From IMG/VR virus record IMGVR_UViG_3300033463_000008: a stretch of 64,000 nt of DNA; one strand, given 5' to 3'. The stretch is from a virus. Taxonomy: Duplodnaviria > Caudoviricetes. A program made the position numbers and the translations under genes. The notes under the pieces were generated by a model. That model was given only the letters and a program-made list of their open reading frames with translations, did no database searches and was not told the origin of the DNA. Positions within the stretch are counted from its first letter, which is position 1, and each line of letters begins with the position of its first letter. Below are positions 1 through 64,000 of the stretch, one piece after another.

Positions 1-453
1 CTTGGCGAATATTTCCATAGGAGTGATGGTCTGGAAGTCTGTCAGAGTGCATTCCCTGTGGAACAGGGACACGAATTCCTGGCTTACCGATATGTTGTAG
101 TCGCTCTCGCCGTACGAGCCGTCCATAGCGGCGACCCTTGACGTGTTGGAATAGTATTCAGTCTCGAACCGACTCCGTTCCACTGGTTTGCCCAGAACGT
201 CGATTACGGTGTGGGCGTCGTAGTCCTTTAGTACTTCCGGAGCGACGTTCACCCAGAAGTTGATGTTGTTGTATATGCACGAACCGTCCACATACACGAT
301 AGCAGATATGTACTTCACCCCGGTATCCTCCGTGATATAAAATTCGTTCTTGTCCCTCTTAGCCGTCTTGATGGCGTTGAACAGCAGAAGGAGGCTTCCG
401 GATATGAAAGCCAGCTTCTCGGTAGTCTTGTCTATTGCATAGTACTGGTGCAT
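1..453 (-). CDS. Hypothetical protein, partial (runs off the window start); downstream of the tail-fibre genes
   Basis: ATG at 453, 1 nt after the stop of 455..1897; open frame MHQYYAIDKTTEKLAFISGS... to position 1; missed by the ORF track because it has no stop in the window. Confidence 0.75.
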   Translation of the reverse strand, partial: MHQYYAIDKTTEKLAFISGSLLLLFNAIKTAKRDKNEFYITEDTGVKYISAIVYVDGSCIYNNINFWVNVAPEVLKDYDAHTVIDVLGKPVERSRFETEYYSNTSRVAAMDGSYGESDYNISVSQEFVSLFHRECTLTDFQTITPMEIFAK

Positions 454-454
454 C

Positions 455-1897
455 TTAAACCTCGTTTCCGTTGATTTCAAGGTAATATTTCTTTGTACTC
501 TGTACTGGGTATGTGGTATTGTCCCTCAAGGAAGCCACGATGCTTCCGTCGCTGTAGTAGGTGGAGAGCATGTCGGAGTTGTTGCCCACGTAGTCGAGCC
601 AGTTGTACATTTCGACCTGGTCTACGTACTGCAAGAAGTCGGACTTCTGTTCAAGCCATACGAAGTCCGTATTGCCCGTTCCGGTAACCAATAAAGGGCA
701 TGGGTTGCCGTTATGCATAATGCAGTACAGTCCGTTAACGACCCGCAACGACTGTGCCGGAATGGTTTGCAATGGGGTGTCCGATGTCACCTGGGATGTA
801 TATCCAGCCTTAAGGGACAACTTGTCGCCAAAGTTAAACCATTGTTCGCTTGGATGAGACAGCATCACTACAGTAGGATTGTCATGGAGCCCATGAAGTA
901 TTTCACACGTTGAATACATGTAGGACGGCTCGGTTTCGCACACGCCAACCCACGACGCCGTATTAACCGTCTTAGCCCAGATCTGTCCGAAAGACATACC
1001 GGTCTGCTGGTGGCAATACCAGATGAACTCGCCATTCTGCGGTCGACCAAGAACTGCACTGATATCCGCTGCGGTTACAGGACGGTACGAACTCGACGGA
1101 TCGCCAATGACGCCAGTAAAGATGTAAGTCTGTCCGACACTGCTACGCACGTAGCAGTAGCCAGGAGTCATGCCGACGTTGGAGCTTCCGTTCCAGATGA
1201 AGAAGTCGCCCTCGTTCATGTGGAATATGGCGGAGCTGTCTGTAATCACGCCCTTGTATTCATTAAAGTTCGCCATGTTGACGGTCTGCTTGTTCTGCAC
1301 GTTTCCGTAGTACCAAACCTTGTAATTTCCCGGTGTTCCGTCATAGTAAGCCGGATAGAAGTTCGTAGACGTGTAGTCGGTCTGCTGGGTGTACTGGATG
1401 TAGTACTTCAGACCAGCCTTCAGCGTAACTCCGGAAATGCCGTCGATATGCCTACGGCGTCCGGACAGCCCGTACTTAGTCGAGACCGCGTCGATGGTGT
1501 CGACGTTGTGGCGGTAGACGACCAGTCCGGACTCGTGATATACTGCAATGTTGCAAGTCGTGTTGGTATTGTTCGAGTCGGTGAAGATGCCGATACTTAT
1601 CAAAGACACGTCAGAAGAAGGCGTATACTCGAAAGCGATCGTCTCGTGACCGGCTGCAAGATCATCAAGCCATGTCCACACGACATACTGCTGGAGGTCG
1701 GCTACGGAGCTGACGGTCGCACCAGCCGGAATCGCGTAAACCTTCTTGACACGTACCAGCAACGCCTCGATCTGTGCATCGGTCGCTCCAGCCGGTATTA
1801 CCGTACCAGCCGGGAGGAACTTGATGTCATCCACGTCATGGTTCGGGTTGCCCGAATAATTCGGAAAGTGACACGCTATTTTACCAGTATGAGCCAT
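455..1897 (-). CDS. Tail-fibre-associated / receptor-binding protein with DUF4082-like beta-sandwich
   Basis: Coupled to the fibre operon. Segment FEYTPSSDVSLISIGIF...VTLKAGLKYYIQY resembles the C-terminal domain of 4530..10400 (VKPAKDVTITEWTFY...LALRANTSYWF). Confidence 0.55.
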   Translation of the reverse strand: MAHTGKIACHFPNYSGNPNHDVDDIKFLPAGTVIPAGATDAQIEALLVRVKKVYAIPAGATVSSVADLQQYVVWTWLDDLAAGHETIAFEYTPSSDVSLISIGIFTDSNNTNTTCNIAVYHESGLVVYRHNVDTIDAVSTKYGLSGRRRHIDGISGVTLKAGLKYYIQYTQQTDYTSTNFYPAYYDGTPGNYKVWYYGNVQNKQTVNMANFNEYKGVITDSSAIFHMNEGDFFIWNGSSNVGMTPGYCYVRSSVGQTYIFTGVIGDPSSSYRPVTAADISAVLGRPQNGEFIWYCHQQTGMSFGQIWAKTVNTASWVGVCETEPSYMYSTCEILHGLHDNPTVVMLSHPSEQWFNFGDKLSLKAGYTSQVTSDTPLQTIPAQSLRVVNGLYCIMHNGNPCPLLVTGTGNTDFVWLEQKSDFLQYVDQVEMYNWLDYVGNNSDMLSTYYSDGSIVASLRDNTTYPVQSTKKYYLEINGNEV

Positions 1898-1898
1898 A

Positions 1899-4514
1899 TT
1901 AACCTATTCTGAAAATGATGGTTCCTTCGCCCTCGGCACCGCCACCGTAGATGATATTGATGATTTCCTGGTCGGAACGGGCGACATACATACGCTGTGC
2001 AAGCAAGCCTTCCGCACCAGACGCCGGGTTAGACTTGTAGACGATTGATTCGGACACCTTCTTCTTGTCGGCAGCCGTCATCAATCCGTTGGATGCCCCG
2101 GTCTCGCCGGTTGCGATGGCGTTTGGAATAGTCACGACGTTGCTGGACGGTGTAAGAGTACTTGCCGCACCTTCGAGCTTGATTTCCGGAACTTCGACGT
2201 TGACAGCCTTGTTTGCGTCCGGAGTCAATGCGGTGTTGTTAACCTTGACCGTATCGATGACGTTCATCTCTCCGCTGCTCGGAGCCGTTTCCCATGAGTA
2301 GGAACCGACACCGCCACTGTATGTCGCCTTCAATACCTTGCCGTTGTCGGAACTGCCGACAGTAGGAACTTCTTGAACATCGTCCCATTCGATAAAAGGT
2401 TTCGGCGAGCCTTGAGATGGAACATCCCAACCAGCCCTCAATACTTTACCAGCATCAGCACTAGTAAGGTTCGCTGTCAAGTCTTCTTGTATGCCAAATT
2501 GATATATCGGCGATTCATCGTCGCCAAGAATTATTTTAGCATAATTGGTCGATTCGCCGTGCTCGGTATCAACCCAAGCACCAACAACCACGCACCGATC
2601 TGGGTCTACCGTCATAAATTGGATGGTAACCCGTTTTTCGTTACTTACAATTGTTGCTTGAACGGTTTCTGGATATAGATATCCGCCATTGACAAAATCT
2701 GCCGGAGATGCTGGATTGTAATTAATGATAAGCGCAATCGATTGACCATCTACTATCCAATCATAAAGGTCATCCGCAGTTACACGAGGATAACTTTGGC
2801 TAGTCGAATCATAAGTGCCTTCCAAGTCTTGCAAATATCCGTATGTATCACCAGTAGCGGCAGAATCAGCGTCATAATAAATGCGATGTACTTTTCTACC
2901 AGCTTCGGGAGCCGCCCATGCAGCCGTTCCGACACCGCCACTGTACGAAGCGGTCAACACCTTACCGTTGTCCGAACTGGTAATTCCGGGGACGTGTTCG
3001 ACCATTTGCCACGTGTATCTTCCGTTACTGTTTACACCAAGGAACTTGCCAGCGTCCGACGAATCAGAAGCCGGTACACCACGAGTCGCCAAGTCAAAAT
3101 CTTGAAGTATTCCGCCATTGTGCGACAGCAACGCCATTCGGCCTTCTGGATATTGCGTTGCAGAACTGCCATTGTACCTAGACGGCGTATAAATAGATGT
3201 CGAATGCAATGTATATGGATAGCTGCCATACATACGATAAAAATCAAGACGAATGCCTGGATGTTCCACTGTACCTTGCAGTTGAGAACTAGCCATTATC
3301 ATAACGTCTTCGTCACCACCAGGAGCCGTAGAATATGTATATAATCCATAAATGTTGCCAGCTTCAAGGCTCGCCTTTATTTCATCATACATAGCATAGT
3401 CATAGCCATGTGGCGACTGCGCATTAGGCTTATCCAAGTCAACTACCCACACGCCATACGGAGCCGGATCTTCGGAACTAGCATTCACAAACATTAGCAT
3501 ATGCAGATGCGACGTTGTCATTGCATTCAGCTTAGCCTTGTCAGCCGCAGTAATAGCACCAGAATTTCCATTCACGCCAGTAGACGGAGCCGTAGCGAGC
3601 GGTATTGCAATACTCTTGTCAGCAGCGGCATTTGTGGTAAAAGAATCAAACGCAGTTGAATCACCCTCGATCTTCATCGAGACCGTGGAATCGTTCACCG
3701 TAGGAATCGTCGGCTTGTTCAGAATCTCTGCATCATCACCGGCAGCGGCTTCCCAGTCTGGCTTAATGTTCACTTGAGCGCCAGCTTCGATACCACCTAG
3801 CTTAGTAACGGATTCATCCAATGCACGCTTGTCCTCGCCAGACATAGCACCCTTGACATATGTCCAGTTATCGCTACCGTCATTAGTAGCGGACGCCATC
3901 GGAATGACAATGTTTGATGCTGAGCTCTGGTTGGTCGTCAACGTTCCTACAGCGGTTTCGGACGCACTGCCAATCTTGACGGAAACCGTACTGTCGTTTA
4001 CCGTAGGCTGATTGACCCATGAAAGTGACTGGCCTTGGTTCGTAACGCCAAGAACCTTTCCATCATCAGCAGAGGTTGCTGATGGAATACCACTGTCAGC
4101 AACGTCCCACTTGTAACCCATTGCATGAGTACTAGGGTCCTCATACGCCTTCAATACCTTTCCATCATCCGTGGACACCGGAGTAGGCACGTTACCACTA
4201 GCGGCAATTGCCTGTGCAACTGCCGTACCGCTCTGCGGATTCGTAGACGATGCGTTGTACGTTTGGTCAACTTCGGGGACAGAAATATCGATCGTCTTGT
4301 TAGTAACGGTCTGAGTCGTCCCGTTGACCTTGATAGCCTCAATTACGTTGGCTTCGGCTCCGCTTTCGATACCGCTCAACTTATTCTTTTCAGTCAAGGT
4401 AAACGGTTCGCCATCGAACGACTTCATCGCACCGATGTTGGCGAGAACCTGGTCTTTCTGCTCCTGGGTGAGAGTCTGCGGTTCATAAATAACACTAGGA
4501 TTTACTGTTGCCAT
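1899..4514 (-). CDS. Tail fibre protein with repeated linkers
   Basis: About 7 P-x-x-x-S-x-D-x-GK(V/F)L repeats; KLxGIExGAxxN and VNDSTVSxKI repeats shared with 4530..10400; Ser/Thr/Gly-rich. Confidence 0.75.
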   Translation of the reverse strand: MATVNPSVIYEPQTLTQEQKDQVLANIGAMKSFDGEPFTLTEKNKLSGIESGAEANVIEAIKVNGTTQTVTNKTIDISVPEVDQTYNASSTNPQSGTAVAQAIAASGNVPTPVSTDDGKVLKAYEDPSTHAMGYKWDVADSGIPSATSADDGKVLGVTNQGQSLSWVNQPTVNDSTVSVKIGSASETAVGTLTTNQSSASNIVIPMASATNDGSDNWTYVKGAMSGEDKRALDESVTKLGGIEAGAQVNIKPDWEAAAGDDAEILNKPTIPTVNDSTVSMKIEGDSTAFDSFTTNAAADKSIAIPLATAPSTGVNGNSGAITAADKAKLNAMTTSHLHMLMFVNASSEDPAPYGVWVVDLDKPNAQSPHGYDYAMYDEIKASLEAGNIYGLYTYSTAPGGDEDVMIMASSQLQGTVEHPGIRLDFYRMYGSYPYTLHSTSIYTPSRYNGSSATQYPEGRMALLSHNGGILQDFDLATRGVPASDSSDAGKFLGVNSNGRYTWQMVEHVPGITSSDNGKVLTASYSGGVGTAAWAAPEAGRKVHRIYYDADSAATGDTYGYLQDLEGTYDSTSQSYPRVTADDLYDWIVDGQSIALIINYNPASPADFVNGGYLYPETVQATIVSNEKRVTIQFMTVDPDRCVVVGAWVDTEHGESTNYAKIILGDDESPIYQFGIQEDLTANLTSADAGKVLRAGWDVPSQGSPKPFIEWDDVQEVPTVGSSDNGKVLKATYSGGVGSYSWETAPSSGEMNVIDTVKVNNTALTPDANKAVNVEVPEIKLEGAASTLTPSSNVVTIPNAIATGETGASNGLMTAADKKKVSESIVYKSNPASGAEGLLAQRMYVARSDQEIINIIYGGGAEGEGTIIFRIG
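2305..2979. repeat. 51-bp imperfect direct repeat (2305-2355 and 2929-2979) flanking an internal fibre cassette
   Basis: 43/51 identical by manual alignment; first 17 bp (ccgacaccgccactgta) exact; both encode SSDNGKVLxAxYSGGVG. Confidence 0.85.
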
Positions 4515-4529
4515 ATCCGTTATCCTTCA

Positions 4530-7500
4530 TTAAATTGTCCATTCATTGTTGCTGGAGTCTTTGAGCTTCAAGAACGTTCCTTGAGCATTGTTTTCGCGGA
4601 CGTAATAGTACGGTACATTCGCACCGTCATCAAACGCAGCAAGGTTCTTCTTTACCGTGACACCGGTGTACTGCACAAGCTTATCAGAGCCGTCAAAAGC
4701 GACACCAGCCGGGAACCAGTAACTTGTATTGGCTCTCAACGCCAGGCCGGTGCTGTACACATACTTATGTTCGTAGTAGTTCGTTCCGGAAACTTGGGTA
4801 TGAGTAGATGTAACTGTACCGCCATTAACCAATTCCGTATCGAAACCAGATGTATATACTCGTGCACCCCAGTTGTTGGAATCACTAGCATTGGTATCGT
4901 AGAACGTCCACTCGGTAATCGTAACATCCTTTGCCGGCTTTACCGACTGCATAACAAGGTCATTGCCGTCTGGGCTGAGCGGAACCGTCGTACTCTGGAA
5001 TATATTGACGATGCCGTTTGAAGCAGACAGGCTATATCCAGTAATGTTGACGAACGGGTCAGTTGCAACGCTACCGCTACCGGCACCGTTACGAATCTGC
5101 ATAAAGAATCTAGGTGCATTCGGATGTTCGTTATACGAGTTACTCCACGGACCGATGTAGTATGTTCCGTTACCGTCATTGTAGTCGAGGCGTCCCACGG
5201 AAGCATCAGTCATTGAAATTTCGGCGCCATTGTACGTAATGTTTTCAACACCCACAGTGAAACGCGGGATTGCATTAATCTGAGATGCTGAACTATACGA
5301 TTCGCACCCACACAACAGCAACCCATTCACGTTAGCCTCGCTAGGCAAGTATAGAGAAGCATAGTAAACACAGTCAGACCGTAACTCGTTAATGTTCGGG
5401 TTAATATGCTTAATCGGGAACTCGTTACGGCCAGCCACGACTTCTACTGGACCGGTATCAGCGACATAGTCAGTAGCACCGGTTTCAAAGTCGTACACAT
5501 AAAGTGCAAGCATTATCTTATGGCCCGAGAACGCTTGCTTTGCGTAGATACCAAACACCGTCGGCGTTTCACTCAACGCTTCGAGACGGATTCCGTTGTT
5601 GATAGGAACCGTAAATGCTTGACATAGCATGCAAGCACCGCTTGCCAACGTAGATACTGAACGGTCTGCGAAATCATAAACATGGGTAATCTGAGGCATC
5701 GCGAAGTTCGTGGTCAGCTTCGTATCAAGATCAGTTTGCATCTTTTGGACAGCCTGAACCACTTCCTCGGTCGGGTTGTCAAGCGTAACAACCGCCTCGG
5801 CAGACCCCGTAGTGTCAAACTTCAACCCGGAACCAAGCTTGACTTCAAGGTTTCCGGTTGTTGAATTGATTCCTAAACCATCGCCATGCTTTACGGATAT
5901 GAGGTCGTTAGCGATAGATATCGCTTCACCCGCGCCAAGGGTAGAACCAGAACCGGTGTGCTCAATTATACCCACCGCAATTTCCATGGCGGAAACATGT
6001 GCCGTAAGGGACACGTGGGCATTTCCGGCAGGGTCGTCTTGTGTCGTATCACTTTCGCCGACATAGGTTATGCGATAGCAGCAATATTCCTTGCCGTCGA
6101 TTGTCACCGTGTTATTCGAGGTATTCTTGATCGTAAACGTCTGGTCTACGGAGCACTCCCCTACTTGAGACGGATAAGTTTCAACCGACTGTGACAGCAC
6201 AACGTTATTACCGACATCGTGAATGTTAACACCAGCCCTGTAGAAATATCCGTTTCCGCGAGGCATATAAGCAACGTTGATATTCACAGACAGTGTGAAC
6301 AGGTCAACACCAGCTACCGCCGGAGTGCTGCCAGACGCCGGTATCGGCTTGAGGGCAGCGAGGTAGTTGTGACCGCTGGTGGCGTCATTATAAATCACGA
6401 AACGGTCGTCACCGGATGTGCTAATTGGATTGGACGCCGATACCGGAATGATGATGTCATCACCATTCTTGATATGAGAAACACTAATGGCCGTATCAAT
6501 GAGATAACCCATGTGACCGCCCTTGACACCGACTTCATAGTCAGTGCCACCACCCTGAATCGGAGTTTCAGTAATCTCAATACCAGCACCCGCGGAAACC
6601 GTCACCGGGTCGGCAGAAGCCGTAATCGTAACCTTGTTGGAATTAGTGTCCTTGGCGAGAGCGATGTTGTGACCGGCTTCGAGCGTGAGTGTGTCATGGT
6701 CGTTAGATGGTTCACAGTCGGCTGTAGACGGCGTAGGAGTTGCGCCATCGCTGATAGTGACCTTGGAGAAGTTCTTGAGCGTCTTGAGGTGTTCAAGGGC
6801 TTCCTTGTCGGTAGCACTCATCAAGCCGTGGGTGTACACCGGAGTAGCACCACTGCTGTCCACAGCGGCTTCCGGAATCGTTACGACCTTGCTTGCATCC
6901 GGTGTAAGCGGATTCTGTTCACCATCAAGCTGTACGCCTTCAATGATGTTAACGTCAGCACTTAGCTCAATTCCGTCGAGCTTGTCCTTGTCGGATGCCG
7001 ACATGATACCAGCCTTAGCGGAAGCAACCGGAGAAGTCGTAGCAGATGCAGCCAGCGGCAATGTCACGCGCTTGTCTGTAATCGTCAAGTCGGCGGTTTC
7101 GCCTTCAATCTTGATATGCTCGATATCGTTGACCTGAGCACCATCTTCAATCTCGTCAAGTTTCTTCTTATCCTGGCCAGTGATTACGCCGGATGTATAA
7201 GTAGAACCGCTGTACTTAGCCTTCGGAATGGTAACATTTTCCTGGCTAATCGGAAGAGCTGATTGATCACCTTCAATGGTAATGCTCTCGATGCTGTTGA
7301 CTTCTGCGCCAGCAGCAATACCGTTGAGTTTTTCCTTCTCTTCACCGGTCATCAAACCGTCAGTATACGTAGTCGGAGTCTGCGTATTATCAAAAGATGC
7401 ACGAGGAATTTCAAAGATTACGTCTTCATTGGCGTCAGCCGTAAATCCAGTACCAACAGCATTGGCAGAGCCAAGCTTGATCTTAAGTTCCTTATCGTTG

Positions 7501-10400
7501 ACAATGACATTCGCCTTCTTGTTCTGGTCGAGAACAATGTCGGTACCGTTCTTCTGCACGCCCTTCACAGCAGAGTTGGCAAGGTCATAGGCTTGCTTGA
7601 CGCTGTTAGGAGTAGCTGCGGTTGTGACGGACGTACTGTCAACGGCATCGTTTAATTGAACAATACCCTTCTGCGACGTATTTCCGTATTGAATATTCTT
7701 ACTATGTACATCGAGTTCACCATTTTCGTTCTGGGACACTGAATCGATAAATGAAATACCGGAACCATCTGGGCTAGGACTCGATACCGGAGTCTGCTTT
7801 GTCTTGTAGTTGCTCAAGTCAACAAAGCCAGACAACAAGTCAAACTTGTAAGCATCTGGACTTGAGCTGACCTTACAAACGCCAACATTGTCACCAATAC
7901 GGATAGGCTTACCAGCGCCTTCGATAAAGTCCGCCGTAGTCGTACCGGCGTCCGTCATGTTATAGACGCAACCTTCGTTTTCAGCAACCAGTAGCAAGCT
8001 TGTAAGGTCTGCTACAACCTTTGTACCGGCGTGGTGATAAGCACTTGCAACTGCGTTAGAAATGGCTTCACGAACCGCTCTCGGTGTAGGAGCCGTCGTA
8101 GTACTTGATTCGTTAGACGCGATGCTATCCTGCAACTGGACGACACCCTTCTGGGAAGTTGACGCGCTCTGGACGGTTTTCTTGGTGAGTGTCGTTAGAA
8201 CGCCATTCTCATTCTGTGCAGTTTGGTCTATGAACGTAAGACCTTCTCCGAACGCTTGTGGATCAGCAACCGCAGTCTGTTTCGTCTTCAAATTCCCAAG
8301 GTCAACAACCTTAGCACTGTCCGGCGTAAGCGTAGAGCCGTTCAACGTGACACCCTGAATAGCGGTGTCCGCCTTTTTACCCTGTGCGGCAGTCGCGAAA
8401 TCAGCAGTCTTCTTGCCAGAGTCGGTCAAGTTGCCGTTGGCATCCAGTCCGGCAAAGTTGCCACTAGTTGCCGAGTTTACCTTGTCCGCCTTTCCAGAGA
8501 GGTCTTGGTGTTCGACAACCACCTCTTGAGAAAGCCCGGTCTTGAGCGTGATTTTCTTCTTGGTACTGTCACCGGCGACATCATCGATAGCCATCTCTGA
8601 CTTTTCAGCCTTACCAGAGATATCCTGGTGAGCAACAACCACATCGGTAGCCAAGCCATCCTTCAGTTGGATATTCTTCTTGGTTTCATCGCCGGATACA
8701 GCGGTGATAGCCATTTCGGACTTCTCAGCCTTGCCCGAAATATCCTGGTGCTCCTGGAGGGCTGTATCAGCCTTTCCTAGCGAATCCTGCACATCGGATG
8801 CCAGGTCGCTCTTCGGGATTCCAGTGTCCGGCTTCTGGTAAGCCGTGTCAGCCTTTGCACCCTGTGCTGCCGTGGCAAAATCGTCTATCTTGGCATGCGA
8901 ATCAGCCAAGTTTCCGTTGGCATCCAAAGCGGCAAAGTTACCATTGGTTGCACCTGCCACCTTGTCAGCCTTCTTGTCGAGGGCAGTCTGCGTAGCCGTA
9001 CTGATTGGCTTATTCAGGTCAGCCGTGTTGTCCACGTCACCAAGGTCTATCGCATTCTTATCAACAGTAATCGACTTGTCACTGGCATCATTCGCGGAGA
9101 ACACAACGGGGGAAGCATTCCCTACCTTGATAGAGAGTTTTCCATCATTTACGGTAGCAGATTCCGGAATGACGATTGTACCCTGTTCAATCGGCAAATT
9201 TTCGCCATCACCAATCCGAGCACCGGTGACAGCGTGCTCCGTAACCACAGTCGTAGCCAACCCGTCTTTCAACTTGATATTCTTCTTGGTCGGGTCACCG
9301 GCGACATCCGTAATCGCCATGGCGCTCTTATCGGCCTTCCCAGAAATATCCTGGTGTTCCTGAAGAGCAGTGTCAGCCTTTGCGCCCTGTTCAGCTGTGG
9401 CGAAGTCAGAAGCCTTCTTGCGGGAATCAACCAAGTTCCCTGTTGAGTCAAGGGCAGCCAAGTGTCCGCTGACCGCATTGAGAACCTTGTCAGCCTTCTT
9501 TTCAAGGTCAACCTTTACGCTGCTTGCCGAATCGCCATAGACCACATAGAAGTTATTTGCCGTAGCGCTGGTTTCCGGCTCAAAAATACGGAAAAATACC
9601 GGGCGTGCGGCCTTGCGTGAAGTCCATACAGGATCGTCATTGATAAGCTCGTTTGCACTGAACTGGACAAACCGCAACACGCGGATAAACGCTTCATCGG
9701 CATAGAGGTAAACCTTGTCATCTACAAGGTCATGATACACAACGCCATCCACCGGGTCGATTTCGATGGCATGATATATGTCATAATAGAATTTCCCATT
9801 TTCGGAATCATAATAGCCCGGAATAGAGTCATCATGCGGGCGGTAGTCCGTATCCACGTCGGTAACACGTTCAGCCATGTGGTCGCCATCCGGCCAGGTA
9901 TAGCCAGCTGCATTCAGTGATGCATACAGGCCGGTACCGGATTCGCGGTTGTCAAGCAAGATTACCGGAATGCCGCTCTGTAGTGCACACCAAATCTTTC
10001 GGAAATCCGTTGCATGCGGCTGGATCTGTTCGCTAGGGTCATATGCCAATGCGACAAAGGTACCCGGCATGAGACCGGCATCGGCCAGGTTGCCGTTTTC
10101 ATCGGCAACAACCAGATGGCCCTCCTCGGCACTGACCTTGTCAATCTTCCCATTCAAGTCTTCCTGTACGATGCCAACCGGCTTCCACACATTGTCTTCA
10201 AGAACATTCGGCCAGTAGCGTTCCACTCCGCCATCGGTTTCCTTGACGACATAGATAACATTCTTGTCAGCGGGTTCAAGGGAACTGACCGCAGGAAGGG
10301 CATCAACCACCACAAACCGGCGGTTCAATCTGCCATACATGAGCTTAAGGTCATCTTCGGTCAAGTACTTGATTATTTCGGGCATATTGCTCTCGTACAT
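4530..10400 (-). CDS. Long tail fibre protein (1956 aa)
   Basis: Repeats KADKV..GNFAxLDANGNLxDS..DFATAxQGAKADTA, HQDISGKA, phage-fibre repeats (SQKG(V/I)VQL..TTA(A/P)TP), GxMxxxDKxKLDGI; globular C-terminal domains. Confidence 0.85.
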   Translation of the reverse strand: MYESNMPEIIKYLTEDDLKLMYGRLNRRFVVVDALPAVSSLEPADKNVIYVVKETDGGVERYWPNVLEDNVWKPVGIVQEDLNGKIDKVSAEEGHLVVADENGNLADAGLMPGTFVALAYDPSEQIQPHATDFRKIWCALQSGIPVILLDNRESGTGLYASLNAAGYTWPDGDHMAERVTDVDTDYRPHDDSIPGYYDSENGKFYYDIYHAIEIDPVDGVVYHDLVDDKVYLYADEAFIRVLRFVQFSANELINDDPVWTSRKAARPVFFRIFEPETSATANNFYVVYGDSASSVKVDLEKKADKVLNAVSGHLAALDSTGNLVDSRKKASDFATAEQGAKADTALQEHQDISGKADKSAMAITDVAGDPTKKNIKLKDGLATTVVTEHAVTGARIGDGENLPIEQGTIVIPESATVNDGKLSIKVGNASPVVFSANDASDKSITVDKNAIDLGDVDNTADLNKPISTATQTALDKKADKVAGATNGNFAALDANGNLADSHAKIDDFATAAQGAKADTAYQKPDTGIPKSDLASDVQDSLGKADTALQEHQDISGKAEKSEMAITAVSGDETKKNIQLKDGLATDVVVAHQDISGKAEKSEMAIDDVAGDSTKKKITLKTGLSQEVVVEHQDLSGKADKVNSATSGNFAGLDANGNLTDSGKKTADFATAAQGKKADTAIQGVTLNGSTLTPDSAKVVDLGNLKTKQTAVADPQAFGEGLTFIDQTAQNENGVLTTLTKKTVQSASTSQKGVVQLQDSIASNESSTTTAPTPRAVREAISNAVASAYHHAGTKVVADLTSLLLVAENEGCVYNMTDAGTTTADFIEGAGKPIRIGDNVGVCKVSSSPDAYKFDLLSGFVDLSNYKTKQTPVSSPSPDGSGISFIDSVSQNENGELDVHSKNIQYGNTSQKGIVQLNDAVDSTSVTTAATPNSVKQAYDLANSAVKGVQKNGTDIVLDQNKKANVIVNDKELKIKLGSANAVGTGFTADANEDVIFEIPRASFDNTQTPTTYTDGLMTGEEKEKLNGIAAGAEVNSIESITIEGDQSALPISQENVTIPKAKYSGSTYTSGVITGQDKKKLDEIEDGAQVNDIEHIKIEGETADLTITDKRVTLPLAASATTSPVASAKAGIMSASDKDKLDGIELSADVNIIEGVQLDGEQNPLTPDASKVVTIPEAAVDSSGATPVYTHGLMSATDKEALEHLKTLKNFSKVTISDGATPTPSTADCEPSNDHDTLTLEAGHNIALAKDTNSNKVTITASADPVTVSAGAGIEITETPIQGGGTDYEVGVKGGHMGYLIDTAISVSHIKNGDDIIIPVSASNPISTSGDDRFVIYNDATSGHNYLAALKPIPASGSTPAVAGVDLFTLSVNINVAYMPRGNGYFYRAGVNIHDVGNNVVLSQSVETYPSQVGECSVDQTFTIKNTSNNTVTIDGKEYCCYRITYVGESDTTQDDPAGNAHVSLTAHVSAMEIAVGIIEHTGSGSTLGAGEAISIANDLISVKHGDGLGINSTTGNLEVKLGSGLKFDTTGSAEAVVTLDNPTEEVVQAVQKMQTDLDTKLTTNFAMPQITHVYDFADRSVSTLASGACMLCQAFTVPINNGIRLEALSETPTVFGIYAKQAFSGHKIMLALYVYDFETGATDYVADTGPVEVVAGRNEFPIKHINPNINELRSDCVYYASLYLPSEANVNGLLLCGCESYSSASQINAIPRFTVGVENITYNGAEISMTDASVGRLDYNDGNGTYYIGPWSNSYNEHPNAPRFFMQIRNGAGSGSVATDPFVNITGYSLSASNGIVNIFQSTTVPLSPDGNDLVMQSVKPAKDVTITEWTFYDTNASDSNNWGARVYTSGFDTELVNGGTVTSTHTQVSGTNYYEHKYVYSTGLALRANTSYWFPAGVAFDGSDKLVQYTGVTVKKNLAAFDDGANVPYYYVRENNAQGTFLKLKDSSNNEWTI

Positions 10401-10744
10401 TAGATACCTCCGTCATCAACGGAATCAAAAATTTCGGTCAATTCTTCCTGGGAAAACGGCTGCAACTCATAACGCTTCTCAAACCCGTCGAAACTGACAT
10501 GATAAGTAGTGTCATAGACACCTTCCTCTTTAGTGACCGTCACATCGCCAATGCCATCGACGATTACAGTCTTGTTCTCGCTGAATTCCGGACACGGCTC
10601 CGGAATAGGCACCGGTGGTTCCGGTGGCATCGGACGGTACGGCATGGGACGCGGTCCCACGTCAGGGTACAGCATCGAGCCCGTGTGCTGGACAGGACCC
10701 GGAGTATGAGGATGAAGCGGATGTTGACAGTTGCAGCGTTTCAT
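10400..10744 (-). CDS. Small Pro/His/Cys-rich protein, first gene of the fibre operon
   Basis: Stop overlaps the fibre ATG; late box 7 nt upstream of its ATG. Confidence 0.7.
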   Translation of the reverse strand: MKRCNCQHPLHPHTPGPVQHTGSMLYPDVGPRPMPYRPMPPEPPVPIPEPCPEFSENKTVIVDGIGDVTVTKEEGVYDTTYHVSFDGFEKRYELQPFSQEELTEIFDSVDDGGI

Positions 10745-10751
10745 GCCAGAT

Positions 10752-10800
10752 AGTTTATAGCTTATGCCGCTCCGGGAACAGGCGCCCGCGGTTATAAACT
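10752..10800. promoter_or_regulatory. Divergent pair of late-promoter boxes TATAAACT (minus 10752-10759, plus 10793-10800)
   Basis: Same octamer recurs upstream of many structural genes; analogous to the T4 late promoter TATAAATA. Confidence 0.8.
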
Positions 10801-10825
10801 GTTACCGTAAAGCGAGGTCCCGCCC

Positions 10826-11416
10826 ATGTATGATTTTGTAATAACCAAGAATATTGAAGATCTTGACCCGATTGAGGGTACACCGGAACAGAAGCAGGCT
10901 TTTATCGAAGGCGGACTTCTTCCTATTGCCGGCCCTGTCCAGACTGGCAACGAACAGATGGCAACCAAACGCATCGGCGTACAAGAACTGCTTGGTAACA
11001 TTTCCGGACAAGGCTCCGTAATGGTAGCCGAATCGGTCACAGACCTTACAGCCGACGATACGTTCGATCTGCATGAGGTTGAACATACCGGGACCCAAAT
11101 CACAATCAACGGGAGCAACGTCCAGCTTTCCCAGGGATGGTATCGTTATGAAGCAAGGGCAGACATCACATTCAACGGCCTCACTCCATTGAACGTATGT
11201 GAACCGCTTACCCTTCAAGCAAGCCCGTCCGGTAGACACCAGGCTACCATCAACTTCGATTTTTCATATGGACATAAGGAGCAGATAGCGCTTTCCGGGA
11301 TTATCCATAACCAGTCATCCAATGTCCTAAATTTCGGCCTGTCATTAAGCGGGCTCACGAATTCAGGGGCCACCGGGGTAACCGCCCACCTGTTTTTAAC
11401 GATTCAATCCACATAA
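10826..11416 (+). CDS. Hypothetical beta-rich virion protein
   Basis: GAGG RBS and late box upstream; all-beta-looking C-terminal half; terminator downstream. Confidence 0.75.
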   Translation: MYDFVITKNIEDLDPIEGTPEQKQAFIEGGLLPIAGPVQTGNEQMATKRIGVQELLGNISGQGSVMVAESVTDLTADDTFDLHEVEHTGTQITINGSNVQLSQGWYRYEARADITFNGLTPLNVCEPLTLQASPSGRHQATINFDFSYGHKEQIALSGIIHNQSSNVLNFGLSLSGLTNSGATGVTAHLFLTIQST

Positions 11417-11420
11417 CAGA

Positions 11421-11443
11421 AAACCCGGCGATTGACCGGGTTT
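11421..11443. terminator. Bidirectional intrinsic terminator
   Basis: aaacccgg-cgattga-ccgggttt between convergent genes. Confidence 0.75.
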
Positions 11444-11449
11444 ATTATT

Positions 11450-14400
11450 TTAGTCTTCTTTAAAGTTGCATGGCGGAATAATGTACGTTGGATGTGCCAT
11501 ATCCTTCCTGGGGAAATCAAACTGTCCCCACAGGACTGCATCGCCCATTGTACCGCCAGCACGGGACTGCACTCCCCCGTCAGCATATCCAGGAATATCT
11601 GTTCCGTCAAGGACAGAAACCGCAGGGCGCAAATGCTTCCTCACTGACCAGAAGTTTGCATGCGGCATGCCAGAGATGATAGACGGACCGGCGGAACGCC
11701 CGTTTGCATCGCAAGGGGCATTCAGTCCAAGACCGCCTTCAGACACCGGCATATACGGACGTTCAAGGCGCGGCATGGATACACGGCTCGTATAGAGGTC
11801 GGTGTTGTTCTCAAGCTCAATGGCATCCGGGTCCACTGGGGCATTTTCCACCAGCTTCGGTATAGCCACCGGGTTGATGTCCATCGGCGAATACTTGTAG
11901 TATGGATGCATGATAATATCCTTCCACTCGGTGATATTGCCACACAGCGACTCGGACCACACCCGAACACCATCAACAGTCGCTTCAAGGGCGTTTGCGC
12001 CATAAAGCGGGGTGAGATACGACATCGGGGCCTGACGGTAGTCAACGGTGTACCACCGGCCAGCCTGTGCCGAGAACTTGAACTTCATGAACACGCGAAC
12101 ATATCCGCTAGGGCCAGCAAATTCTCCAGTTCCCGTAAATGTCGCCTTGTTGCGCCATGTCTTGCGAGCCTTCACCGGAGGGGCGCTCCAATCCATATGG
12201 AGGGATGTTTCCATTTCAACCGCATTGAGGTTTACATCCAATGCATCTGCACTGGACGAGCGGGAAATGAAATTGTCATCGACAATATCACGGCGGGTTT
12301 CATCAGACATCGTGCATTCGTCTTCCGGCCACACCATGCGGGGAAGCAAAACCATGTCATTGTCCTGTTCCCAATTTATAGGTATAGCGACACGGGTGCC
12401 ATCCCAGAAACGTACCGGCATCCTGGCGCCAAACGGGCTAACCATCTTGCGTAACATGTCGGTGAGCGCGGTGGAACGGGCGGATTCCTCATCATAGAAC
12501 GGAAGGTTGGTTGCAGTGAAATCTACCGGGTTTTCAGAGGCATCGTTATAAGATGCCATAGGGTCTCCAGACAGGAATACCTTCTGCGCATCGGTCAGCT
12601 GAGGAATTGTATTCATATCGTCAAGTACCGGGATGGTATCGACCGAGAATACGTTTGCAGTTGCCGAATAGATGTCCATCCACTTCTGATAATCAGCACC
12701 GTCAACCAGATAGTCATACGGTGCCCGGAAATCATAATCCAGTCCAGTCTTCCAGTTGTCTACACTCACCTTCTGCAATTCAGCGACACGGTTCGCATCG
12801 TTGAACAACGGGTGGGTTGCGGCATCAGGATCACTTGCAACACGGGCGGAAATCACGCTGCGGTAAGCAAATGCGCGGTCATTCCCGAGCAATTTTACTT
12901 CACACGGTATTACTTCATGTCCATCCTTCGTTTCATAGTATGTATTACCATACTTGTCTCCAGCGAATCCTGCATGGTAACGGACACTTACAGTGTCATC
13001 GGCAAACGGATCTACGCCAATAATCGAATTTCCCGCTACAGACGTATCCTGCCCGGACACAAGCACATATTCAGGCAGGTGTCTAGCCTTGCTCAGCCAT
13101 GCAGCAGAGGAAATCTTGTTATCCTGCACATCGGTTGTAGGCTCAACGGCATCATCCCATGTTGAAAAATATACGGAAAGGTCTCCCGAAATGGGAGAGT
13201 CCGACACACGAATCTTGGACGCACGGCTAATCTTCGGAAGCTTGCCGCCATGGAACAGGCGCATCTTTCTAAAATCATCGGCGAACATTGCCACGGCCTT
13301 GCGAGCTTGGCGCACCGGGTTCGTGGCAGCACCATCCCAGGCTTCGCCATCAAATTCAATTCGCACCTGAGAACCAATGATGGACTTGTCGCTAGAACCG
13401 GCGAAATTGCATACGGAATACTTGACCGGCATAGTATCTGCCGTGAATCCATAACATGCATCGCCATACCCGAAGAAACTGAGCGTGTCAGGGAAATCAA
13501 TCAACTTGCGGTTGGAATTCCAAATCATTGCAGACACGGAGTTTTCACCAAGGTCCCATTCGTCCGTCATGAGCCTGTCAAGATGCTTCATCTTGTGACG
13601 ACCGACAAGCGCCCACGGGAAGGTATTTGTCACCGTAGGATAGACCGTAGCGACTATCTGTCGGGCATCGCCCACGCACACACCCTGACGGCCATCATCG
13701 GAATTAGGCGTCCGAGGCTTGATGAACTTGTTGAACTTGTCAAGGTCACCACCGGTCGGGCTGTCATCCCCAAGCGTAGTGTCAGTTCTGCTGTATAGGC
13801 CAAGCAAGTTGTCAGTTCCAGTCGACTTGTCTTCTTCATCCAGGTAAGCCACCCCGCAAATACGCATCTTCGTATCGCGAAGACGGGATGTGTATGGATA
13901 GCCTTCAAGACTCGAAATGACAATATGGCCAGGATCATTAACAGTGAGAACGCCAGACATATCGGTATATCTCGGGCAATTCAAACCGCCATCGAGAGTA
14001 AACCTGATTTCCGTCCTCGTTCCCATCGGCACCGGTTCACCGTCTTCCATGACCATGAACGGTTCAATGTCCGGATCGACAATTTCAATCTTGCCAGTTG
14101 AATAAGTGCGTTCCCCGGTCTGGGAACTTTCGCGCCACACCACTTCGGTATCGCTAAATTTCCAATGCCCGCTAAGGACAATGACTCGTGGGCTTGAAAC
14201 GTAGGCATAATATGCGCTTAGTTTCTGTGCATCCGTTCCATTGCCGTAACTGTCCGGACCCTGAACAACAGGCAACGAAACGGTCAACTCGATTTCATCG
14301 CCATCCTGGGTATCAATCGGAGCCGGAAGATGGACAAAAGTAGTCTTGAAGCTGGTATTGCCATCACTGTCGGCACTAAAGTCATTGTTCACACACAAAT

Positions 14401-15757
14401 GCACGCGGTTTGAAATGCTGTGCGCCTTTACTAGTTCACCCAAGCCTGAGCATTCAGGACATGAAAGACCTTCATATATCCCGGTACCGCCGCACATGGG
14501 ACAAGTCTCGGTAATGTCAAAGTTAAGACCGCCCAGCTTGCCGGATCCGGTCATGATGGGGGTTTTCAGCAGGGTAATGTTATTTTCGATATCACTGCCC
14601 GTAAATCTGCTAACCGGAGTAAACGGCCAATCCCTCGGCAGCTTGTCGTCACTGTCAGTCCGCTTCGTACCAATAGAAAATGTCGTAATGGGCGATTCCA
14701 CGGGAATGCCATCATTTTCCTTTGGGCGACGATGATAGGAACACATATTGCCATATGTGCATTCGCCGCTGCTAAAGCCGCCTAGACCAAAACCTTCGAC
14801 AGTTACCGAATCGCCCCCATTATGCGAATGTCCAAGTTCAACATCGCCGCACTCAACAAACCAGCGGGTCAGCTTGCCGGCACCTGCAAGGTCTCCCGGT
14901 TCAGACATCGGGTGAGTCGCATTGGCTATGATTTCACCGGCTTTTTCTTCAACATACTCCATTACTTCGCGGTCGCTATAACCATGGCGGATATGCCCGC
15001 ACACCTGGCTGTTATCAATCGACGCAGGGTCATTGTACGGATTTTCGCCATAAGGCAATTCGCTCGGGTCCATCTGCACATGGGCGATTGAAGCGAGCCT
15101 GACCCACGGCTCACCGTCACCGGTAACCTGGTATAGACCATTTTCGGCAGGATTCTTCTGTGCAGTAAGAAGCACATTCTTGCCGTCTACGTCCAAGACT
15201 ACATTTATGCGTCCCGCGCCAACACGGCCCGTAATCTTGCACCCGGCAACCATAGTAGTATCGAATACAGTATATCCGTCATCATCAAGTTCGGGATTGA
15301 GCACATTTACCGATGGTGCAAGTAAACCAGTTACCGAGTAATCTTCGTACCCGGCATTTCCAAACGTTATTGAGCCGACGGTTACCAACGCGCTTACAAT
15401 GTCACCGGACACTTTCACCCGGTAGGTCTTTGTTGCCGCATCGGTGCATTCCAGCAATTCAACAGGTATCCGAATTTCGGTCCCATCCAGCTCACCCACC
15501 GGTGAACCGATTTCAATATCGGCCTGGGTAGAAGCGCTTGGAGTGTCGATGCTGAAATTTTTAGACTGGGGAAATTCCGGATTTCCATTGGCAAGACATT
15601 CCTTGTCATCGTTGCATATGCCGATATCCGGGAAGCCAAGCGGATTCACAGGATAAACACCATGCACATCGGGAGTCGTTGCTGTTACAGGATCCAGGGA
15701 AGGCGATGTAACATATTCATGGATAGTGGTTTTATCCTTATGTACATACTCAGTCAT
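11450..15757 (-). CDS. Large tail/baseplate-associated protein with internal CxxCxGxG zinc finger
   Basis: VLLTAQKNPAENGLYQV motif typical of phage tail proteins; CPMCGGTG...CPECSGLG; GAGG RBS. Confidence 0.7.
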   Translation of the reverse strand: MTEYVHKDKTTIHEYVTSPSLDPVTATTPDVHGVYPVNPLGFPDIGICNDDKECLANGNPEFPQSKNFSIDTPSASTQADIEIGSPVGELDGTEIRIPVELLECTDAATKTYRVKVSGDIVSALVTVGSITFGNAGYEDYSVTGLLAPSVNVLNPELDDDGYTVFDTTMVAGCKITGRVGAGRINVVLDVDGKNVLLTAQKNPAENGLYQVTGDGEPWVRLASIAHVQMDPSELPYGENPYNDPASIDNSQVCGHIRHGYSDREVMEYVEEKAGEIIANATHPMSEPGDLAGAGKLTRWFVECGDVELGHSHNGGDSVTVEGFGLGGFSSGECTYGNMCSYHRRPKENDGIPVESPITTFSIGTKRTDSDDKLPRDWPFTPVSRFTGSDIENNITLLKTPIMTGSGKLGGLNFDITETCPMCGGTGIYEGLSCPECSGLGELVKAHSISNRVHLCVNNDFSADSDGNTSFKTTFVHLPAPIDTQDGDEIELTVSLPVVQGPDSYGNGTDAQKLSAYYAYVSSPRVIVLSGHWKFSDTEVVWRESSQTGERTYSTGKIEIVDPDIEPFMVMEDGEPVPMGTRTEIRFTLDGGLNCPRYTDMSGVLTVNDPGHIVISSLEGYPYTSRLRDTKMRICGVAYLDEEDKSTGTDNLLGLYSRTDTTLGDDSPTGGDLDKFNKFIKPRTPNSDDGRQGVCVGDARQIVATVYPTVTNTFPWALVGRHKMKHLDRLMTDEWDLGENSVSAMIWNSNRKLIDFPDTLSFFGYGDACYGFTADTMPVKYSVCNFAGSSDKSIIGSQVRIEFDGEAWDGAATNPVRQARKAVAMFADDFRKMRLFHGGKLPKISRASKIRVSDSPISGDLSVYFSTWDDAVEPTTDVQDNKISSAAWLSKARHLPEYVLVSGQDTSVAGNSIIGVDPFADDTVSVRYHAGFAGDKYGNTYYETKDGHEVIPCEVKLLGNDRAFAYRSVISARVASDPDAATHPLFNDANRVAELQKVSVDNWKTGLDYDFRAPYDYLVDGADYQKWMDIYSATANVFSVDTIPVLDDMNTIPQLTDAQKVFLSGDPMASYNDASENPVDFTATNLPFYDEESARSTALTDMLRKMVSPFGARMPVRFWDGTRVAIPINWEQDNDMVLLPRMVWPEDECTMSDETRRDIVDDNFISRSSSADALDVNLNAVEMETSLHMDWSAPPVKARKTWRNKATFTGTGEFAGPSGYVRVFMKFKFSAQAGRWYTVDYRQAPMSYLTPLYGANALEATVDGVRVWSESLCGNITEWKDIIMHPYYKYSPMDINPVAIPKLVENAPVDPDAIELENNTDLYTSRVSMPRLERPYMPVSEGGLGLNAPCDANGRSAGPSIISGMPHANFWSVRKHLRPAVSVLDGTDIPGYADGGVQSRAGGTMGDAVLWGQFDFPRKDMAHPTYIIPPCNFKED

Positions 15758-15765
15758 CAGTCCTC

Positions 15766-17670
15766 CTAATCCTCAATTCTGTTCCGGAAACTATCATCTA
15801 CCAGCACGGGCGACAGGTCAACACTAGAGAACGGATCCTGCACGAGCGGGAACCCTGCCGTTTCGACACCATATGTGTCATCGGAAGGCGTACTAGGATC
15901 GACAAAGCCGTTTGGACTCAGGAACACATGGTCGGGGAGCTGATAATAGTCGTAGGTCTTCCATGCCATGTCCTCAGCCGAATAAACGAATTTCGCCTTG
16001 ACGAGAACCGGACGGTTAGGCACTGCGATGTTCTCGGAGAACACGTAGAAATTCGTCAGTCTAGCCATGCTGAACTTTGCGATAGGAGCAGCATTGCAAT
16101 CCATGCGTTCGCGGCTAGGAATACTGTACACGTAAATCTGGGCCTTGTTGATAATGAGGTCAGCCGTTTCATGACCGTTGTATGCCGGATTCGGCCATAT
16201 ACGGAACAGGAATTCAAATGTGCGTCCGTTCTTCGGATACACCAGCTGTCCATCGACTACCGATTCAACAGGAAGGTAGATAATCAACCCCTGGTCAAGG
16301 TCAGGACCATCGTAATTTATAATGTTGCACTGCTTGCATGCAGGATTTGCATGGTCAAAAATCATCGACGCGCTGTAATTCTGCTTGTCCAGGACACCCT
16401 TCGATGTATCAGTCGAATACACGTGGTTTGCAGACCATTTTGGGGAAGTTCCCGGCCATTCAACATAATTGGCAGTGTCGAATATTGCAAGCCCGCCATT
16501 GTCCTCGGATGTTCCTCCAACAATGCGGACATTCGCCTTCGCTTCTATATCCGGCACATTGTCGGCAGTCCCATCGCTTGTCCGGAGAAGAACCAGCGAT
16601 TCGATGTCGGTCGTAGTAGTCCATCGAACTGCGTTAGTCTTGCTGAAGTCAGATGTAACAGGCAGAAGGATTACGGACGGATGCTGCCAGCCGTCATTGT
16701 AAACTCGTTCGGGAGCCGAATTTGCTTCGGTACGAATGTCATACGGAGGATATGGGTAGGCAGTATCTTCGCCGGTATAGACAAAGAATTCGGCATACTT
16801 GTAGTCAGTATCGGTATCATCCGGGTCATACAGATACACCTTGCCATGTTCCAGCGCCTTGCCTTCGGAATACACGTCGCAATAGTATTCCCAGCCGCTT
16901 GACGGGGAAGTTGGAACGGAACGGGTCACCGACCCGGTAGGGCGGTAAACCTTGTTTCCATAGACAGCAAACACGTATTCGATTGTCCTTCCGCCACGGT
17001 ATGCATTTATGCGGGAAAGGTCCCAGCGTTCAACCACGGTGGACGTGTTGGTTTCATTGATGCTTTCATCCTTGGCAATACTTGTGTTCACCCACCGTAG
17101 CGTGGAATACCCATTCTCCGGGAAATAAACGCGGAGGAACTGTCCGGGTATATAATCTGTGCTTGCCTTCACACCATTCATGATGCTAATAGGGCCGCGG
17201 CTACGGTCACTCTCCGACACATGTCCAAGCAATGTGTTGGTGCCGATGGACAGAACTTCCGTACGTTTTGTTTCATCATACAGAAACGCACTAAGGCACA
17301 GTTTCCATGTCGCGCCGCAACCTTCGTTTACAGTGATTCGGATATCGACCTTGTCGTTATTCGAGGGGTCTTCCGAAATCATTGCAGAAAGCGGCAAGCG
17401 CTGAATATACGAGTATGAACCCCGCCATGAGTACGGATCGGCTATGTTGCCCCCGTTACCCTCAGCGGCACGCTTGGTCGGGAAAGTATAATCGACTACC
17501 CCCGGTTCCGTATTGCACATGAGCCGGACCGTGACATCCTTCAGTTTGCTGTTATTCCATTCAACAAGACCATTCAGGATGGATTCGTAGTTAAACCTGG
17601 CCTTCGCCAAATCCGCAGTAAGATGTTCCAGCGGATTGATATCCCGAATGTTAAATTTCTGTGTACCCAT
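15766..17670 (-). CDS. Hypothetical virion structural protein
   Basis: 634-aa ORF translationally coupled within the tail operon. Confidence 0.7.
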   Translation of the reverse strand: MGTQKFNIRDINPLEHLTADLAKARFNYESILNGLVEWNNSKLKDVTVRLMCNTEPGVVDYTFPTKRAAEGNGGNIADPYSWRGSYSYIQRLPLSAMISEDPSNNDKVDIRITVNEGCGATWKLCLSAFLYDETKRTEVLSIGTNTLLGHVSESDRSRGPISIMNGVKASTDYIPGQFLRVYFPENGYSTLRWVNTSIAKDESINETNTSTVVERWDLSRINAYRGGRTIEYVFAVYGNKVYRPTGSVTRSVPTSPSSGWEYYCDVYSEGKALEHGKVYLYDPDDTDTDYKYAEFFVYTGEDTAYPYPPYDIRTEANSAPERVYNDGWQHPSVILLPVTSDFSKTNAVRWTTTTDIESLVLLRTSDGTADNVPDIEAKANVRIVGGTSEDNGGLAIFDTANYVEWPGTSPKWSANHVYSTDTSKGVLDKQNYSASMIFDHANPACKQCNIINYDGPDLDQGLIIYLPVESVVDGQLVYPKNGRTFEFLFRIWPNPAYNGHETADLIINKAQIYVYSIPSRERMDCNAAPIAKFSMARLTNFYVFSENIAVPNRPVLVKAKFVYSAEDMAWKTYDYYQLPDHVFLSPNGFVDPSTPSDDTYGVETAGFPLVQDPFSSVDLSPVLVDDSFRNRIED

Positions 17671-20600
17671 TAGTCAGCATCCTCGTTGTAGACCCCAGTA
17701 AGGGTAATGGACATTTTGGTTCCTTTGACCTGGTTTGGATTCTTGATTAGGAACTGTAACATGTTATTTGGGTTGTAATATGATCCCAGAATTCCCAACG
17801 GAGTGTTATTCAGCTTAGCCATCGTGCAGGTCACCGATACGCCCTGATGCCCAGCTCCGCTTAGCACGAAACTGTCGGAGATTCCAAGCGCTTCGAGCGG
17901 AGAGCTGTTTAGCACCAGCAACACTTCGGTATACTTGACCTGTGGCAAGATATCCACTGCAGGGAAGGCAATTTCCATTGAACATGCGACCACCGAACCA
18001 ATCCGCTTGATTGTAATATCAGTGAGGCTATATTCCGGTGCCCGCAAGGCAGGCATGGCATATACCAAGCCGGTAAGGACAGGCACTACGCTAAATGGAT
18101 GCGCATTGCGGGTAGTGTAACTGCCAAAGTATCCGGCCATGTCATTATCAATCGGGAGTTCGACATTTCCCATCACGAACGTTCCTCCATCGGTAGATGT
18201 TGGACGGCTGTATGTCCCGTCATCAGCCAATGCCCTATAGAACGTCCGGGAAACCGTGTTCATCTTAATTTGAACCGTCTTGTTCAGGCATGACTTGTCC
18301 AAATCAGACAGGTATGCAAGTTCTTCGGTCACATAGGTATCGCTTGGCATTACACCGCCGTTGCCGGTACCGGAAATGAACGAATTGATGACCTTCGGAT
18401 GCGGCGGGTTAGTAGCATCCTTATCGGCAACGGTCAAACCCGGAAGAGCAAGACATGCCACGTCATATCCAGGAACACCATCCGTGTTCACGTAAGCAAC
18501 CGCCGAGTTGATGATATGGAAAGCCCTGCCCTGGTTAGCATCCCAGGAACCGGTACGCTTTTCAGGAAGATTCAACCGGTTGGCGACAGGTGTCGCTCCG
18601 GCATTCCCTTCATTCACGCCAAAGAAGAAGCCGCTCTGTGCAATCACGTTCGGATAGTCTACACAATGCCCATTGGCGCCAAAGACATGCGTATAGTCAT
18701 TCTGTGCATTGTGATACACCCAGAAAGACCTTGCATCATCCGTCGTCGTGAGAGCGCCCCAGGTGTTACCTGTAAGAAGCAATCCCTTAAAAGTAGCTGC
18801 AATGTAGCCGCTATTGTAGAACGACATGTCATAGCTTTCATCAAGGTTCCGGATATCCATGCCATGTTCAGAATAAATCGCAACACCTTTATCACCAACG
18901 TCAGTACCGATGGGGCCCTGCTGGAGGAGGGAATCGTAGTTGCTGTCAGAACCTACGTAACTGGTGGCATTGATTATCACCGTACCCGCATTGCTTTCAA
19001 GACAGGCAGTAACATCATGTGTCTGCGACAAATAGCTCGAACCGGAACGCACGAATGTAAGATGGCTACTTTCAACGTCAACGCCGTTCCTATACAATCC
19101 AGATTCGACGCGGGTATCATTCACCCATGAATATCCGGTATATGTACCTTCGCCGCTATGCATCAGCCATGCGCCGCTTGCGACAAACATCGCATCGTAG
19201 TCGCGATACGGGATTCCCGCATAATCGCTGACACCAATGCTTGCGGAACGGCTTGCCGTCTGCATATAGCCGTAACCCGGAGCAACCGCAAGGCCGTTAC
19301 GCCTGAAGGAATCCGTACCGACATAGGACGAACCCGTACCGACCACAAACTTTGCATCGCGTTCACCACGGTTCATCTGGCCGACAACCGTCTGGTTGAC
19401 ACCGGCGGTGAACGTATTGTAGTTCAATGCTGTAGACGCTTCACCTGGATGCCATTCCTTGGGCGTCAGCGGTGTACCTGAATAGTTGATTTCACCAAGG
19501 GTCAAGCCGACGCGGCTGATGTAACCACCGGACACCAGCATCGAGTTGAGTGATTCGCCCTTCGGGATAGAACCGTCAAGCTGGACAAGGTAGTCGTCAT
19601 TTTGACGGGTGACCTTGACAACCTTAAAATACAGCGGCTTGTAGGCATATCCATCGACGGCAGTCGGGACAACGGAACCTGTCTCCACCTTTCTTGTCTG
19701 TGCATAGATGACGACATCATCGCCAGCCGCAATGTTGATGTGGTCGAAACCGTTTTCAGTAACGTACACATTTGAAATGCGTACAGTATCGCGACCACCG
19801 CCTTCAAGAACACTCTCGCCACCATCATTGATTATGCAGTTTCCGGTGACAGGATCCTTGATCACTTCGCAATCGACAACCTTGGGTGTCGAGTTATCCC
19901 CTTCGATGATAAACGGGTAGGTGTAATCGCCTGAAACCGTTTCGCGGTTTAATGCGGATGAATAAGGCCCGATTGCATGGACGGCATAATTGGCTGCAAA
20001 CGTATCCTCGCCGACAGTCGTATTTATGTAACCGCTTGCAACCATGGACTGCGGACCAATAGCCAATGCACGGACACCGCCAACAGTGGCAGAATCTGTG
20101 CCGTATGCAATGTTCAGCAGGCCACCGAGCGCGACGGAACGTTCACCGAGTGCATAAGTTTCATATCCAAAACTCATGCTGTATTTGGTTTCACCATAGT
20201 TTTCGAGACGCTGAACCGGGTTGCTGTGATACCCAAGTACAATACGGGGAGCAGTCACTTCAATGGATTCATCAATATCCCACACCCAGCTTTTGCCACC
20301 GCCAACATGTTCCTCGCCATCCCCGGGCATGCCGGTAATCGCGAGCTTGTTGTAGCCACTAGGGAACAGGTAGGTTTCGTACTGGGAAAAACTCTTGGTT
20401 GACAAGTCCGCATCATAAAGCGGGGTACGCAGGTTAAGCGGAATCGGGGCGCTGTTCGTCACCAGCTTTGGCGATGACGAATTCCGGATGAGGTCCAGCC
20501 AAAAGTCCGTGCCTTCCTCGTCCTTGTTTGTGGAAACAAGATAAAGTATCTTGGAGTGAGTGACGATAGACTTGGTCACAGACTGGTCATCGCCGGTCCA

Positions 20601-20882
20601 TTTCGCGTCGCACCGGGCAACGATATCATCAAATTCTTCCTGCTTATTGGTGAACGGCTCATACCCATACGAACCATTCGCCCAGCACTGGTAGAAGTCG
20701 TAAAGACGGAAGATGTCCGCCCGTGTCAGGGTAAGTTCCTTCCCATAGCGCCGGACCGTATATCCATTGGATGAACCGGCTGCAATGCACGAGCGTACCA
20801 GTGCATTCAACACGGCGCGTGAATTGTAAGTTAGCGCATCAATCTGCTTGGTCAACTTGTACATCGTATCCATTGTATCCAT
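17670..20882 (-). CDS. Tail fibre/spike protein with YadA-head-like repeats
   Basis: ALGERSVALGG / AYGTDSATVGG / AIGPQSMVASG / AIGPYSSALN repeats; QTVVGQMN..FVVGTG motif. Confidence 0.65.
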   Translation of the reverse strand: MDTMDTMYKLTKQIDALTYNSRAVLNALVRSCIAAGSSNGYTVRRYGKELTLTRADIFRLYDFYQCWANGSYGYEPFTNKQEEFDDIVARCDAKWTGDDQSVTKSIVTHSKILYLVSTNKDEEGTDFWLDLIRNSSSPKLVTNSAPIPLNLRTPLYDADLSTKSFSQYETYLFPSGYNKLAITGMPGDGEEHVGGGKSWVWDIDESIEVTAPRIVLGYHSNPVQRLENYGETKYSMSFGYETYALGERSVALGGLLNIAYGTDSATVGGVRALAIGPQSMVASGYINTTVGEDTFAANYAVHAIGPYSSALNRETVSGDYTYPFIIEGDNSTPKVVDCEVIKDPVTGNCIINDGGESVLEGGGRDTVRISNVYVTENGFDHINIAAGDDVVIYAQTRKVETGSVVPTAVDGYAYKPLYFKVVKVTRQNDDYLVQLDGSIPKGESLNSMLVSGGYISRVGLTLGEINYSGTPLTPKEWHPGEASTALNYNTFTAGVNQTVVGQMNRGERDAKFVVGTGSSYVGTDSFRRNGLAVAPGYGYMQTASRSASIGVSDYAGIPYRDYDAMFVASGAWLMHSGEGTYTGYSWVNDTRVESGLYRNGVDVESSHLTFVRSGSSYLSQTHDVTACLESNAGTVIINATSYVGSDSNYDSLLQQGPIGTDVGDKGVAIYSEHGMDIRNLDESYDMSFYNSGYIAATFKGLLLTGNTWGALTTTDDARSFWVYHNAQNDYTHVFGANGHCVDYPNVIAQSGFFFGVNEGNAGATPVANRLNLPEKRTGSWDANQGRAFHIINSAVAYVNTDGVPGYDVACLALPGLTVADKDATNPPHPKVINSFISGTGNGGVMPSDTYVTEELAYLSDLDKSCLNKTVQIKMNTVSRTFYRALADDGTYSRPTSTDGGTFVMGNVELPIDNDMAGYFGSYTTRNAHPFSVVPVLTGLVYAMPALRAPEYSLTDITIKRIGSVVACSMEIAFPAVDILPQVKYTEVLLVLNSSPLEALGISDSFVLSGAGHQGVSVTCTMAKLNNTPLGILGSYYNPNNMLQFLIKNPNQVKGTKMSITLTGVYNEDAD

Positions 20883-20906
20883 CGGTAACCACCATTAGAT
20901 TCTATG

Positions 20907-20946
20907 AAAAACGCCCACATGCGAGCCTTCCGACCGTCATGTGGGC
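20907..20946 (-). terminator. Stem-loop with U-tract (terminator or leader structure)
   Basis: GCCCACATG-16nt-CATGTGGGC followed by GTTTTTC on the minus strand. Confidence 0.65.
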
Positions 20947-20967
20947 ATATTTTGACTCTCGGTCTAC

Positions 20968-20975
20968 AGCTTATA
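20968..20975 (-). promoter_or_regulatory. Late box variant TATAAGCT
   Basis: One-base variant of the recurring octamer, upstream of the 20882-11450 tail operon. Confidence 0.65.
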
Positions 20976-20989
20976 AGATTTTAGACCCC

Positions 20990-22123
20990 TTAAATGGCAA
21001 AACTTCCGAACCCGCCGATGCCACCACCGATGGGCCCGCAGTTAGCCATGCCCATGAACCCGCCATCCTCGACATGTTCAAGAGGCATCGGCTCAGCAGT
21101 CTTCAAGTCATAGATTTCCTGCCGCTCGATAGCCACATCGACATTGTTGATGAGGCTGGTGATATAATGGCGGTCGTAGATCTTGCGACTGTGCCACAAT
21201 GTGCTCTTGTCGCTTCCATTCAGGCGCATCACCTGCATAAGGCACTTTTTCGCCATATGGTAGTTCTTGGTAATGAACTGGTACCGGGCGCGGTAGAAAT
21301 ACCCTTCCGGACGGTCGGGATATTCCTCAATCATCTGCATAGCCCTTGCGCCGAGGTCTTCAAGGTCCGGAACGCCAATCAGGTAAATTTCACAGATGGT
21401 TTCCAGGGACTTGAACCGGTTTTCGTTATTCACCGTCGGGAACTCGTCGACTACGACAGCATACCACTCGGCAGCCTTTCCAAGGTCCTTCATGTCCTTG
21501 TAGGAGTTTCCAAGATAGAACGCCCCTCGCTGAGTACGGTCCTGCTTCCAGGCCTTTTCGAGGGCCTTTAGGTTACGGCGGACATCGCGGGTATTCTTGT
21601 AATTCTCGAATACATAGCGAATCCTGACGCCATTCGTGTGGCCATTGGGATCTTCCATCGTTTCGTGAATCATTCCGGTAAAATGCGCCTTGTCCCTGCG
21701 CATGATGCGCACTCGCGGGAACTGGAAGGTGCTGGACACCTTGGTGTCCATTACGATGCTCGCTTCCGGATTCTTGGCAACGATGGCCTCAAACTCCCTG
21801 CGGGCTCCCCTGCCATCCTTCAGGATGTCATTTGCGTCCACCCACATGACATAGTCGCAGTGGGCGAGCGAGATGGCATAGTTCTTTGCCGCCCCGAAGT
21901 CGAATATGCCGTCCTCATCATGAAACTTGCTTCCGACTTCATCGACAATGAAACCAGGATTCTGGTGCTTTGTACGCCACTCCTTAATCAATTCCACCGT
22001 ACCGTCGGTAGAACCGGTGTCCACGATGACATACTCGTTCGCCATAGGAAGGAGGGCATCAAGACATTTGACGATGCTACCCTTCCCATTCCGGATTACT
22101 ATGCAGGCACTGAGTGTAGCCAT
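20990..22123 (-). CDS. GT2-family glycosyltransferase with C-terminal TPR repeats
   Basis: LSACIVIRN..IVDTGSTDGT, DFGAAKNYA, WVDAND (DxD-type motif), FTGMIHE; TPR-like FYLGNSYKD / YPDRPEGYFY. Confidence 0.9.
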   Translation of the reverse strand: MATLSACIVIRNGKGSIVKCLDALLPMANEYVIVDTGSTDGTVELIKEWRTKHQNPGFIVDEVGSKFHDEDGIFDFGAAKNYAISLAHCDYVMWVDANDILKDGRGARREFEAIVAKNPEASIVMDTKVSSTFQFPRVRIMRRDKAHFTGMIHETMEDPNGHTNGVRIRYVFENYKNTRDVRRNLKALEKAWKQDRTQRGAFYLGNSYKDMKDLGKAAEWYAVVVDEFPTVNNENRFKSLETICEIYLIGVPDLEDLGARAMQMIEEYPDRPEGYFYRARYQFITKNYHMAKKCLMQVMRLNGSDKSTLWHSRKIYDRHYITSLINNVDVAIERQEIYDLKTAEPMPLEHVEDGGFMGMANCGPIGGGIGGFGSFAI

Positions 22124-22125
22124 GC

Positions 22126-22620
22126 TTATTCCCTTACGATACCGTTACCGTCGTTGAACAAGACATTCCAAACCTGCCAATCGTCACGGTCGATGATAAT
22201 CGGCGGGAGTTCATCCGGAGTAATCGTCCTGAGTTCAACTTCAATGTCTTCAGCAAGCGTTTCGTTGCGAGCCTTGTTGATTTCGTCCTGGGCCTTGATG
22301 GCATCTTCATACGGTTCAGCATAGACCTTGATGCGTTCTTCAAGCGCACTCATCTGTTCCTTGTCAAGCTTGGCCAAGTCGGCATTGGTATTGACACCGG
22401 CGTCATGGAGGATCTTGAGACGGCCACGTTCGTATTCAACCCACTTTTCATCATTCGGGAAGCCTTCATCAATTTCCTTGGCTTCTTCGTTGCACCGCTT
22501 CATGTTGACCGAGAATGCATAGCGGACCTTACTCGGAATCGGGTTGCCGAAAATCTTGTCGGCGTTTGCGAAGATGCTGCGGAGTTCAAAAAGATAGCTG
22601 CGCTTTACTGTCATTTTCAT
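22126..22620 (-). CDS. Helical phage protein (DUF1617-like; possible fibre chaperone)
   Basis: KVRYAFSVNMKRC..YERGRLKIL pattern resembles small phage proteins found next to tail-fibre genes. Confidence 0.5.
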   Translation of the reverse strand: MKMTVKRSYLFELRSIFANADKIFGNPIPSKVRYAFSVNMKRCNEEAKEIDEGFPNDEKWVEYERGRLKILHDAGVNTNADLAKLDKEQMSALEERIKVYAEPYEDAIKAQDEINKARNETLAEDIEVELRTITPDELPPIIIDRDDWQVWNVLFNDGNGIVRE

Positions 22621-22656
22621 AAGGGTTTCTTCCTTGTTACGCTTTGTTACGCCAAA

Positions 22657-22665
22657 AAACTACAT
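22657..22665 (-). promoter_or_regulatory. Second-class promoter box ATGTAGTTT
   Basis: Same 9-mer at 49373-49381 and 56999-57007; GTAGTTT at 44367-44373; all upstream of minus-strand genes. Confidence 0.55.
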
Positions 22666-22674
22666 CAGATGTGG

Positions 22675-22701
22675 AAAACCGTCCGAAGTTCGGACGGTTT
22701 T
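22675..22701 (-). terminator. Intrinsic terminator
   Basis: aaaaccgtccgaa-g-ttcggacggtttt right after the stop of 22707..26807. Confidence 0.85.
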
Positions 22702-22706
22702 TTGAT

Positions 22707-25700
22707 TTAAGCAAGCTGGGTGACCATAAATACCGGTTTTGAGGTAATTTCCCCAGGTTCAGTGTACTCAACTTTCCGAAGCAGATAGCTATGACCAGAC
22801 GACAATGTGTGCTCGCCAATCAAGTCGCCAATTGCATCACCGTATGTTCCAGTCGATATACCTTGCACAGTAACCGTTCCATCTGATCCATCCTTTACGA
22901 CCACACAGCATTCATCACCGTAGTTCATACGGTTGCCGTTGCGCAATATTGTAATATTCGCTCCATTGCTGCAGCCAACAATATAATGCATTCCCTTTAT
23001 CGGATCAATATTTTCATCAGCGGTGCAGTTCTCGTAATTTAGTCCCCCGTCAAACTGCGTGTTGGTCGAAGGAACATTCCTGCGCAGCACAAGATGCATC
23101 GTACCATCAAGTTCCTGCTCACTGTCAATTGCGAGGACCATGCCGCCATATGGACAAGTCGTCGTGCCAGTGATGGAAGTTGGACACAGCAAGTTGGCGG
23201 ACCCCCAGCCAATTACTGGGTTTGCATTAATGTACGCCACCGGTTTTGATTCATGACCAAGTTTAATTAACCCATAGTTATCCTTGCCAGTACCTGTCGG
23301 CTGCCCAGCCAGTGCAATACCGCCTGTATAAACCATCGGCGCATTCGGCTTAGTAATCATGGTTCGGATTTTTGCACGAGTTTTTCCGACAAACGGGTCG
23401 TTATAACCATACAATGGATGACCTCGATATATATCATCTTCCTGCTGGTCAAGCTCTGCCATTGCCGTAACCGGACCCCAGTCATCGGAGCCATACCCGG
23501 TTTCGGTTCTGTAATTTTCCCATATCGTAAGACCGTTAACTGGATCGTATTGAACCCATGCACGCTTGTAATTTTCAAAATAGCACGGATCAATATGGAA
23601 CGGTTCATTGTTTGCGCTTATATTACTAAATCCAATTGACCAAGTTTGATGTAGAGTACCGTCATATGGAATTGAGTTGTATTTCACCGGATGCGGGAAA
23701 ACGCCCAATATCGCCGGAAGGTTATTATCGTATGCATCGGTAAGGTTTACAATAGCATTGTTAAACGAATGCGTTGCATATGGATCGGTAGAATCCAATT
23801 CCAGTGTAATGCCACTACCAAAGATATGCGTGTCTTTCATGGATGGATACACCGGTCTGCCATCCGATGCCAGATATGCCTGACCATTGATAGTCGTTTC
23901 ATTTGCGAATATGCTCACATTAGCGATACCGAGTTTTTCAACAGTATTGGAGTTGCCTACAACGGACAGGTTGCAAGTATCAATGCTATCAATGGCATTC
24001 TGCCCACCCAAGATAAGCGAATATTTCAGTTTCTCCGGGTTAAGACGGGCAAACCGGGCATTATACTCGCCAACCGTACGGTCGTAGTAATTCGCGGTAA
24101 AAATCACTTGCTTCTTTGAGTTATAGGTAATCACGCCATCGGCATCGACAAATATGCCAGCATAGATGCCGTCGCTCTCACCGCTAAGCACCTGGTCAAC
24201 GTAACCGCCAAGTCCGTCAGAAATCTTAATGGTCCCGTCACCAAGAATTACGTAATGGGCATTGAGAGTCAAATCACCATCACTAACATGCTGATTGAAC
24301 TCATCCGGTGTCATCACCTTGTCATCTTTCCAATCAGAAGCACCAATGGTGCTGCCGACAATGATGGAACCGACAGAGTTGTTTGGAATATGCATTTGAC
24401 TGCCTATGGCAACAACACTGTCAATATTCTCACCATACACGTTACTGTCACCAATCAAGATGGAAGACCGTGCACCAAGTACCGGGTTACCGCCCTCATG
24501 TGTCAAGGTATTGTTGATGGAGAAATGTCCGAGTTCGGAATTTCCAGTTGACATGAGAATAGATGTCTGAAGGCGCTGGCTGATACAGCCGCCCACCTGC
24601 ATGGCACATTGCATTTCAGGAGATTTTGGTGTTTCGGAATGGAATGTACACCACGTTTCCAGATTATGTGTCAAGTAATTGTGCGTATTGCCAGCAATAT
24701 TCAGCGAACTATAAAAGTTGATATTTCTATCCAGGTCATCTGCATCATGGCCTTCCGTGTACACTTTATCATACCCATCACCAATGGCAATGGAATTATG
24801 CATCTGGCCACGGACACGGAATTCCGGGTCATCACCAGTACGCAACACAAGTGCATTTCTTGCGGCATCGTACATTGGAGTTTTACCAAGCTGCATATCG
24901 CCGATGAGCAAGGAGCCCCGTACATCGCTCACGGAACCAACAAAGCTACCACCCAGGATAGATTGGTGTACGCCTGACAACTCAGACGGTTCATCGGTAC
25001 TGTTAAACCCATTGCCAAACAGAACAGATCCGTCGCATTCGGATACGCTGTAACCGGATGCGCCAAGCATGGTAACGCCGGAAGAGTCCTTGCACCTGAC
25101 ATTTTCCGAACCCAATATCGTAGTGTAGTCACTATTGCTGTATGCAAGCTTTCCCTGGACAATGGAATTTTCGCCGGATGCCGCAGTAAAGTCGCCAAGT
25201 ACGAGAGAATTCGATCCAACCGAGTATCCGCTGGCAAACATGCTTTCCGGTGTATCGTCATCGCCAAACGGAGAGACAATGCCTCGGCCATCGCCTTCCT
25301 CGCAGGTATAGATGCCACGAACTGCACCTGGCTTGCCAATGCCATCGACAAGATTTTTCAGGTAGTCATGGGTATGGTTCCTCGGTGCATACTGGTCCTG
25401 GTTGGTCGTCTGGGCACAGCATTCCCGGCCTGCACTGCCAACCTGCTGCTTAATCGCATTCATTTCAAGGGAAAGGTCAGTAACCGCCTCTGAAATGCTT
25501 GCCGATGCCAAGAGCTGATTCTTGTACCATGTAGTGGCATCATTTTCATAAAGGTTGTAGTACACCGCAGTGCTAGTTTCCAGTTCCGATTCATCGGGAA
25601 CATGGATAATGAAATCAAGGCCGAACTTGGCAACACCGCCTTCATTGGGATTATCCGATATGATGGTGTCATTGACATCGGCAACGGCAACCAACATCGG

Positions 25701-26807
25701 TTCCGCATCTCCGTCAATTTCGAACTGGACCTTCTGGAGGTTGCACCCTTCGGCATCACGGTCGGTAGAATAACGATGAATTGACATCGGTACTGCATAG
25801 ATACCAACACGGTTAAACCTGAAGCTAATATGCTTGGACGTGTACAGTTCCTGGTTTTCAGCATCCTGGTCATCGCCAGAATCGCCAGCTTCATAGTTAA
25901 GGGCGGTGTACCCAACATCCGATGTAATCGGTGTCAAATCAATGGTGTACTTGATTGCTGTTGCATTCGGGGACGTATTCTTGGTTTCGGCAACCTTCTT
26001 CCCATTGTCATTGACCACCGTATAATGGCTAATCGGGAAATACTTGGTAGCCTTGCTCATGTTGTGGCACGAAGATACGGAAGACACTCCATATCCTTCG
26101 CTGCTTACCGGGCCATGGAACTTGTTGAAGTTTGAAATGGATTGTAAAAGTGGCAAATCATTCTTATCAACAACCGGATCAGACTGCGTATTTGCAGAAT
26201 CTTGCCAGCCATACGGGCCACTTGACCTAGTGCCGACATAGTAACGATAGTCGGCAGAAACCATAGGATCTTCGCTGTTTCCGGAATTCGGCACATTTCC
26301 TACATCAGGTTCTCCGCGATAGTACAGCGGAGCCGGGATAGGAAGCCCAACATCTTCTTCAGCATCGTCATTATCGGTTACACCGTAATAAACAGCCGCA
26401 CCCTTTCTTACCAGGGTATTTTCGCCATGGCCATCACTCACGCTTTCCCATGCAACCAGCGTGTTGCGCGGTTTTTTCGTTACGCCATCACCCGGCACAT
26501 AGACATACCGGTAGTTGGTACGGATGCTCTTGTCATACAGTGTAAGGCCAAACAGTGATGCAGCGGCGGTGTCATCTGGGTTTTCGGTGGCATACCCATT
26601 GACCATATCACCCTGCCAGATGTTATAAATTACGTCACCAGTCGATGTAAGCTTACTATACTTTGCCGCATCAGCTAGCGAGTCAACCTTCCTATTCGGA
26701 ACATAGGCCAACGCATAGTAGCCAATCCAATATTTAGGAGCTCCTGCCGCATCGTCAAGCGGGGTAAGCAAATTTCTGCCAAGTTCGGTCAATTTGATGT
26801 TTGTCAT
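22707..26807 (-). CDS. Baseplate-attached tail fibre/spike protein
   Basis: N-terminal KLTELGRNLL and FNRVGIYA resemble fibre-attachment (tail-collar/DUF3751-like) domains; central coiled coil; beta-helix-like SxxIG repeats. Confidence 0.65.
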   Translation of the reverse strand: MTNIKLTELGRNLLTPLDDAAGAPKYWIGYYALAYVPNRKVDSLADAAKYSKLTSTGDVIYNIWQGDMVNGYATENPDDTAAASLFGLTLYDKSIRTNYRYVYVPGDGVTKKPRNTLVAWESVSDGHGENTLVRKGAAVYYGVTDNDDAEEDVGLPIPAPLYYRGEPDVGNVPNSGNSEDPMVSADYRYYVGTRSSGPYGWQDSANTQSDPVVDKNDLPLLQSISNFNKFHGPVSSEGYGVSSVSSCHNMSKATKYFPISHYTVVNDNGKKVAETKNTSPNATAIKYTIDLTPITSDVGYTALNYEAGDSGDDQDAENQELYTSKHISFRFNRVGIYAVPMSIHRYSTDRDAEGCNLQKVQFEIDGDAEPMLVAVADVNDTIISDNPNEGGVAKFGLDFIIHVPDESELETSTAVYYNLYENDATTWYKNQLLASASISEAVTDLSLEMNAIKQQVGSAGRECCAQTTNQDQYAPRNHTHDYLKNLVDGIGKPGAVRGIYTCEEGDGRGIVSPFGDDDTPESMFASGYSVGSNSLVLGDFTAASGENSIVQGKLAYSNSDYTTILGSENVRCKDSSGVTMLGASGYSVSECDGSVLFGNGFNSTDEPSELSGVHQSILGGSFVGSVSDVRGSLLIGDMQLGKTPMYDAARNALVLRTGDDPEFRVRGQMHNSIAIGDGYDKVYTEGHDADDLDRNINFYSSLNIAGNTHNYLTHNLETWCTFHSETPKSPEMQCAMQVGGCISQRLQTSILMSTGNSELGHFSINNTLTHEGGNPVLGARSSILIGDSNVYGENIDSVVAIGSQMHIPNNSVGSIIVGSTIGASDWKDDKVMTPDEFNQHVSDGDLTLNAHYVILGDGTIKISDGLGGYVDQVLSGESDGIYAGIFVDADGVITYNSKKQVIFTANYYDRTVGEYNARFARLNPEKLKYSLILGGQNAIDSIDTCNLSVVGNSNTVEKLGIANVSIFANETTINGQAYLASDGRPVYPSMKDTHIFGSGITLELDSTDPYATHSFNNAIVNLTDAYDNNLPAILGVFPHPVKYNSIPYDGTLHQTWSIGFSNISANNEPFHIDPCYFENYKRAWVQYDPVNGLTIWENYRTETGYGSDDWGPVTAMAELDQQEDDIYRGHPLYGYNDPFVGKTRAKIRTMITKPNAPMVYTGGIALAGQPTGTGKDNYGLIKLGHESKPVAYINANPVIGWGSANLLCPTSITGTTTCPYGGMVLAIDSEQELDGTMHLVLRRNVPSTNTQFDGGLNYENCTADENIDPIKGMHYIVGCSNGANITILRNGNRMNYGDECCVVVKDGSDGTVTVQGISTGTYGDAIGDLIGEHTLSSGHSYLLRKVEYTEPGEITSKPVFMVTQLA

Positions 26808-26837
26808 ACGATTATAAACCCAGTTTTTACGAAAACT

Positions 26838-26845
26838 AGTTTATA
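26838..26845 (-). promoter_or_regulatory. Late box TATAAACT
   Basis: Recurring octamer upstream of 26807. Confidence 0.75.
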
Positions 26846-26866
26846 ATCTATGGCCTCACCAAACCG

Positions 26867-29800
26867 CTAGAAAGCGCAATTAGTCAGTTCCGGATCGATG
26901 TATTCCGGTTCAATGACTTCATCATCCTCGTCATCCTCATTGCATCCAATTGCCGCGCCGAATTCGGTTATTGAGACAACCGGCCCTTCAATCTGGGGAT
27001 ACAGGTTGATTTCATCGACATAGCGGACGATGATATCTCGGAAGACTACGTTAATCGGCTTCCATACGCGAATCTGTTCCTTGATGCGCTTAATGTCGTC
27101 AGCCTGTATAGAAAACTGCGGGAACCGGGAATCGTCAGTAAGCTCGATGTCGATATAGGGGGTGGATACCCACGTACCTTCAAGAGTACCATTTGTCGTA
27201 TCCTCCCTAAGGCGGTTTTCCACTTCGGCACGGTTCAGCATTTCATCATACGGGTGCATGGTGTTGGTGTACAGAGTAAGCACTTCGCCTATGACACCAA
27301 AGGCGCCCATAAGCATCTTCAACCCGGCATTAGTGCCACCAAGGGCATAATACTGGGGCAAGTTGAGCACGGCTTCCCTAATCGCAGCTTCCTGCTGCTT
27401 TACCGTCCTGTACAGGTTGCTGGTCTGCACATCCTCCGCCATCGGCGTAAGATCGTAGCCCATGAACCTGGCGAGGTAGCCGATAAGCTCGAAGTCAATC
27501 ACATTCGCATCGCGGAGATATGCCAGACGCTCAATCTTTTCTATGAGCGGATATTTCATGTCAGGCACACCCTTGAAGGAACGCTTCATGTCATCCCTGG
27601 GTGCCACGTTCGCATAATCTTCTGCGGACGAATATTCAGCATTGGGGTCACGGGTAGTATCCATGTTATCTATTGCCGGTTTCGCAAATATCGGGTTTCT
27701 AACCATGTACATGCGGGACGCATAAGCCCACTGGGTAGACTTTGCGACATCCACGTCGGAATAGGTGGTATACTTGTATTCATCCACATCCTCGTCGGCA
27801 TCGGCATCCATGAAGTAGCTATTGCGGTACTCATCGACACTGATTTTCCGAATCTTGACGATACGCTTCTTTTTGAGAATGCTCCACCTGGAACCTTCGC
27901 GGACAAGGTAGGACATGCGCTCGGACGGAACAAGCTGTCCAGCCGCAATGACAATGTCGCCGTTGCGGAACTGATACTTTTCGCCATCTATGCTGTCAAG
28001 ACGCATGAAATATTCACCATAGCGCTTCACGATATTGTCGCTACCCGGAAGGGTAATCACGCCACGGTTGATTGACATCCCCGGCACATAGTTGCCAAAG
28101 ACAATCTTCACACCCACATTCATCTTGTCAGGAACCGACACCACCTTGCCCATCGCATAGTCAGACAGTCCGGTCGTCTCGTCAAACCTGTCAAATGCCG
28201 TACCCAGAACAACATAGTCGCCAACAGCCAATCCATGTTCATATTCGCATAGCAAGGTCTCCACGCCATTGTCGTAAGCGACCCTGTTCGTAGTGTTCTT
28301 GCCGGTAAATGTAGCCTGGGAACTGGTCTTTTCCCATTCGACTTCATCCACGGTAAACTTGTACCATCGGCATTCCGAGAGCGTCATGTCCAAGTCGCCG
28401 GTCGGGATTCCGACATTGGTGTAGGTATTATACAGGCGCATGGAGATTTCGATGGAGGTCGGGCTGTTTATCGCCTCGACGACATGGTAGCCATTGAAAT
28501 CACTCGGAGTGATGTTTTCAAGCAGCACCACCGTTTTCCCTTCAATGTACTTGCGGTTTTCTGCCGTGAAATGCACCAGGGGTTCGGCAAGATGCACGGT
28601 AGCACGGTCTTCGCCCGTATAGATGATGTCACGAACCTTAATCGGGTCACCCAAAGCAATCGTCGGGTTCGTGTCGGTCACGTCAAACAGGTTGGTTTGC
28701 GAGAACAGGTCAAACGGAGTAACAAGCGCATTGCGCTCCACTTCCGGCCATATGCCGCTTTCAACTTCATAGAATTTGACCGGTTTGTCACTTTCGTCAG
28801 TAATGACCACGATATCGCCAACGGCAATAGGTTTCCTGACCTTGGCTCCATTCACCGGAACAGGAATGCCAGGATTGGAATATTTTACTGTAATCCCGTT
28901 AAACGCCGAATTCACCGAGGCGACCTCATATGGGCCTGCAGGGAACGGGGTGCCGTTCAATTCACAGCCGTCGAGATAGACCATGTCTCCGGCAATCAGA
29001 CCATGAACCCTGTTCTTGAACAGGACGGAAAGCCCTTCGTCGGCATCAGCCGAAATTGCCGCAATTTCAACGAAGTAATCCTGGACATATTCGATGTCGG
29101 CAGCATCATGTTCGCGAAGTGCAAAACAGCTTGTAGCCTTGATTTTGGGGTCTGCCTTGATATTGTAGGTAAAGGTGTCGCCATCGACCACGTCAACAGA
29201 AACCAGCGCCGTATTAAAGTCTATGCTATAGCCCCTCACCTGTGCTTCATTCAGACCAGTGACGGTCACCATTGCACCATCAACTAGTCCATGTGCAGCA
29301 GAATGTATTGTAACCTTCCATGTGCCATCATCGTCAATCCGTTCCGCTCCAATGGACACCGGGTCATCGACATCGACCTTGAATGAGGAAGAACATCCCT
29401 TCGTGACTATAGGATGTGTGTAGGACCATGAGCACCGGTCAAACAGGTCACTGCTGACGATATCCATCACATCGTCCGCAGTCAGGCATTCACCAGTCCC
29501 GCTACGCTCGGTGGTATGGAATTCAACCATGCCGTTCCTGCTCTTCCCGGACATGTTTAGGCTGTCACCGTAGTTAAGGAATTCACGGTGTTCCCATCCG
29601 TATTTTAGAGACTTCTCTTCAACCTTAGTAATATAGAGCGGTGCCATGAAGACTTCCGGGTCGGTAGTATATTCCACCGTCCCTTCATATTCAAGCGACG
29701 TAAACGGCCCATAATAAGGCATGAACGCGTTAAACTTTTCTGCATAGGGTACGCTGTAATGAACGATGCGGTCTTCACCGAACAAATTACTGCTTGAAGC

Positions 29801-31948
29801 TATATTGGGATCGGTGACAACGCAATCCTCGGTACAGCGGTAAACCCTCTTGGTAGCCCTGTCATAGACATATTGGCCCTTCTTGTACTCACCCACTACA
29901 AGCGGATACACTTCATCGCCATCCGAATACACGACCTTGCCTATGCCCATGTTGCCAATTTCATCAGTGAGCATCACGTACGGACGAGTAAACAGGTCTC
30001 CACGGCTCCTGGACCATATGGTCGTCGTAACGCCATCGGCCACATCGACTTGCAACAGATTCCTCACACGGTCATCGGTCTTTTTAAGGATTTCCACGGA
30101 GTACGTGTCATCAGGGACATGGGTGCTGAACGTGCCGTCAGCGGACATACGGACAACCAGTTGTTTGTCCGTGCTATGCAGCACAACAACCGAGCCGCCT
30201 TCCGAAAGTTTGGACTCGTTGACATATCCGGTAGTTATTACATCGGATTCGACAGAGAAATAGCCAACCGTTGCAGCCCTGACTTTTGCGGGGGTTGCGG
30301 TGCGGATTGGACGGATTGGAGCTGAAATCCCTTCCAGCTTCATGGCATAGCCATCGGCTACGGCAGTGAAGGACCTCACTATTGCCAGGTCATCCCAATA
30401 TTTGTTTCCACTCTCGATGTAGATACGGTCACCCAAATCAAATGCCGTCCCAAAATTCCGTGCAATATCTGAATTGAACGGAACAACGATTACATAGCCG
30501 CCATCCATGTATGATTCGTCCGATGAACGGGCAGGATCGTCCTTCTTCACAATATTCAGGGACCCGATTTCCGGGTTGCCTTCGGCGGTACATGCATACG
30601 CGGTCATCTTCGCATCGGGTATGATATTCAGGCCATCCTCGTCCTTGTAGTCAAGCGTTTCAACCATGCCCAGCTTGATAATAGGGGACGCCTGCGTATA
30701 ATCAAGGACACCCCTTCCATAGAACAGCGGAAGGTCGATGAGGACCAGTTCGCCATCGCCATACCCAGAAATGTCCGGCATAGTCCCTGTCGGTATCAGC
30801 CTAAGATCAAGACGGCCACTTTCACGGCTATCCTTGACCACGTTAAACTCACCAAGAATCTGCGAATTTCTCTTTACCGCAAGATACACGGTCCCATTTG
30901 CATATTCAGGGTAGCACGTATCCAGTTCGACCGTAAGTACATTGTCTTCTTCCGTAGGAGTGCCGACAATCGCATATCGGTTAGCTGTTTCAATATAGGA
31001 CGGGTCGGTGCAGGCGTTCGCCGGCATGCAATATTTGTCCAGTCCCTTTATGACAGCTAAATTTCCTCCGCTGGTTTCCGAAAGGTAAATGATTGCCGTT
31101 GGAAATCCGTTTTTCCACTTCCAGCCGTTCTCGCCATCAAAGCGTATCGCAGTCCGCATCTTTCCGGACTGGGTACGTTCCATCCCATAGTAATCGATGA
31201 CAGCCTTCTGTCCACCCGACAGCGTTATTTCCTTCACCGCATTATCAGACTTGACATCAAATATCCTGGCTGTAAAAAACACTTCCTTGTACTGGTTGCC
31301 GTATTCATCACTGTATCCATAACGGGTTTTCACGGTAGACACATCGGATGCCTTGAACGACAGCACCCTGCTGGCTGAGTTGTCGGTATCGGTAAACGGG
31401 TCCTGCGAAGTACCTTCCGGGTCCTTCACAAGAGCATTCGTCTGGGCATCGTAATAGTAGGCAACCACATGACTGGTTTCACCCGCAATGTTGTCGTAGT
31501 TTACGAAGACTACGTCACCGTCATTGAACCAGACGATTCCCGGATCGACCGAAGACGCATTGTCAATGCGGTCAGCTATTTCTGAGCCGTTGTAGTTAAT
31601 CGTGTATGGGGAGAAGCCGGTGTCCTGCCCGAACACGGCGTTCGACTTTACATTGGCACGCGGCACCGACATGAAATTCACATAGTCGCCACGTGCACCC
31701 GCGAGGTCAAGCATCGTACGAAGATACTCCATGCGCTGTATGGCAATATCCACGTTTCCGCTAGTCGTAACGATAGCGAACTCAAACTTTTCAACAGTTT
31801 CAATGTTCCTGTATGCATTGTTGATGTAGTCGCTGAACACCTGCAGTAGCGTAACCACATCCGGTTCGTTTTTCAGATACTCCGGTATGTAGGCGACAAA
31901 ATCACTAAACCGGAACTGACCCCTATCATTGTAAATCGGTGAGCGCAT
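26867..31948 (-). CDS. Baseplate wedge protein (T4 gp7 / P2 gpI-like) with large insertion
   Basis: N-terminal YIPEYLK..LLQVFSDY and C-terminal LIGYLARFMGYDL..LPQYYALGGTNAGLKMLMGAFG..WKPINVVF; follows gp6. Confidence 0.8.
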   Translation of the reverse strand: MRSPIYNDRGQFRFSDFVAYIPEYLKNEPDVVTLLQVFSDYINNAYRNIETVEKFEFAIVTTSGNVDIAIQRMEYLRTMLDLAGARGDYVNFMSVPRANVKSNAVFGQDTGFSPYTINYNGSEIADRIDNASSVDPGIVWFNDGDVVFVNYDNIAGETSHVVAYYYDAQTNALVKDPEGTSQDPFTDTDNSASRVLSFKASDVSTVKTRYGYSDEYGNQYKEVFFTARIFDVKSDNAVKEITLSGGQKAVIDYYGMERTQSGKMRTAIRFDGENGWKWKNGFPTAIIYLSETSGGNLAVIKGLDKYCMPANACTDPSYIETANRYAIVGTPTEEDNVLTVELDTCYPEYANGTVYLAVKRNSQILGEFNVVKDSRESGRLDLRLIPTGTMPDISGYGDGELVLIDLPLFYGRGVLDYTQASPIIKLGMVETLDYKDEDGLNIIPDAKMTAYACTAEGNPEIGSLNIVKKDDPARSSDESYMDGGYVIVVPFNSDIARNFGTAFDLGDRIYIESGNKYWDDLAIVRSFTAVADGYAMKLEGISAPIRPIRTATPAKVRAATVGYFSVESDVITTGYVNESKLSEGGSVVVLHSTDKQLVVRMSADGTFSTHVPDDTYSVEILKKTDDRVRNLLQVDVADGVTTTIWSRSRGDLFTRPYVMLTDEIGNMGIGKVVYSDGDEVYPLVVGEYKKGQYVYDRATKRVYRCTEDCVVTDPNIASSSNLFGEDRIVHYSVPYAEKFNAFMPYYGPFTSLEYEGTVEYTTDPEVFMAPLYITKVEEKSLKYGWEHREFLNYGDSLNMSGKSRNGMVEFHTTERSGTGECLTADDVMDIVSSDLFDRCSWSYTHPIVTKGCSSSFKVDVDDPVSIGAERIDDDGTWKVTIHSAAHGLVDGAMVTVTGLNEAQVRGYSIDFNTALVSVDVVDGDTFTYNIKADPKIKATSCFALREHDAADIEYVQDYFVEIAAISADADEGLSVLFKNRVHGLIAGDMVYLDGCELNGTPFPAGPYEVASVNSAFNGITVKYSNPGIPVPVNGAKVRKPIAVGDIVVITDESDKPVKFYEVESGIWPEVERNALVTPFDLFSQTNLFDVTDTNPTIALGDPIKVRDIIYTGEDRATVHLAEPLVHFTAENRKYIEGKTVVLLENITPSDFNGYHVVEAINSPTSIEISMRLYNTYTNVGIPTGDLDMTLSECRWYKFTVDEVEWEKTSSQATFTGKNTTNRVAYDNGVETLLCEYEHGLAVGDYVVLGTAFDRFDETTGLSDYAMGKVVSVPDKMNVGVKIVFGNYVPGMSINRGVITLPGSDNIVKRYGEYFMRLDSIDGEKYQFRNGDIVIAAGQLVPSERMSYLVREGSRWSILKKKRIVKIRKISVDEYRNSYFMDADADEDVDEYKYTTYSDVDVAKSTQWAYASRMYMVRNPIFAKPAIDNMDTTRDPNAEYSSAEDYANVAPRDDMKRSFKGVPDMKYPLIEKIERLAYLRDANVIDFELIGYLARFMGYDLTPMAEDVQTSNLYRTVKQQEAAIREAVLNLPQYYALGGTNAGLKMLMGAFGVIGEVLTLYTNTMHPYDEMLNRAEVENRLREDTTNGTLEGTWVSTPYIDIELTDDSRFPQFSIQADDIKRIKEQIRVWKPINVVFRDIIVRYVDEINLYPQIEGPVVSITEFGAAIGCNEDDEDDEVIEPEYIDPELTNCAF

Positions 31949-31957
31949 CTACATCCC

Positions 31958-34510
31958 CTATTTGGTAAGCAGCGAGGAATCATATGCCACAGTCAGTTCA
32001 ATCTCCTCGCTAGGAATGTTAAACTGGACAATTTCGTTATCGTTCGTGTAATTGGTGATGTTTCCGGTTTCCGGATCAATAAGAGCCTTCGCCGTCTTTG
32101 TGCACAGGATATTCCTCACGAGCTTGATGTAGTTCATCCCGTAAAGGAGGTAATCGAAGAGAACGGAACCGTCAACTTCATGAAGATTCTTTACGGTTTC
32201 AGAATCCTTGAAAGTCAGCACGTCAGAACCGGGTTCCATGCTCCAGGTCTTGATTGTGTTGATAATCGCCTCAAGGACACCCATCTCCGATGAACCGCTG
32301 TTCTTCGCATCTTCCCATGCGTCCACTATCGGCCTGTACACCTGTTGCATCACGTTGGACCAGATATACCCGACATACTTATCGGTAATTCGGTCGCTCG
32401 GATCATACGGCTTGACATGCGATGTGTAGTAATACGTCAGAAGAGTCTGCATATCCTTCTGGTTCGGGAGCTTGAAAGTGAAAGAACGGTTTTGGAGAGT
32501 CCCGTTATAGGAAACATCCGCATTTAGCGTAAATTCAGGTCCGTCAAACGTGACCGTGCCGGGCGCGATAAAGTCAGACGTGAGCACGCCAAGCCACGGG
32601 TAATCTTCAAGGTCAAGCCCGTCATATCCATTGTCGGGGACAGTAAACGTCACATCCACCCCGGCAACTTCCGGCATCGTATGGACAATGGACGCAATCC
32701 TTGAACGGTAAATCGGTGAACAGAATTCAGTATTGTCCTTCAGGAACTTGTAGACAGCCTTGGTTATCTTTTCACGCACGTCGGTAAAGTTGTTGCCCTT
32801 GTAAAGGGTGACATCCATGTGCATCGACATGTTGTGGACGGTCGGGAACACGAAGTTATGGTATCCGCCACCAAGCGTAACCATCGAACGGCGGTTCAGT
32901 GCAACCATGATAGAATGAAGCTCGCTGCCATCCACCACATAGTCCAACGGCGTAACCATTGCGCCAAATACGCGGTAGTCCGGCTTGACCACCGGAATAT
33001 ACGGCAAGATAGCCTTCTGCATAATAGTCGCAAGCGTGGTCTCGTCCACGATTTCGGAAAGCGCCTTGTTGATGTTGGACACAATCTTTGCGCCATCGTG
33101 TGCAACCACGGAATTGTCAAGTTCCTCGTAGTCGTATTCCCACGTGTTCATGAGACCGTTCACCTTGAAGCCGCTGAGGAAATATTCCGACGGGGCAGTC
33201 GGGTAGTACTTGCCGTCTTTTTCACGATAAAGGTCTTTCAGCGCACTGAACCGAATCTGGTTCATATACTTCACGTTGATTCCGCCATTCGGGAGCTTCG
33301 TATTCAAGATGTCCTCGCCGTAAGCGGATGCATACTTGATGTCGGCGTAACGGCGAAGGAAGGTCTTGTATCCACGGCGGGTGACAAGGCGGTCAAGCGA
33401 ATTGTAAATCTGGGAAGCGTTGTTCTTGATTGAATCGATGCTCTCGATGTTCAGACCACCGCGAATGTCGGTAGTAAGGAACATGTTAAGGTCGGAAACA
33501 AGAAGGTCGCTTTCCTTGCCATTTGCCTGGGTGATGCGAATACCGCCACCAGCAACGGAAAGCGTGGTGCCTTCCACGCCAAGAAGGTTTCCCTGTTCCC
33601 CGGAGGTGGAAAAGTACTTGACGATAATGTCGCCGTACGGGATTGCGGATTTCAGCCCATCACCAAATCGCAATTCAACACCGCCATCATTGGAAGTCCC
33701 TACGATTACAGTATAGTTGGTCGTAAAGTTCTTGTCGCCATCCGCAAATTTCTGAATGTCGTTCGCATTGTCTTCATTGCTCGGGTCAATAAGCCCGCGG
33801 CGGGAAATACGCCAATACAGACGGTCGTTCTTCACCGTATTCGGGTCGATGTTGTCAACTAGCGTGGCATCGCTGGTGACAGTCGTAAAACACGCGGCAC
33901 GCTGGGTAATATGCCCATCGTCCGCATAGTTCGGATCGTTTTCGCCAAAGTAATCGGAGAATGTAGGGTCATTGAGGTAGAATACCTGGTTCTGCTGCCC
34001 ATTGGAAATCAATGCGTCAGTACGGTACGTTCCTTCTACAAGCACCGCCACGCCGGAAACAAGCTTCATCAGTCCGGTCGAATCTTCGTCAGTTGCACGG
34101 TCATATCCGAATTCCATGTCGGTAACGGCAGTGAGCGTTCTTGCACTCATTGAAAATACAGTCCCCTTCGGGATATACACCCGGACAGTGTCATAGACAC
34201 CGGACTTCGTGAGGCGCAGGCCAATTCCCGCCTTTGCAGGAACCGGACGGCGGACGCTGTAACCAAGCATCCTGGCACCGGCATAGACCGATGATGAGTT
34301 CTCTGCGGTTTCAAGGAAGGCGTTTGCAAATACCGCTTCGGCATAGTATGCCATAAGGTCGCTCTGGCCTGCAAACAATTCAATAAGAGTCTTGCCGTAG
34401 GAGCTTGCGCCGAAGTCAGCCAGCCGGCCTTCCTTGGCCTGGAGAATCGAAACAAGATGGTCCCTGGCCTCTTCAAATGAGATTATTCCATACTTACGTG
34501 CAACTGCCAT
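31958..34510 (-). CDS. Baseplate wedge subunit (T4 gp6-like)
   Basis: FLETAE..SVYAGARMLGYSVRRPVPA, LRFGDG, GGLNIESIDSIKNNA..RLVTRRGY. Confidence 0.9.
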   Translation of the reverse strand: MAVARKYGIISFEEARDHLVSILQAKEGRLADFGASSYGKTLIELFAGQSDLMAYYAEAVFANAFLETAENSSSVYAGARMLGYSVRRPVPAKAGIGLRLTKSGVYDTVRVYIPKGTVFSMSARTLTAVTDMEFGYDRATDEDSTGLMKLVSGVAVLVEGTYRTDALISNGQQNQVFYLNDPTFSDYFGENDPNYADDGHITQRAACFTTVTSDATLVDNIDPNTVKNDRLYWRISRRGLIDPSNEDNANDIQKFADGDKNFTTNYTVIVGTSNDGGVELRFGDGLKSAIPYGDIIVKYFSTSGEQGNLLGVEGTTLSVAGGGIRITQANGKESDLLVSDLNMFLTTDIRGGLNIESIDSIKNNASQIYNSLDRLVTRRGYKTFLRRYADIKYASAYGEDILNTKLPNGGINVKYMNQIRFSALKDLYREKDGKYYPTAPSEYFLSGFKVNGLMNTWEYDYEELDNSVVAHDGAKIVSNINKALSEIVDETTLATIMQKAILPYIPVVKPDYRVFGAMVTPLDYVVDGSELHSIMVALNRRSMVTLGGGYHNFVFPTVHNMSMHMDVTLYKGNNFTDVREKITKAVYKFLKDNTEFCSPIYRSRIASIVHTMPEVAGVDVTFTVPDNGYDGLDLEDYPWLGVLTSDFIAPGTVTFDGPEFTLNADVSYNGTLQNRSFTFKLPNQKDMQTLLTYYYTSHVKPYDPSDRITDKYVGYIWSNVMQQVYRPIVDAWEDAKNSGSSEMGVLEAIINTIKTWSMEPGSDVLTFKDSETVKNLHEVDGSVLFDYLLYGMNYIKLVRNILCTKTAKALIDPETGNITNYTNDNEIVQFNIPSEEIELTVAYDSSLLTK

Positions 34511-34533
34511 ACATCATTTCCTCTTTCGCCAAC

Positions 34534-34571
34534 AGTTTATAACGTTTTTGGGGTAGGTGCCACTATAAACT
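34534..34571. promoter_or_regulatory. Divergent late boxes TATAAACT (minus 34534-34541, plus 34564-34571)
   Basis: Between the gp6-like and gp14-like genes. Confidence 0.8.
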
Positions 34572-34587
34572 ACACCAAGAGGTTCAG

Positions 34588-35607
34588 ATGCCGATTTTCG
34601 ATTTACCAGTTACAGGATTTTGCAGGGCTACCCGAGTGGTCGTCCCCAATTTCAGCGTGCTTGCACATGTGCAGGAAGGCATGTGGGACCCGAAGGCCAC
34701 CGGTAACGTCGAACGTTCTGAACTCGCGCAGGCCAACCAGCCCGTATTCGAGCATACCGGGCGCCTGGGACGCATCATGACCTTCCGCAAGCAGAATTCC
34801 TTCAAGACGCAGAATCTTATCGCCATTGAACAGCGTGCGGCGACACTTGGCATGGGTGGCATCAACGTTTCCTATTATACCACAACATTCAATGCCTCGG
34901 CAAACCCGGTTACCCACGAAGACAACGCCCGCACCATTGACAGGGTATTTGATATCCCGGTGATAGGTGGATTCGATCCGCAGACCGAACTGTACAGTAG
35001 AATCGGTCTGCAGTTCAGTACGAAAAAGGAAATTTACATCAACATGGACCTATTCCTCGAACTGAATTACCAGTCATTGAAGGAACATGGGGTTATCCCA
35101 GAATGCAACCCGGCTGACCACGACCCGATTTATTCACAGCGCGGCTACTCAAAGTTCAATTACTATGGGTATTCTGCAGGGCAAATATATCCCAAGGCCG
35201 GCGACCTCATAAAAATGCTGAACGACAAGATAACCTTCCAGGTTACAAGCATTACCGACGAGCTGCCCGAATTCCAGCCCGGTTTCCGCAAATACTGGTG
35301 GAAGGCATATCTGGATGTGGCTGTGGACAGCGGCCAGATTGTCGCGGAAGATGTTGCAAACAGCCCGGTCAACAAGCACTTCATCGACAACCTGTTCGGT
35401 CAGGCTTCCCTCGGAAAGGCCACCGACGGCACATCGACGGAAAAGGAACTTACCGATTCCGCAGGCAACCCGCTTGCCATCAGGGACGAAGACCTCGCCA
35501 AGCTCAAGGACGCCATCTTGTTCCGTCCACCCGAAGTGGACGAATGTGTCAAGGATATCACCGGCGACCCGAACTACCAGGCATGCCCATCTATGGGAAG
35601 CTGGTAA
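34588..35607 (+). CDS. Neck protein (T4 gp14-like head closure)
   Basis: GINVSYY..HED..LYSRIGLQ..PKAGDLI..FQVT pattern of gp14. Confidence 0.7.
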   Translation: MPIFDLPVTGFCRATRVVVPNFSVLAHVQEGMWDPKATGNVERSELAQANQPVFEHTGRLGRIMTFRKQNSFKTQNLIAIEQRAATLGMGGINVSYYTTTFNASANPVTHEDNARTIDRVFDIPVIGGFDPQTELYSRIGLQFSTKKEIYINMDLFLELNYQSLKEHGVIPECNPADHDPIYSQRGYSKFNYYGYSAGQIYPKAGDLIKMLNDKITFQVTSITDELPEFQPGFRKYWWKAYLDVAVDSGQIVAEDVANSPVNKHFIDNLFGQASLGKATDGTSTEKELTDSAGNPLAIRDEDLAKLKDAILFRPPEVDECVKDITGDPNYQACPSMGSW

Positions 35608-36270
35608 TTACACAAGTTTCCAAAAGTTTTCTTCAAGCAACTTTGCATCATCAGGATCCAGCGGTTTCTGCGACGCTATCCAATCCTTAATGCGCTGTAT
35701 AATGGACTTCTTAGGTTCAGATTCCTTTGATTCGGGATGGGCAAGCTCTTCAATCGTGTCCGCAACCTTGTATTCGTTGTTCACGCAATGCTCCAGGCCA
35801 TTTTCGTCTACGAGGAACTTAATCATTCCCTCATACTTGAGAATGTAGCTCGTTTCGCTTTCCTTGTGGTACAGGTAGACACGGTGCTTCCCCGTGCGCT
35901 CATCAAAGTACCAATAGCCGACAACGCCGTCATACGCCTTGACGAACAAATATCCAAGATTGACGCCATCAGCCACGGCATGGTCAATCACCACCCTGCG
36001 TTCATATCGGGAAGCCATCTTGTCAATCAGCTTCAAGGTAAGCGCTTCATGGAAAATCCTGAGTCCGGGGCAAGTCACCGCCACGTGCTCATTCCCGATA
36101 TTCTCGAAGAAGCACCGGAACTTGCCGATGAAGAACTGGCTCTTGGAGATGGGGTCCACCGCCGTTTCGCGGAGAATCGTGAGGTCTTTGTTCAAGTTGG
36201 CTGCCTTGTCGTGTGCAGCAATGTATCGCAGCATTTCAGCCACGGTGATAAGGTCGTATTTCGGGTTCAT
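35608..36270 (-). CDS. Hypothetical protein (start corrected to ATG 36270)
   Basis: Sigma70-like promoter ends 6 nt before this ATG; the longer track start runs through a terminator. Confidence 0.7.
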   Translation of the reverse strand: MNPKYDLITVAEMLRYIAAHDKAANLNKDLTILRETAVDPISKSQFFIGKFRCFFENIGNEHVAVTCPGLRIFHEALTLKLIDKMASRYERRVVIDHAVADGVNLGYLFVKAYDGVVGYWYFDERTGKHRVYLYHKESETSYILKYEGMIKFLVDENGLEHCVNNEYKVADTIEELAHPESKESEPKKSIIQRIKDWIASQKPLDPDDAKLLEENFWKLV

Positions 36271-36276
36271 ATGTAA

Positions 36277-36305
36277 AATATAACAAAGTTCAATGTTGTA
36301 TGCAA
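36277..36305 (-). promoter_or_regulatory. Sigma70-type promoter TTGCAT-17-TATATT
   Basis: Canonical spacing; TATATT boxes also at 38559, 49875, 58591, 59277. Confidence 0.7.
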
Positions 36306-36308
36306 CGG

Positions 36309-36334
36309 AAAAGGCCGGCAAAATGCCGACCTTT
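36309..36334 (-). terminator. Intrinsic terminator
   Basis: aaggccggca-aaa-tgccgacctt hairpin with T-tract on the minus strand. Confidence 0.65.
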
Positions 36335-36355
36335 AACACATAGGAGGAAATTCAA

Positions 36356-36673
36356 TTAGTCGTCTTTCTCTTCTTTCTTGTCCGACTTGCTGTTGTACTT
36401 TGCACCCTTTTCGGCAGCCATACGCTGTTTAAGCTTCTCGGTCGGGATGTCATGGAACATCTTGCGGTGGAGGTCCTTGTAGCTAGCCTTGACATTGTTC
36501 CTGTACTGCGGGTCAAGGTACTTCGAGTCCATCCAAGGAGCGTCTTCTTTGACGCCTTCGAAGCAAACTTTGGCTGCGGAACGGACTGCCTCACACAATC
36601 CGGTTGCACCGCTAGCCTTCTCGAAATTGGTGAGGAAGGTGTTAAATTTTTTAATACGTTCGTTGAGATCCAT
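36356..36673 (-). CDS. Small basic protein; candidate internal head protein
   Basis: Late box variant 36700-36707; N-terminal module ending VCFE|G. Confidence 0.75.
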   Translation of the reverse strand: MDLNERIKKFNTFLTNFEKASGATGLCEAVRSAAKVCFEGVKEDAPWMDSKYLDPQYRNNVKASYKDLHRKMFHDIPTEKLKQRMAAEKGAKYNSKSDKKEEKDD

Positions 36674-36702
36674 TGTTAAACTCCGGAATGTTTTACTACA
36701 GC

Positions 36703-37464
36703 TTATATACCGGACAAATCGGTCATCATGAATGCACCCGGCGATTCCTTGATAACCTTCTCTTCCAGCTTTTCAAGACGGGCAGCAGCCGTATCATAGA
36801 TTTCCTTGCCGTTGATGGTCAACCCGCCCGGCATCGTAAAGGTATGCTTCTTCAAGATGATGCCAAGCTGTTCCTGTGCCCGCCAGAAAGCCATGTCACG
36901 GAATAGGATGTTGTTGTAGAGCTCGGACTTCTTGGCCTTCAGGTACACTTCAGCAACCGCGTTCGTCCTGGACCTCGGGGTCGGGTATATCCTCAGGAGA
37001 TGGTCCGTCGGATGGAACTTGATATGATACTGCGTGCCGACAAGCTTCTTCACGTCCTCCAGGTAGCGCAACGCGCCTGAATAGGTAATGAGGTCAAACT
37101 GCCCAAGGCCACCAAGACCGGCACCACCGACACCCATCAGGGATTCACCCGGCCCAACGTCCCATGCCATCATCGGGCTGAACGTGTTGCCGTAACTCGG
37201 GTTCACTTCAATGACGTTGACGACATTAGGCGGAACACGATATTCCATGACCCCCGGAACAAGATGGAGGACCATGAGGTCAATGTACTGGGCTTCGTCC
37301 ACACAATAACGGTAGAAGAAGTCCTCGGTGTCCTCAATAGCCATGTGTACATGGCCGAGACCACGGTCTTCTTCCACGACCATTTCAATTTCCTGACACT
37401 GCCCGCCCATCCTGGAAATGATACGGCGCACCATGTCATCGCGTGTGATATACTTGGCATCCAT
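36703..37464 (-). CDS. Neck protein (T4 gp13-like head-tail adaptor)
   Basis: IISRMGG..IEM, LRIYPTP, QLGIILKKH..MPGGLTINGKEIYDTA. Confidence 0.9.
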   Translation of the reverse strand: MDAKYITRDDMVRRIISRMGGQCQEIEMVVEEDRGLGHVHMAIEDTEDFFYRYCVDEAQYIDLMVLHLVPGVMEYRVPPNVVNVIEVNPSYGNTFSPMMAWDVGPGESLMGVGGAGLGGLGQFDLITYSGALRYLEDVKKLVGTQYHIKFHPTDHLLRIYPTPRSRTNAVAEVYLKAKKSELYNNILFRDMAFWRAQEQLGIILKKHTFTMPGGLTINGKEIYDTAAARLEKLEEKVIKESPGAFMMTDLSGI

Positions 37465-37470
37465 GCCAGC

Positions 37471-37482
37471 AGTTTATAAGCT
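37471..37482. promoter_or_regulatory. Overlapping bidirectional late promoter AGTTTATAAGCT
   Basis: Reads TATAAACT on minus and TATAAGCT on plus; each is followed 6 nt later by an ATG (37464, 37489). Confidence 0.8.
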
Positions 37483-37488
37483 ATGGTC

Positions 37489-37962
37489 ATGGAACCAATC
37501 GAACTACTGCGAACCAGCGTCTTCAGGACTACGAACAATCCCGAACTGACCGATGCCATCATCAGGATATTCGAGACTGCCGGGGATGATACCAATGTCG
37601 CCATGGAAGCTCTTGGCAGGCTGGTAGGCTACGAGTTCGGCGAGTTCATCATGCAGCTCGCCGATATCGCATTTGACCGTGAACCGGCACTGTGTGTCGA
37701 TCCGTTATACCAAGATGCCTCGGTTGAAACCGAGGCCCGCCCGAAACACGCGACGGGATGCTTTGTCCAGCCAATAATCGCACAGGGAAACATGGCAAAG
37801 AACCTGCGGGATGACCAGCAGTGGAAGCACATCAGGAAATTCAATCCTATGCTGGAACAGGAAATCATCAAGTTTAACAACATGAATGAATTTGAAAAGT
37901 TGCGGTACTTGACCGCCAAGGAAATGGCGCAAAAATATCCGATTGGGCGGACCCGTACTTAG
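37489..37962 (+). CDS. Hypothetical protein; candidate internal head protein
   Basis: Start likely ATG 37489; N-terminal module ..LTDAIIRIFE|TA. Confidence 0.7.
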   Translation: MEPIELLRTSVFRTTNNPELTDAIIRIFETAGDDTNVAMEALGRLVGYEFGEFIMQLADIAFDREPALCVDPLYQDASVETEARPKHATGCFVQPIIAQGNMAKNLRDDQQWKHIRKFNPMLEQEIIKFNNMNEFEKLRYLTAKEMAQKYPIGRTRT

Positions 37963-38540
37963 CGGAACATTCGCGGGAAAGCATCTACCGTGCCAAACAG
38001 TTCAAATTTCGGGGAATAATCTTTCCAATCCTTAATCAGGGTTGAATTCTTCGAGTGTCCGCCTGGCGGAATGGCAACCGGAATATGCGAGTGTTCAGCA
38101 GTAGATTTAAAATCCCCCACGACCCCAACGGCAAACGCATCGCCCGTAATACCAATCGTATCAACCAGCAGTTTAACCTTCTTGCCCAAGTTGGCGGCAA
38201 TGTATTCCTTTACATCAGGATGGTCATCTGGAACCCCGAAAGACAATGTGCAGCGTTCACATTTCATTTCCCACCCATAAGGTGCCAACGGCTGCATTAC
38301 ATCAATTAGACGGCGTGTTGACGCCCCATCAAGAAAAATCCCGAAGAAAACGGCATGGTTTCCTTCGGGCAGTTCCATTAAATGTTCGAGGTTGAAATTA
38401 TAGCGCCAATCAGCACCATACTGTTTGGTCCACTGAATCATAACAGAATCACCCAGATCGTGTCCAGCTTTTTCCGACTCAATCCACTTGTGCCGGAGCA
38501 TTTCTTCTTTCTGGGCAGCCATGATATCAGCCATCTTCAT
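37959..38540 (-). CDS. DUF4032-like domain fused to a degenerate 2H phosphoesterase-like domain
   Basis: EMLRHKWIESEKAGHDLG..W..W is the DUF4032-type motif; the C-terminal part aligns with the 2H layout (RCTLSFG ... HIPVA..GGHSKNS..IKDW). Confidence 0.6.
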   Translation of the reverse strand: MKMADIMAAQKEEMLRHKWIESEKAGHDLGDSVMIQWTKQYGADWRYNFNLEHLMELPEGNHAVFFGIFLDGASTRRLIDVMQPLAPYGWEMKCERCTLSFGVPDDHPDVKEYIAANLGKKVKLLVDTIGITGDAFAVGVVGDFKSTAEHSHIPVAIPPGGHSKNSTLIKDWKDYSPKFELFGTVDAFPRMFR

Positions 38541-38591
38541 ATTAGATCCCCCTCAGGAAATATAGTACGAAAATGTTACGCCATCTACGGC

Positions 38592-39074
38592 TTAGCCATC
38601 AAACTGAGTGAACTTGTAGATGATGTCGGTCATCTTTTCGTCAAAATCGGCGTAAATATTTTTCACGCCTTCCGACATCTTAGGATTCTTTGCCGCCACG
38701 TCAGCCATGTGTGACTGAAGTTCTTTGAGCTTGGCAATGACGGTCTCGTCATCGACCTTCACATCAGCAGCCGGCTTCCCCGTGATGGCAACATAACTCT
38801 CGGCAAGACGGTCACCGACATCACGGCAAAGGTCATATGCATCCTGCAATAGAGTATGCTTCGACATCTTTTTGACCCCCCAGTGTATCTTATTCAAGTC
38901 ATTGGAGGAGTCAAGGAGCCAATTGGCAGTGTCCTTGACACTGTCGTAGTTTCCGCCCTTACCATCAGCAGCTTCTAATCTGGCAACCATGAGGGCGATA
39001 GACTTCGCAACCATCGGATCGCCGGTAATCTTTGTGGCTGCTTCAACAAGAATCTTGGTTTTGACGGAATTCAT
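38592..39074 (-). CDS. Ferritin/Dps-like four-helix protein (DUF5856-like)
   Basis: IHWGVKKMSKHTLLQDAYD..DRLAESY..NIYADF..IIYKF; late box 39098-39105. Confidence 0.7.
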   Translation of the reverse strand: MNSVKTKILVEAATKITGDPMVAKSIALMVARLEAADGKGGNYDSVKDTANWLLDSSNDLNKIHWGVKKMSKHTLLQDAYDLCRDVGDRLAESYVAITGKPAADVKVDDETVIAKLKELQSHMADVAAKNPKMSEGVKNIYADFDEKMTDIIYKFTQFDG

Positions 39075-39112
39075 AAGAACCTCTTTTTAACAACAGCAGT
39101 TTATAGTCATCA

Positions 39113-39196
39113 CTACAGGAGTCCGCTCCAATCATCATGATTGAAGAATATGACCCCGGCAGCAATGACTACCGCAACTATCACTAGCGACGACAT
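39113..39196 (-). CDS. 27-aa single-TM peptide MSSLVIVAVVIAAGVIFFNHDDWSGLL
   Basis: ATG 3 nt after the stop of 39200..39790; fills the intergenic gap; ends TAG TGA TGA. Confidence 0.55.
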   Translation of the reverse strand: MSSLVIVAVVIAAGVIFFNHDDWSGLL

Positions 39197-39199
39197 GGT

Positions 39200-39790
39200 T
39201 TATTCGCCATCGGCTGCTTTGACCTGTTCAGGTTCCTTGACAGCAGCCTTCGGCTTGCGCTGACGCTTCGGACGGGTGGACACAGTTACCTGTCCGCCCA
39301 TTTCGCTACCGACGGATATGCCATTGGCTACAGGATTCGCATCCACGACGACTTCCGCATTGGCAGGAACGTTCGGTGCAAAGATAGGTTCGGCAGGAGC
39401 CTGTTCAGCGGCGGGAGGAGCCATGAACAATTCCTGTCCAGACAATTCCTGGTCCAGCTTGGCGAGGAATGCATGATAGCGTTCCTTAATGGACTCGATG
39501 ATAGCCTTCTGTTCGCCGGAAAGCACCGGGCTGATTCCAGCAGTAGCGGCCTTCTGTGCTGCTGCGGTTGCACGCTGTCGTGCAATAATTTCCGCAACGG
39601 AATTGTTCTGTGCAGGCTTGGCACCCCGTACAGCAATAACTTTACGTGCAGCTTCGCTTGCCTTGCGTTGCGCGGCAAGAATATCGGCCACGGAGTTGCC
39701 AGCTGGCTTAACTGCCGGACGTGCCGGTACAGCCTTGCGCGTTGCATTAGATGCCCTCTGCTGGGCAGCAAGAATTTCTTGGATTGTCAT
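39200..39790 (-). CDS. Ala-rich protein with three N-terminal repeats
   Basis: TIQEILAAQQRAS / SVADILAAQRKAS / SVAEIIARQRAT; AGGA RBS. Confidence 0.8.
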   Translation of the reverse strand: MTIQEILAAQQRASNATRKAVPARPAVKPAGNSVADILAAQRKASEAARKVIAVRGAKPAQNNSVAEIIARQRATAAAQKAATAGISPVLSGEQKAIIESIKERYHAFLAKLDQELSGQELFMAPPAAEQAPAEPIFAPNVPANAEVVVDANPVANGISVGSEMGGQVTVSTRPKRQRKPKAAVKEPEQVKAADGE

Positions 39791-39824
39791 TGTGTTATCT
39801 TCCTTTCGTTATAAAATTATTTCC

Positions 39825-40502
39825 TTATGGACGCATGCTCCGCATGATATCCAAAGTGCCCTCGGTATCGACAACCGGGGAAGGTTCCGAGGCAGGAGAT
39901 GGCGGTGGAGGCGTCATGGCTTCCGGAGGTGGAGCCATCCATGTCTCCCACTGCTGCGGGGGAGCCGCCTGTGGAGCTGTCGGTTGCATCGGTGCCGGAG
40001 AAAGCCATTCATCCCAACCACCCTGCGCACCCTGTGACGCAGGAACCGTGCCCGCTGAAGCTCCGCTTGCCGACCACGGATCATATTCAGGGGACATGTC
40101 AAAACCAGCGGCAGAACCGACATAACCGGATGGACGGCCCCATGGATCCGTCAACCTCTTATTAGTTTCTTCCTCACTCGGCTTCCGGTACGGATTCCCA
40201 TTGCTGGGCAATTCCAAATCCTGCATCGACACATAGCGCCACGGGACAAATGTACGCGTTCCGTCACGGGCCACATATTCATCCGGACTTTCCCTCCGGA
40301 TAATCCTCGCCATATCACCTTCAGGAGCCTTCCCGTCATAAGTACGGTCTTCGATGAAGGCACGTTGCCTATCGGCTGGAGTCATCGGTTTCGGCTGAGG
40401 GGCAGGTGCACTAGGCTTCATATTGGGACGGCGTTGCTGTCTGGCAATACGGTCGGCTTCACATGCCCTTCGCTGCTGTTCGATTATTTCGGCGACTGTC
40501 AT
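39825..40502 (-). CDS. Pro-rich low-complexity protein
   Basis: ATGA-coupled to gp15; N-terminus MTVAEIIEQQRRA. Confidence 0.75.
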   Translation of the reverse strand: MTVAEIIEQQRRACEADRIARQQRRPNMKPSAPAPQPKPMTPADRQRAFIEDRTYDGKAPEGDMARIIRRESPDEYVARDGTRTFVPWRYVSMQDLELPSNGNPYRKPSEEETNKRLTDPWGRPSGYVGSAAGFDMSPEYDPWSASGASAGTVPASQGAQGGWDEWLSPAPMQPTAPQAAPPQQWETWMAPPPEAMTPPPPSPASEPSPVVDTEGTLDIMRSMRP

Positions 40503-42127
40503 TGTTCAACCTCCACCGTCTTCAGCGCAACCATGGTATCATTGAGGTTAGTCTTCACGCCGAAGATGCCACGCTGCCCGTGGTCATACAGTACGAAATA
40601 GAACGAATAAATCATCTGGTTGTCAAACTCGAAAGTCTCGGTCTCGAAAGTCTTGCTCTGCGTGGTGGTGTGATAGGTGAAGTAAAGCTTGCTATCCATT
40701 ACACCCCAGTCAAACCATACGCTTTCAGCAGGTATTACCGTACCATCTTCAAGAGTCACATCATCCGGATTGTAGAGATACTGGAACAACGTATCGCCCG
40801 GAACACTTTCATGGAACTGCAAGGTCGCCTTGAAGGTGTACGGACTTCCGATAGTTCCATCCTTGTTGTCGCCGAACCAGTTGAGGATCTGGCTCCAGTA
40901 AAGCCGGGAATCATCCGCGGTCGGGGTATCATAGACATAACCGCCATCGGTGTTGGTTCCGTTGCCTGGAGGGAGTCCGGGAATGAACTTCCGTGTATCG
41001 TCATTGACCGCAACGAAGTCCCTGCCAAGCCCGCTCATGTCTGCGGCAACCGGACTATCCTCGTCAAACGTAAGGTGGATGAGGTCAAATGATGGTACCT
41101 CGGCAGGACGTTCAATGTCATCCACTATGACCTGTTCCCAGTCGTAGATAGGTATGCGATCGCCATCGGCATCAAGGATATACTCGCCGTTTTCGTCCTT
41201 CTTGTATCCCTTTAAGATTGGGTTCTTTCCAATATTGCTCCCTGTGGTATCGACACCGGTAATTTCGTTGTAGGTAAGCATCGCGTAGCGGAGCGTTTCG
41301 TCCGCCCAATATTCTTCACCATTTACCTCGCCCCGGCGAACCAGCGTCTTGGCAAACGTTTTCAGGAGAGAATATCCTTCCCTGATGGAGGGTTCAACCG
41401 TTTCCCATGCACGGCGCCTCTGTTTCGCGATTTCATCAGGATATACCAAAATCTGCTCGACATCGTTATACTGCTTGTTTACTATGAAATTCATTTCAGC
41501 ATACCGAATTTCAGCCGGAAGCGCATATGGCTTGTGCATCAGTCCATGGGCTTCAAGCTGGTAAGTCGTCTTGTATTGCTGGAACTTGGCACCGGTGTTA
41601 TCCGTTTCATCATCAAGCTGGTCAGAAACTCCGGCCAGGAACACCGGCACCGGCTGTTCAATCTCGGGAGCGAAATCAAACTCCTTCAAGCGAACCGTAC
41701 GGTAATCGTTGAAGTAAGGCTCGATGTTTTCCTTCAACTGCGCAAAATCGGAGAAATTGCTAGAAAGGACAGTCAGTTCAAATCGAAATACAGTCGGCTT
41801 CGGCTGGATGTCCCTAATCCAGAAATCATTGCTCCGGGAATAGATTTCTCTTGCGTAGGTAGGCTGGACAAGATTGCTATCGTCCTTAGACGTACCGATA
41901 AAACGCAGTCCGGCGACTGGCAGGACCTGCAGCTGTTGCTTGCTCATCGTAGTGCTTAGCCAGTTGGCGAAGTCATCCGAATAATGTGTGACCAGCTTTA
42001 CCCTGACTGTATCGGCAAATTCGGTCCTGAGCATGTCAGTGTATTTGTTCACGCGCAGATTGTCGAACATGTCGTAGATGGCAACAAGCAGTTTTTCGAT
42101 TTCTCTTACATAGTAGAACGGTGTCAT
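40499..42127 (-). CDS. Tail terminator / sheath stabiliser (T4 gp15-like) with C-terminal extension
   Basis: FYYVREIEKLLVAIYDMFDNLRV, QPKPTVFRFELTV..QLKENIEPYF; late box variant TATAAATC 42138-42145. Confidence 0.85.
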   Translation of the reverse strand: MTPFYYVREIEKLLVAIYDMFDNLRVNKYTDMLRTEFADTVRVKLVTHYSDDFANWLSTTMSKQQLQVLPVAGLRFIGTSKDDSNLVQPTYAREIYSRSNDFWIRDIQPKPTVFRFELTVLSSNFSDFAQLKENIEPYFNDYRTVRLKEFDFAPEIEQPVPVFLAGVSDQLDDETDNTGAKFQQYKTTYQLEAHGLMHKPYALPAEIRYAEMNFIVNKQYNDVEQILVYPDEIAKQRRRAWETVEPSIREGYSLLKTFAKTLVRRGEVNGEEYWADETLRYAMLTYNEITGVDTTGSNIGKNPILKGYKKDENGEYILDADGDRIPIYDWEQVIVDDIERPAEVPSFDLIHLTFDEDSPVAADMSGLGRDFVAVNDDTRKFIPGLPPGNGTNTDGGYVYDTPTADDSRLYWSQILNWFGDNKDGTIGSPYTFKATLQFHESVPGDTLFQYLYNPDDVTLEDGTVIPAESVWFDWGVMDSKLYFTYHTTTQSKTFETETFEFDNQMIYSFYFVLYDHGQRGIFGVKTNLNDTMVALKTVEVEQ

Positions 42128-42193
42128 TTCAGCGATAGATTTATAAGTTCATGGTTGTTGAAACCTTATAAGTCTATGGGTGAGGTATCCCCG

Positions 42194-42553
42194 ATGAACG
42201 AAGAATTGGAAAGATATTTTAAGGAAGCACGAGCAGTTATCAAAGATAATGCCGTCCTGGAAAGTGTGGTCACCGGAATGAAAACGGTGATTATCGAAGC
42301 AACCGGCGATTGCCCTTGCGGCGATCCTGATTGCAACGGCCACTGCAAGTACGGCCTCGAAGAAAACAAGAAGCCAGAAGAACCAAAGCAAGAAGCGGTT
42401 GAACAGACTCCATTGCAAATCCTCGAAGCAGCACGAGGGGATACCCCCAAGAAGGACTTTGTTCAGGCTCTCCGTGAGGCGATCGAACAAGTCAACAAGG
42501 CGCCATTGAAAGCTCGACTGAAGCAAAAGCTAGATAAATACGCAAGCATGTAG
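42194..42553 (+). CDS. Hypothetical protein with Cys cluster; candidate internal head protein (start corrected)
   Basis: GAGGT RBS before ATG 42194; box TATAAGTC 42167-42174; module ending VIIE|A; CPCGDPDCNGHC. Confidence 0.75.
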   Translation: MNEELERYFKEARAVIKDNAVLESVVTGMKTVIIEATGDCPCGDPDCNGHCKYGLEENKKPEEPKQEAVEQTPLQILEAARGDTPKKDFVQALREAIEQVNKAPLKARLKQKLDKYASM

Positions 42554-42554
42554 C

Positions 42555-42584
42555 AAAAAGGCCACCCAACGGGTGGCCAATTTT
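42555..42584. terminator. Bidirectional terminator
   Basis: aaaaa-ggccaccc-aac-gggtggcc-aatttt between convergent genes. Confidence 0.8.
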
Positions 42585-42599
42585 AATTCAGGGATAACC

Positions 42600-42986
42600 T
42601 TAGGCAATAGTCAACTTGCGCGGCTGAGATACCTTCTTTACCGGAATAGCAACCGTGAGCACGCCATCCTGCAAAGAACATTTGATGTTGGCGGTCGTGT
42701 CAGCCTTTTCCGGGACGGCAACTGCAGCCTTCATCTTGACTTCGGTGTCGTCAAACTTACGGGTAGCGTTCACTGTCAGCACCTGGCCATTGTCACTAAA
42801 GCCGATATCGATATCGCTCTTCTGGACACCCGGAACGTCAAACATGAACGTGACATCGGATGCGGTTTCCGACTTGTAGCAGGCAATGTCATATGCATTG
42901 CTCTTGACTGCAAAGTCATTCAACATATCATTGAAGCTTCTTGCAAAAGCGGAAGGGAACGGGAAAATACTGAATTCTTTGGACAT
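42600..42986 (-). CDS. Small heat-shock protein (Hsp20/alpha-crystallin)
   Basis: FDVPGVQKSDIDI..LTV..IKCSLQDGVLTVAIP..PRKLTI; AGGAG RBS before ATG 42986. Confidence 0.92.
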   Translation of the reverse strand: MSKEFSIFPFPSAFARSFNDMLNDFAVKSNAYDIACYKSETASDVTFMFDVPGVQKSDIDIGFSDNGQVLTVNATRKFDDTEVKMKAAVAVPEKADTTANIKCSLQDGVLTVAIPVKKVSQPRKLTIA

Positions 42987-43018
42987 TTTATACTCCTTTT
43001 TGTTTTCACTACACAATA

Positions 43019-43035
43019 TGCAAAATGCGTGCCAA
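43019..43035 (-). promoter_or_regulatory. Sigma54 (-24/-12) promoter TTGGCACGCATTTTGCA
   Basis: Exact match to TGGCACG-N4-TTGC(A/T), correctly oriented 32 nt upstream of the hsp20 ATG. Confidence 0.8.
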
Positions 43036-43039
43036 CAAT

Positions 43040-43076
43040 AAAAAATGCCGATTTTATAAGAAAATCGGCACTTTTT
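43040..43076 (-). terminator. Intrinsic terminator
   Basis: tgccgatttt-ataag-aaaatcggca with flanking A/T tracts. Confidence 0.75.
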
Positions 43077-43099
43077 AAAAGAATGTTTCAAACTGAAAC

Positions 43100-43579
43100 T
43101 TATCGGAGCTTGATTTGCCCGTCGTAATCCTTCTGGGTAATCGGCGTATTGCTGACTGCGCTTGCGGTAGTGCAGATAGTCCATTTCTTAGACTTAAGCC
43201 GTTCAAGCAATTCTTCCTTGGTAAGAAGACCCTTTTCTTCGGCAGCCTTTCGATCCGGTTCGGCACCCTTTCCATTCGGGTTCTTGATGATATCATACTC
43301 CATGCGACGGAAGTTTTTGTTTCCACGCCCCGGAGTATTGTTAATCATGTCATCTTCCTTGAACTTATCCTGCACTTCGGCCAGCTTGTCTTCGGTGTGC
43401 CACCAGTTCTGTTCATATGCACGTTCAAGGAACTCATCGGCCTTGCCGCTAGACACGTCACCGATGCCGCGTGCAAGCTGCTGCACCTGCAAGAAAAGAT
43501 CATGGCGATAGTCCGGATGAGTATCGAAATTGTTACCAATCATCCCTATTGCATCACCGTTGTTTACTCTGATTCCCAT
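43100..43579 (-). CDS. Hypothetical protein
   Basis: AGGT RBS; late box 43612-43619. Confidence 0.75.
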   Translation of the reverse strand: MGIRVNNGDAIGMIGNNFDTHPDYRHDLFLQVQQLARGIGDVSSGKADEFLERAYEQNWWHTEDKLAEVQDKFKEDDMINNTPGRGNKNFRRMEYDIIKNPNGKGAEPDRKAAEEKGLLTKEELLERLKSKKWTICTTASAVSNTPITQKDYDGQIKLR

Positions 43580-43614
43580 TGGACACCTACGAAGCTATAT
43601 ATTTCGTCGTAAGT

Positions 43615-44334
43615 TTATAATTGTTCCATATCTTCCGGAAGGACATTGTCGTCATTAACGGCCTCAGCCGTCTTTTCAACCTTCTGGATAGCCTCATCAA
43701 TCGATTCACCGGTAAGACCGGCATTAGCGGATGCGTTCCAGTGCCTGCGCTGTTTCTCACGCTTCACCATGCCGGCATACTGGTCAAACGCGATGCACGA
43801 ATGAAGAATGCCTTCATCAAGAGGGACAAACTGGACCAGTTCGCTGCGCTTGTTCAATGTTTCCCATTTCTGGAAGAAAGCGCACTTTACGCAACGGCGG
43901 ACATAGTTGTACGGGTCGTTGCTCTTGGCGGTCTTCGTCTTGGCCGGGTCATAGTTGTGGAGATAGTTCAATGCGAGAATCAGGGCATGACCCCTAAATT
44001 CTTCCTTCCATTCCGGCGTATATCCGGAGAAACGGGCAGAACCGAGAGTCTTCTCAATGACAATCTGGACAATCCTGGCAAGGCGCGGATCCATTTCCGG
44101 ACGCGGAATTTCCTTTGCCTTTTCCTTGCCGACTTCCTTACAAAGAGCTTTGTACGGCAGCATCTTTTCCCTGTGCTCTATCAAGAGCTTCATCAGATAC
44201 CCTTTGTCGATGGTACCATACAGCATGGAAAGTTCGGTCTGGTTTCCATTTTCATCAAATTCCGGCTTCATCTTTGTCGGCATGCTAGCCTTCATTTTCG
44301 ATGAATAATGAGTAACCTTGTTATCCTGGCTCAT
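43615..44334 (-). CDS. Late-transcription sigma factor (T4 gp55-like)
   Basis: RFSGYTPEWKEEF..ALNYLHNYDP..SNDPYNYVRRCVKCAFFQ matches the gp55 pattern (NFxxY..EM..NFDP..NPFAYFTQ..AF). Confidence 0.8.
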   Translation of the reverse strand: MSQDNKVTHYSSKMKASMPTKMKPEFDENGNQTELSMLYGTIDKGYLMKLLIEHREKMLPYKALCKEVGKEKAKEIPRPEMDPRLARIVQIVIEKTLGSARFSGYTPEWKEEFRGHALILALNYLHNYDPAKTKTAKSNDPYNYVRRCVKCAFFQKWETLNKRSELVQFVPLDEGILHSCIAFDQYAGMVKREKQRRHWNASANAGLTGESIDEAIQKVEKTAEAVNDDNVLPEDMEQL

Positions 44335-44376
44335 TGCAAAAATCCTTTAACTTCTGTACAGGAAGTAAACTACTTC

Positions 44377-46767
44377 TTAATGCGGCATCGAGTTCCAGAT
44401 GCTGCACAGGCGAGCCTTCGACAATGCCTCGGTATAGAGCTTGAAGCCCCAGGTATCCGGTGTCGGATGGACGGATGTCATCACCGAGCTGGCAGTCTCG
44501 ACATTCTCCATGTCGGCACATGACGTACGAAGGATGGAATCGGGATTGTAGTCCCGCTTGGCACAAATCGTCGTGGTACACTTGATTGCCCACGCAGAAT
44601 ACAAAGTTTTCTCATCAAGAACATGGGTGTATGAAACCTCATCGGTTTCTTCATCGGTGACCTTGAAATTCCAGGTGTCGTCAAACAACCCAAAATCCCG
44701 TGCAAGCCGTCCACCGTGGTTTACGAACCACGCATCGCGGGTTGTTTTCTTCATCGGAAGTCCATCTGCACCGATTGGGAGAATTTCGACATTCTCGTCT
44801 ACATCGGATTCAGTCGCAATGCCATTTGTACCCAGGTGATATACATAGTAATTCATTCCAAGGTCATAACGACCGGCGCCTATATATGCATAAAGATGCC
44901 AGTGTCCATCCTCGTACTGCCAGAACACTATGCTAAACCCGTTACGGTCTCTCGACGAGAATGCGGCATCGTTACCAACATTGTACACATGTTCGCAACG
45001 GCAAATCGACAAACCATTGGGAGCCGTTATGACTTCACTGCCGCATTCAAACCGAGTATCCCTAATGTTTACTCGATAGTCGGCATCATAGTTTTCAACT
45101 TCTTCCGCACAGGTTTCCTTGACCGGATCGCCAGCAGTCCGATGGGAATCGACGACAAGTTCCGGATTGGCATCAACGGAAATTTTATAGTCGGAGACAT
45201 CGACACCCTTCGACGGGAACAACGTACCCTTCAAGCCGCATGTAATCTTGACCGTACGTTTCGCACGGGAAAGATAACAGGCTCCGTTCAGGTAGTAATA
45301 CCAGATGTGGAAAATATTCTTCCCGCCATGTTCGCATGTACAAAAATCAATGTCATTCTGGACAATAACAAAGTCATCGCCGGAAATAGTGTTTCCGCTA
45401 TGCACAGGAACCGATTCAGTGCGCTGAACCCACTCGGCACAGGTAACTTCCCAAAGTCCATTGGCACCATCGCTCTGGTTGGTAAGTAGAACCGTATCAC
45501 CCGGACGGACAATCGTATTGCATATTTTCTGCGACCCAAACCGCATGTCTTTCGGAACATCGCTATCACATGCTATCGTCACCTTGTCCTTGACATGTAC
45601 ACCAAGGTCGGCAATTACATTTGCATCAACCGGAAGCGGCACCTGTTCGACCCTCTGGCATGGCTTGTAATATTCACCATAGCCGCCCTGCCCTTCAAGA
45701 TACGTCTTCAACCCAAGCCATTCGCCTGTCTGGACAATCCAGAGGCCATTGCCCCCGTCGAACTGTTTGTCCAACCACACAAGGTCGCCTTCAATCAGTT
45801 GAACGCCATCAAGAGTAAGTTCACCAGCCCTCTTTGGGAGATTGCTTGAATATTTCAACTTGACCAGGTAGTAGCTAAGCTTCGTGCAATCGGTGTCGGG
45901 CTTTATCCTGAAATAAATATCGGCACCAAGCTTACTGCTCACACCGCCACTTGTCGTCTTGCTGTCAGACGAGTAATCGTCTGTGACCAGTTCAAGTTCA
46001 CTGGCGTAAAAGCACTTCGGGTCAACCGTAGTCATTGCGCCTCCGGGAGTCTGTTCACTCAGCTCCTTGTTGGCGCTGTCATATTTATACCTGATTAGGT
46101 ACAGGTTGTTGTTCCAGGCAGTTTCATAATCAAATGTGCCAGCTTCCGGGCTGTTTGCACCGCATTCGCCATAGCCGAGGTGAATGGCATACGTTCCGCA
46201 AATTTCATTGCACTTGGAATCCAGGGCAACAAACGGCTTGCCGAATATGAACGATATCGTGTCATATCCATCAGAAGTTCCGTACTGCCGGTAAAGTTCC
46301 GTTCCAGACAACTTTACACATGTCCCGTCAGGCCGGTCAAGGAATACCGACAAATCATCATTGAAATCATGACCATAAATTGTCACGTATTCGGTAGAAC
46401 CGACCTTGGTGGCGATATTGTTGATATACTGGATAGTCGGCTTCTTGACCGTGTCACTTTTGCCATAAACGACAAAGGTCCCTTTCCAGTTATCCCTGTC
46501 ACCAAATGCGTTGACATACTCGACATAAACAGGGACTTTGAACCGTTCCACAGTATCAATCGGCTGGGACGTTCCACCTTTCCAGACTACGTTCCATGAC
46601 TCGCTGAGATCATCCTTGGGCGACATATATGCCATCTCGAATTCAGACGCATCGGCATCAATATCGGCATACGTTATCTTGATACCGGATGTTTCATCCA
46701 ATATGGTAAGGACGCCCACTTGTTCAGATGGCTTGTCATGAAAGACATAATTGGAAAGGGCAAACAT
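44377..46767 (-). CDS. Cys-rich virion protein with IPT/TIG-like Ig domain and two tail-protein repeats
   Basis: PTIQYI..VTIYGHDF..VFL; LDGVQLIEGDLVWLDKQ..NGLW and GDTVLLTNQ..NGLW. Confidence 0.6.
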   Translation of the reverse strand: MFALSNYVFHDKPSEQVGVLTILDETSGIKITYADIDADASEFEMAYMSPKDDLSESWNVVWKGGTSQPIDTVERFKVPVYVEYVNAFGDRDNWKGTFVVYGKSDTVKKPTIQYINNIATKVGSTEYVTIYGHDFNDDLSVFLDRPDGTCVKLSGTELYRQYGTSDGYDTISFIFGKPFVALDSKCNEICGTYAIHLGYGECGANSPEAGTFDYETAWNNNLYLIRYKYDSANKELSEQTPGGAMTTVDPKCFYASELELVTDDYSSDSKTTSGGVSSKLGADIYFRIKPDTDCTKLSYYLVKLKYSSNLPKRAGELTLDGVQLIEGDLVWLDKQFDGGNGLWIVQTGEWLGLKTYLEGQGGYGEYYKPCQRVEQVPLPVDANVIADLGVHVKDKVTIACDSDVPKDMRFGSQKICNTIVRPGDTVLLTNQSDGANGLWEVTCAEWVQRTESVPVHSGNTISGDDFVIVQNDIDFCTCEHGGKNIFHIWYYYLNGACYLSRAKRTVKITCGLKGTLFPSKGVDVSDYKISVDANPELVVDSHRTAGDPVKETCAEEVENYDADYRVNIRDTRFECGSEVITAPNGLSICRCEHVYNVGNDAAFSSRDRNGFSIVFWQYEDGHWHLYAYIGAGRYDLGMNYYVYHLGTNGIATESDVDENVEILPIGADGLPMKKTTRDAWFVNHGGRLARDFGLFDDTWNFKVTDEETDEVSYTHVLDEKTLYSAWAIKCTTTICAKRDYNPDSILRTSCADMENVETASSVMTSVHPTPDTWGFKLYTEALSKARLCSIWNSMPH

Positions 46768-46771
46768 CAGA

Positions 46772-47344
46772 CTACCTCAACTTAGCAATCTGCACCGAGT
46801 AGTTTTTCAACTTGTCAACGATGGGCTTTCCACCGGCACGGACAGATTCAACATACTTTGCACGGGTAGGAGGAATCCATTCTTCCGGGAATTCAAGAAG
46901 CTTGATGACGCGAAGCAATTCATGATATGTCGCATCGACGCTCTTGGTCGCAATGACACCGCCGGCTCTCACCTCGGAAAGTTCGGGATCGATACCGTTC
47001 AGCTTATTGATGAGTGCATCATACTTATCGACAGCAGCATCAGCATCAGCCTGGTTCATGACATCGGAAATGGAATTCGGGTCCTGGTGTCCCGGGGATG
47101 CCCATCCACCGCCTATATTCTGCATATGCTGCTGCTGAGGGAAGTTTCCCTGTACATACCCAACACCGCCAAATTCCGCACCCATCTGGTTATACGGGTA
47201 AGGATTGGGGGCATAATTGCCACCGGGCATAGTCATTTGTTGAGGAGCAAAACCAGGCTGTGCCGGAGGCATGGTGCCCGGTCCCATACCTGGCATGACA
47301 AGCCCTGGCTGTGGTTGCTGGTTATAATCTCTCTGTGAACGCAT
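46772..47344 (-). CDS. Protein with Q/P/G/M-rich N-terminus and helical C-terminus
   Basis: GAGGT RBS; late box 47360-47367. Confidence 0.8.
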   Translation of the reverse strand: MRSQRDYNQQPQPGLVMPGMGPGTMPPAQPGFAPQQMTMPGGNYAPNPYPYNQMGAEFGGVGYVQGNFPQQQHMQNIGGGWASPGHQDPNSISDVMNQADADAAVDKYDALINKLNGIDPELSEVRAGGVIATKSVDATYHELLRVIKLLEFPEEWIPPTRAKYVESVRAGGKPIVDKLKNYSVQIAKLR

Positions 47345-47424
47345 AAATACCTCTTCTACAGTTTATACCCGCCCAATGGGCAGTACCGTATCCGATGGAA
47401 AACTATTTCTTTTACGGAAACAAG

Positions 47425-47449
47425 AAAAGCGGCACCGAAATGCCGCTTT
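47425..47449 (-). terminator. Intrinsic terminator after the scaffold gene
   Basis: aaagcggca-ccgaaa-tgccgcttt. Confidence 0.8.
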
Positions 47450-47468
47450 ATGTCAATTTCTGGCAAAC

Positions 47469-48356
47469 TTAGCCGAATCGGCCACCGATTCCGAGTTCAT
47501 CGTATGCCGCAATCTGCTTCATTGCTATGCCAACGTCATCGGTCGGTTCGGCATTTTCCCCACGGATAGCCTCCAAGGTAACGGTTGTTCCCTGGAGCCC
47601 GACCCTTTGTGGCTTCAAGCCACGACCGACAGCCTCAACGAAGTTGCGCTGGGCAGGAGTCTGCTTAGGCTGGGCAGGTTCCTCGTTGCCATTGAAGTCC
47701 AGCTGGAAATCATCGGCATCCTTGATGGCATTGCGAATCTTGTCCATGTTGATGTCGCTCGGATCAGGATCGACATCAAGGACAAAGCCGTTTTGGTCAT
47801 CGATAAGATGCGCATTGATGAATGCCGTAACGCTTTCCTTCGTGATTTCGCGTTCATCATGGCCACGGAAATGGTCGAGGACATTGCTGACCGTATTGGG
47901 GTCGAGACCCTGGCAAAGCCTGAGAACTTTCGTTTCAGCATTAGCCTTGTTAAGCCTGTCAGTAATCTCTTCGTGCTTGATGTAGTTCTCTTTTAGTTCA
48001 AGGTTAACCTTGGCCAATTCCCTCTTTAGTTCCTTCACGGTCTGGGTATCACCAAAACCATCGACACCAAGGGAATTTTCAAGGATAGCGGCTACGCCTT
48101 TCAACGCGGCATACATCTTTGTGTTGATTGCGTCAGTCTGCATGTTGTTCATACATGACTCGACAGCCGCATTGATTTTATCTTCAACCTTAGCATTAAC
48201 TGATTCAAGAAGCTTGGAGAACTTCTCGGCAGTTTTCTTTGATTCCGCCTTTACACCGGCCTCCAACCTCGACTGGTAGTCCGACTCGATTTTGGCGGCA
48301 ACGCCTTCAGGCAATGAACCAATTTCGGCTTCTGTCAATATCTTTTCCAGCACCAT
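47469..48356 (-). CDS. Prohead core scaffold protein (T4 gp22-like)
   Basis: Directly downstream of the protease; coiled-coil; many (I/L/V)xE sites. Confidence 0.7.
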   Translation of the reverse strand: MVLEKILTEAEIGSLPEGVAAKIESDYQSRLEAGVKAESKKTAEKFSKLLESVNAKVEDKINAAVESCMNNMQTDAINTKMYAALKGVAAILENSLGVDGFGDTQTVKELKRELAKVNLELKENYIKHEEITDRLNKANAETKVLRLCQGLDPNTVSNVLDHFRGHDEREITKESVTAFINAHLIDDQNGFVLDVDPDPSDINMDKIRNAIKDADDFQLDFNGNEEPAQPKQTPAQRNFVEAVGRGLKPQRVGLQGTTVTLEAIRGENAEPTDDVGIAMKQIAAYDELGIGGRFG

Positions 48357-48363
48357 ATTATCC

Positions 48364-49104
48364 CTATCTCATCTGGCTCAGGTACCCAATGAGCGATTCA
48401 CGGTTAAAGCTGCGATACCCGGTGGATATCAGGGCCCTATTGTATGCCACTTCACGGCGCAGCGAATTGATTGATTCGGTGAGGACCTTTGCAGGTTTTT
48501 CAATGGATTCACGACGGGAATTAAAGATTGCGCTCTGACCGAAACTCGGGTTGCCGACCACATCAACGGTAATCATTGTGTAGTTGTCGGCAATCTGCTC
48601 GTATTCTTCACGAGTAAGCGCATTTATCTTCTTGACCGTATCACCGGCACCACGAAGCGAATATCCAGGATGATACCCAATCTTGATTAGACCGGCCAAA
48701 TCATGCCCAGCATCCGTATCCTCAGCAACGACCATGCGGCATTTAAGCTTGTCCCCTTCCATATGGAGGTCTTCAATGACAGCGCATGTCTTCTTCAAGT
48801 TCATTTCAAAAATCGGATAATCGCGGGGCTTGCCTTCTTCATCAAGTCTTGGATGATTAAGTTCGGCAGCCAGACGGCCATAAGCCACATAATCACGATT
48901 CAACCGATCAACTTCCCTGGCAATAATTTCCCGAGGATAGTCACGACCATTGATACCGACAACACCGCAAACAATGGCGGTGCCTTCAATAATCAGTCGT
49001 TTGACCGGTTTGCCATCAAGGCCGATACGCTCACCGATATGCGAAGTGGAACCTTCGAACACCGGTGTCTCGAAAATGCCCATACTGTCTGTTATTGCAC
49101 CCAT
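48364..49104 (-). CDS. Prohead core protease (T4 gp21-like)
   Basis: LIIEG..NGRDYP, AELNHP, GYSLRGAG, TVDVVGNPS. Confidence 0.93.
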   Translation of the reverse strand: MGAITDSMGIFETPVFEGSTSHIGERIGLDGKPVKRLIIEGTAIVCGVVGINGRDYPREIIAREVDRLNRDYVAYGRLAAELNHPRLDEEGKPRDYPIFEMNLKKTCAVIEDLHMEGDKLKCRMVVAEDTDAGHDLAGLIKIGYHPGYSLRGAGDTVKKINALTREEYEQIADNYTMITVDVVGNPSFGQSAIFNSRRESIEKPAKVLTESINSLRREVAYNRALISTGYRSFNRESLIGYLSQMR

Positions 49105-49122
49105 CTTCCAAACTCCCCTGGA

Positions 49123-49296
49123 TTAACCAAACTGAGGTTCCTGGTCAGAAAGCATACTTTCAAAAACAGCCTTGCTGGTTTCTTCGACACGGCGTTTGAA
49201 TTGGCTTTCAAGCCGGGCACTGACAATCCGATTGATTTCTGCGTCATCATTATTGAAAAGTGCCGTTACCAGTCTCTGTGTTTCTGCTTTCTGCAT
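49123..49296 (-). CDS. Small prohead core protein (gp67/gp68-like position; start corrected)
   Basis: 57-aa helical ORF upstream of the protease; late box 49320-49327 lies inside the longer track ORF. Confidence 0.55.
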   Translation of the reverse strand: MQKAETQRLVTALFNNDDAEINRIVSARLESQFKRRVEETSKAVFESMLSDQEPQFG

Positions 49297-49393
49297 TACA
49301 ATACCACGATTTTCCAGTAAGTTTATAAGGGAAGCGCAGTTTTTACTGCACAACTCGGTGCTTTACGCTAAGAAACTACATTAGATGGCAAAT

Positions 49394-49421
49394 AAAAACA
49401 CCCTCCGATTGAGGAGGGTGT
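49394..49421 (-). terminator. Intrinsic terminator
   Basis: acaccctcc-gattga-ggagggtgt with T-tract on minus. Confidence 0.8.
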
Positions 49422-49426
49422 CAATG

Positions 49427-49828
49427 TTAGGCTTCTTCCCAGCCGTCCTGGACCATTTTAGGCTTCAGTTTCTTGGGAACTGCCCCGGAACCTTTGCATA
49501 CGGGACATTCCTTGTCCCGGTATTCCCACTTTTCGCCCCAGTATGAATCCGGGAGCCCTTGGGGGTATGCATTATACCGTTCCTGGATTATGCCGGTTCC
49601 CTTGCACTCCGGGCATTTGAAGCCTATAGGCTTAAAGGAACACAATATCAATCCGAGTACGGCCTTGTCGCCATATTTATTCATCAGGCGCCGTACCGTG
49701 TAATAATCATCGGGAAATTTATAATCATCGGTGTTAACCCACTGTGCACTTTTGGCAACGGCCCTTTCCTTCATTATATCGGTACAGCTGTTTCCCGGTA
49801 TGGTAGACATATTACGGCTTCTTCTCAT
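49427..49828 (-). CDS. DnaJ-type zinc-finger protein (no J domain)
   Basis: CPECKGTG and CPVCKGSG; no HPD motif. Confidence 0.75.
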   Translation of the reverse strand: MRRSRNMSTIPGNSCTDIMKERAVAKSAQWVNTDDYKFPDDYYTVRRLMNKYGDKAVLGLILCSFKPIGFKCPECKGTGIIQERYNAYPQGLPDSYWGEKWEYRDKECPVCKGSGAVPKKLKPKMVQDGWEEA

Positions 49829-49931
49829 TCGATCAGTAACTCCATCCGTTTAAAATTTTTATTAGCATATTTTAAATATAATAAAAATGGCCGCGCATGC
49901 AGCCATTTTTTATTCTTTGCGTAAATGTTTT

Positions 49932-51869
49932 CTAGGCATTCACCGGCTTACGGGCAATTTTCCCGGTAAGTTTACGAGCTGCTGGATTAGCAGGGGACGT
50001 AGTTCCGCCTTTAAACATCATCACGCTTCCGAGGTTATTGATAAGCCTATCAATTGCCTTCCAGGAATAGCCAGCAAGCGGACATCCCTTTCCAAGCATG
50101 ATGGAACGAATCATGTTCACAAAATTCGGCGGCACCTCGGCAAGACTTACCGTCTCATCATTCACTTGTGCATATCCAGCCGGAAGTCCCCGAATGATAT
50201 TATCCATATAAATACCGAAACTGTCCTGGATCAATCTAATTGCATTGGCACCCACCGCATTCTTAGTTGCTTTATTCAATGCATCGCATTGTGCTGCAGT
50301 CAAGGCAGGATTTTCTAAAAGTGGCTCACCCTGTTCAAGTTTTTGCATAATCTCCGGGTTACCGGACAAAATATCTTGAACAACCCCAGTGGTCTTGTCA
50401 GGAATCCCAAACAGCGTCTTAATTAATACAAATGTCGGTGTGCCCTTCCCAAGTACACGAAGAAGATCAAGTATTGTAGCACCCGGGTTTAACGGGTCGC
50501 TGCTATAGATTGCGTAGCCGTCATTAAGCGACGCCTTGAGTTCATTGGCACCATCTTCAATCGTTTCAATATACGCATCCGGAATTTCATCCTCAGATAC
50601 ATCACTTAATTCAGAACCGCCAAGCGAACTTACATCACCCACCCACACGGTCGGCATGATTTCTTCCACAATCGATTCAGTGGAAGGTACTTCGCCCTTC
50701 TTATATCCCAACTTTCTAAGCAACCCGGCTAGGTCAGTTTGGTTACATTCTTCGGCATTGAACTTACCGGAATTTACAAGCTTACTTACGGCAAAATAGC
50801 ACTGCTCCAGTTGCGACCAGTCCATGTTTTGCAATTCAGGATTGGTGTAGCCCAAATCATTAATCATCTTTATCAGCCGAGAACCAATCGCTGCATTATT
50901 CTGGTTAGGTTCTTCTTCAGGTGCCTCTTCAATTCCAACACCAAGTTGTTCAGACGCATCCTTAGCCGATGAGAAATGCTGGTCCTCTTCATTATCGGAA
51001 TGGCGGACTTCCTGTGCGCTTACGTCTTCATCCAAGTTGTTGTTTTCTTCAATTTCAAACGTGCCTTCATTAGACATCACATCAGCGGCAGTATCATCAG
51101 ATTTCTTTTTGGACCCACCCTTTTTACCGCTGCCTTTTTCAGTAGTATCATACTTGCTATATACCGCCCCGCTATATTGCTCGTCATCACCGGCAATATG
51201 CTGCTTTTCCACACCGCCCATATGGCTTTTTGCAAATTCAACTAATTGTTCATTGGTCGGCTCTGACAAACCTATGGATGCAAGGGCATCATTAGTTGTC
51301 ACTTGTCCAGGCCATGGTATATTACGCGATTTATACTGGTCAATTGCCCACTGGCGCTTAATGAAATTCTTATTTTCCTTTCGGCTGACAAGATTCTCTA
51401 TATTAGTGCCATACAATTCCTTTCCACAAATATATGCGGAAACCCCATTGCTTTCCAGAAGAACGCCAGCAACATCCATGATAGCCTCTACCTGAATAGT
51501 GTCAAGACCCATATCGAACAGGGTGTTACGCATCTTGTCTTCACGGCTTTCACCAAGGGCATGACGAAACTCCGGAGTAGGGGCAGCATCATCCTTATAC
51601 TGTTCATACGGGACATAGTCAATCCATGAATCCATCGACTCCACGACACGTGCCTTGAATTCTTCCGGCGTACCGCTACCGGCTTCACTCGACCCGTCAC
51701 CGAGATAAATGGTGTAGGACAATGTTCCATCGCCATTGTCGGTGCATTCGGCGAGCGTTCCCTCGCTATTCGGGAGAGACACTACAATAGTGCCATCCGC
51801 TTTCTTAGAAACGGCTGCCCCACTCTTGGAAAGCAGGTCCGAAATTGTGTCAAAGATTTCTTCGTTCAT
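49932..51869 (-). CDS. Large acidic multi-segment protein; candidate internal head protein (start likely ATG 51869)
   Basis: ATGA overlap with the upstream ORF; late box 51900-51907; internal module ending VLLE|S. Confidence 0.75.
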   Translation of the reverse strand: MNEEIFDTISDLLSKSGAAVSKKADGTIVVSLPNSEGTLAECTDNGDGTLSYTIYLGDGSSEAGSGTPEEFKARVVESMDSWIDYVPYEQYKDDAAPTPEFRHALGESREDKMRNTLFDMGLDTIQVEAIMDVAGVLLESNGVSAYICGKELYGTNIENLVSRKENKNFIKRQWAIDQYKSRNIPWPGQVTTNDALASIGLSEPTNEQLVEFAKSHMGGVEKQHIAGDDEQYSGAVYSKYDTTEKGSGKKGGSKKKSDDTAADVMSNEGTFEIEENNNLDEDVSAQEVRHSDNEEDQHFSSAKDASEQLGVGIEEAPEEEPNQNNAAIGSRLIKMINDLGYTNPELQNMDWSQLEQCYFAVSKLVNSGKFNAEECNQTDLAGLLRKLGYKKGEVPSTESIVEEIMPTVWVGDVSSLGGSELSDVSEDEIPDAYIETIEDGANELKASLNDGYAIYSSDPLNPGATILDLLRVLGKGTPTFVLIKTLFGIPDKTTGVVQDILSGNPEIMQKLEQGEPLLENPALTAAQCDALNKATKNAVGANAIRLIQDSFGIYMDNIIRGLPAGYAQVNDETVSLAEVPPNFVNMIRSIMLGKGCPLAGYSWKAIDRLINNLGSVMMFKGGTTSPANPAARKLTGKIARKPVNA

Positions 51870-52057
51870 GGTATAGTCCAAAAATGTTTCTTTTCAGGGA
51901 GTTTATAAGGTTTATCAATGTCTACCCAAGTGCCATCGCGAACAACCTGGTGTATTATTTGAAAATCTTCCTGTGCAGGGACATTACTGATTTCAAACGT
52001 GAAAATGCCCAGAAGCACCAAAAGAGCCATAATCAGAAGCAATATAGGATGCTTCAT
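51866..52057 (-). CDS. 63-aa membrane-anchored/secreted peptide
   Basis: Starts 2 nt after the 52060 stop; ends in an ATGA overlap; hydrophobic N-terminus. Confidence 0.6.
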   Translation of the reverse strand: MKHPILLLIMALLVLLGIFTFEISNVPAQEDFQIIHQVVRDGTWVDIDKPYKLPEKKHFWTIP

Positions 52058-52059
52058 AG

Positions 52060-52632
52060 TCAGCTTGCCGCACCAGCGCCGGCACCGCCGCCACCACCGC
52101 CACCGGCGCCATCACCGGCATATACGCCATTCTGGTTGTTCGGGCATGTGACCGAATATCCGCACTGCATTGGCATGCGGGTCAAGTTGAGATTCCACTG
52201 CATCGGGTTGGGCAGATGTTCCTTGGCCCGCTTAATCATCTGATCAATGGGCACGGACTGCAGTGCATCTGACTTGTATTTGTTAAGTCCGGTAATCTGT
52301 CCCCCGGAAATCAAGTCGGGAACATTCCATTTCGCATCGCGGGTTTCCTCGCCTATGTCACGAGTGCAATGCCCACTTACGCTAACTCCGCCATCAGGAA
52401 GGACATCAGGAGCCGACGTTCCGGATGTATTGGCGGCATTCGGGACTACGTGGGTAAAGCCCTTCCAGTCGATTACGGCATTCTGTCGTACCGAATCAGG
52501 CACCATAAGCGGGCGGAAAAAGTTCCCCTCGCAGAGTGCACGAAATGTTTCCGCAGCTTCTACCACACCACGGTCACCAGTCGCCTCGAAGAGGCCCTTC
52601 ATAAATTCCAGGTACTTGATTGCCGGAACCAT
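52060..52632 (-). CDS. Hypothetical protein with poly-Gly tail; candidate internal head protein
   Basis: N-terminal module ending ALCE|G. Confidence 0.75.
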   Translation of the reverse strand: MVPAIKYLEFMKGLFEATGDRGVVEAAETFRALCEGNFFRPLMVPDSVRQNAVIDWKGFTHVVPNAANTSGTSAPDVLPDGGVSVSGHCTRDIGEETRDAKWNVPDLISGGQITGLNKYKSDALQSVPIDQMIKRAKEHLPNPMQWNLNLTRMPMQCGYSVTCPNNQNGVYAGDGAGGGGGGGAGAGAAS

Positions 52633-52636
52633 TTAA

Positions 52637-53002
52637 TTACCCCTGCGCATTGGCAACTTGTTTCTGGTTCTGTTCATTCAGTGTATTCTTGGCATTCAGT
52701 TCCTGCTGCAATTCACCAAGGGTTTGCCCTGCTGCAGCGGTAGTCTGGTCAAGCTGGGCCTGGGCATTGTCAACCTGCTGTTTTTCCTGAGCGGCCTTGT
52801 TGGCAATGTTGGCAAGCACCTTGGCGCCTTCCGGATTTTCCGTAAGGGCAGCCGGGTCAACCGGGATACTGTTTTCAGTAGTGCCACCATTCTGAACCTG
52901 GGTAGAATCGGCCTCGAAAAGGCATTCCCACGCAGCCACAGCTGCATTACCCATTGCAGGAACACCCGCACATGATTCCAAAATTGTCTGCTTAAAATTC
53001 AT
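52637..53002 (-). CDS. Gln/Ala-rich coiled-coil protein; candidate internal head protein
   Basis: GAGG RBS; late box 53020-53027; module ending CLFE|A. Confidence 0.8.
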   Translation of the reverse strand: MNFKQTILESCAGVPAMGNAAVAAWECLFEADSTQVQNGGTTENSIPVDPAALTENPEGAKVLANIANKAAQEKQQVDNAQAQLDQTTAAAGQTLGELQQELNAKNTLNEQNQKQVANAQG

Positions 53003-53027
53003 ATTAAACCTCGGCTTGCAGTTTATA

Positions 53028-53049
53028 AAAAATGCCTCCCGTAGGAGGC
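53028..53049 (-). terminator. Intrinsic terminator abutting a late box
   Basis: gcctcc-cgta-ggaggc; the T-tract runs into TATAAACT. Confidence 0.7.
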
Positions 53050-53081
53050 TAGTTCCTGAAAGAAATCAGGACGCTGTAAGT

Positions 53082-53354
53082 TTAAGGTCTCCACCACGGC
53101 GCATACGGCCAGTACCATCGGTAATGGGGTTCCGCACACGGTGAACAGCAACCGCATGGCGGGGGTGGGGGATCCGGCTGGTTCGGTATGTAGTATGGGT
53201 GACATACATGCATCATCCAGTCAACTGGACGACCAACCATATGTTCAAATACGGGCCGCGGATGAATGGGACCATGATTTCTGTAATAGTCAGGGTCCCG
53301 TTCTACCCCAAAATATCCGTAGTCACCCGTCTGATAGCAATCCACGGTAGCCAT
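53082..53354 (-). CDS. Pro/Cys/Trp/Tyr-rich small protein
   Basis: Coupled to the holin-like gene (2-nt gap). Confidence 0.65.
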   Translation of the reverse strand: MATVDCYQTGDYGYFGVERDPDYYRNHGPIHPRPVFEHMVGRPVDWMMHVCHPYYIPNQPDPPPPPCGCCSPCAEPHYRWYWPYAPWWRP

Positions 53355-53356
53355 AT

Positions 53357-53770
53357 CTACTTCCTCGGTGCCCGTTTCCGCGAGCCGGTCTTAGGTTTAA
53401 CTTGTTTGACAGTCGTTTCATTCGGCATGACTGAAATCAACTTATGGATAGTATGGATATAAGAATTGCCCCCAAGCTTTTCGTATGCAACATTCAGCTT
53501 CTCGAAGTTTTCACGGTCATTTTCATAGATAAATCCACGATCAATCGACCGGTAATATACCTCGGTAAGTTGGTTACGCAATGTAGCTTGAAGGGCTTCC
53601 TTCACCAAGTTCATTTCGGCTTCGAACGCCTTCTTATTGGTGAATTGCTCCACTATCCAGTTTCGCAAGGGTTTTACGAGTGTACCCACTGCAATGAGCA
53701 GGCCTGTTACAGCAACAATGAATGTTGACACCATGTTGATTTTAGCAGTAATGAACTCGAGTGTAGACAT
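53357..53770 (-). CDS. Holin-like membrane protein
   Basis: One N-terminal TM helix, then the LR..Y....G.I...YEKLGGNS motif of a common phage holin-annotated family; late box 53802-53809. Confidence 0.65.
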   Translation of the reverse strand: MSTLEFITAKINMVSTFIVAVTGLLIAVGTLVKPLRNWIVEQFTNKKAFEAEMNLVKEALQATLRNQLTEVYYRSIDRGFIYENDRENFEKLNVAYEKLGGNSYIHTIHKLISVMPNETTVKQVKPKTGSRKRAPRK

Positions 53771-53825
53771 TTAGTTCCCCGGGATTGGCTTTCACCAACT
53801 GAGTTTATAATTTACCTGTAATTTT

Positions 53826-54833
53826 CTAACAAGTGTACCCGGTTCCGTGGCAAATTGGACAGGCATCCCCGGTGAACGAATCGACACCCGTACCGTCACA
53901 GTGGGAGCAAATCCCCTCGTCTTCCTGTTCTTCGCTGAAATCGTACCCTTCCCGGTCCCTATCCCACGTATGAGACGGAATCTTGCTAAATTCCTTCTCA
54001 TCGGAGAAGTTTCCGCTGTTCGCCTGGTATCCCGGACGTTCATAACGGAGGATAATTTCCTTCATCATCGGGTGGCGGACGATATCATCGACATCCAGTT
54101 CAACGAAACCGATACCCCGGACCCCGCTAAGCAGTCTGATTGCATCGGAAAAGCCCGAAGTAGCCTTGTCCGGCAAGTCGCACTGGTTCGGGTCCCCACA
54201 AATAATCATCTTGGAGCCTCGCCCAAGCCGGGTAATCATCATCTTCATCTGCATCGGGGTGACGTTCTGGAACTCGTCGCACACGATGTATGACTTGGAC
54301 AACGTCGAACCACGGATGTAGGCCAGGGGGCAAACCCTGACCCGGTCATAGAAGTCCACCTGCGGCGGAACTTCCTTCGCGCTGGCCCGAAGCCGCTTCT
54401 TTTCCTTTGCAGTCAAGGGTTCGCGCTTTACGACTTCCTTCTCAGGATCGTGCTGCTTCGGATAGCCCTTAATCATTGCAATGGCATCTTTCAGCGGCTG
54501 CATGTAAGGGGCAACCTTCTCATCCAGTGAACCTGGCAGGAAACCAAGCTCCTCGCCACCGGTAACGACCGGTCGCGTAAGGATGAGCCTTTCGTACTTT
54601 CCATTGTCGATACCGTCTATGCCGACCCAAGTGGCAATGGCGGTCTTACCGGTTCCGGATGGACCTGATACGAAAATGATGTCATGGGAATTGATTGCGT
54701 CGACCAGCTTCTGCTGGCCAAGCGTCTTTTCATATATAGTGCGACCGTTGCGGTCGTTGATGATTGGTCTCCCGCAAAATTTGTTGTCCATGCGATAGAG
54801 GTCCCGCGTTGTCGTGTGGCTGAATTGCCACAC
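53826..54833 (-). CDS. phoH: PhoH-family ATPase with C-terminal zinc finger
   Basis: GPSGTGKT, LTRP..GFLPG, PLAYIRGST, DEFQN, TRLG, GDPNQCD, IVRHP. Confidence 0.95.
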   Translation of the reverse strand: MWQFSHTTTRDLYRMDNKFCGRPIINDRNGRTIYEKTLGQQKLVDAINSHDIIFVSGPSGTGKTAIATWVGIDGIDNGKYERLILTRPVVTGGEELGFLPGSLDEKVAPYMQPLKDAIAMIKGYPKQHDPEKEVVKREPLTAKEKKRLRASAKEVPPQVDFYDRVRVCPLAYIRGSTLSKSYIVCDEFQNVTPMQMKMMITRLGRGSKMIICGDPNQCDLPDKATSGFSDAIRLLSGVRGIGFVELDVDDIVRHPMMKEIILRYERPGYQANSGNFSDEKEFSKIPSHTWDRDREGYDFSEEQEDEGICSHCDGTGVDSFTGDACPICHGTGYTC

Positions 54834-54848
54834 ACTTCTAGCTTATAA

Positions 54849-56237
54849 CTACTTCTGATATGCCTCGATAACCTGTCCGATGGTGTCAAATTCTTCATTT
54901 TTGCCATCTTCCGGTTCGACAACCCACTTTTTGCTGTCATAATCGTAGCGGAACGGTATCTTCTTGATGACATCCTTGTCACGGAAGATGAGTTCATCGT
55001 CCTGTTCACCAACATGCTTGGCAATGACGCCATCGGCCTTGATGAGGAACGCGCAGTCACCATATCCAAGGTCATAGTGCTTCAAATACGAACAACCGAC
55101 CGGGAGGGCGAACAGCCACCCCTGCTTGCCCCGTCCTCCGTCATACATCGTAGTGTAGGCAAGGTGGTCAAGTACCGTAGTACCGTTGGCAAAGCCACCC
55201 TTCTTGATTTTCGGGTAAGCCTTATCGTTTGTAAAGTGAACCGCCCAGGCGCCTTCCTTGATATGGGCGTCCTTGAAGTAATTGAAGGCTTTCTTGGTTG
55301 TATCGACATACCCCTTGGAGTCCTTGATGTCTTCCGTCGGTTTCTTGCCGAGATACCTGTTCAATTTCTTCATATTCCCATCTACGGATTCCATTGCACC
55401 TGCGTAGCCGGACCGGTACGCGTTACGCACAGTATCAACAAGTTTCTGATCTACCTGCTTATTCGGCGCAATCTCGGGATTTTTCGATGCAGAGTTCACA
55501 TATGCATCACGGAATTCTCCCGACTTAAGAAACTTTTCCCACGGATAAACGCCATGCCTGGTAATAAACACCTCGATCATGGCCATGTCGTTTTTCAGCT
55601 GCGCAACTGCATAGTCACGATTGCTCGATTCACATAAAGGAACTACATGCGTTCTGGAAACGCCTTCAGTGATGTCATACAGTGACAGGATTGATTCTAT
55701 GAGAGCTCGGTGCCCGGGTGTCACCTTGCACACCGAATCCATGATGTTACGGTACGCGGCGCGGTGTTCATCACGGATTTTCTGTGGATTCACCCTAATG
55801 TAGTCATCCATCAGGTTGCCACGCTTTTCGGCTTTCTTGAAGTCGGGCGTTTGCCTCATCTGGTTAAACTCACGGTTGCCGTAGGTTTTCAGAAAATATG
55901 TGATGTCGTCACATGCCTGGAGGAAACGGTTATAATCATTTTCCCAAGTCTTGCGGTCATTGTCAATCAGGAACTGCTTTGCCTTTTGTTGCTGAGGCGT
56001 GAAGTCACGATGTTTCAAGCCAAGAGTATTTTCGGGTGGCGGGGTCCGCTTGGCCGCATTGGCTCCGCCAACGATCTTGTTTTTCAGTCTTCCCACCAGG
56101 CTCCGGGCACGGTTAAAGAAATTATCCATGCCTTCCAATACCACATACTCCTTCAAGGCGCATTCAAGCAATGGCCGATTCTCGTCGGTAGCCAAAGCAA
56201 CAACTGAATTTATGAACTCTCGGTGTCTCTGTTCCAT
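54849..56237 (-). CDS. Multi-module protein with C-terminal ADP-ribosyltransferase-like domain (start 56237 or 56255)
   Basis: VHFT..IKKGGF..GWLFA..YG..DELIF layout; late box 56261-56268; repeated modules ending VLE|G, ITE|G, AME|S. Confidence 0.55.
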   Translation of the reverse strand: MEQRHREFINSVVALATDENRPLLECALKEYVVLEGMDNFFNRARSLVGRLKNKIVGGANAAKRTPPPENTLGLKHRDFTPQQQKAKQFLIDNDRKTWENDYNRFLQACDDITYFLKTYGNREFNQMRQTPDFKKAEKRGNLMDDYIRVNPQKIRDEHRAAYRNIMDSVCKVTPGHRALIESILSLYDITEGVSRTHVVPLCESSNRDYAVAQLKNDMAMIEVFITRHGVYPWEKFLKSGEFRDAYVNSASKNPEIAPNKQVDQKLVDTVRNAYRSGYAGAMESVDGNMKKLNRYLGKKPTEDIKDSKGYVDTTKKAFNYFKDAHIKEGAWAVHFTNDKAYPKIKKGGFANGTTVLDHLAYTTMYDGGRGKQGWLFALPVGCSYLKHYDLGYGDCAFLIKADGVIAKHVGEQDDELIFRDKDVIKKIPFRYDYDSKKWVVEPEDGKNEEFDTIGQVIEAYQK

Positions 56238-56271
56238 ATTGCAATTCCTCTGCATGGAGCAGTTTATACAG

Positions 56272-56294
56272 AAAGGGTGCCTAACGGCACCCTT
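56272..56294 (-). terminator. Intrinsic terminator
   Basis: aagggtgcc-taac-ggcaccctt. Confidence 0.75.
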
Positions 56295-56326
56295 GTTGAT
56301 TTAAGGAGGTCAGTTACGAAAATAAA

Positions 56327-56959
56327 TTACTTGCTCTTTTTGGCCTTTGTTGCAGGCTTCTTGCCCGTCTTGGTGGTCTTGACGGCCTTGCCGGGCTTGG
56401 CAACCTTACCGGACTTCTTGGCTGTTTTACCCTTCTTATCATCCAATTTCAGGAGATGCTTATTGACAAATTCCTTAGAAAGCACGGGTTTCTTCTCGTC
56501 ATTCGAAGCAAATTCCCCCAAAGATTTTTTTAAAGCCTTCTCGGCAGCTTCGGAATTCGGCTTGCGCTTACGAACAGTATTCTTTTTGGCAGCCGGGGCA
56601 ACGGTTGCCTGCTTTTCAACGCGCTTAACCGGAGTGGCCGGGACTGGATTCACCGGAATCGGTTCTGTTGTAACAGCCGGTACCTGAGTAAGCTTAGGTT
56701 CATTGGCAAACTGAGGGTTTTCTTCTGCTGGTTCACCAGCCTGTTCGGTAGACGGTTCAGTAGATGACTCGGCAACGTGTTCGGTTTCTTCTTCGGCCTC
56801 TTCGACCTGGATTCGGTTGCGACGGCGAACCACGTAGAGCGGAATGCCAAATACGATTACTGCAATGAGTACCGCTATAATAGCAATGATAGTTTCTCCA
56901 CTCATCACCGCAACCGGCTCTGTCGCAGCCATTGTAGCTATAGATACTGTTTCTGACAT
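56327..56959 (-). CDS. Single-TM protein with acidic linker and Lys-rich tail
   Basis: IIAIIAVLIAVIVFGIPLYVVRRR; AGGAG RBS. Confidence 0.8.
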   Translation of the reverse strand: MSETVSIATMAATEPVAVMSGETIIAIIAVLIAVIVFGIPLYVVRRRNRIQVEEAEEETEHVAESSTEPSTEQAGEPAEENPQFANEPKLTQVPAVTTEPIPVNPVPATPVKRVEKQATVAPAAKKNTVRKRKPNSEAAEKALKKSLGEFASNDEKKPVLSKEFVNKHLLKLDDKKGKTAKKSGKVAKPGKAVKTTKTGKKPATKAKKSK

Positions 56960-57033
56960 GATAACTCCTGGTGTTATGGGTTTCAGGTTTCTAAAGGAAA
57001 ACTACATCACTCGGATGATATAAACTGATTTTT

Positions 57034-57291
57034 ATGGCACGTAAGAACAAAAATAATATTGAAAACGAAACAATCGACATCATCCAGGATGCCGAAGTGC
57101 CGGCATTGGCCGAAATGCCGCCTACACCCATTGAACCGGAACCCCAGAAACCGGTAGCCACCAAGTACCCATCAAGTACCCATCAAGCACCCGTGCCGCC
57201 AAAGAAACGGATACGCATCAGGCCCAGCCAGAAAAAGAAGCTGTCGGTCGCTGTCCTGTGCACAAATCCATTAACACGACGTTTTATTTAA
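57034..57291 (+). CDS. Small Pro-rich basic protein
   Basis: Late box 57019-57026, 7 nt before the ATG; terminator follows. Confidence 0.7.
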   Translation: MARKNKNNIENETIDIIQDAEVPALAEMPPTPIEPEPQKPVATKYPSSTHQAPVPPKKRIRIRPSQKKKLSVAVLCTNPLTRRFI

Positions 57292-57292
57292 G

Positions 57293-57320
57293 AAAAAAGG
57301 TGGCCAATCGGCCACCTTTT
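57293..57320. terminator. Bidirectional terminator
   Basis: aaaaggtggcc-aatc-ggccacctttt. Confidence 0.85.
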
Positions 57321-57336
57321 CCTTTATGAAGCTGTA

Positions 57337-57500
57337 CGGAATGCACGGATTGTAAATGAACTACCCACACGCTAAAGACGTGTGGGTTTCCACAGCATCT
57401 GCGAGTGATGTTTCCAAGGCTGCTCCCCTAACGGGGTTCATAGAATCCTCGGCGTAAATTCCGGCTGTCCGAGCCGTATTGTTTAACCTGAACGCGAACT
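57337..57500 (-). ncRNA. Putative omegaRNA (reRNA) of TnpB; boundaries approximate
   Basis: Known TnpB architecture: scaffold overlaps the tnpB 3' end and right end, guide is the flank (TTTACAATCCGTGCATTCCG). Confidence 0.55.
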
Positions 57501-58705
57501 TCTTGATGTTCTGTGCAGCGAGAAGGTCACGTTGATTTACGGAACTGCAAGCAGGACAAGTCCACACCCTATCGGATAATTTTAATCCCCTATAGACATA
57601 ACCACAGGAACACATCTTGGAAGATGGCTCAAATCGTCCAATCCTTATGATGTTCTTTCCATACCATTCAGCCTTGTAGTCCATATAGGTATTGAATGTT
57701 CCAATGCTTATATCGGACAATGCCTGGGCAAGTTTGTGATTCTTAACCATATTGCTTGCAGACAAGGTTTCAAGGCATATTGTATCGTAGTGGTCTATCA
57801 AATACTTGGCGGTCTTATGTAAGAAATCCTTGCGTTTGTTCGTAACCTTCTCGTACTGACGGGCAAGCAACTTGACGGCTTTCTTCCGCTTGTTGCTTCC
57901 CTTGACTTTACGAGAAACGGAGCGTTGCAGACGCTTGAGTTTCTTCAAGACTTTCTTTAAGTATTTGGGGTTCTGTATTTCAGTCCCATCGCTTAATGTG
58001 GCGAACGTCTTGATACCCAAGTCCACGCCGACCGCTTTGTTCTCGTCTATCGGTGCTTTAGTTGGTAGGGTATCTTCGGTTTCTACAAGAATGGATATGA
58101 AATACTTACCCGTTGGTGTCCTGCTTACTGTACTTGTCTTTATCTTTCCGTTTAATTGTCGATCGAACTTGCATTTGATTCCTTCCTTGAACTTCGGCAA
58201 GAACACCCGCTTGGCATCATAGTCCACCGTAGTATTCTGCGGAACTTGGAAGGATTGTCGGTTGTCGTGCTTGGACTTGAACTTCGGGAAGCCCTTCTTC
58301 TCCTTGAAGAAGTGGGTGAACGCCATATCCAGGTTAAGCAGGGCTGCTTGGAGCGAGAGTGAATTGACTTCGGAGAGCCATTTTGTCGCATCGGCTTTCT
58401 TCATCTTCGGCAAGTCTGCCTGTATGGTGAAGCGGGACACGCTTTTCTTGGTTTCGGAGTAGGACTTTATTTTTCGTTCAAGCCCATAGTTGTAGATGTA
58501 TCTGGCACACCCGAAATGCTTGGATAGAAGCACCTCTTGTGTTTTTGTTGGACAGAGCCGATATTTGTATGCCTTCAACATCATACCTTAAATATACACT
58601 ATCCTTTAATGAGAAGCAAGTATTTTCTCTAAAAATTATAAGTTTCTGCTTACGGGCAATTCAACTCGCCCCACTGAAGATGGGTGGGATTTCTTGCCTA
58701 TTCCG
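57357..58705 (-). mobile_element. IS200/IS605-family (tnpB-only, IS1341-like) element; ends approximate
   Basis: Right-end hairpin ACCCACACG-TCTTTAG-CGTGTGGGT then AGTTCA; left-end hairpin with a TCTTCAG loop at 58667-58688; no tnpA. Confidence 0.8.
57361..58584 (-). CDS. tnpB: RNA-guided endonuclease TnpB
   Basis: KAYKYRLCP HTH, RuvC GVDLG / ICLETL / RDLLAAQNI, zinc finger CSCG..CPAC; promoter TTGCTT-17-TATATT 6 nt upstream. Confidence 0.95.
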   Translation of the reverse strand: MMLKAYKYRLCPTKTQEVLLSKHFGCARYIYNYGLERKIKSYSETKKSVSRFTIQADLPKMKKADATKWLSEVNSLSLQAALLNLDMAFTHFFKEKKGFPKFKSKHDNRQSFQVPQNTTVDYDAKRVFLPKFKEGIKCKFDRQLNGKIKTSTVSRTPTGKYFISILVETEDTLPTKAPIDENKAVGVDLGIKTFATLSDGTEIQNPKYLKKVLKKLKRLQRSVSRKVKGSNKRKKAVKLLARQYEKVTNKRKDFLHKTAKYLIDHYDTICLETLSASNMVKNHKLAQALSDISIGTFNTYMDYKAEWYGKNIIRIGRFEPSSKMCSCGYVYRGLKLSDRVWTCPACSSVNQRDLLAAQNIKKFAFRLNNTARTAGIYAEDSMNPVRGAALETSLADAVETHTSLACG

Positions 58706-59245
58706 TTAAAATTCTTCTTCGCTTTCATCCGTTTCAGCAATCGGAGTAAACACGACCGGATTTTCATCCAGCGAATGAATTTCCAACTTAATCGGAATGA
58801 GAATCTTTTTGCCGGTCTGCGGATTGGTTTCCTTGCGCTTGATCCATTCTTCCAGAACATCGTTCGCTTCGTCACGGTTCTTGATGCCGTCGATGGTGCA
58901 TGTCATGTTCTCTTCAACGCCATCACCGGCGTTCTTGCGGGTATGGGTGAAGGTTGCCGTATTAGCAATGCCGGAGAACGTGACCAGATGTTCCAGTTCG
59001 GTCCCAAAATCGACCTTGATGAACACGCCGTAATCGCGGAGGTCGGCCTTGACACTGCCCAGCGGGAAATTGATGTTGATGTCCTCGACACCGAAAGTAT
59101 TTTCGAGGACTTCAGCCATTTCCTTGGAATCGGAAGTACCTGTAATCTTCAACTTGAACTTGGTGACGGTAGTGTCCTTGACGACGGTCGGGGCCATGGA
59201 CATGAGGGTACCAATGGCAGTAATTTCGAGCTTATTTTTTGACAT
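58706..59245 (-). CDS. Hypothetical beta-rich protein with acidic tail
   Basis: AGGA RBS; extended -10 TGcTATATT at 59277-59285. Confidence 0.75.
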   Translation of the reverse strand: MSKNKLEITAIGTLMSMAPTVVKDTTVTKFKLKITGTSDSKEMAEVLENTFGVEDININFPLGSVKADLRDYGVFIKVDFGTELEHLVTFSGIANTATFTHTRKNAGDGVEENMTCTIDGIKNRDEANDVLEEWIKRKETNPQTGKKILIPIKLEIHSLDENPVVFTPIAETDESEEEF

Positions 59246-59334
59246 TGTTCTAGTTCCTAATTGCTTGTTTAATTGAAATATAGCAAAAATGTTTCATGTT
59301 TGATATAAGACTGTAGAAAAATTGCGAGAATCAC

Positions 59335-59913
59335 ATGCCAGCTGACATCAAACATGTACCACAGATGGAATCGATGATGGCTTTCTACACAAAATTTGCC
59401 AATTCATTCGATTGCCCGACTATCTTGGCCGAGGCTGCTACCGAGATGTTCAAAGAAGTCCTTCTGGAAGCTTCTCAGTCAAGCGACGTTGCTGACCAGC
59501 TCCGTCAAAAAGTGGGTGTAAATCCAAACGAGACCCAGGGTATTGATGTGTTCGGACTTAGCGGCGATGACAACCTTCCGCGGCAAACTACCATCGACAA
59601 CGAGATTTCGGATGCGATGATAAGCGGTTCGTTTGATTCTCTGGGCGATGACATTTCCACCACAGATCCAAATAGTTTCGATGAAACTGCAATGGGTCTC
59701 GGAAGTTCAGAATTTGACACTTCCGATAACGAACTAAACCCGGACGACTGGACAGCAGAAGAGCAAACCTCGGATACTGATATACCGGAAACTGCTGAAG
59801 ATGCAAACAGCACCGGTGGTGATGAACTTGAACCAGCTGCCGATGAAGGTGGCATGGAAGATGATTTAAACTCGACCGGCGATGATGCCGAAATGAGTAC
59901 AGGGGAATTATAA
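59335..59913 (+). CDS. Very acidic protein; candidate internal head protein
   Basis: Box variant TATAAGAC 59304-59311; module ending VLLE|A; D/E-rich remainder. Confidence 0.8.
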   Translation: MPADIKHVPQMESMMAFYTKFANSFDCPTILAEAATEMFKEVLLEASQSSDVADQLRQKVGVNPNETQGIDVFGLSGDDNLPRQTTIDNEISDAMISGSFDSLGDDISTTDPNSFDETAMGLGSSEFDTSDNELNPDDWTAEEQTSDTDIPETAEDANSTGGDELEPAADEGGMEDDLNSTGDDAEMSTGEL

Positions 59914-59928
59914 TAAGGAGACTCCAAA

Positions 59929-60654
59929 ATGAATAAAATCCAACAAAAGTACAATGCTTTCATGGAAAGCGTATGCACTCAGTTCAACTGCAAGCAGGCA
60001 CTTCCGGCCCTCAGACAGGGTTTCAAGGCTTTCTGCGAAGCCGTTGATGTCGATTACGACCCGTTCGACATTGACAATATGGTCGCCAACGCGTCCGATG
60101 CCGAATTCGGTGCCGAAAACAATGACAGCCGGTATAATATCGACCGTGTCACCGGTCAAGGAAGCGTTGACTTTGACGAAGGTGACGCCGATGATACTAA
60201 CGTCGCCCTCGTGACTCAGAGGCTTGCCAAGAGACTGCAGGTTCTATTTGATCGCGAATCTTACCGAGCTCTCAGTGCAAGACTGGATGACAGACATGAC
60301 AACTGGATTGTTATTAATGTCGATGGCATTTATATGGGTACGGTAGTAGTTACTGGCAACACCGTGTCAGCAGAATATCCAGAATTCTCTGATGGGAATG
60401 GCCGCGCACTTCCTTTCAGCAATGTTAAGTGTTCTGTAAGTAAGTTCGATTTAGATGATCCTCAACTAGCAGACAATGTGGCCGCAGTATATTTGGATAG
60501 GGCCATGTCTGTCAGTTCCAAAGTGAATGCATTGAACAGAGAACCTTATGAAGTCACACGCGAACGCCAGCAAAAAATACTTAATGCCGGCGCTGATATG
60601 AATGATGATGAATTTGCGAATGCATTGCGCAATCACGAGTTCGACAATTTGTAA
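59929..60654 (+). CDS. Hypothetical protein; candidate internal head protein
   Basis: AAGGAG RBS; module ending AFCE|A. Confidence 0.8.
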   Translation: MNKIQQKYNAFMESVCTQFNCKQALPALRQGFKAFCEAVDVDYDPFDIDNMVANASDAEFGAENNDSRYNIDRVTGQGSVDFDEGDADDTNVALVTQRLAKRLQVLFDRESYRALSARLDDRHDNWIVINVDGIYMGTVVVTGNTVSAEYPEFSDGNGRALPFSNVKCSVSKFDLDDPQLADNVAAVYLDRAMSVSSKVNALNREPYEVTRERQQKILNAGADMNDDEFANALRNHEFDNL

Positions 60655-60679
60655 TATATAAAGCATCTACCTATTTAAT

Positions 60680-60705
60680 AAAACCACCGGGATTCCGGTG
60701 GTTTT
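60680..60705. terminator. Bidirectional terminator
   Basis: aaaaccaccgg-gatt-ccggtggtttt. Confidence 0.85.
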
Positions 60706-60709
60706 CTTT

Positions 60710-61816
60710 TTAGTTCGGTGTAACGGTAGGATTGATTTTTGCCCGTTCGTTCTTGTCCTTTCGCTTTTCAGCCTTGGCAATTTCCCTGACCTGTGCACGA
60801 GCTTCCTTGTCCCTTTCGCGCAGGCGTTTCATCAGGCTCTGCCTGACTTCCTTGTTATATTCGCGACGTTCATCCGGAACATTACCTTCACGGACGAACT
60901 TGTCAAGATTGCCGATAACCCTGGAGAGCTTGATTTCTTCATCGTTCATCACGTTCACTGCGGTAAGACGTGCAGTGGACTGTTCACGGACATTCTTGAC
61001 CTTGTCATCAATCTGATCCCAGATGCCATACAGCCTATGGAAATTCTGGTTGATGTAGGTCAACAGCCCGGAACTTGACATCGGTTTCTGGTTGATGCTA
61101 CCCTCAGGAATCCAGCGGTCCGCCTTCCAAGTCTTTCCCTCGACAAACACGGGAACAATCATCAGCCGTCCGTCGCTGCCAACACGCACCAGTGTCATAT
61201 GGTTGGTATCAGCTGCCCAGCAGATGCACTTTCTGCGTTTCACGCCGCCATCGTCAAATGCAAGGCTCACTGTTTCCGGACACTGGAAAATCACTCCCCA
61301 GTAATAACCCTGGGTATCGGACGGTTTCAGGTCAGACAGCTTGGTGACATAGATATAGCCGTTGCGACGGCCACCAACTTCTTCCGGCTTTGAGTTGGTT
61401 TCAATTTTCCAGAACGCATTTAGGTTCGGGCTTCCGTGATACACCTGCTCGGTAACGATATCACGAGCTTCAACCTCGGACTGCATTAGGTCAATGAACC
61501 AGGTTTCATCCGGTTCAATTACCGGTTCGGAAGTATGGTAAAATAGATTCAAGGTACCGTTCACAAATTCCAGCCAATCCTTGTCGGTGTCGTTCTGGAA
61601 ATCATAGTTATTGAACCATTCTTCGTATTTCTGCTGTGCCGCTGTAGGCAACTGGACCACGCGGAACATGTTACGAAACTGGAACGGGGAATAGCCGGCC
61701 TCTTTGCATTTCTTGGTAATCCAGAAATCCAATATAACGTCCTTGTGGGACTTCCAAGTAATCCCATCTTCAATGTAGTTGATGAGACGAATGCCAGCAA
61801 TCTTACGAGCCTTCAC
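60710..61816 (-). CDS. Hypothetical late protein
   Basis: AAGGAG RBS with GTG start; late box 61840-61847. Confidence 0.8.
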   Translation of the reverse strand: MKARKIAGIRLINYIEDGITWKSHKDVILDFWITKKCKEAGYSPFQFRNMFRVVQLPTAAQQKYEEWFNNYDFQNDTDKDWLEFVNGTLNLFYHTSEPVIEPDETWFIDLMQSEVEARDIVTEQVYHGSPNLNAFWKIETNSKPEEVGGRRNGYIYVTKLSDLKPSDTQGYYWGVIFQCPETVSLAFDDGGVKRRKCICWAADTNHMTLVRVGSDGRLMIVPVFVEGKTWKADRWIPEGSINQKPMSSSGLLTYINQNFHRLYGIWDQIDDKVKNVREQSTARLTAVNVMNDEEIKLSRVIGNLDKFVREGNVPDERREYNKEVRQSLMKRLRERDKEARAQVREIAKAEKRKDKNERAKINPTVTPN

Positions 61817-61935
61817 AGGTTCTCCTTGTTTCTAGCATCAGTTTATATCAAATAATGTCCCATGATCAGCCACACCCGGACATCCGGTATCCCAAAACAT
61901 ATAAATCTATCGGAAAATCCTGCAGGAAAATATTT

Positions 61936-62682
61936 ATGATGGATAACAAATATTCGATAGACATGTTTGACTTGCCCACCGAAAGCGAACTCGGTGTAGC
62001 AATTATGGAAGCTTCCAAGAAGGCCCCGAAAGAAGGCGGCTTCGACGAAGAAACTATGTTCCCGTTCTGGAAGCCACAGGGCGGACCACATGCACTCAAG
62101 GTCAGCGACAAATCTGGCGTGGTGAAGCCGAAGGTAGATTTTGTTGCTTCCGAAACCAGTATCGATGCCGCATGGGAAAAGTTCCTCGGTAGCGACAAGG
62201 CCAAGGCAAAGACTGCAAAGCCGATTACCGAAGTTGACAATTTCGGCAGCGTAGTGCTCGACAGCTTCGCACAGAAGCCATCGACAGACAAGCTTGTCGG
62301 TTCCATCAAGGCATTGAGGAAGACTACGGTCAAGGAAATGTCCGGCAAGGTCACCCACACCGTGGAAGAACTCGGAATTGGCAAGGTCGTTGAAAAGTCC
62401 AACGCAGCCAGCCCGAAAAAGAACAACACCGGCGCCGTAAAGCCGAAGGCTGCCATGGGCAAGCAGAACATCCCGAACATCTTCAACGAAAAACCGAAGA
62501 TGATTGATGTCAGCGGAACCGTGACAACTCTCGATTCCTATGATGCCAAGTTGAAGTCCACGCCGAACGATGTCACCATCCACAGCAAGGCTGACCATCC
62601 AGGCAAGGACAATACCGGTGCAGTGAAGCCGAAGGCTGCACTCGGCAAGCAGCGTGTTCCATCCAAGGACATGGGAAAGTAA
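61936..62682 (+). CDS. Lys-rich protein with duplicated NTGAVKPKAAxGKQ motif (start corrected)
   Basis: Box TATAAATC 61900-61907 and AGGA before ATG 61936/61939. Confidence 0.75.
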   Translation: MMDNKYSIDMFDLPTESELGVAIMEASKKAPKEGGFDEETMFPFWKPQGGPHALKVSDKSGVVKPKVDFVASETSIDAAWEKFLGSDKAKAKTAKPITEVDNFGSVVLDSFAQKPSTDKLVGSIKALRKTTVKEMSGKVTHTVEELGIGKVVEKSNAASPKKNNTGAVKPKAAMGKQNIPNIFNEKPKMIDVSGTVTTLDSYDAKLKSTPNDVTIHSKADHPGKDNTGAVKPKAALGKQRVPSKDMGK

Positions 62683-62688
62683 TCCACT

Positions 62689-63387
62689 ATGGCAAGAAGG
62701 CATGTCTATGATAGAAGGCTATCCAGAAGCCCCGCGCCCGTGCACGGAGGGTTCTGGCGCCTGCGCATAGGACCTCTGCCGGTATCGTGGGAGGACGAGG
62801 CAAACGATGCCGAATTTACCACGGTGCCTCACACCGCTCCCCCACCGGAAATTACGAATGCGCTAATCCAGAAATACAACTGTCCAGGGCTCAGCATCAA
62901 GTATTCCCCGGAAGGCCATTATAAGTTCGTTACCAATATTCCAATCCAGGAAGACAACGAATACGAGAAGACTTTCCAGGTGACGATGCTCTGTGACAAC
63001 TGGTATGAAAACTGGTGGGCATTCCACCGGTACATGGACACCGTAATGAGTGGACGTACCGGAGGTTTCCCGGAACAGGATCCGGAGCACAGGATTTACG
63101 GCTTGGACCGGTCGTACAGGAACCGTCTGACCTTCATCCCGTACATCGAGATGCACGCGGCGGACGATTGCGCCCAGGAACACATGATTGTCAGGTTTGA
63201 GCGGTGCCGACTCACGGATTTGAGCGACCTGCAGCCTCAGTTGCGCGGAGTCGATCCGCTCCCGTTCACCATAACAGTCAAGTATGAAATCAAGCGCATC
63301 ATCCGACTTCCCGACCCGAATAACTTAATGAGTGCAATTTGCGTCTCGACCAGTAACAACAGCTACACCGACGGACAAACAGGTTAA
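62689..63387 (+). CDS. Tail-tube-fold protein (T4 gp3-like tube terminator)
   Basis: YNCPGLSI..VTMLCDNWYENWWAFHRYM..VRFERCRLTDLSDL..FTITVKYE matches the gp3/gp19/gp54 layout. Confidence 0.6.
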   Translation: MARRHVYDRRLSRSPAPVHGGFWRLRIGPLPVSWEDEANDAEFTTVPHTAPPPEITNALIQKYNCPGLSIKYSPEGHYKFVTNIPIQEDNEYEKTFQVTMLCDNWYENWWAFHRYMDTVMSGRTGGFPEQDPEHRIYGLDRSYRNRLTFIPYIEMHAADDCAQEHMIVRFERCRLTDLSDLQPQLRGVDPLPFTITVKYEIKRIIRLPDPNNLMSAICVSTSNNSYTDGQTG

Positions 63388-63389
63388 CC

Positions 63390-64000
63390 ATGGCAACACC
63401 AGTACCCAACAAGACATATCAGACCGGTCAGGATGTTGGAAACACCGGCGTAAAGGAACGCGGGGTCATTGGCCGTAAACTGGTTGATTTCTACCAGACC
63501 GCCAGGGGCCACATACCTAACCGGTATGAAGTGTACCTATACGGACCGTATGTCGAGGAAGCACTGCGGGTCATGGACCGAAATTCCTTCGCCGACAAGT
63601 ATCAGATGTCGGAAGTCAAGGTATTTCCAAACACGCTCGACTATTACAAGAAGAATCAGTTTGACGACTGGTTTGCACATGCATGGAACAACGATGACAA
63701 GACCCTCTGCATGAGGTGGAACGCCAAGGCAATTGATGTTCCGGGCGCCAAGGCGCAGATGGAATGGTTCATGGTCGATTCCACGAAGACGATGGAATAT
63801 CCGCTCATTACGGGAAACGACAGACCGTCCGAACTAGACCTCACGGTGCTGGATGACAGCTACATGATGTGGTTCCAGTTCTTCAACGCACTATACAACG
63901 TGCAATTCAGCCCGCTTGTCCTGAAGCCACGTAGCACCATGCAGAAAATCAACCTGTATGTGAACATGTACTATGAAGCCATCACGATGGGCCGCTCACA
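63390..64000 (+). CDS. Tail-tube-fold baseplate protein (gp54-like), partial
   Basis: ATG 63390, open to the window end: PNRYEVYL..KAIDVPG..LDLTVLDD; absent from the ORF track. Confidence 0.6.
   Translation, partial: MATPVPNKTYQTGQDVGNTGVKERGVIGRKLVDFYQTARGHIPNRYEVYLYGPYVEEALRVMDRNSFADKYQMSEVKVFPNTLDYYKKNQFDDWFAHAWNNDDKTLCMRWNAKAIDVPGAKAQMEWFMVDSTKTMEYPLITGNDRPSELDLTVLDDSYMMWFQFFNALYNVQFSPLVLKPRSTMQKINLYVNMYYEAITMGRS

Follow-up and report, generated by a model that had tools for sequence, protein, structure and literature searches.

Candidate capsid-targeting propeptides on proteins with unrelated bodies in an uncultured, distantly T4-like giant phage

Why should ten proteins with unrelated bodies begin with, or contain, a similar segment of about 35 residues that closes with a hydrophobic residue, any residue, Glu and then a small residue? 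The question arises from a stretch of 64,000 nucleotides (the window), which is part of a 198-kb IMG/VR record of an uncultured giant phage that is distantly T4-like. A first-pass annotation of this DNA had regarded the segment as a portable address label that is removed by a protease. All ten segments were found where it had placed them and with the sequences it had quoted. We regard the leaders as probable T4-type capsid-targeting propeptides in an extended form, structured and longer than the T4 tag, a reading that draws on sequence features and on the analogy to T4.

Several parts of a T4-type machinery are encoded: a protease of the gp21 family, a late sigma factor like gp55, a gp23 capsid protein and a gp20 homolog. 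The prohead protease (T4 gp21 family, peptidase S77; 48364-49104, minus strand) matches Pfam PF03420 with E=5e-14, above the cut-off, and phrog_207 with E=1e-31, and shares 31-33% identity with T4-like gp21. The gp55-like late sigma factor lies at 43615-44334 on the minus strand (phrog_234, E=3e-13). A probable scaffold protein, assigned by position and composition only, occupies the gp22 position (47469-48356, minus strand). It is helical and charged, has several hydrophobic-x-Glu sites and a clade-wide conserved N-terminus, and yielded no family match in Pfam or phrog searches. The N-terminus of the gp23 capsid protein bears a T4-like site, KWKAVLE/S (the slash marks the putative cut), which we take to be similar to the N-terminus of T4 gp23. 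Genes 49932, 52060 and 52637, named here like the others by their first coordinate, adjoin the protease and scaffold genes.

The leaders are 29-41 residues long and follow a common plan: a first helix with an aromatic-x-x-Phe-hydrophobic motif, a turn, and a second helix that ends in hydrophobic-x-Glu and is followed by a small residue. The motif [YFH]-x-x-F-[ILMA], a short one on which to base a resemblance to the T4 tag, occurs in helix 1 of six leader families and is missing or shifted in 52637, 38592, 37489, 42194 and 49932. Nine of the ten window segments fit hydrophobic-x-Glu-small, the exception being 38592 with its Arg at -2, and a conserved Cys stands near the cut site of several (FCE, LCE, CFE). 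The description of the segments as helix-turn-helix-like is borne out for the 36356 family, for which AlphaFold2 predicts a helical hairpin (helix 3-21, turn 22-23, helix 24-38) with Glu39/Gly40 at the helix end and coil thereafter; the leader is the best-predicted part of these proteins, with a pLDDT of 79-88.

As read from the translation, gene 59929-60654 (plus strand) opens with a leader of residues 1-37 (59929-60039) that ends F-C-E/A and precedes an acidic mature part of 204 residues with a net charge of -20. On the minus strand, the leader of gene 52060-52632 (residues 1-35, 52528-52632) ends L-C-E/G, a site kept in all relatives, and that of gene 36356-36673 (residues 1-39, 36557-36673) ends C-F-E/G before a highly charged mature part of 66 residues. 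Gene 54849-56237 (minus strand) likely starts at the ATG at 56237, after an AGAGGA ribosome site. Its first leader (residues 1-35, 56133-56237), ending V-L-E/G, is kept in the homologs P0088, P0096 and P0099. A second, internal copy of the module (residues 156-191, 55665-55772) ends I-T-E/G, with a helix 1 (YRNIMDSVCK) reminiscent of the leader of the 59929 type. In gene 59335-59913 (plus strand) the module covers residues 11-45 (59365-59469), ends L-L-E/A and precedes an extremely acidic mature part with a net charge of -37; in relatives it is internal, behind 85-165 extra residues. The leader of gene 52637-53002 (minus strand; residues 1-30, 52913-53002) ends L-F-E/A, and indels between its orthologs fall directly after the cut site. 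Gene 49932-51869 (minus strand) carries an internal module (residues 99-139, 51453-51575) that follows a conserved N-terminal domain of about 100 residues and ends L-L-E/S; the site is kept in 4 of 4 relatives, and identity in the body that follows amounts to no more than 33-40%. A simple N-terminal tag leaves such internal modules unexplained, namely those of 49932, of the second 54849 copy and of 59335 in its relatives.

Three further genes fit less well. The leader of gene 42194-42553 (plus strand; residues 1-35, 42194-42298), a weaker member that ends I-I-E/A, is followed by a Cys-rich motif; the gene is real, because its orthologs are 60-81% identical. Also weaker is the leader of gene 38592-39074 (minus strand; residues 1-34, 38973-39074), whose A-R-L-E/A site is the atypical one noted above. 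The leader-like N-terminus of gene 37489-37962 (plus strand; residues 1-29, 37489-37575), ending I-F-E/T, is a doubtful member, and in its L003 ortholog Asn replaces the Glu of the cut site. With this one exception the Glu-small site is kept in orthologs, and in the three deep families Glu was present in 29/30, 35/35 and 9/9 distinct leader sequences. Conservation in the 36356 family is higher in the leader (0.80) than in the body (0.62), and 16 of the 17 invariant columns belong to the leader.

As a set, the segments do not make up one clear sequence family. The bare four-residue motif, expected in about 14% of N-termini by chance alone, shows no enrichment there across the genome (29 genes vs 22 expected), and the best pairwise Smith-Waterman score, 39, falls in the tail of the score distribution for all pairs of N-termini. 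A composite pattern that begins no later than residue 25 (aromatic-x-x-F-hydrophobic, 10-32 residues, hydrophobic-x-E-small) matched eight proteins N-terminally, whereas 0.67 were expected from 200 shuffles, none of which gave more than 3, an enrichment of about 12-fold that is inflated by the post hoc design of the pattern and by the choice of the original set by eye. Internal matches were as frequent as expected (9 vs 8.9). When N-terminal ortholog profiles were compared with hhalign, E<0.05 was reached by 29% of leader-leader pairs and by 5-6% of the controls (p=2e-10, Mann-Whitney test). Mutual similarity in profile-profile comparison is present though weak: the best hhalign probability between leader families is 55%. 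The deep leader profiles could be aligned over their full length and in register with P=1e-4 to 8e-3, whereas reversed controls gave P=0.09-0.32. The 52060 leader matched the 59929 type with P=1.2e-4, and the 42194 leader matched 52060 with E=1.6e-3.

Most leave-one-out HMM tests gave E>0.01. They ranked 52060 first (E=0.011) and 36356 first to third (E of about 0.06-0.1), and they recovered one additional member beyond the original ten, at 89858-90193 in window numbering, with E=1e-5, but missed 42194 and 38592. The claim that ten proteins carry the same module is therefore to be narrowed: similarity between families is weak yet exceeds that of controls, and there are several families rather than one. 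Some supposed members, namely 38592, 42194 and 37489, may simply start with an unrelated helix that ends in Glu by chance.

The strongest case for a portable leader is the 59929 type. It is always 37 residues long, and in 29 of 30 proteins its last two residues are Cys-Glu. A search of 5.8e9 proteins with a profile built from the leader without any body retrieved these 30, with E-values down to 5e-26 (E=1e-8 to 5e-26 for proteins with unrelated bodies); in public data they fall into at least 12 unrelated body clusters, and the chimeras are joined at the leader. The leader profile that recovered this dozen of bodies had a length of 44 residues. The locus appears to behave like the polymorphic internal-protein loci of T4, in that a single leader is combined with many exchangeable bodies. 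In contrast, no body swapping was found for the leaders of 36356 and 52060, each of which travels with its own body, so portability holds for one leader type and not for these two. The converse exchange is seen for the C-terminal domain of 54849, which elsewhere is a stand-alone protein of about 200 residues behind other leaders: in P0090 it follows a full two-helix leader, and in P0093-P0101 it follows quite different, short, lineage-specific leaders that end in hydrophobic-x-Glu.

A late-promoter-like box, TATAAACT, lies upstream of 54849 (56261-56268, minus strand), and exact copies precede 52637 (53020-53027, 17 nt upstream), 49932 (51900-51907) and 38592 (39098-39105). Genome-wide there are 35 copies of TATAAACT vs about 6 expected, nearly all of them 5-45 nt upstream of gene starts. 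An exact box precedes 7 of 15 leader genes vs 24 of 143 others (Fisher p=0.012). The statement that every carrier stands behind a late box was nevertheless too strong. Only four of the ten window carriers have an exact copy; three more have one mismatch, and 52060, 42194 and 59335 have at least two.

The earlier descriptions of the bodies as ferritin-like, acidic and ART-like proved broadly right; the acidic label is illustrated by 59335 and 59929, each with the very acidic mature part described above. By sequence, the 38592 body appears to be Dps-like, that is, a ferritin-like four-helix bundle: it matches phrog_858 with E=1.9e-9 over residues 42-157, and Pfam DUF5856 with 24.7 bits, below the cut-off of 34.6. 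The C-terminal domain of 54849 (residues 285-462, 54852-55385, minus strand) was modeled by AlphaFold2 with a pLDDT of 94.8 and probably adopts an ADP-ribosyltransferase-like fold. The top 50 VIA-align hits of this model are mostly ART proteins at low Z (best 5.3, rmsd 3.3, 104 aligned); the domain has no Pfam match, and Foldseek returned nothing at E<=0.001. Its family keeps an invariant His and, nearly without exception, Tyr and Asp residues.

These observations are best accommodated by extended T4-type targeting propeptides, from which we infer the following course. The leader-bearing proteins would be made late in infection. While the prohead assembles, each would be docked on its scaffolding core by the two-helix leader, probably through the aromatic-x-x-Phe face of helix 1, comparable to Tyr4 and Phe7 of T4 IPIII. 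The gp21-family protease (48364-49104) would cut after the Glu that ends helix 2, upon which the leader would exit the head and the mature body would stay inside, to travel with the DNA and be ejected. Likely cargo would include the Dps-like protein, the very acidic proteins, the small charged proteins and the probably ADP-ribosyltransferase-like domain. The notion of a portable label removed by a protease draws comparative support from the protease, the site at the N-terminus of the capsid protein, the conserved Glu-small site, the higher conservation of leader over body, the portability, the occurrence of one body behind different leaders and the aromatic spacing, but the 59929 type is the one leader for which promiscuity is demonstrated.

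An alternative that we consider unlikely, though it fares best among its competitors, is that the leader proteins constitute an assembly core or inner body, comparable to T4 gp67, gp68 and gp22 or to the processed inner-body proteins of phiKZ-type phages. The propeptides would then act in head assembly, and what is left after processing would be broken down or stay structural instead of being delivered as effectors. Such a role would agree with the location of 49932, 52060 and 52637 beside the protease and scaffold genes, with the constant bodies behind the 36356 and 52060 leaders, as expected of conserved structural parts, and with the many internal hydrophobic-x-Glu sites in some of the proteins, as in T4 gp22. 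The 38592 leader is also similar to the N-terminus of the scaffold candidate (hhalign E=5e-4), and giant phages reportedly bear long propeptides on inner-head proteins (PMC5694885). However, at least 12 unrelated bodies on one leader are the signature of a fast-changing accessory locus rather than of a structural part, and the Dps-like and probably ART-like bodies resemble the T4 cargo Alt more than a scaffold. Moreover, assembly core and cargo targeting are compatible, and both require targeting and cleavage.

Far less probable is that the two-helix module is a domain retained in the mature protein, such as a dimerization or nucleic-acid-binding hairpin, and that the Glu is not cleaved. The module does seem structured rather than a short linear tag, it is internal in some proteins, and the conserved Cys near its end could have a role of its own. 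A retained domain would leave unexplained why a near-invariant Glu followed by Gly, Ala, Ser or Thr stands exactly at the domain end, why indels and the breakdown of sequence similarity begin directly after it, why one body occurs behind unrelated short hydrophobic-x-Glu leaders in other lineages, and why the site agrees with the specificity that the capsid protein's own propeptide site implies. Least probable of all is the absence of any common module, with ordinary amphipathic N-terminal helices chosen by eye for hydrophobic-x-Glu-small: the unenriched bare motif, the mostly failing leave-one-out HMMs and the unexceptional Smith-Waterman score would fit it, yet the composite pattern is enriched at N-termini only, leader profiles outscore controls against each other, the 59929-type leader finds proteins with unrelated bodies, an unchosen member was recovered, and the site position is constant across orthologs in leaders better conserved than the bodies. 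This last explanation is largely refuted for 59929, 52060, 36356, 54849, 59335 and 89858 but may hold for 38592, 42194 and 37489.

Going beyond an extended T4-type propeptide, one may tentatively speculate that the leader represents a new class of structured capsid-loading domain in huge uncultured T4-like phages, whose contigs reach about 470 kb. The hairpin would dock a conserved site on the scaffold or core, different families might address different sites or copy numbers, and leader recombination would drive the exchange of injected anti-defense effectors. Such a domain could be used to tag proteins for packaging, with high affinity and self-removal, a use for which a cultured relative is needed first. 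Should the main reading, an extended T4-type propeptide, be right, the clade would load about 15 or more different proteins per 198 kb into the head, far more than the four known carriers of T4, and these would include very acidic proteins and an enzyme that is probably ADP-ribosyltransferase-like. The leader also allows candidates for injected proteins, many of which may be anti-defense factors, to be collected from metagenomes by sequence. In T4, recognition of the tag by the core is poorly understood, and a longer, foldable and clade-wide version may ease its structural study.

Docking inside an HK97-fold shell during assembly is also achieved by the C-terminal coat-binding helix-turn-helix of the P22 scaffolding protein and by the cargo-loading peptides of encapsulins. 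These elements are C-terminal and are kept instead of being removed by a protease, so they are functional analogs only, and we know of no sequence relation to the leaders described here. Closer parallels come from phages that process their heads. Inner-head and ejection proteins of phiKZ, 201phi2-1 and SPN3US have long propeptides with a proposed role in prohead targeting (PMC5694885, PMC7411985). These phages, too, are huge, have many head-internal proteins, process them after Glu with a gp21-like protease and use propeptides longer than the T4 capsid-targeting sequence (CTS). However, their propeptides mostly comprise 80-160 residues or more, have an A/S/G-x-E site and have not been described as one portable module on unrelated bodies, and the present phage is T4-like with respect to gp23, gp20 and gp55.

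The closest counterpart is T4 itself, in which the CTS is present on IPI, IPII, IPIII and Alt and is removed by the gp21 prohead protease (Mullaney and Black 1996, reviewed in PMC9026906, PMC3012670 and PMC5694885). T4 ipII and ipIII start MKTYQEFIAE/A, and ipI starts MKTFKEF and ends ITE/A; residues 4 and 7 of the tag are needed for targeting, and 8 and 10 for processing (PMC9026906). Targeting tags are therefore already known from T4 and giant phages, and the novelty of the leaders is lower than first implied. Both systems encode a gp21-family protease. Both place an N-terminal propeptide with hydrophobic-x-Glu and a small residue on unrelated head-internal late proteins, as is predicted here from sequence. 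They further share a conserved tag on diverse, fast-changing bodies; six leader families here have an aromatic-x-x-Phe motif with the spacing of Tyr4/Phe7, and T4 Alt parallels the cargo domain of 54849, which is probably ADP-ribosyltransferase-like. Unlike the CTS of 10-19 residues in T4, the leaders span 29-41 residues and are predicted to fold as a helical hairpin; several leader sequence families occur in one genome here vs one in T4, there are about 15 carriers in 198 kb vs four, and some modules are internal or duplicated, with a conserved Cys beside the cut site.

All ten segments that the first-pass annotation had listed were found in place with the sequence quoted there, in genes named here by their start in the window (59929, 52060, 36356, 54849, 42194, 59335, 52637, 38592, 37489 and 49932). 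Each of these leaders is 29-41 residues long; eight are N-terminal, and the module of 49932 as well as a second copy in 54849 are internal. Their alignment reveals a shared layout, in which two helices are separated by a turn rich in Gly, Asp, Asn and Pro and the second helix runs into hydrophobic-x-Glu, the putative cut site, which is followed by Ala, Gly, Ser or Thr. In the AlphaFold2 model of the 36356 family, built on a 16-sequence alignment, the leader is the most confident region and is predicted to consist of helices at residues 3-21 and 24-38 with the turn at 22-23, placing Glu39/Gly40 (the slash marks the putative cut) at the helix end with coil beyond. Most leader families have a Cys 1-3 residues ahead of the cut-site Glu (in the contexts F-C-E, L-C-E, C-F-E, C-L-F-E, A-C-M-E and A-C-F-E), whereas T4 tags have none.

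The reading of the module as a portable label held for one leader type. When 59929 was compared with more distant relatives by BLAST, only residues 1-37/41 matched (46-49% identity, E about 1e-8) and the bodies differed; a close relative encodes the same leader type with another body at the same locus. A leader-only profile of 44 columns, searched against 5.8 billion proteins, retrieved 30 proteins of 130-436 residues with E-values down to 5e-26. In 29 of them the leader has exactly 37 residues and a Cys-Glu end, and the bodies behind it form 12 clusters without mutual BLAST similarity. Leaders of the 36356 and 52060 types, in contrast, occur almost exclusively with their own bodies, and portability is not seen for them. 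Two 59929-type proteins from public metagenomes, P0001 and P0015, are chimeric: leader and Lys-rich spacer body are followed by a partial second leader or junction that links them to the body of another member. They look like recombination products formed in or beside the leader. When the databases were searched exhaustively with gene 54849, its C-terminal domain (residues 285-462) was also encountered in free-standing form, in proteins of about 200 residues. One of these (P0090) has a full two-helix leader ending in L-C-E/A, while P0093-P0101 have short leaders of 12-25 residues with hydrophobic-x-Glu followed by Ser, Thr or Ala. Within a lineage, one leader thus occurs on many bodies, and across lineages one body occurs with different leaders, a pattern that would follow from a fit between each leader and the assembly machinery of its own phage.

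The window represents the minus strand, bases 105545-169544, of a 198,445-bp IMG/VR phage record with a completeness of about 53% (CheckV). The phage is distantly T4-like. It encodes a prohead protease of the gp21 family (48364-49104, minus strand; Pfam PF03420, E=5e-14; phrog_207), which shows 31-33% identity to gp21 from cultured T4-like phages. Also encoded are a gp55-like late sigma factor (43615-44334, minus strand), a gp15-like protein and PhoH. DNA and protein searches of the INPHARED phage set yielded no close relative among deposited phage genomes; relatives in IMG/VR have proteases of 53-96% identity on contigs of up to 422 kb. Genes 20-67-68-21-22-23 are adjacent in T4, whereas here the protease and the putative scaffold are encoded about 100 kb away from the genes for the portal and the major capsid protein, the homologs of gp20 and gp23 (158948-162351, with the rest of the contig counted in window numbering). 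The protease-scaffold pair is flanked by large proteins of 649 and 796 residues to which no function is assigned. The latter had no match in the INPHARED phage set and was rejected as a capsid protein given the position of the true gp23 and gp20 homologs. The putative scaffold (47469-48356, minus strand) is best conserved in its first 25 or so residues, with the consensus M-x-L-S-K-I-L-T-E-x-E ... K-I-E-S, and the remainder is 23-37% identical across the clade; hhalign detects a resemblance between this N-terminus and the leader of 38592 at E=5e-4. The capsid protein carries KWKAVLE/S in its own N-terminus, which resembles the start of T4 gp23, and for this reason the specificity of the protease is probably of the T4 type.

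With moderate confidence we interpret the leaders as an extended form of the T4-type capsid-targeting propeptide. In this reading, each protein would be docked onto the scaffolding core by its leader and cut after the leader Glu by the gp21-family protease, and its mature part would remain in the head. A complex prediction from the alignments of the putative scaffold and of the 59929-type leader (residues 1-40) scored 0.00, which counts neither for nor against binding.

Pfam and PHROGs assigned no family to most of the bodies. An exception is 38592, in which a match to a Dps-like PHROG family begins at residue 42. The mature proteins of 59335 and 59929 would be strongly acidic (net charge -37 and -20) and that of 36356 a highly charged peptide of 66 residues. 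Gene 54849 is modular, with a leader, a middle part containing the second module copy and further hydrophobic-x-Glu sites, and a C-terminal domain folded with a pLDDT of 94.8. Foldseek found nothing in the PDB at E<=0.001 for this domain, and all-against-all structural alignment returned almost only proteins of the ADP-ribosyltransferase (ART) fold, at low Z-scores (best 5.3). The domain is probably ART-like and, if so, would parallel T4 Alt. The carriers might instead be parts of the core or of an inner body rather than delivered cargo; we regard this as unlikely, and it would be compatible with the same targeting mechanism. A 374-residue late protein about 79.5 kb beyond the window end (143545-144669 in window numbering, plus strand) has 12 hydrophobic-x-Glu-small sites, the densest set in the genome, and an internal leader-like module, behind which come two near-identical copies of about 85 residues, each after SAAMME/S. 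From its sequence, it looks like a polyprotein that would be cut into repeated small proteins.

In the 36356 family the leader holds 16 of the 17 invariant columns, with a mean majority-residue fraction of 0.80 compared with 0.62 in the body. Every ortholog has the cut site in the corresponding position except the most distant one of 37489, which has Asn for Glu, and the Glu is retained in 29/30, 35/35 and 9/9 distinct leader sequences of three deep families; insertions and deletions often lie directly after it (36356, 52637). We consider it quite improbable that the module is a functional domain kept in the mature protein.

A module shared by all ten proteins found partial support, as a class-level signal among leaders that do not form one clear sequence family. 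When the ten leaders were modelled in one HMM, leave-one-out results were mostly non-significant, iteration on local ORFs did not enlarge the family, and restricting the HMM to a 'core' of six families brought no improvement, so that the single-family model was rejected. Leave-one-out HMMs at the family level, with orthologs from four related contigs, recovered the leaders of 52060 (E=0.011) and 36356 (rank 1-3, E about 0.06-0.1) and not those of 42194 and 38592; they also recovered two families outside the original list, namely a small gene, a probable carrier, at 89858-90193 in window numbering (plus strand, E=1e-5) and a 316-residue protein of the relatives (E=0.003). Profile-profile comparison provided a class-level signal: hhalign, applied to ortholog profiles of the 42 N-terminal residues in 37 gene families of this region, gave E<0.05 for 29% of leader-leader pairs versus 5-6% of pairs in which one or both members were controls (Mann-Whitney p=2e-10). 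Deep leader profiles from database matches align over their whole length, with Met and cut site in register and P-values of 1.2e-4 (59929 versus 52060), 7.6e-3 and 6.8e-3 and reversed controls at 0.09-0.32. None of the hhalign probabilities is above 55%. A common origin of all the leaders is plausible, not proven, and the membership of 38592, 42194 and 37489 in the class is doubtful. The bare motif [LIVMFC]-x-E-[AGST] with Glu at positions 20-50 is not enriched (29 of 156 called genes, 22 expected). A composite pattern modelled on T4 and written only after the data had been seen (aromatic-x-x-Phe-hydrophobic, 10-32 residues, hydrophobic-x-Glu-small, with its start among residues 1-25) fits 8 proteins at the N-terminus, 6 of them leader carriers, where residue shuffles gave 0.67 and at most 3 in any of 200. 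Internally it occurs 9 times against 8.9 expected. A chance resemblance of the leaders is quite improbable and largely excluded for the core families.

The late-promoter-like box TATAAACT occurs 35 times where about 6 copies are expected, nearly always 5-45 nt ahead of a gene start. The first-pass annotation had placed every carrier behind such a box, which applies exactly to 38592, 49932, 52637 and 54849 and with one mismatch to 36356, 37489 and 59929; matches are poorer for 52060, 42194 and 59335, the first of which is probably on the same transcript as 52637. Across the genome, the exact box precedes 7 of 15 leader genes compared with 24 of 143 other genes (p=0.012), and many genes with a late box, for example those of the tail, are without a leader. 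Box and leader are both absent from the five genes called early. A sigma-70 promoter scan was uninformative apart from one consensus-like site ahead of tnpB. GC-rich hairpins with T-runs lie directly ahead of the box at 53034-53049 with 53020-53027 (52637, minus strand) and 56273-56294 with 56261-56268 (54849, minus strand). To judge by their sequence, these are terminator-plus-late-promoter cassettes and recall the promoter-stem-loop cassettes of T4-type phages, which have been proposed as mediators of modular shuffling (PMC2839356, PMC4122927). Additional probable carriers, noticed by eye or through weak HMM matches, are located at 102642-104360 (plus), 107660-108370 (minus) and 123739-126396 (plus) in window numbering; three of the carriers outside the window are preceded by exact or near boxes. 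The module of 59335-59913 (plus strand) begins 10 residues after the protein start and is internal in the orthologs on three comparison contigs (L013:11152-11955, L015:11932-12735 and L014:9578-10618, all minus), which have an extra N-terminal domain of 85-165 residues. Two of these contigs (L015:9041-9988 and L013:9050-9988, both plus) also encode a protein of 313-316 residues with an internal leader-like module (C-M-E/G) upstream of a 368-residue gene; the corresponding place in the window, 61843-62703, is taken by a different gene (61855-62682, plus strand).

In the T4 record, ipII and ipIII start with MKTYQEFIAE/A, and ipI has MKTFKEF as its start and is cleaved behind ITE at residue 19. 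T4 gene 61.1, a hypothetical protein of 54 residues (NC_000866, start 19130, minus strand), begins with MKTFKEFIKE/D, nearly an internal-protein tag, yet lies in an early region. In T4, residues 4 and 7 are the main determinants of targeting, and residues 8 and 10 those of processing (PMC9026906). In helix 1, six of the leader families described here have an aromatic residue and Phe at the T4-tag spacing with a hydrophobic residue next. Among T-even phages the internal proteins vary, with conservation confined to their tag (PMC3012670), and giant phages have much longer propeptides of presumably similar function (PMC5694885). Targeting tags in T4 and long propeptides in giant phages are both established. 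What is new is a leader of 30-40 residues as a predicted two-helix hairpin, several leader families within one genome, about 15 carriers in 198 kb, the presence of the leader across a clade of huge phages, and one leader type documented on a dozen unrelated bodies.
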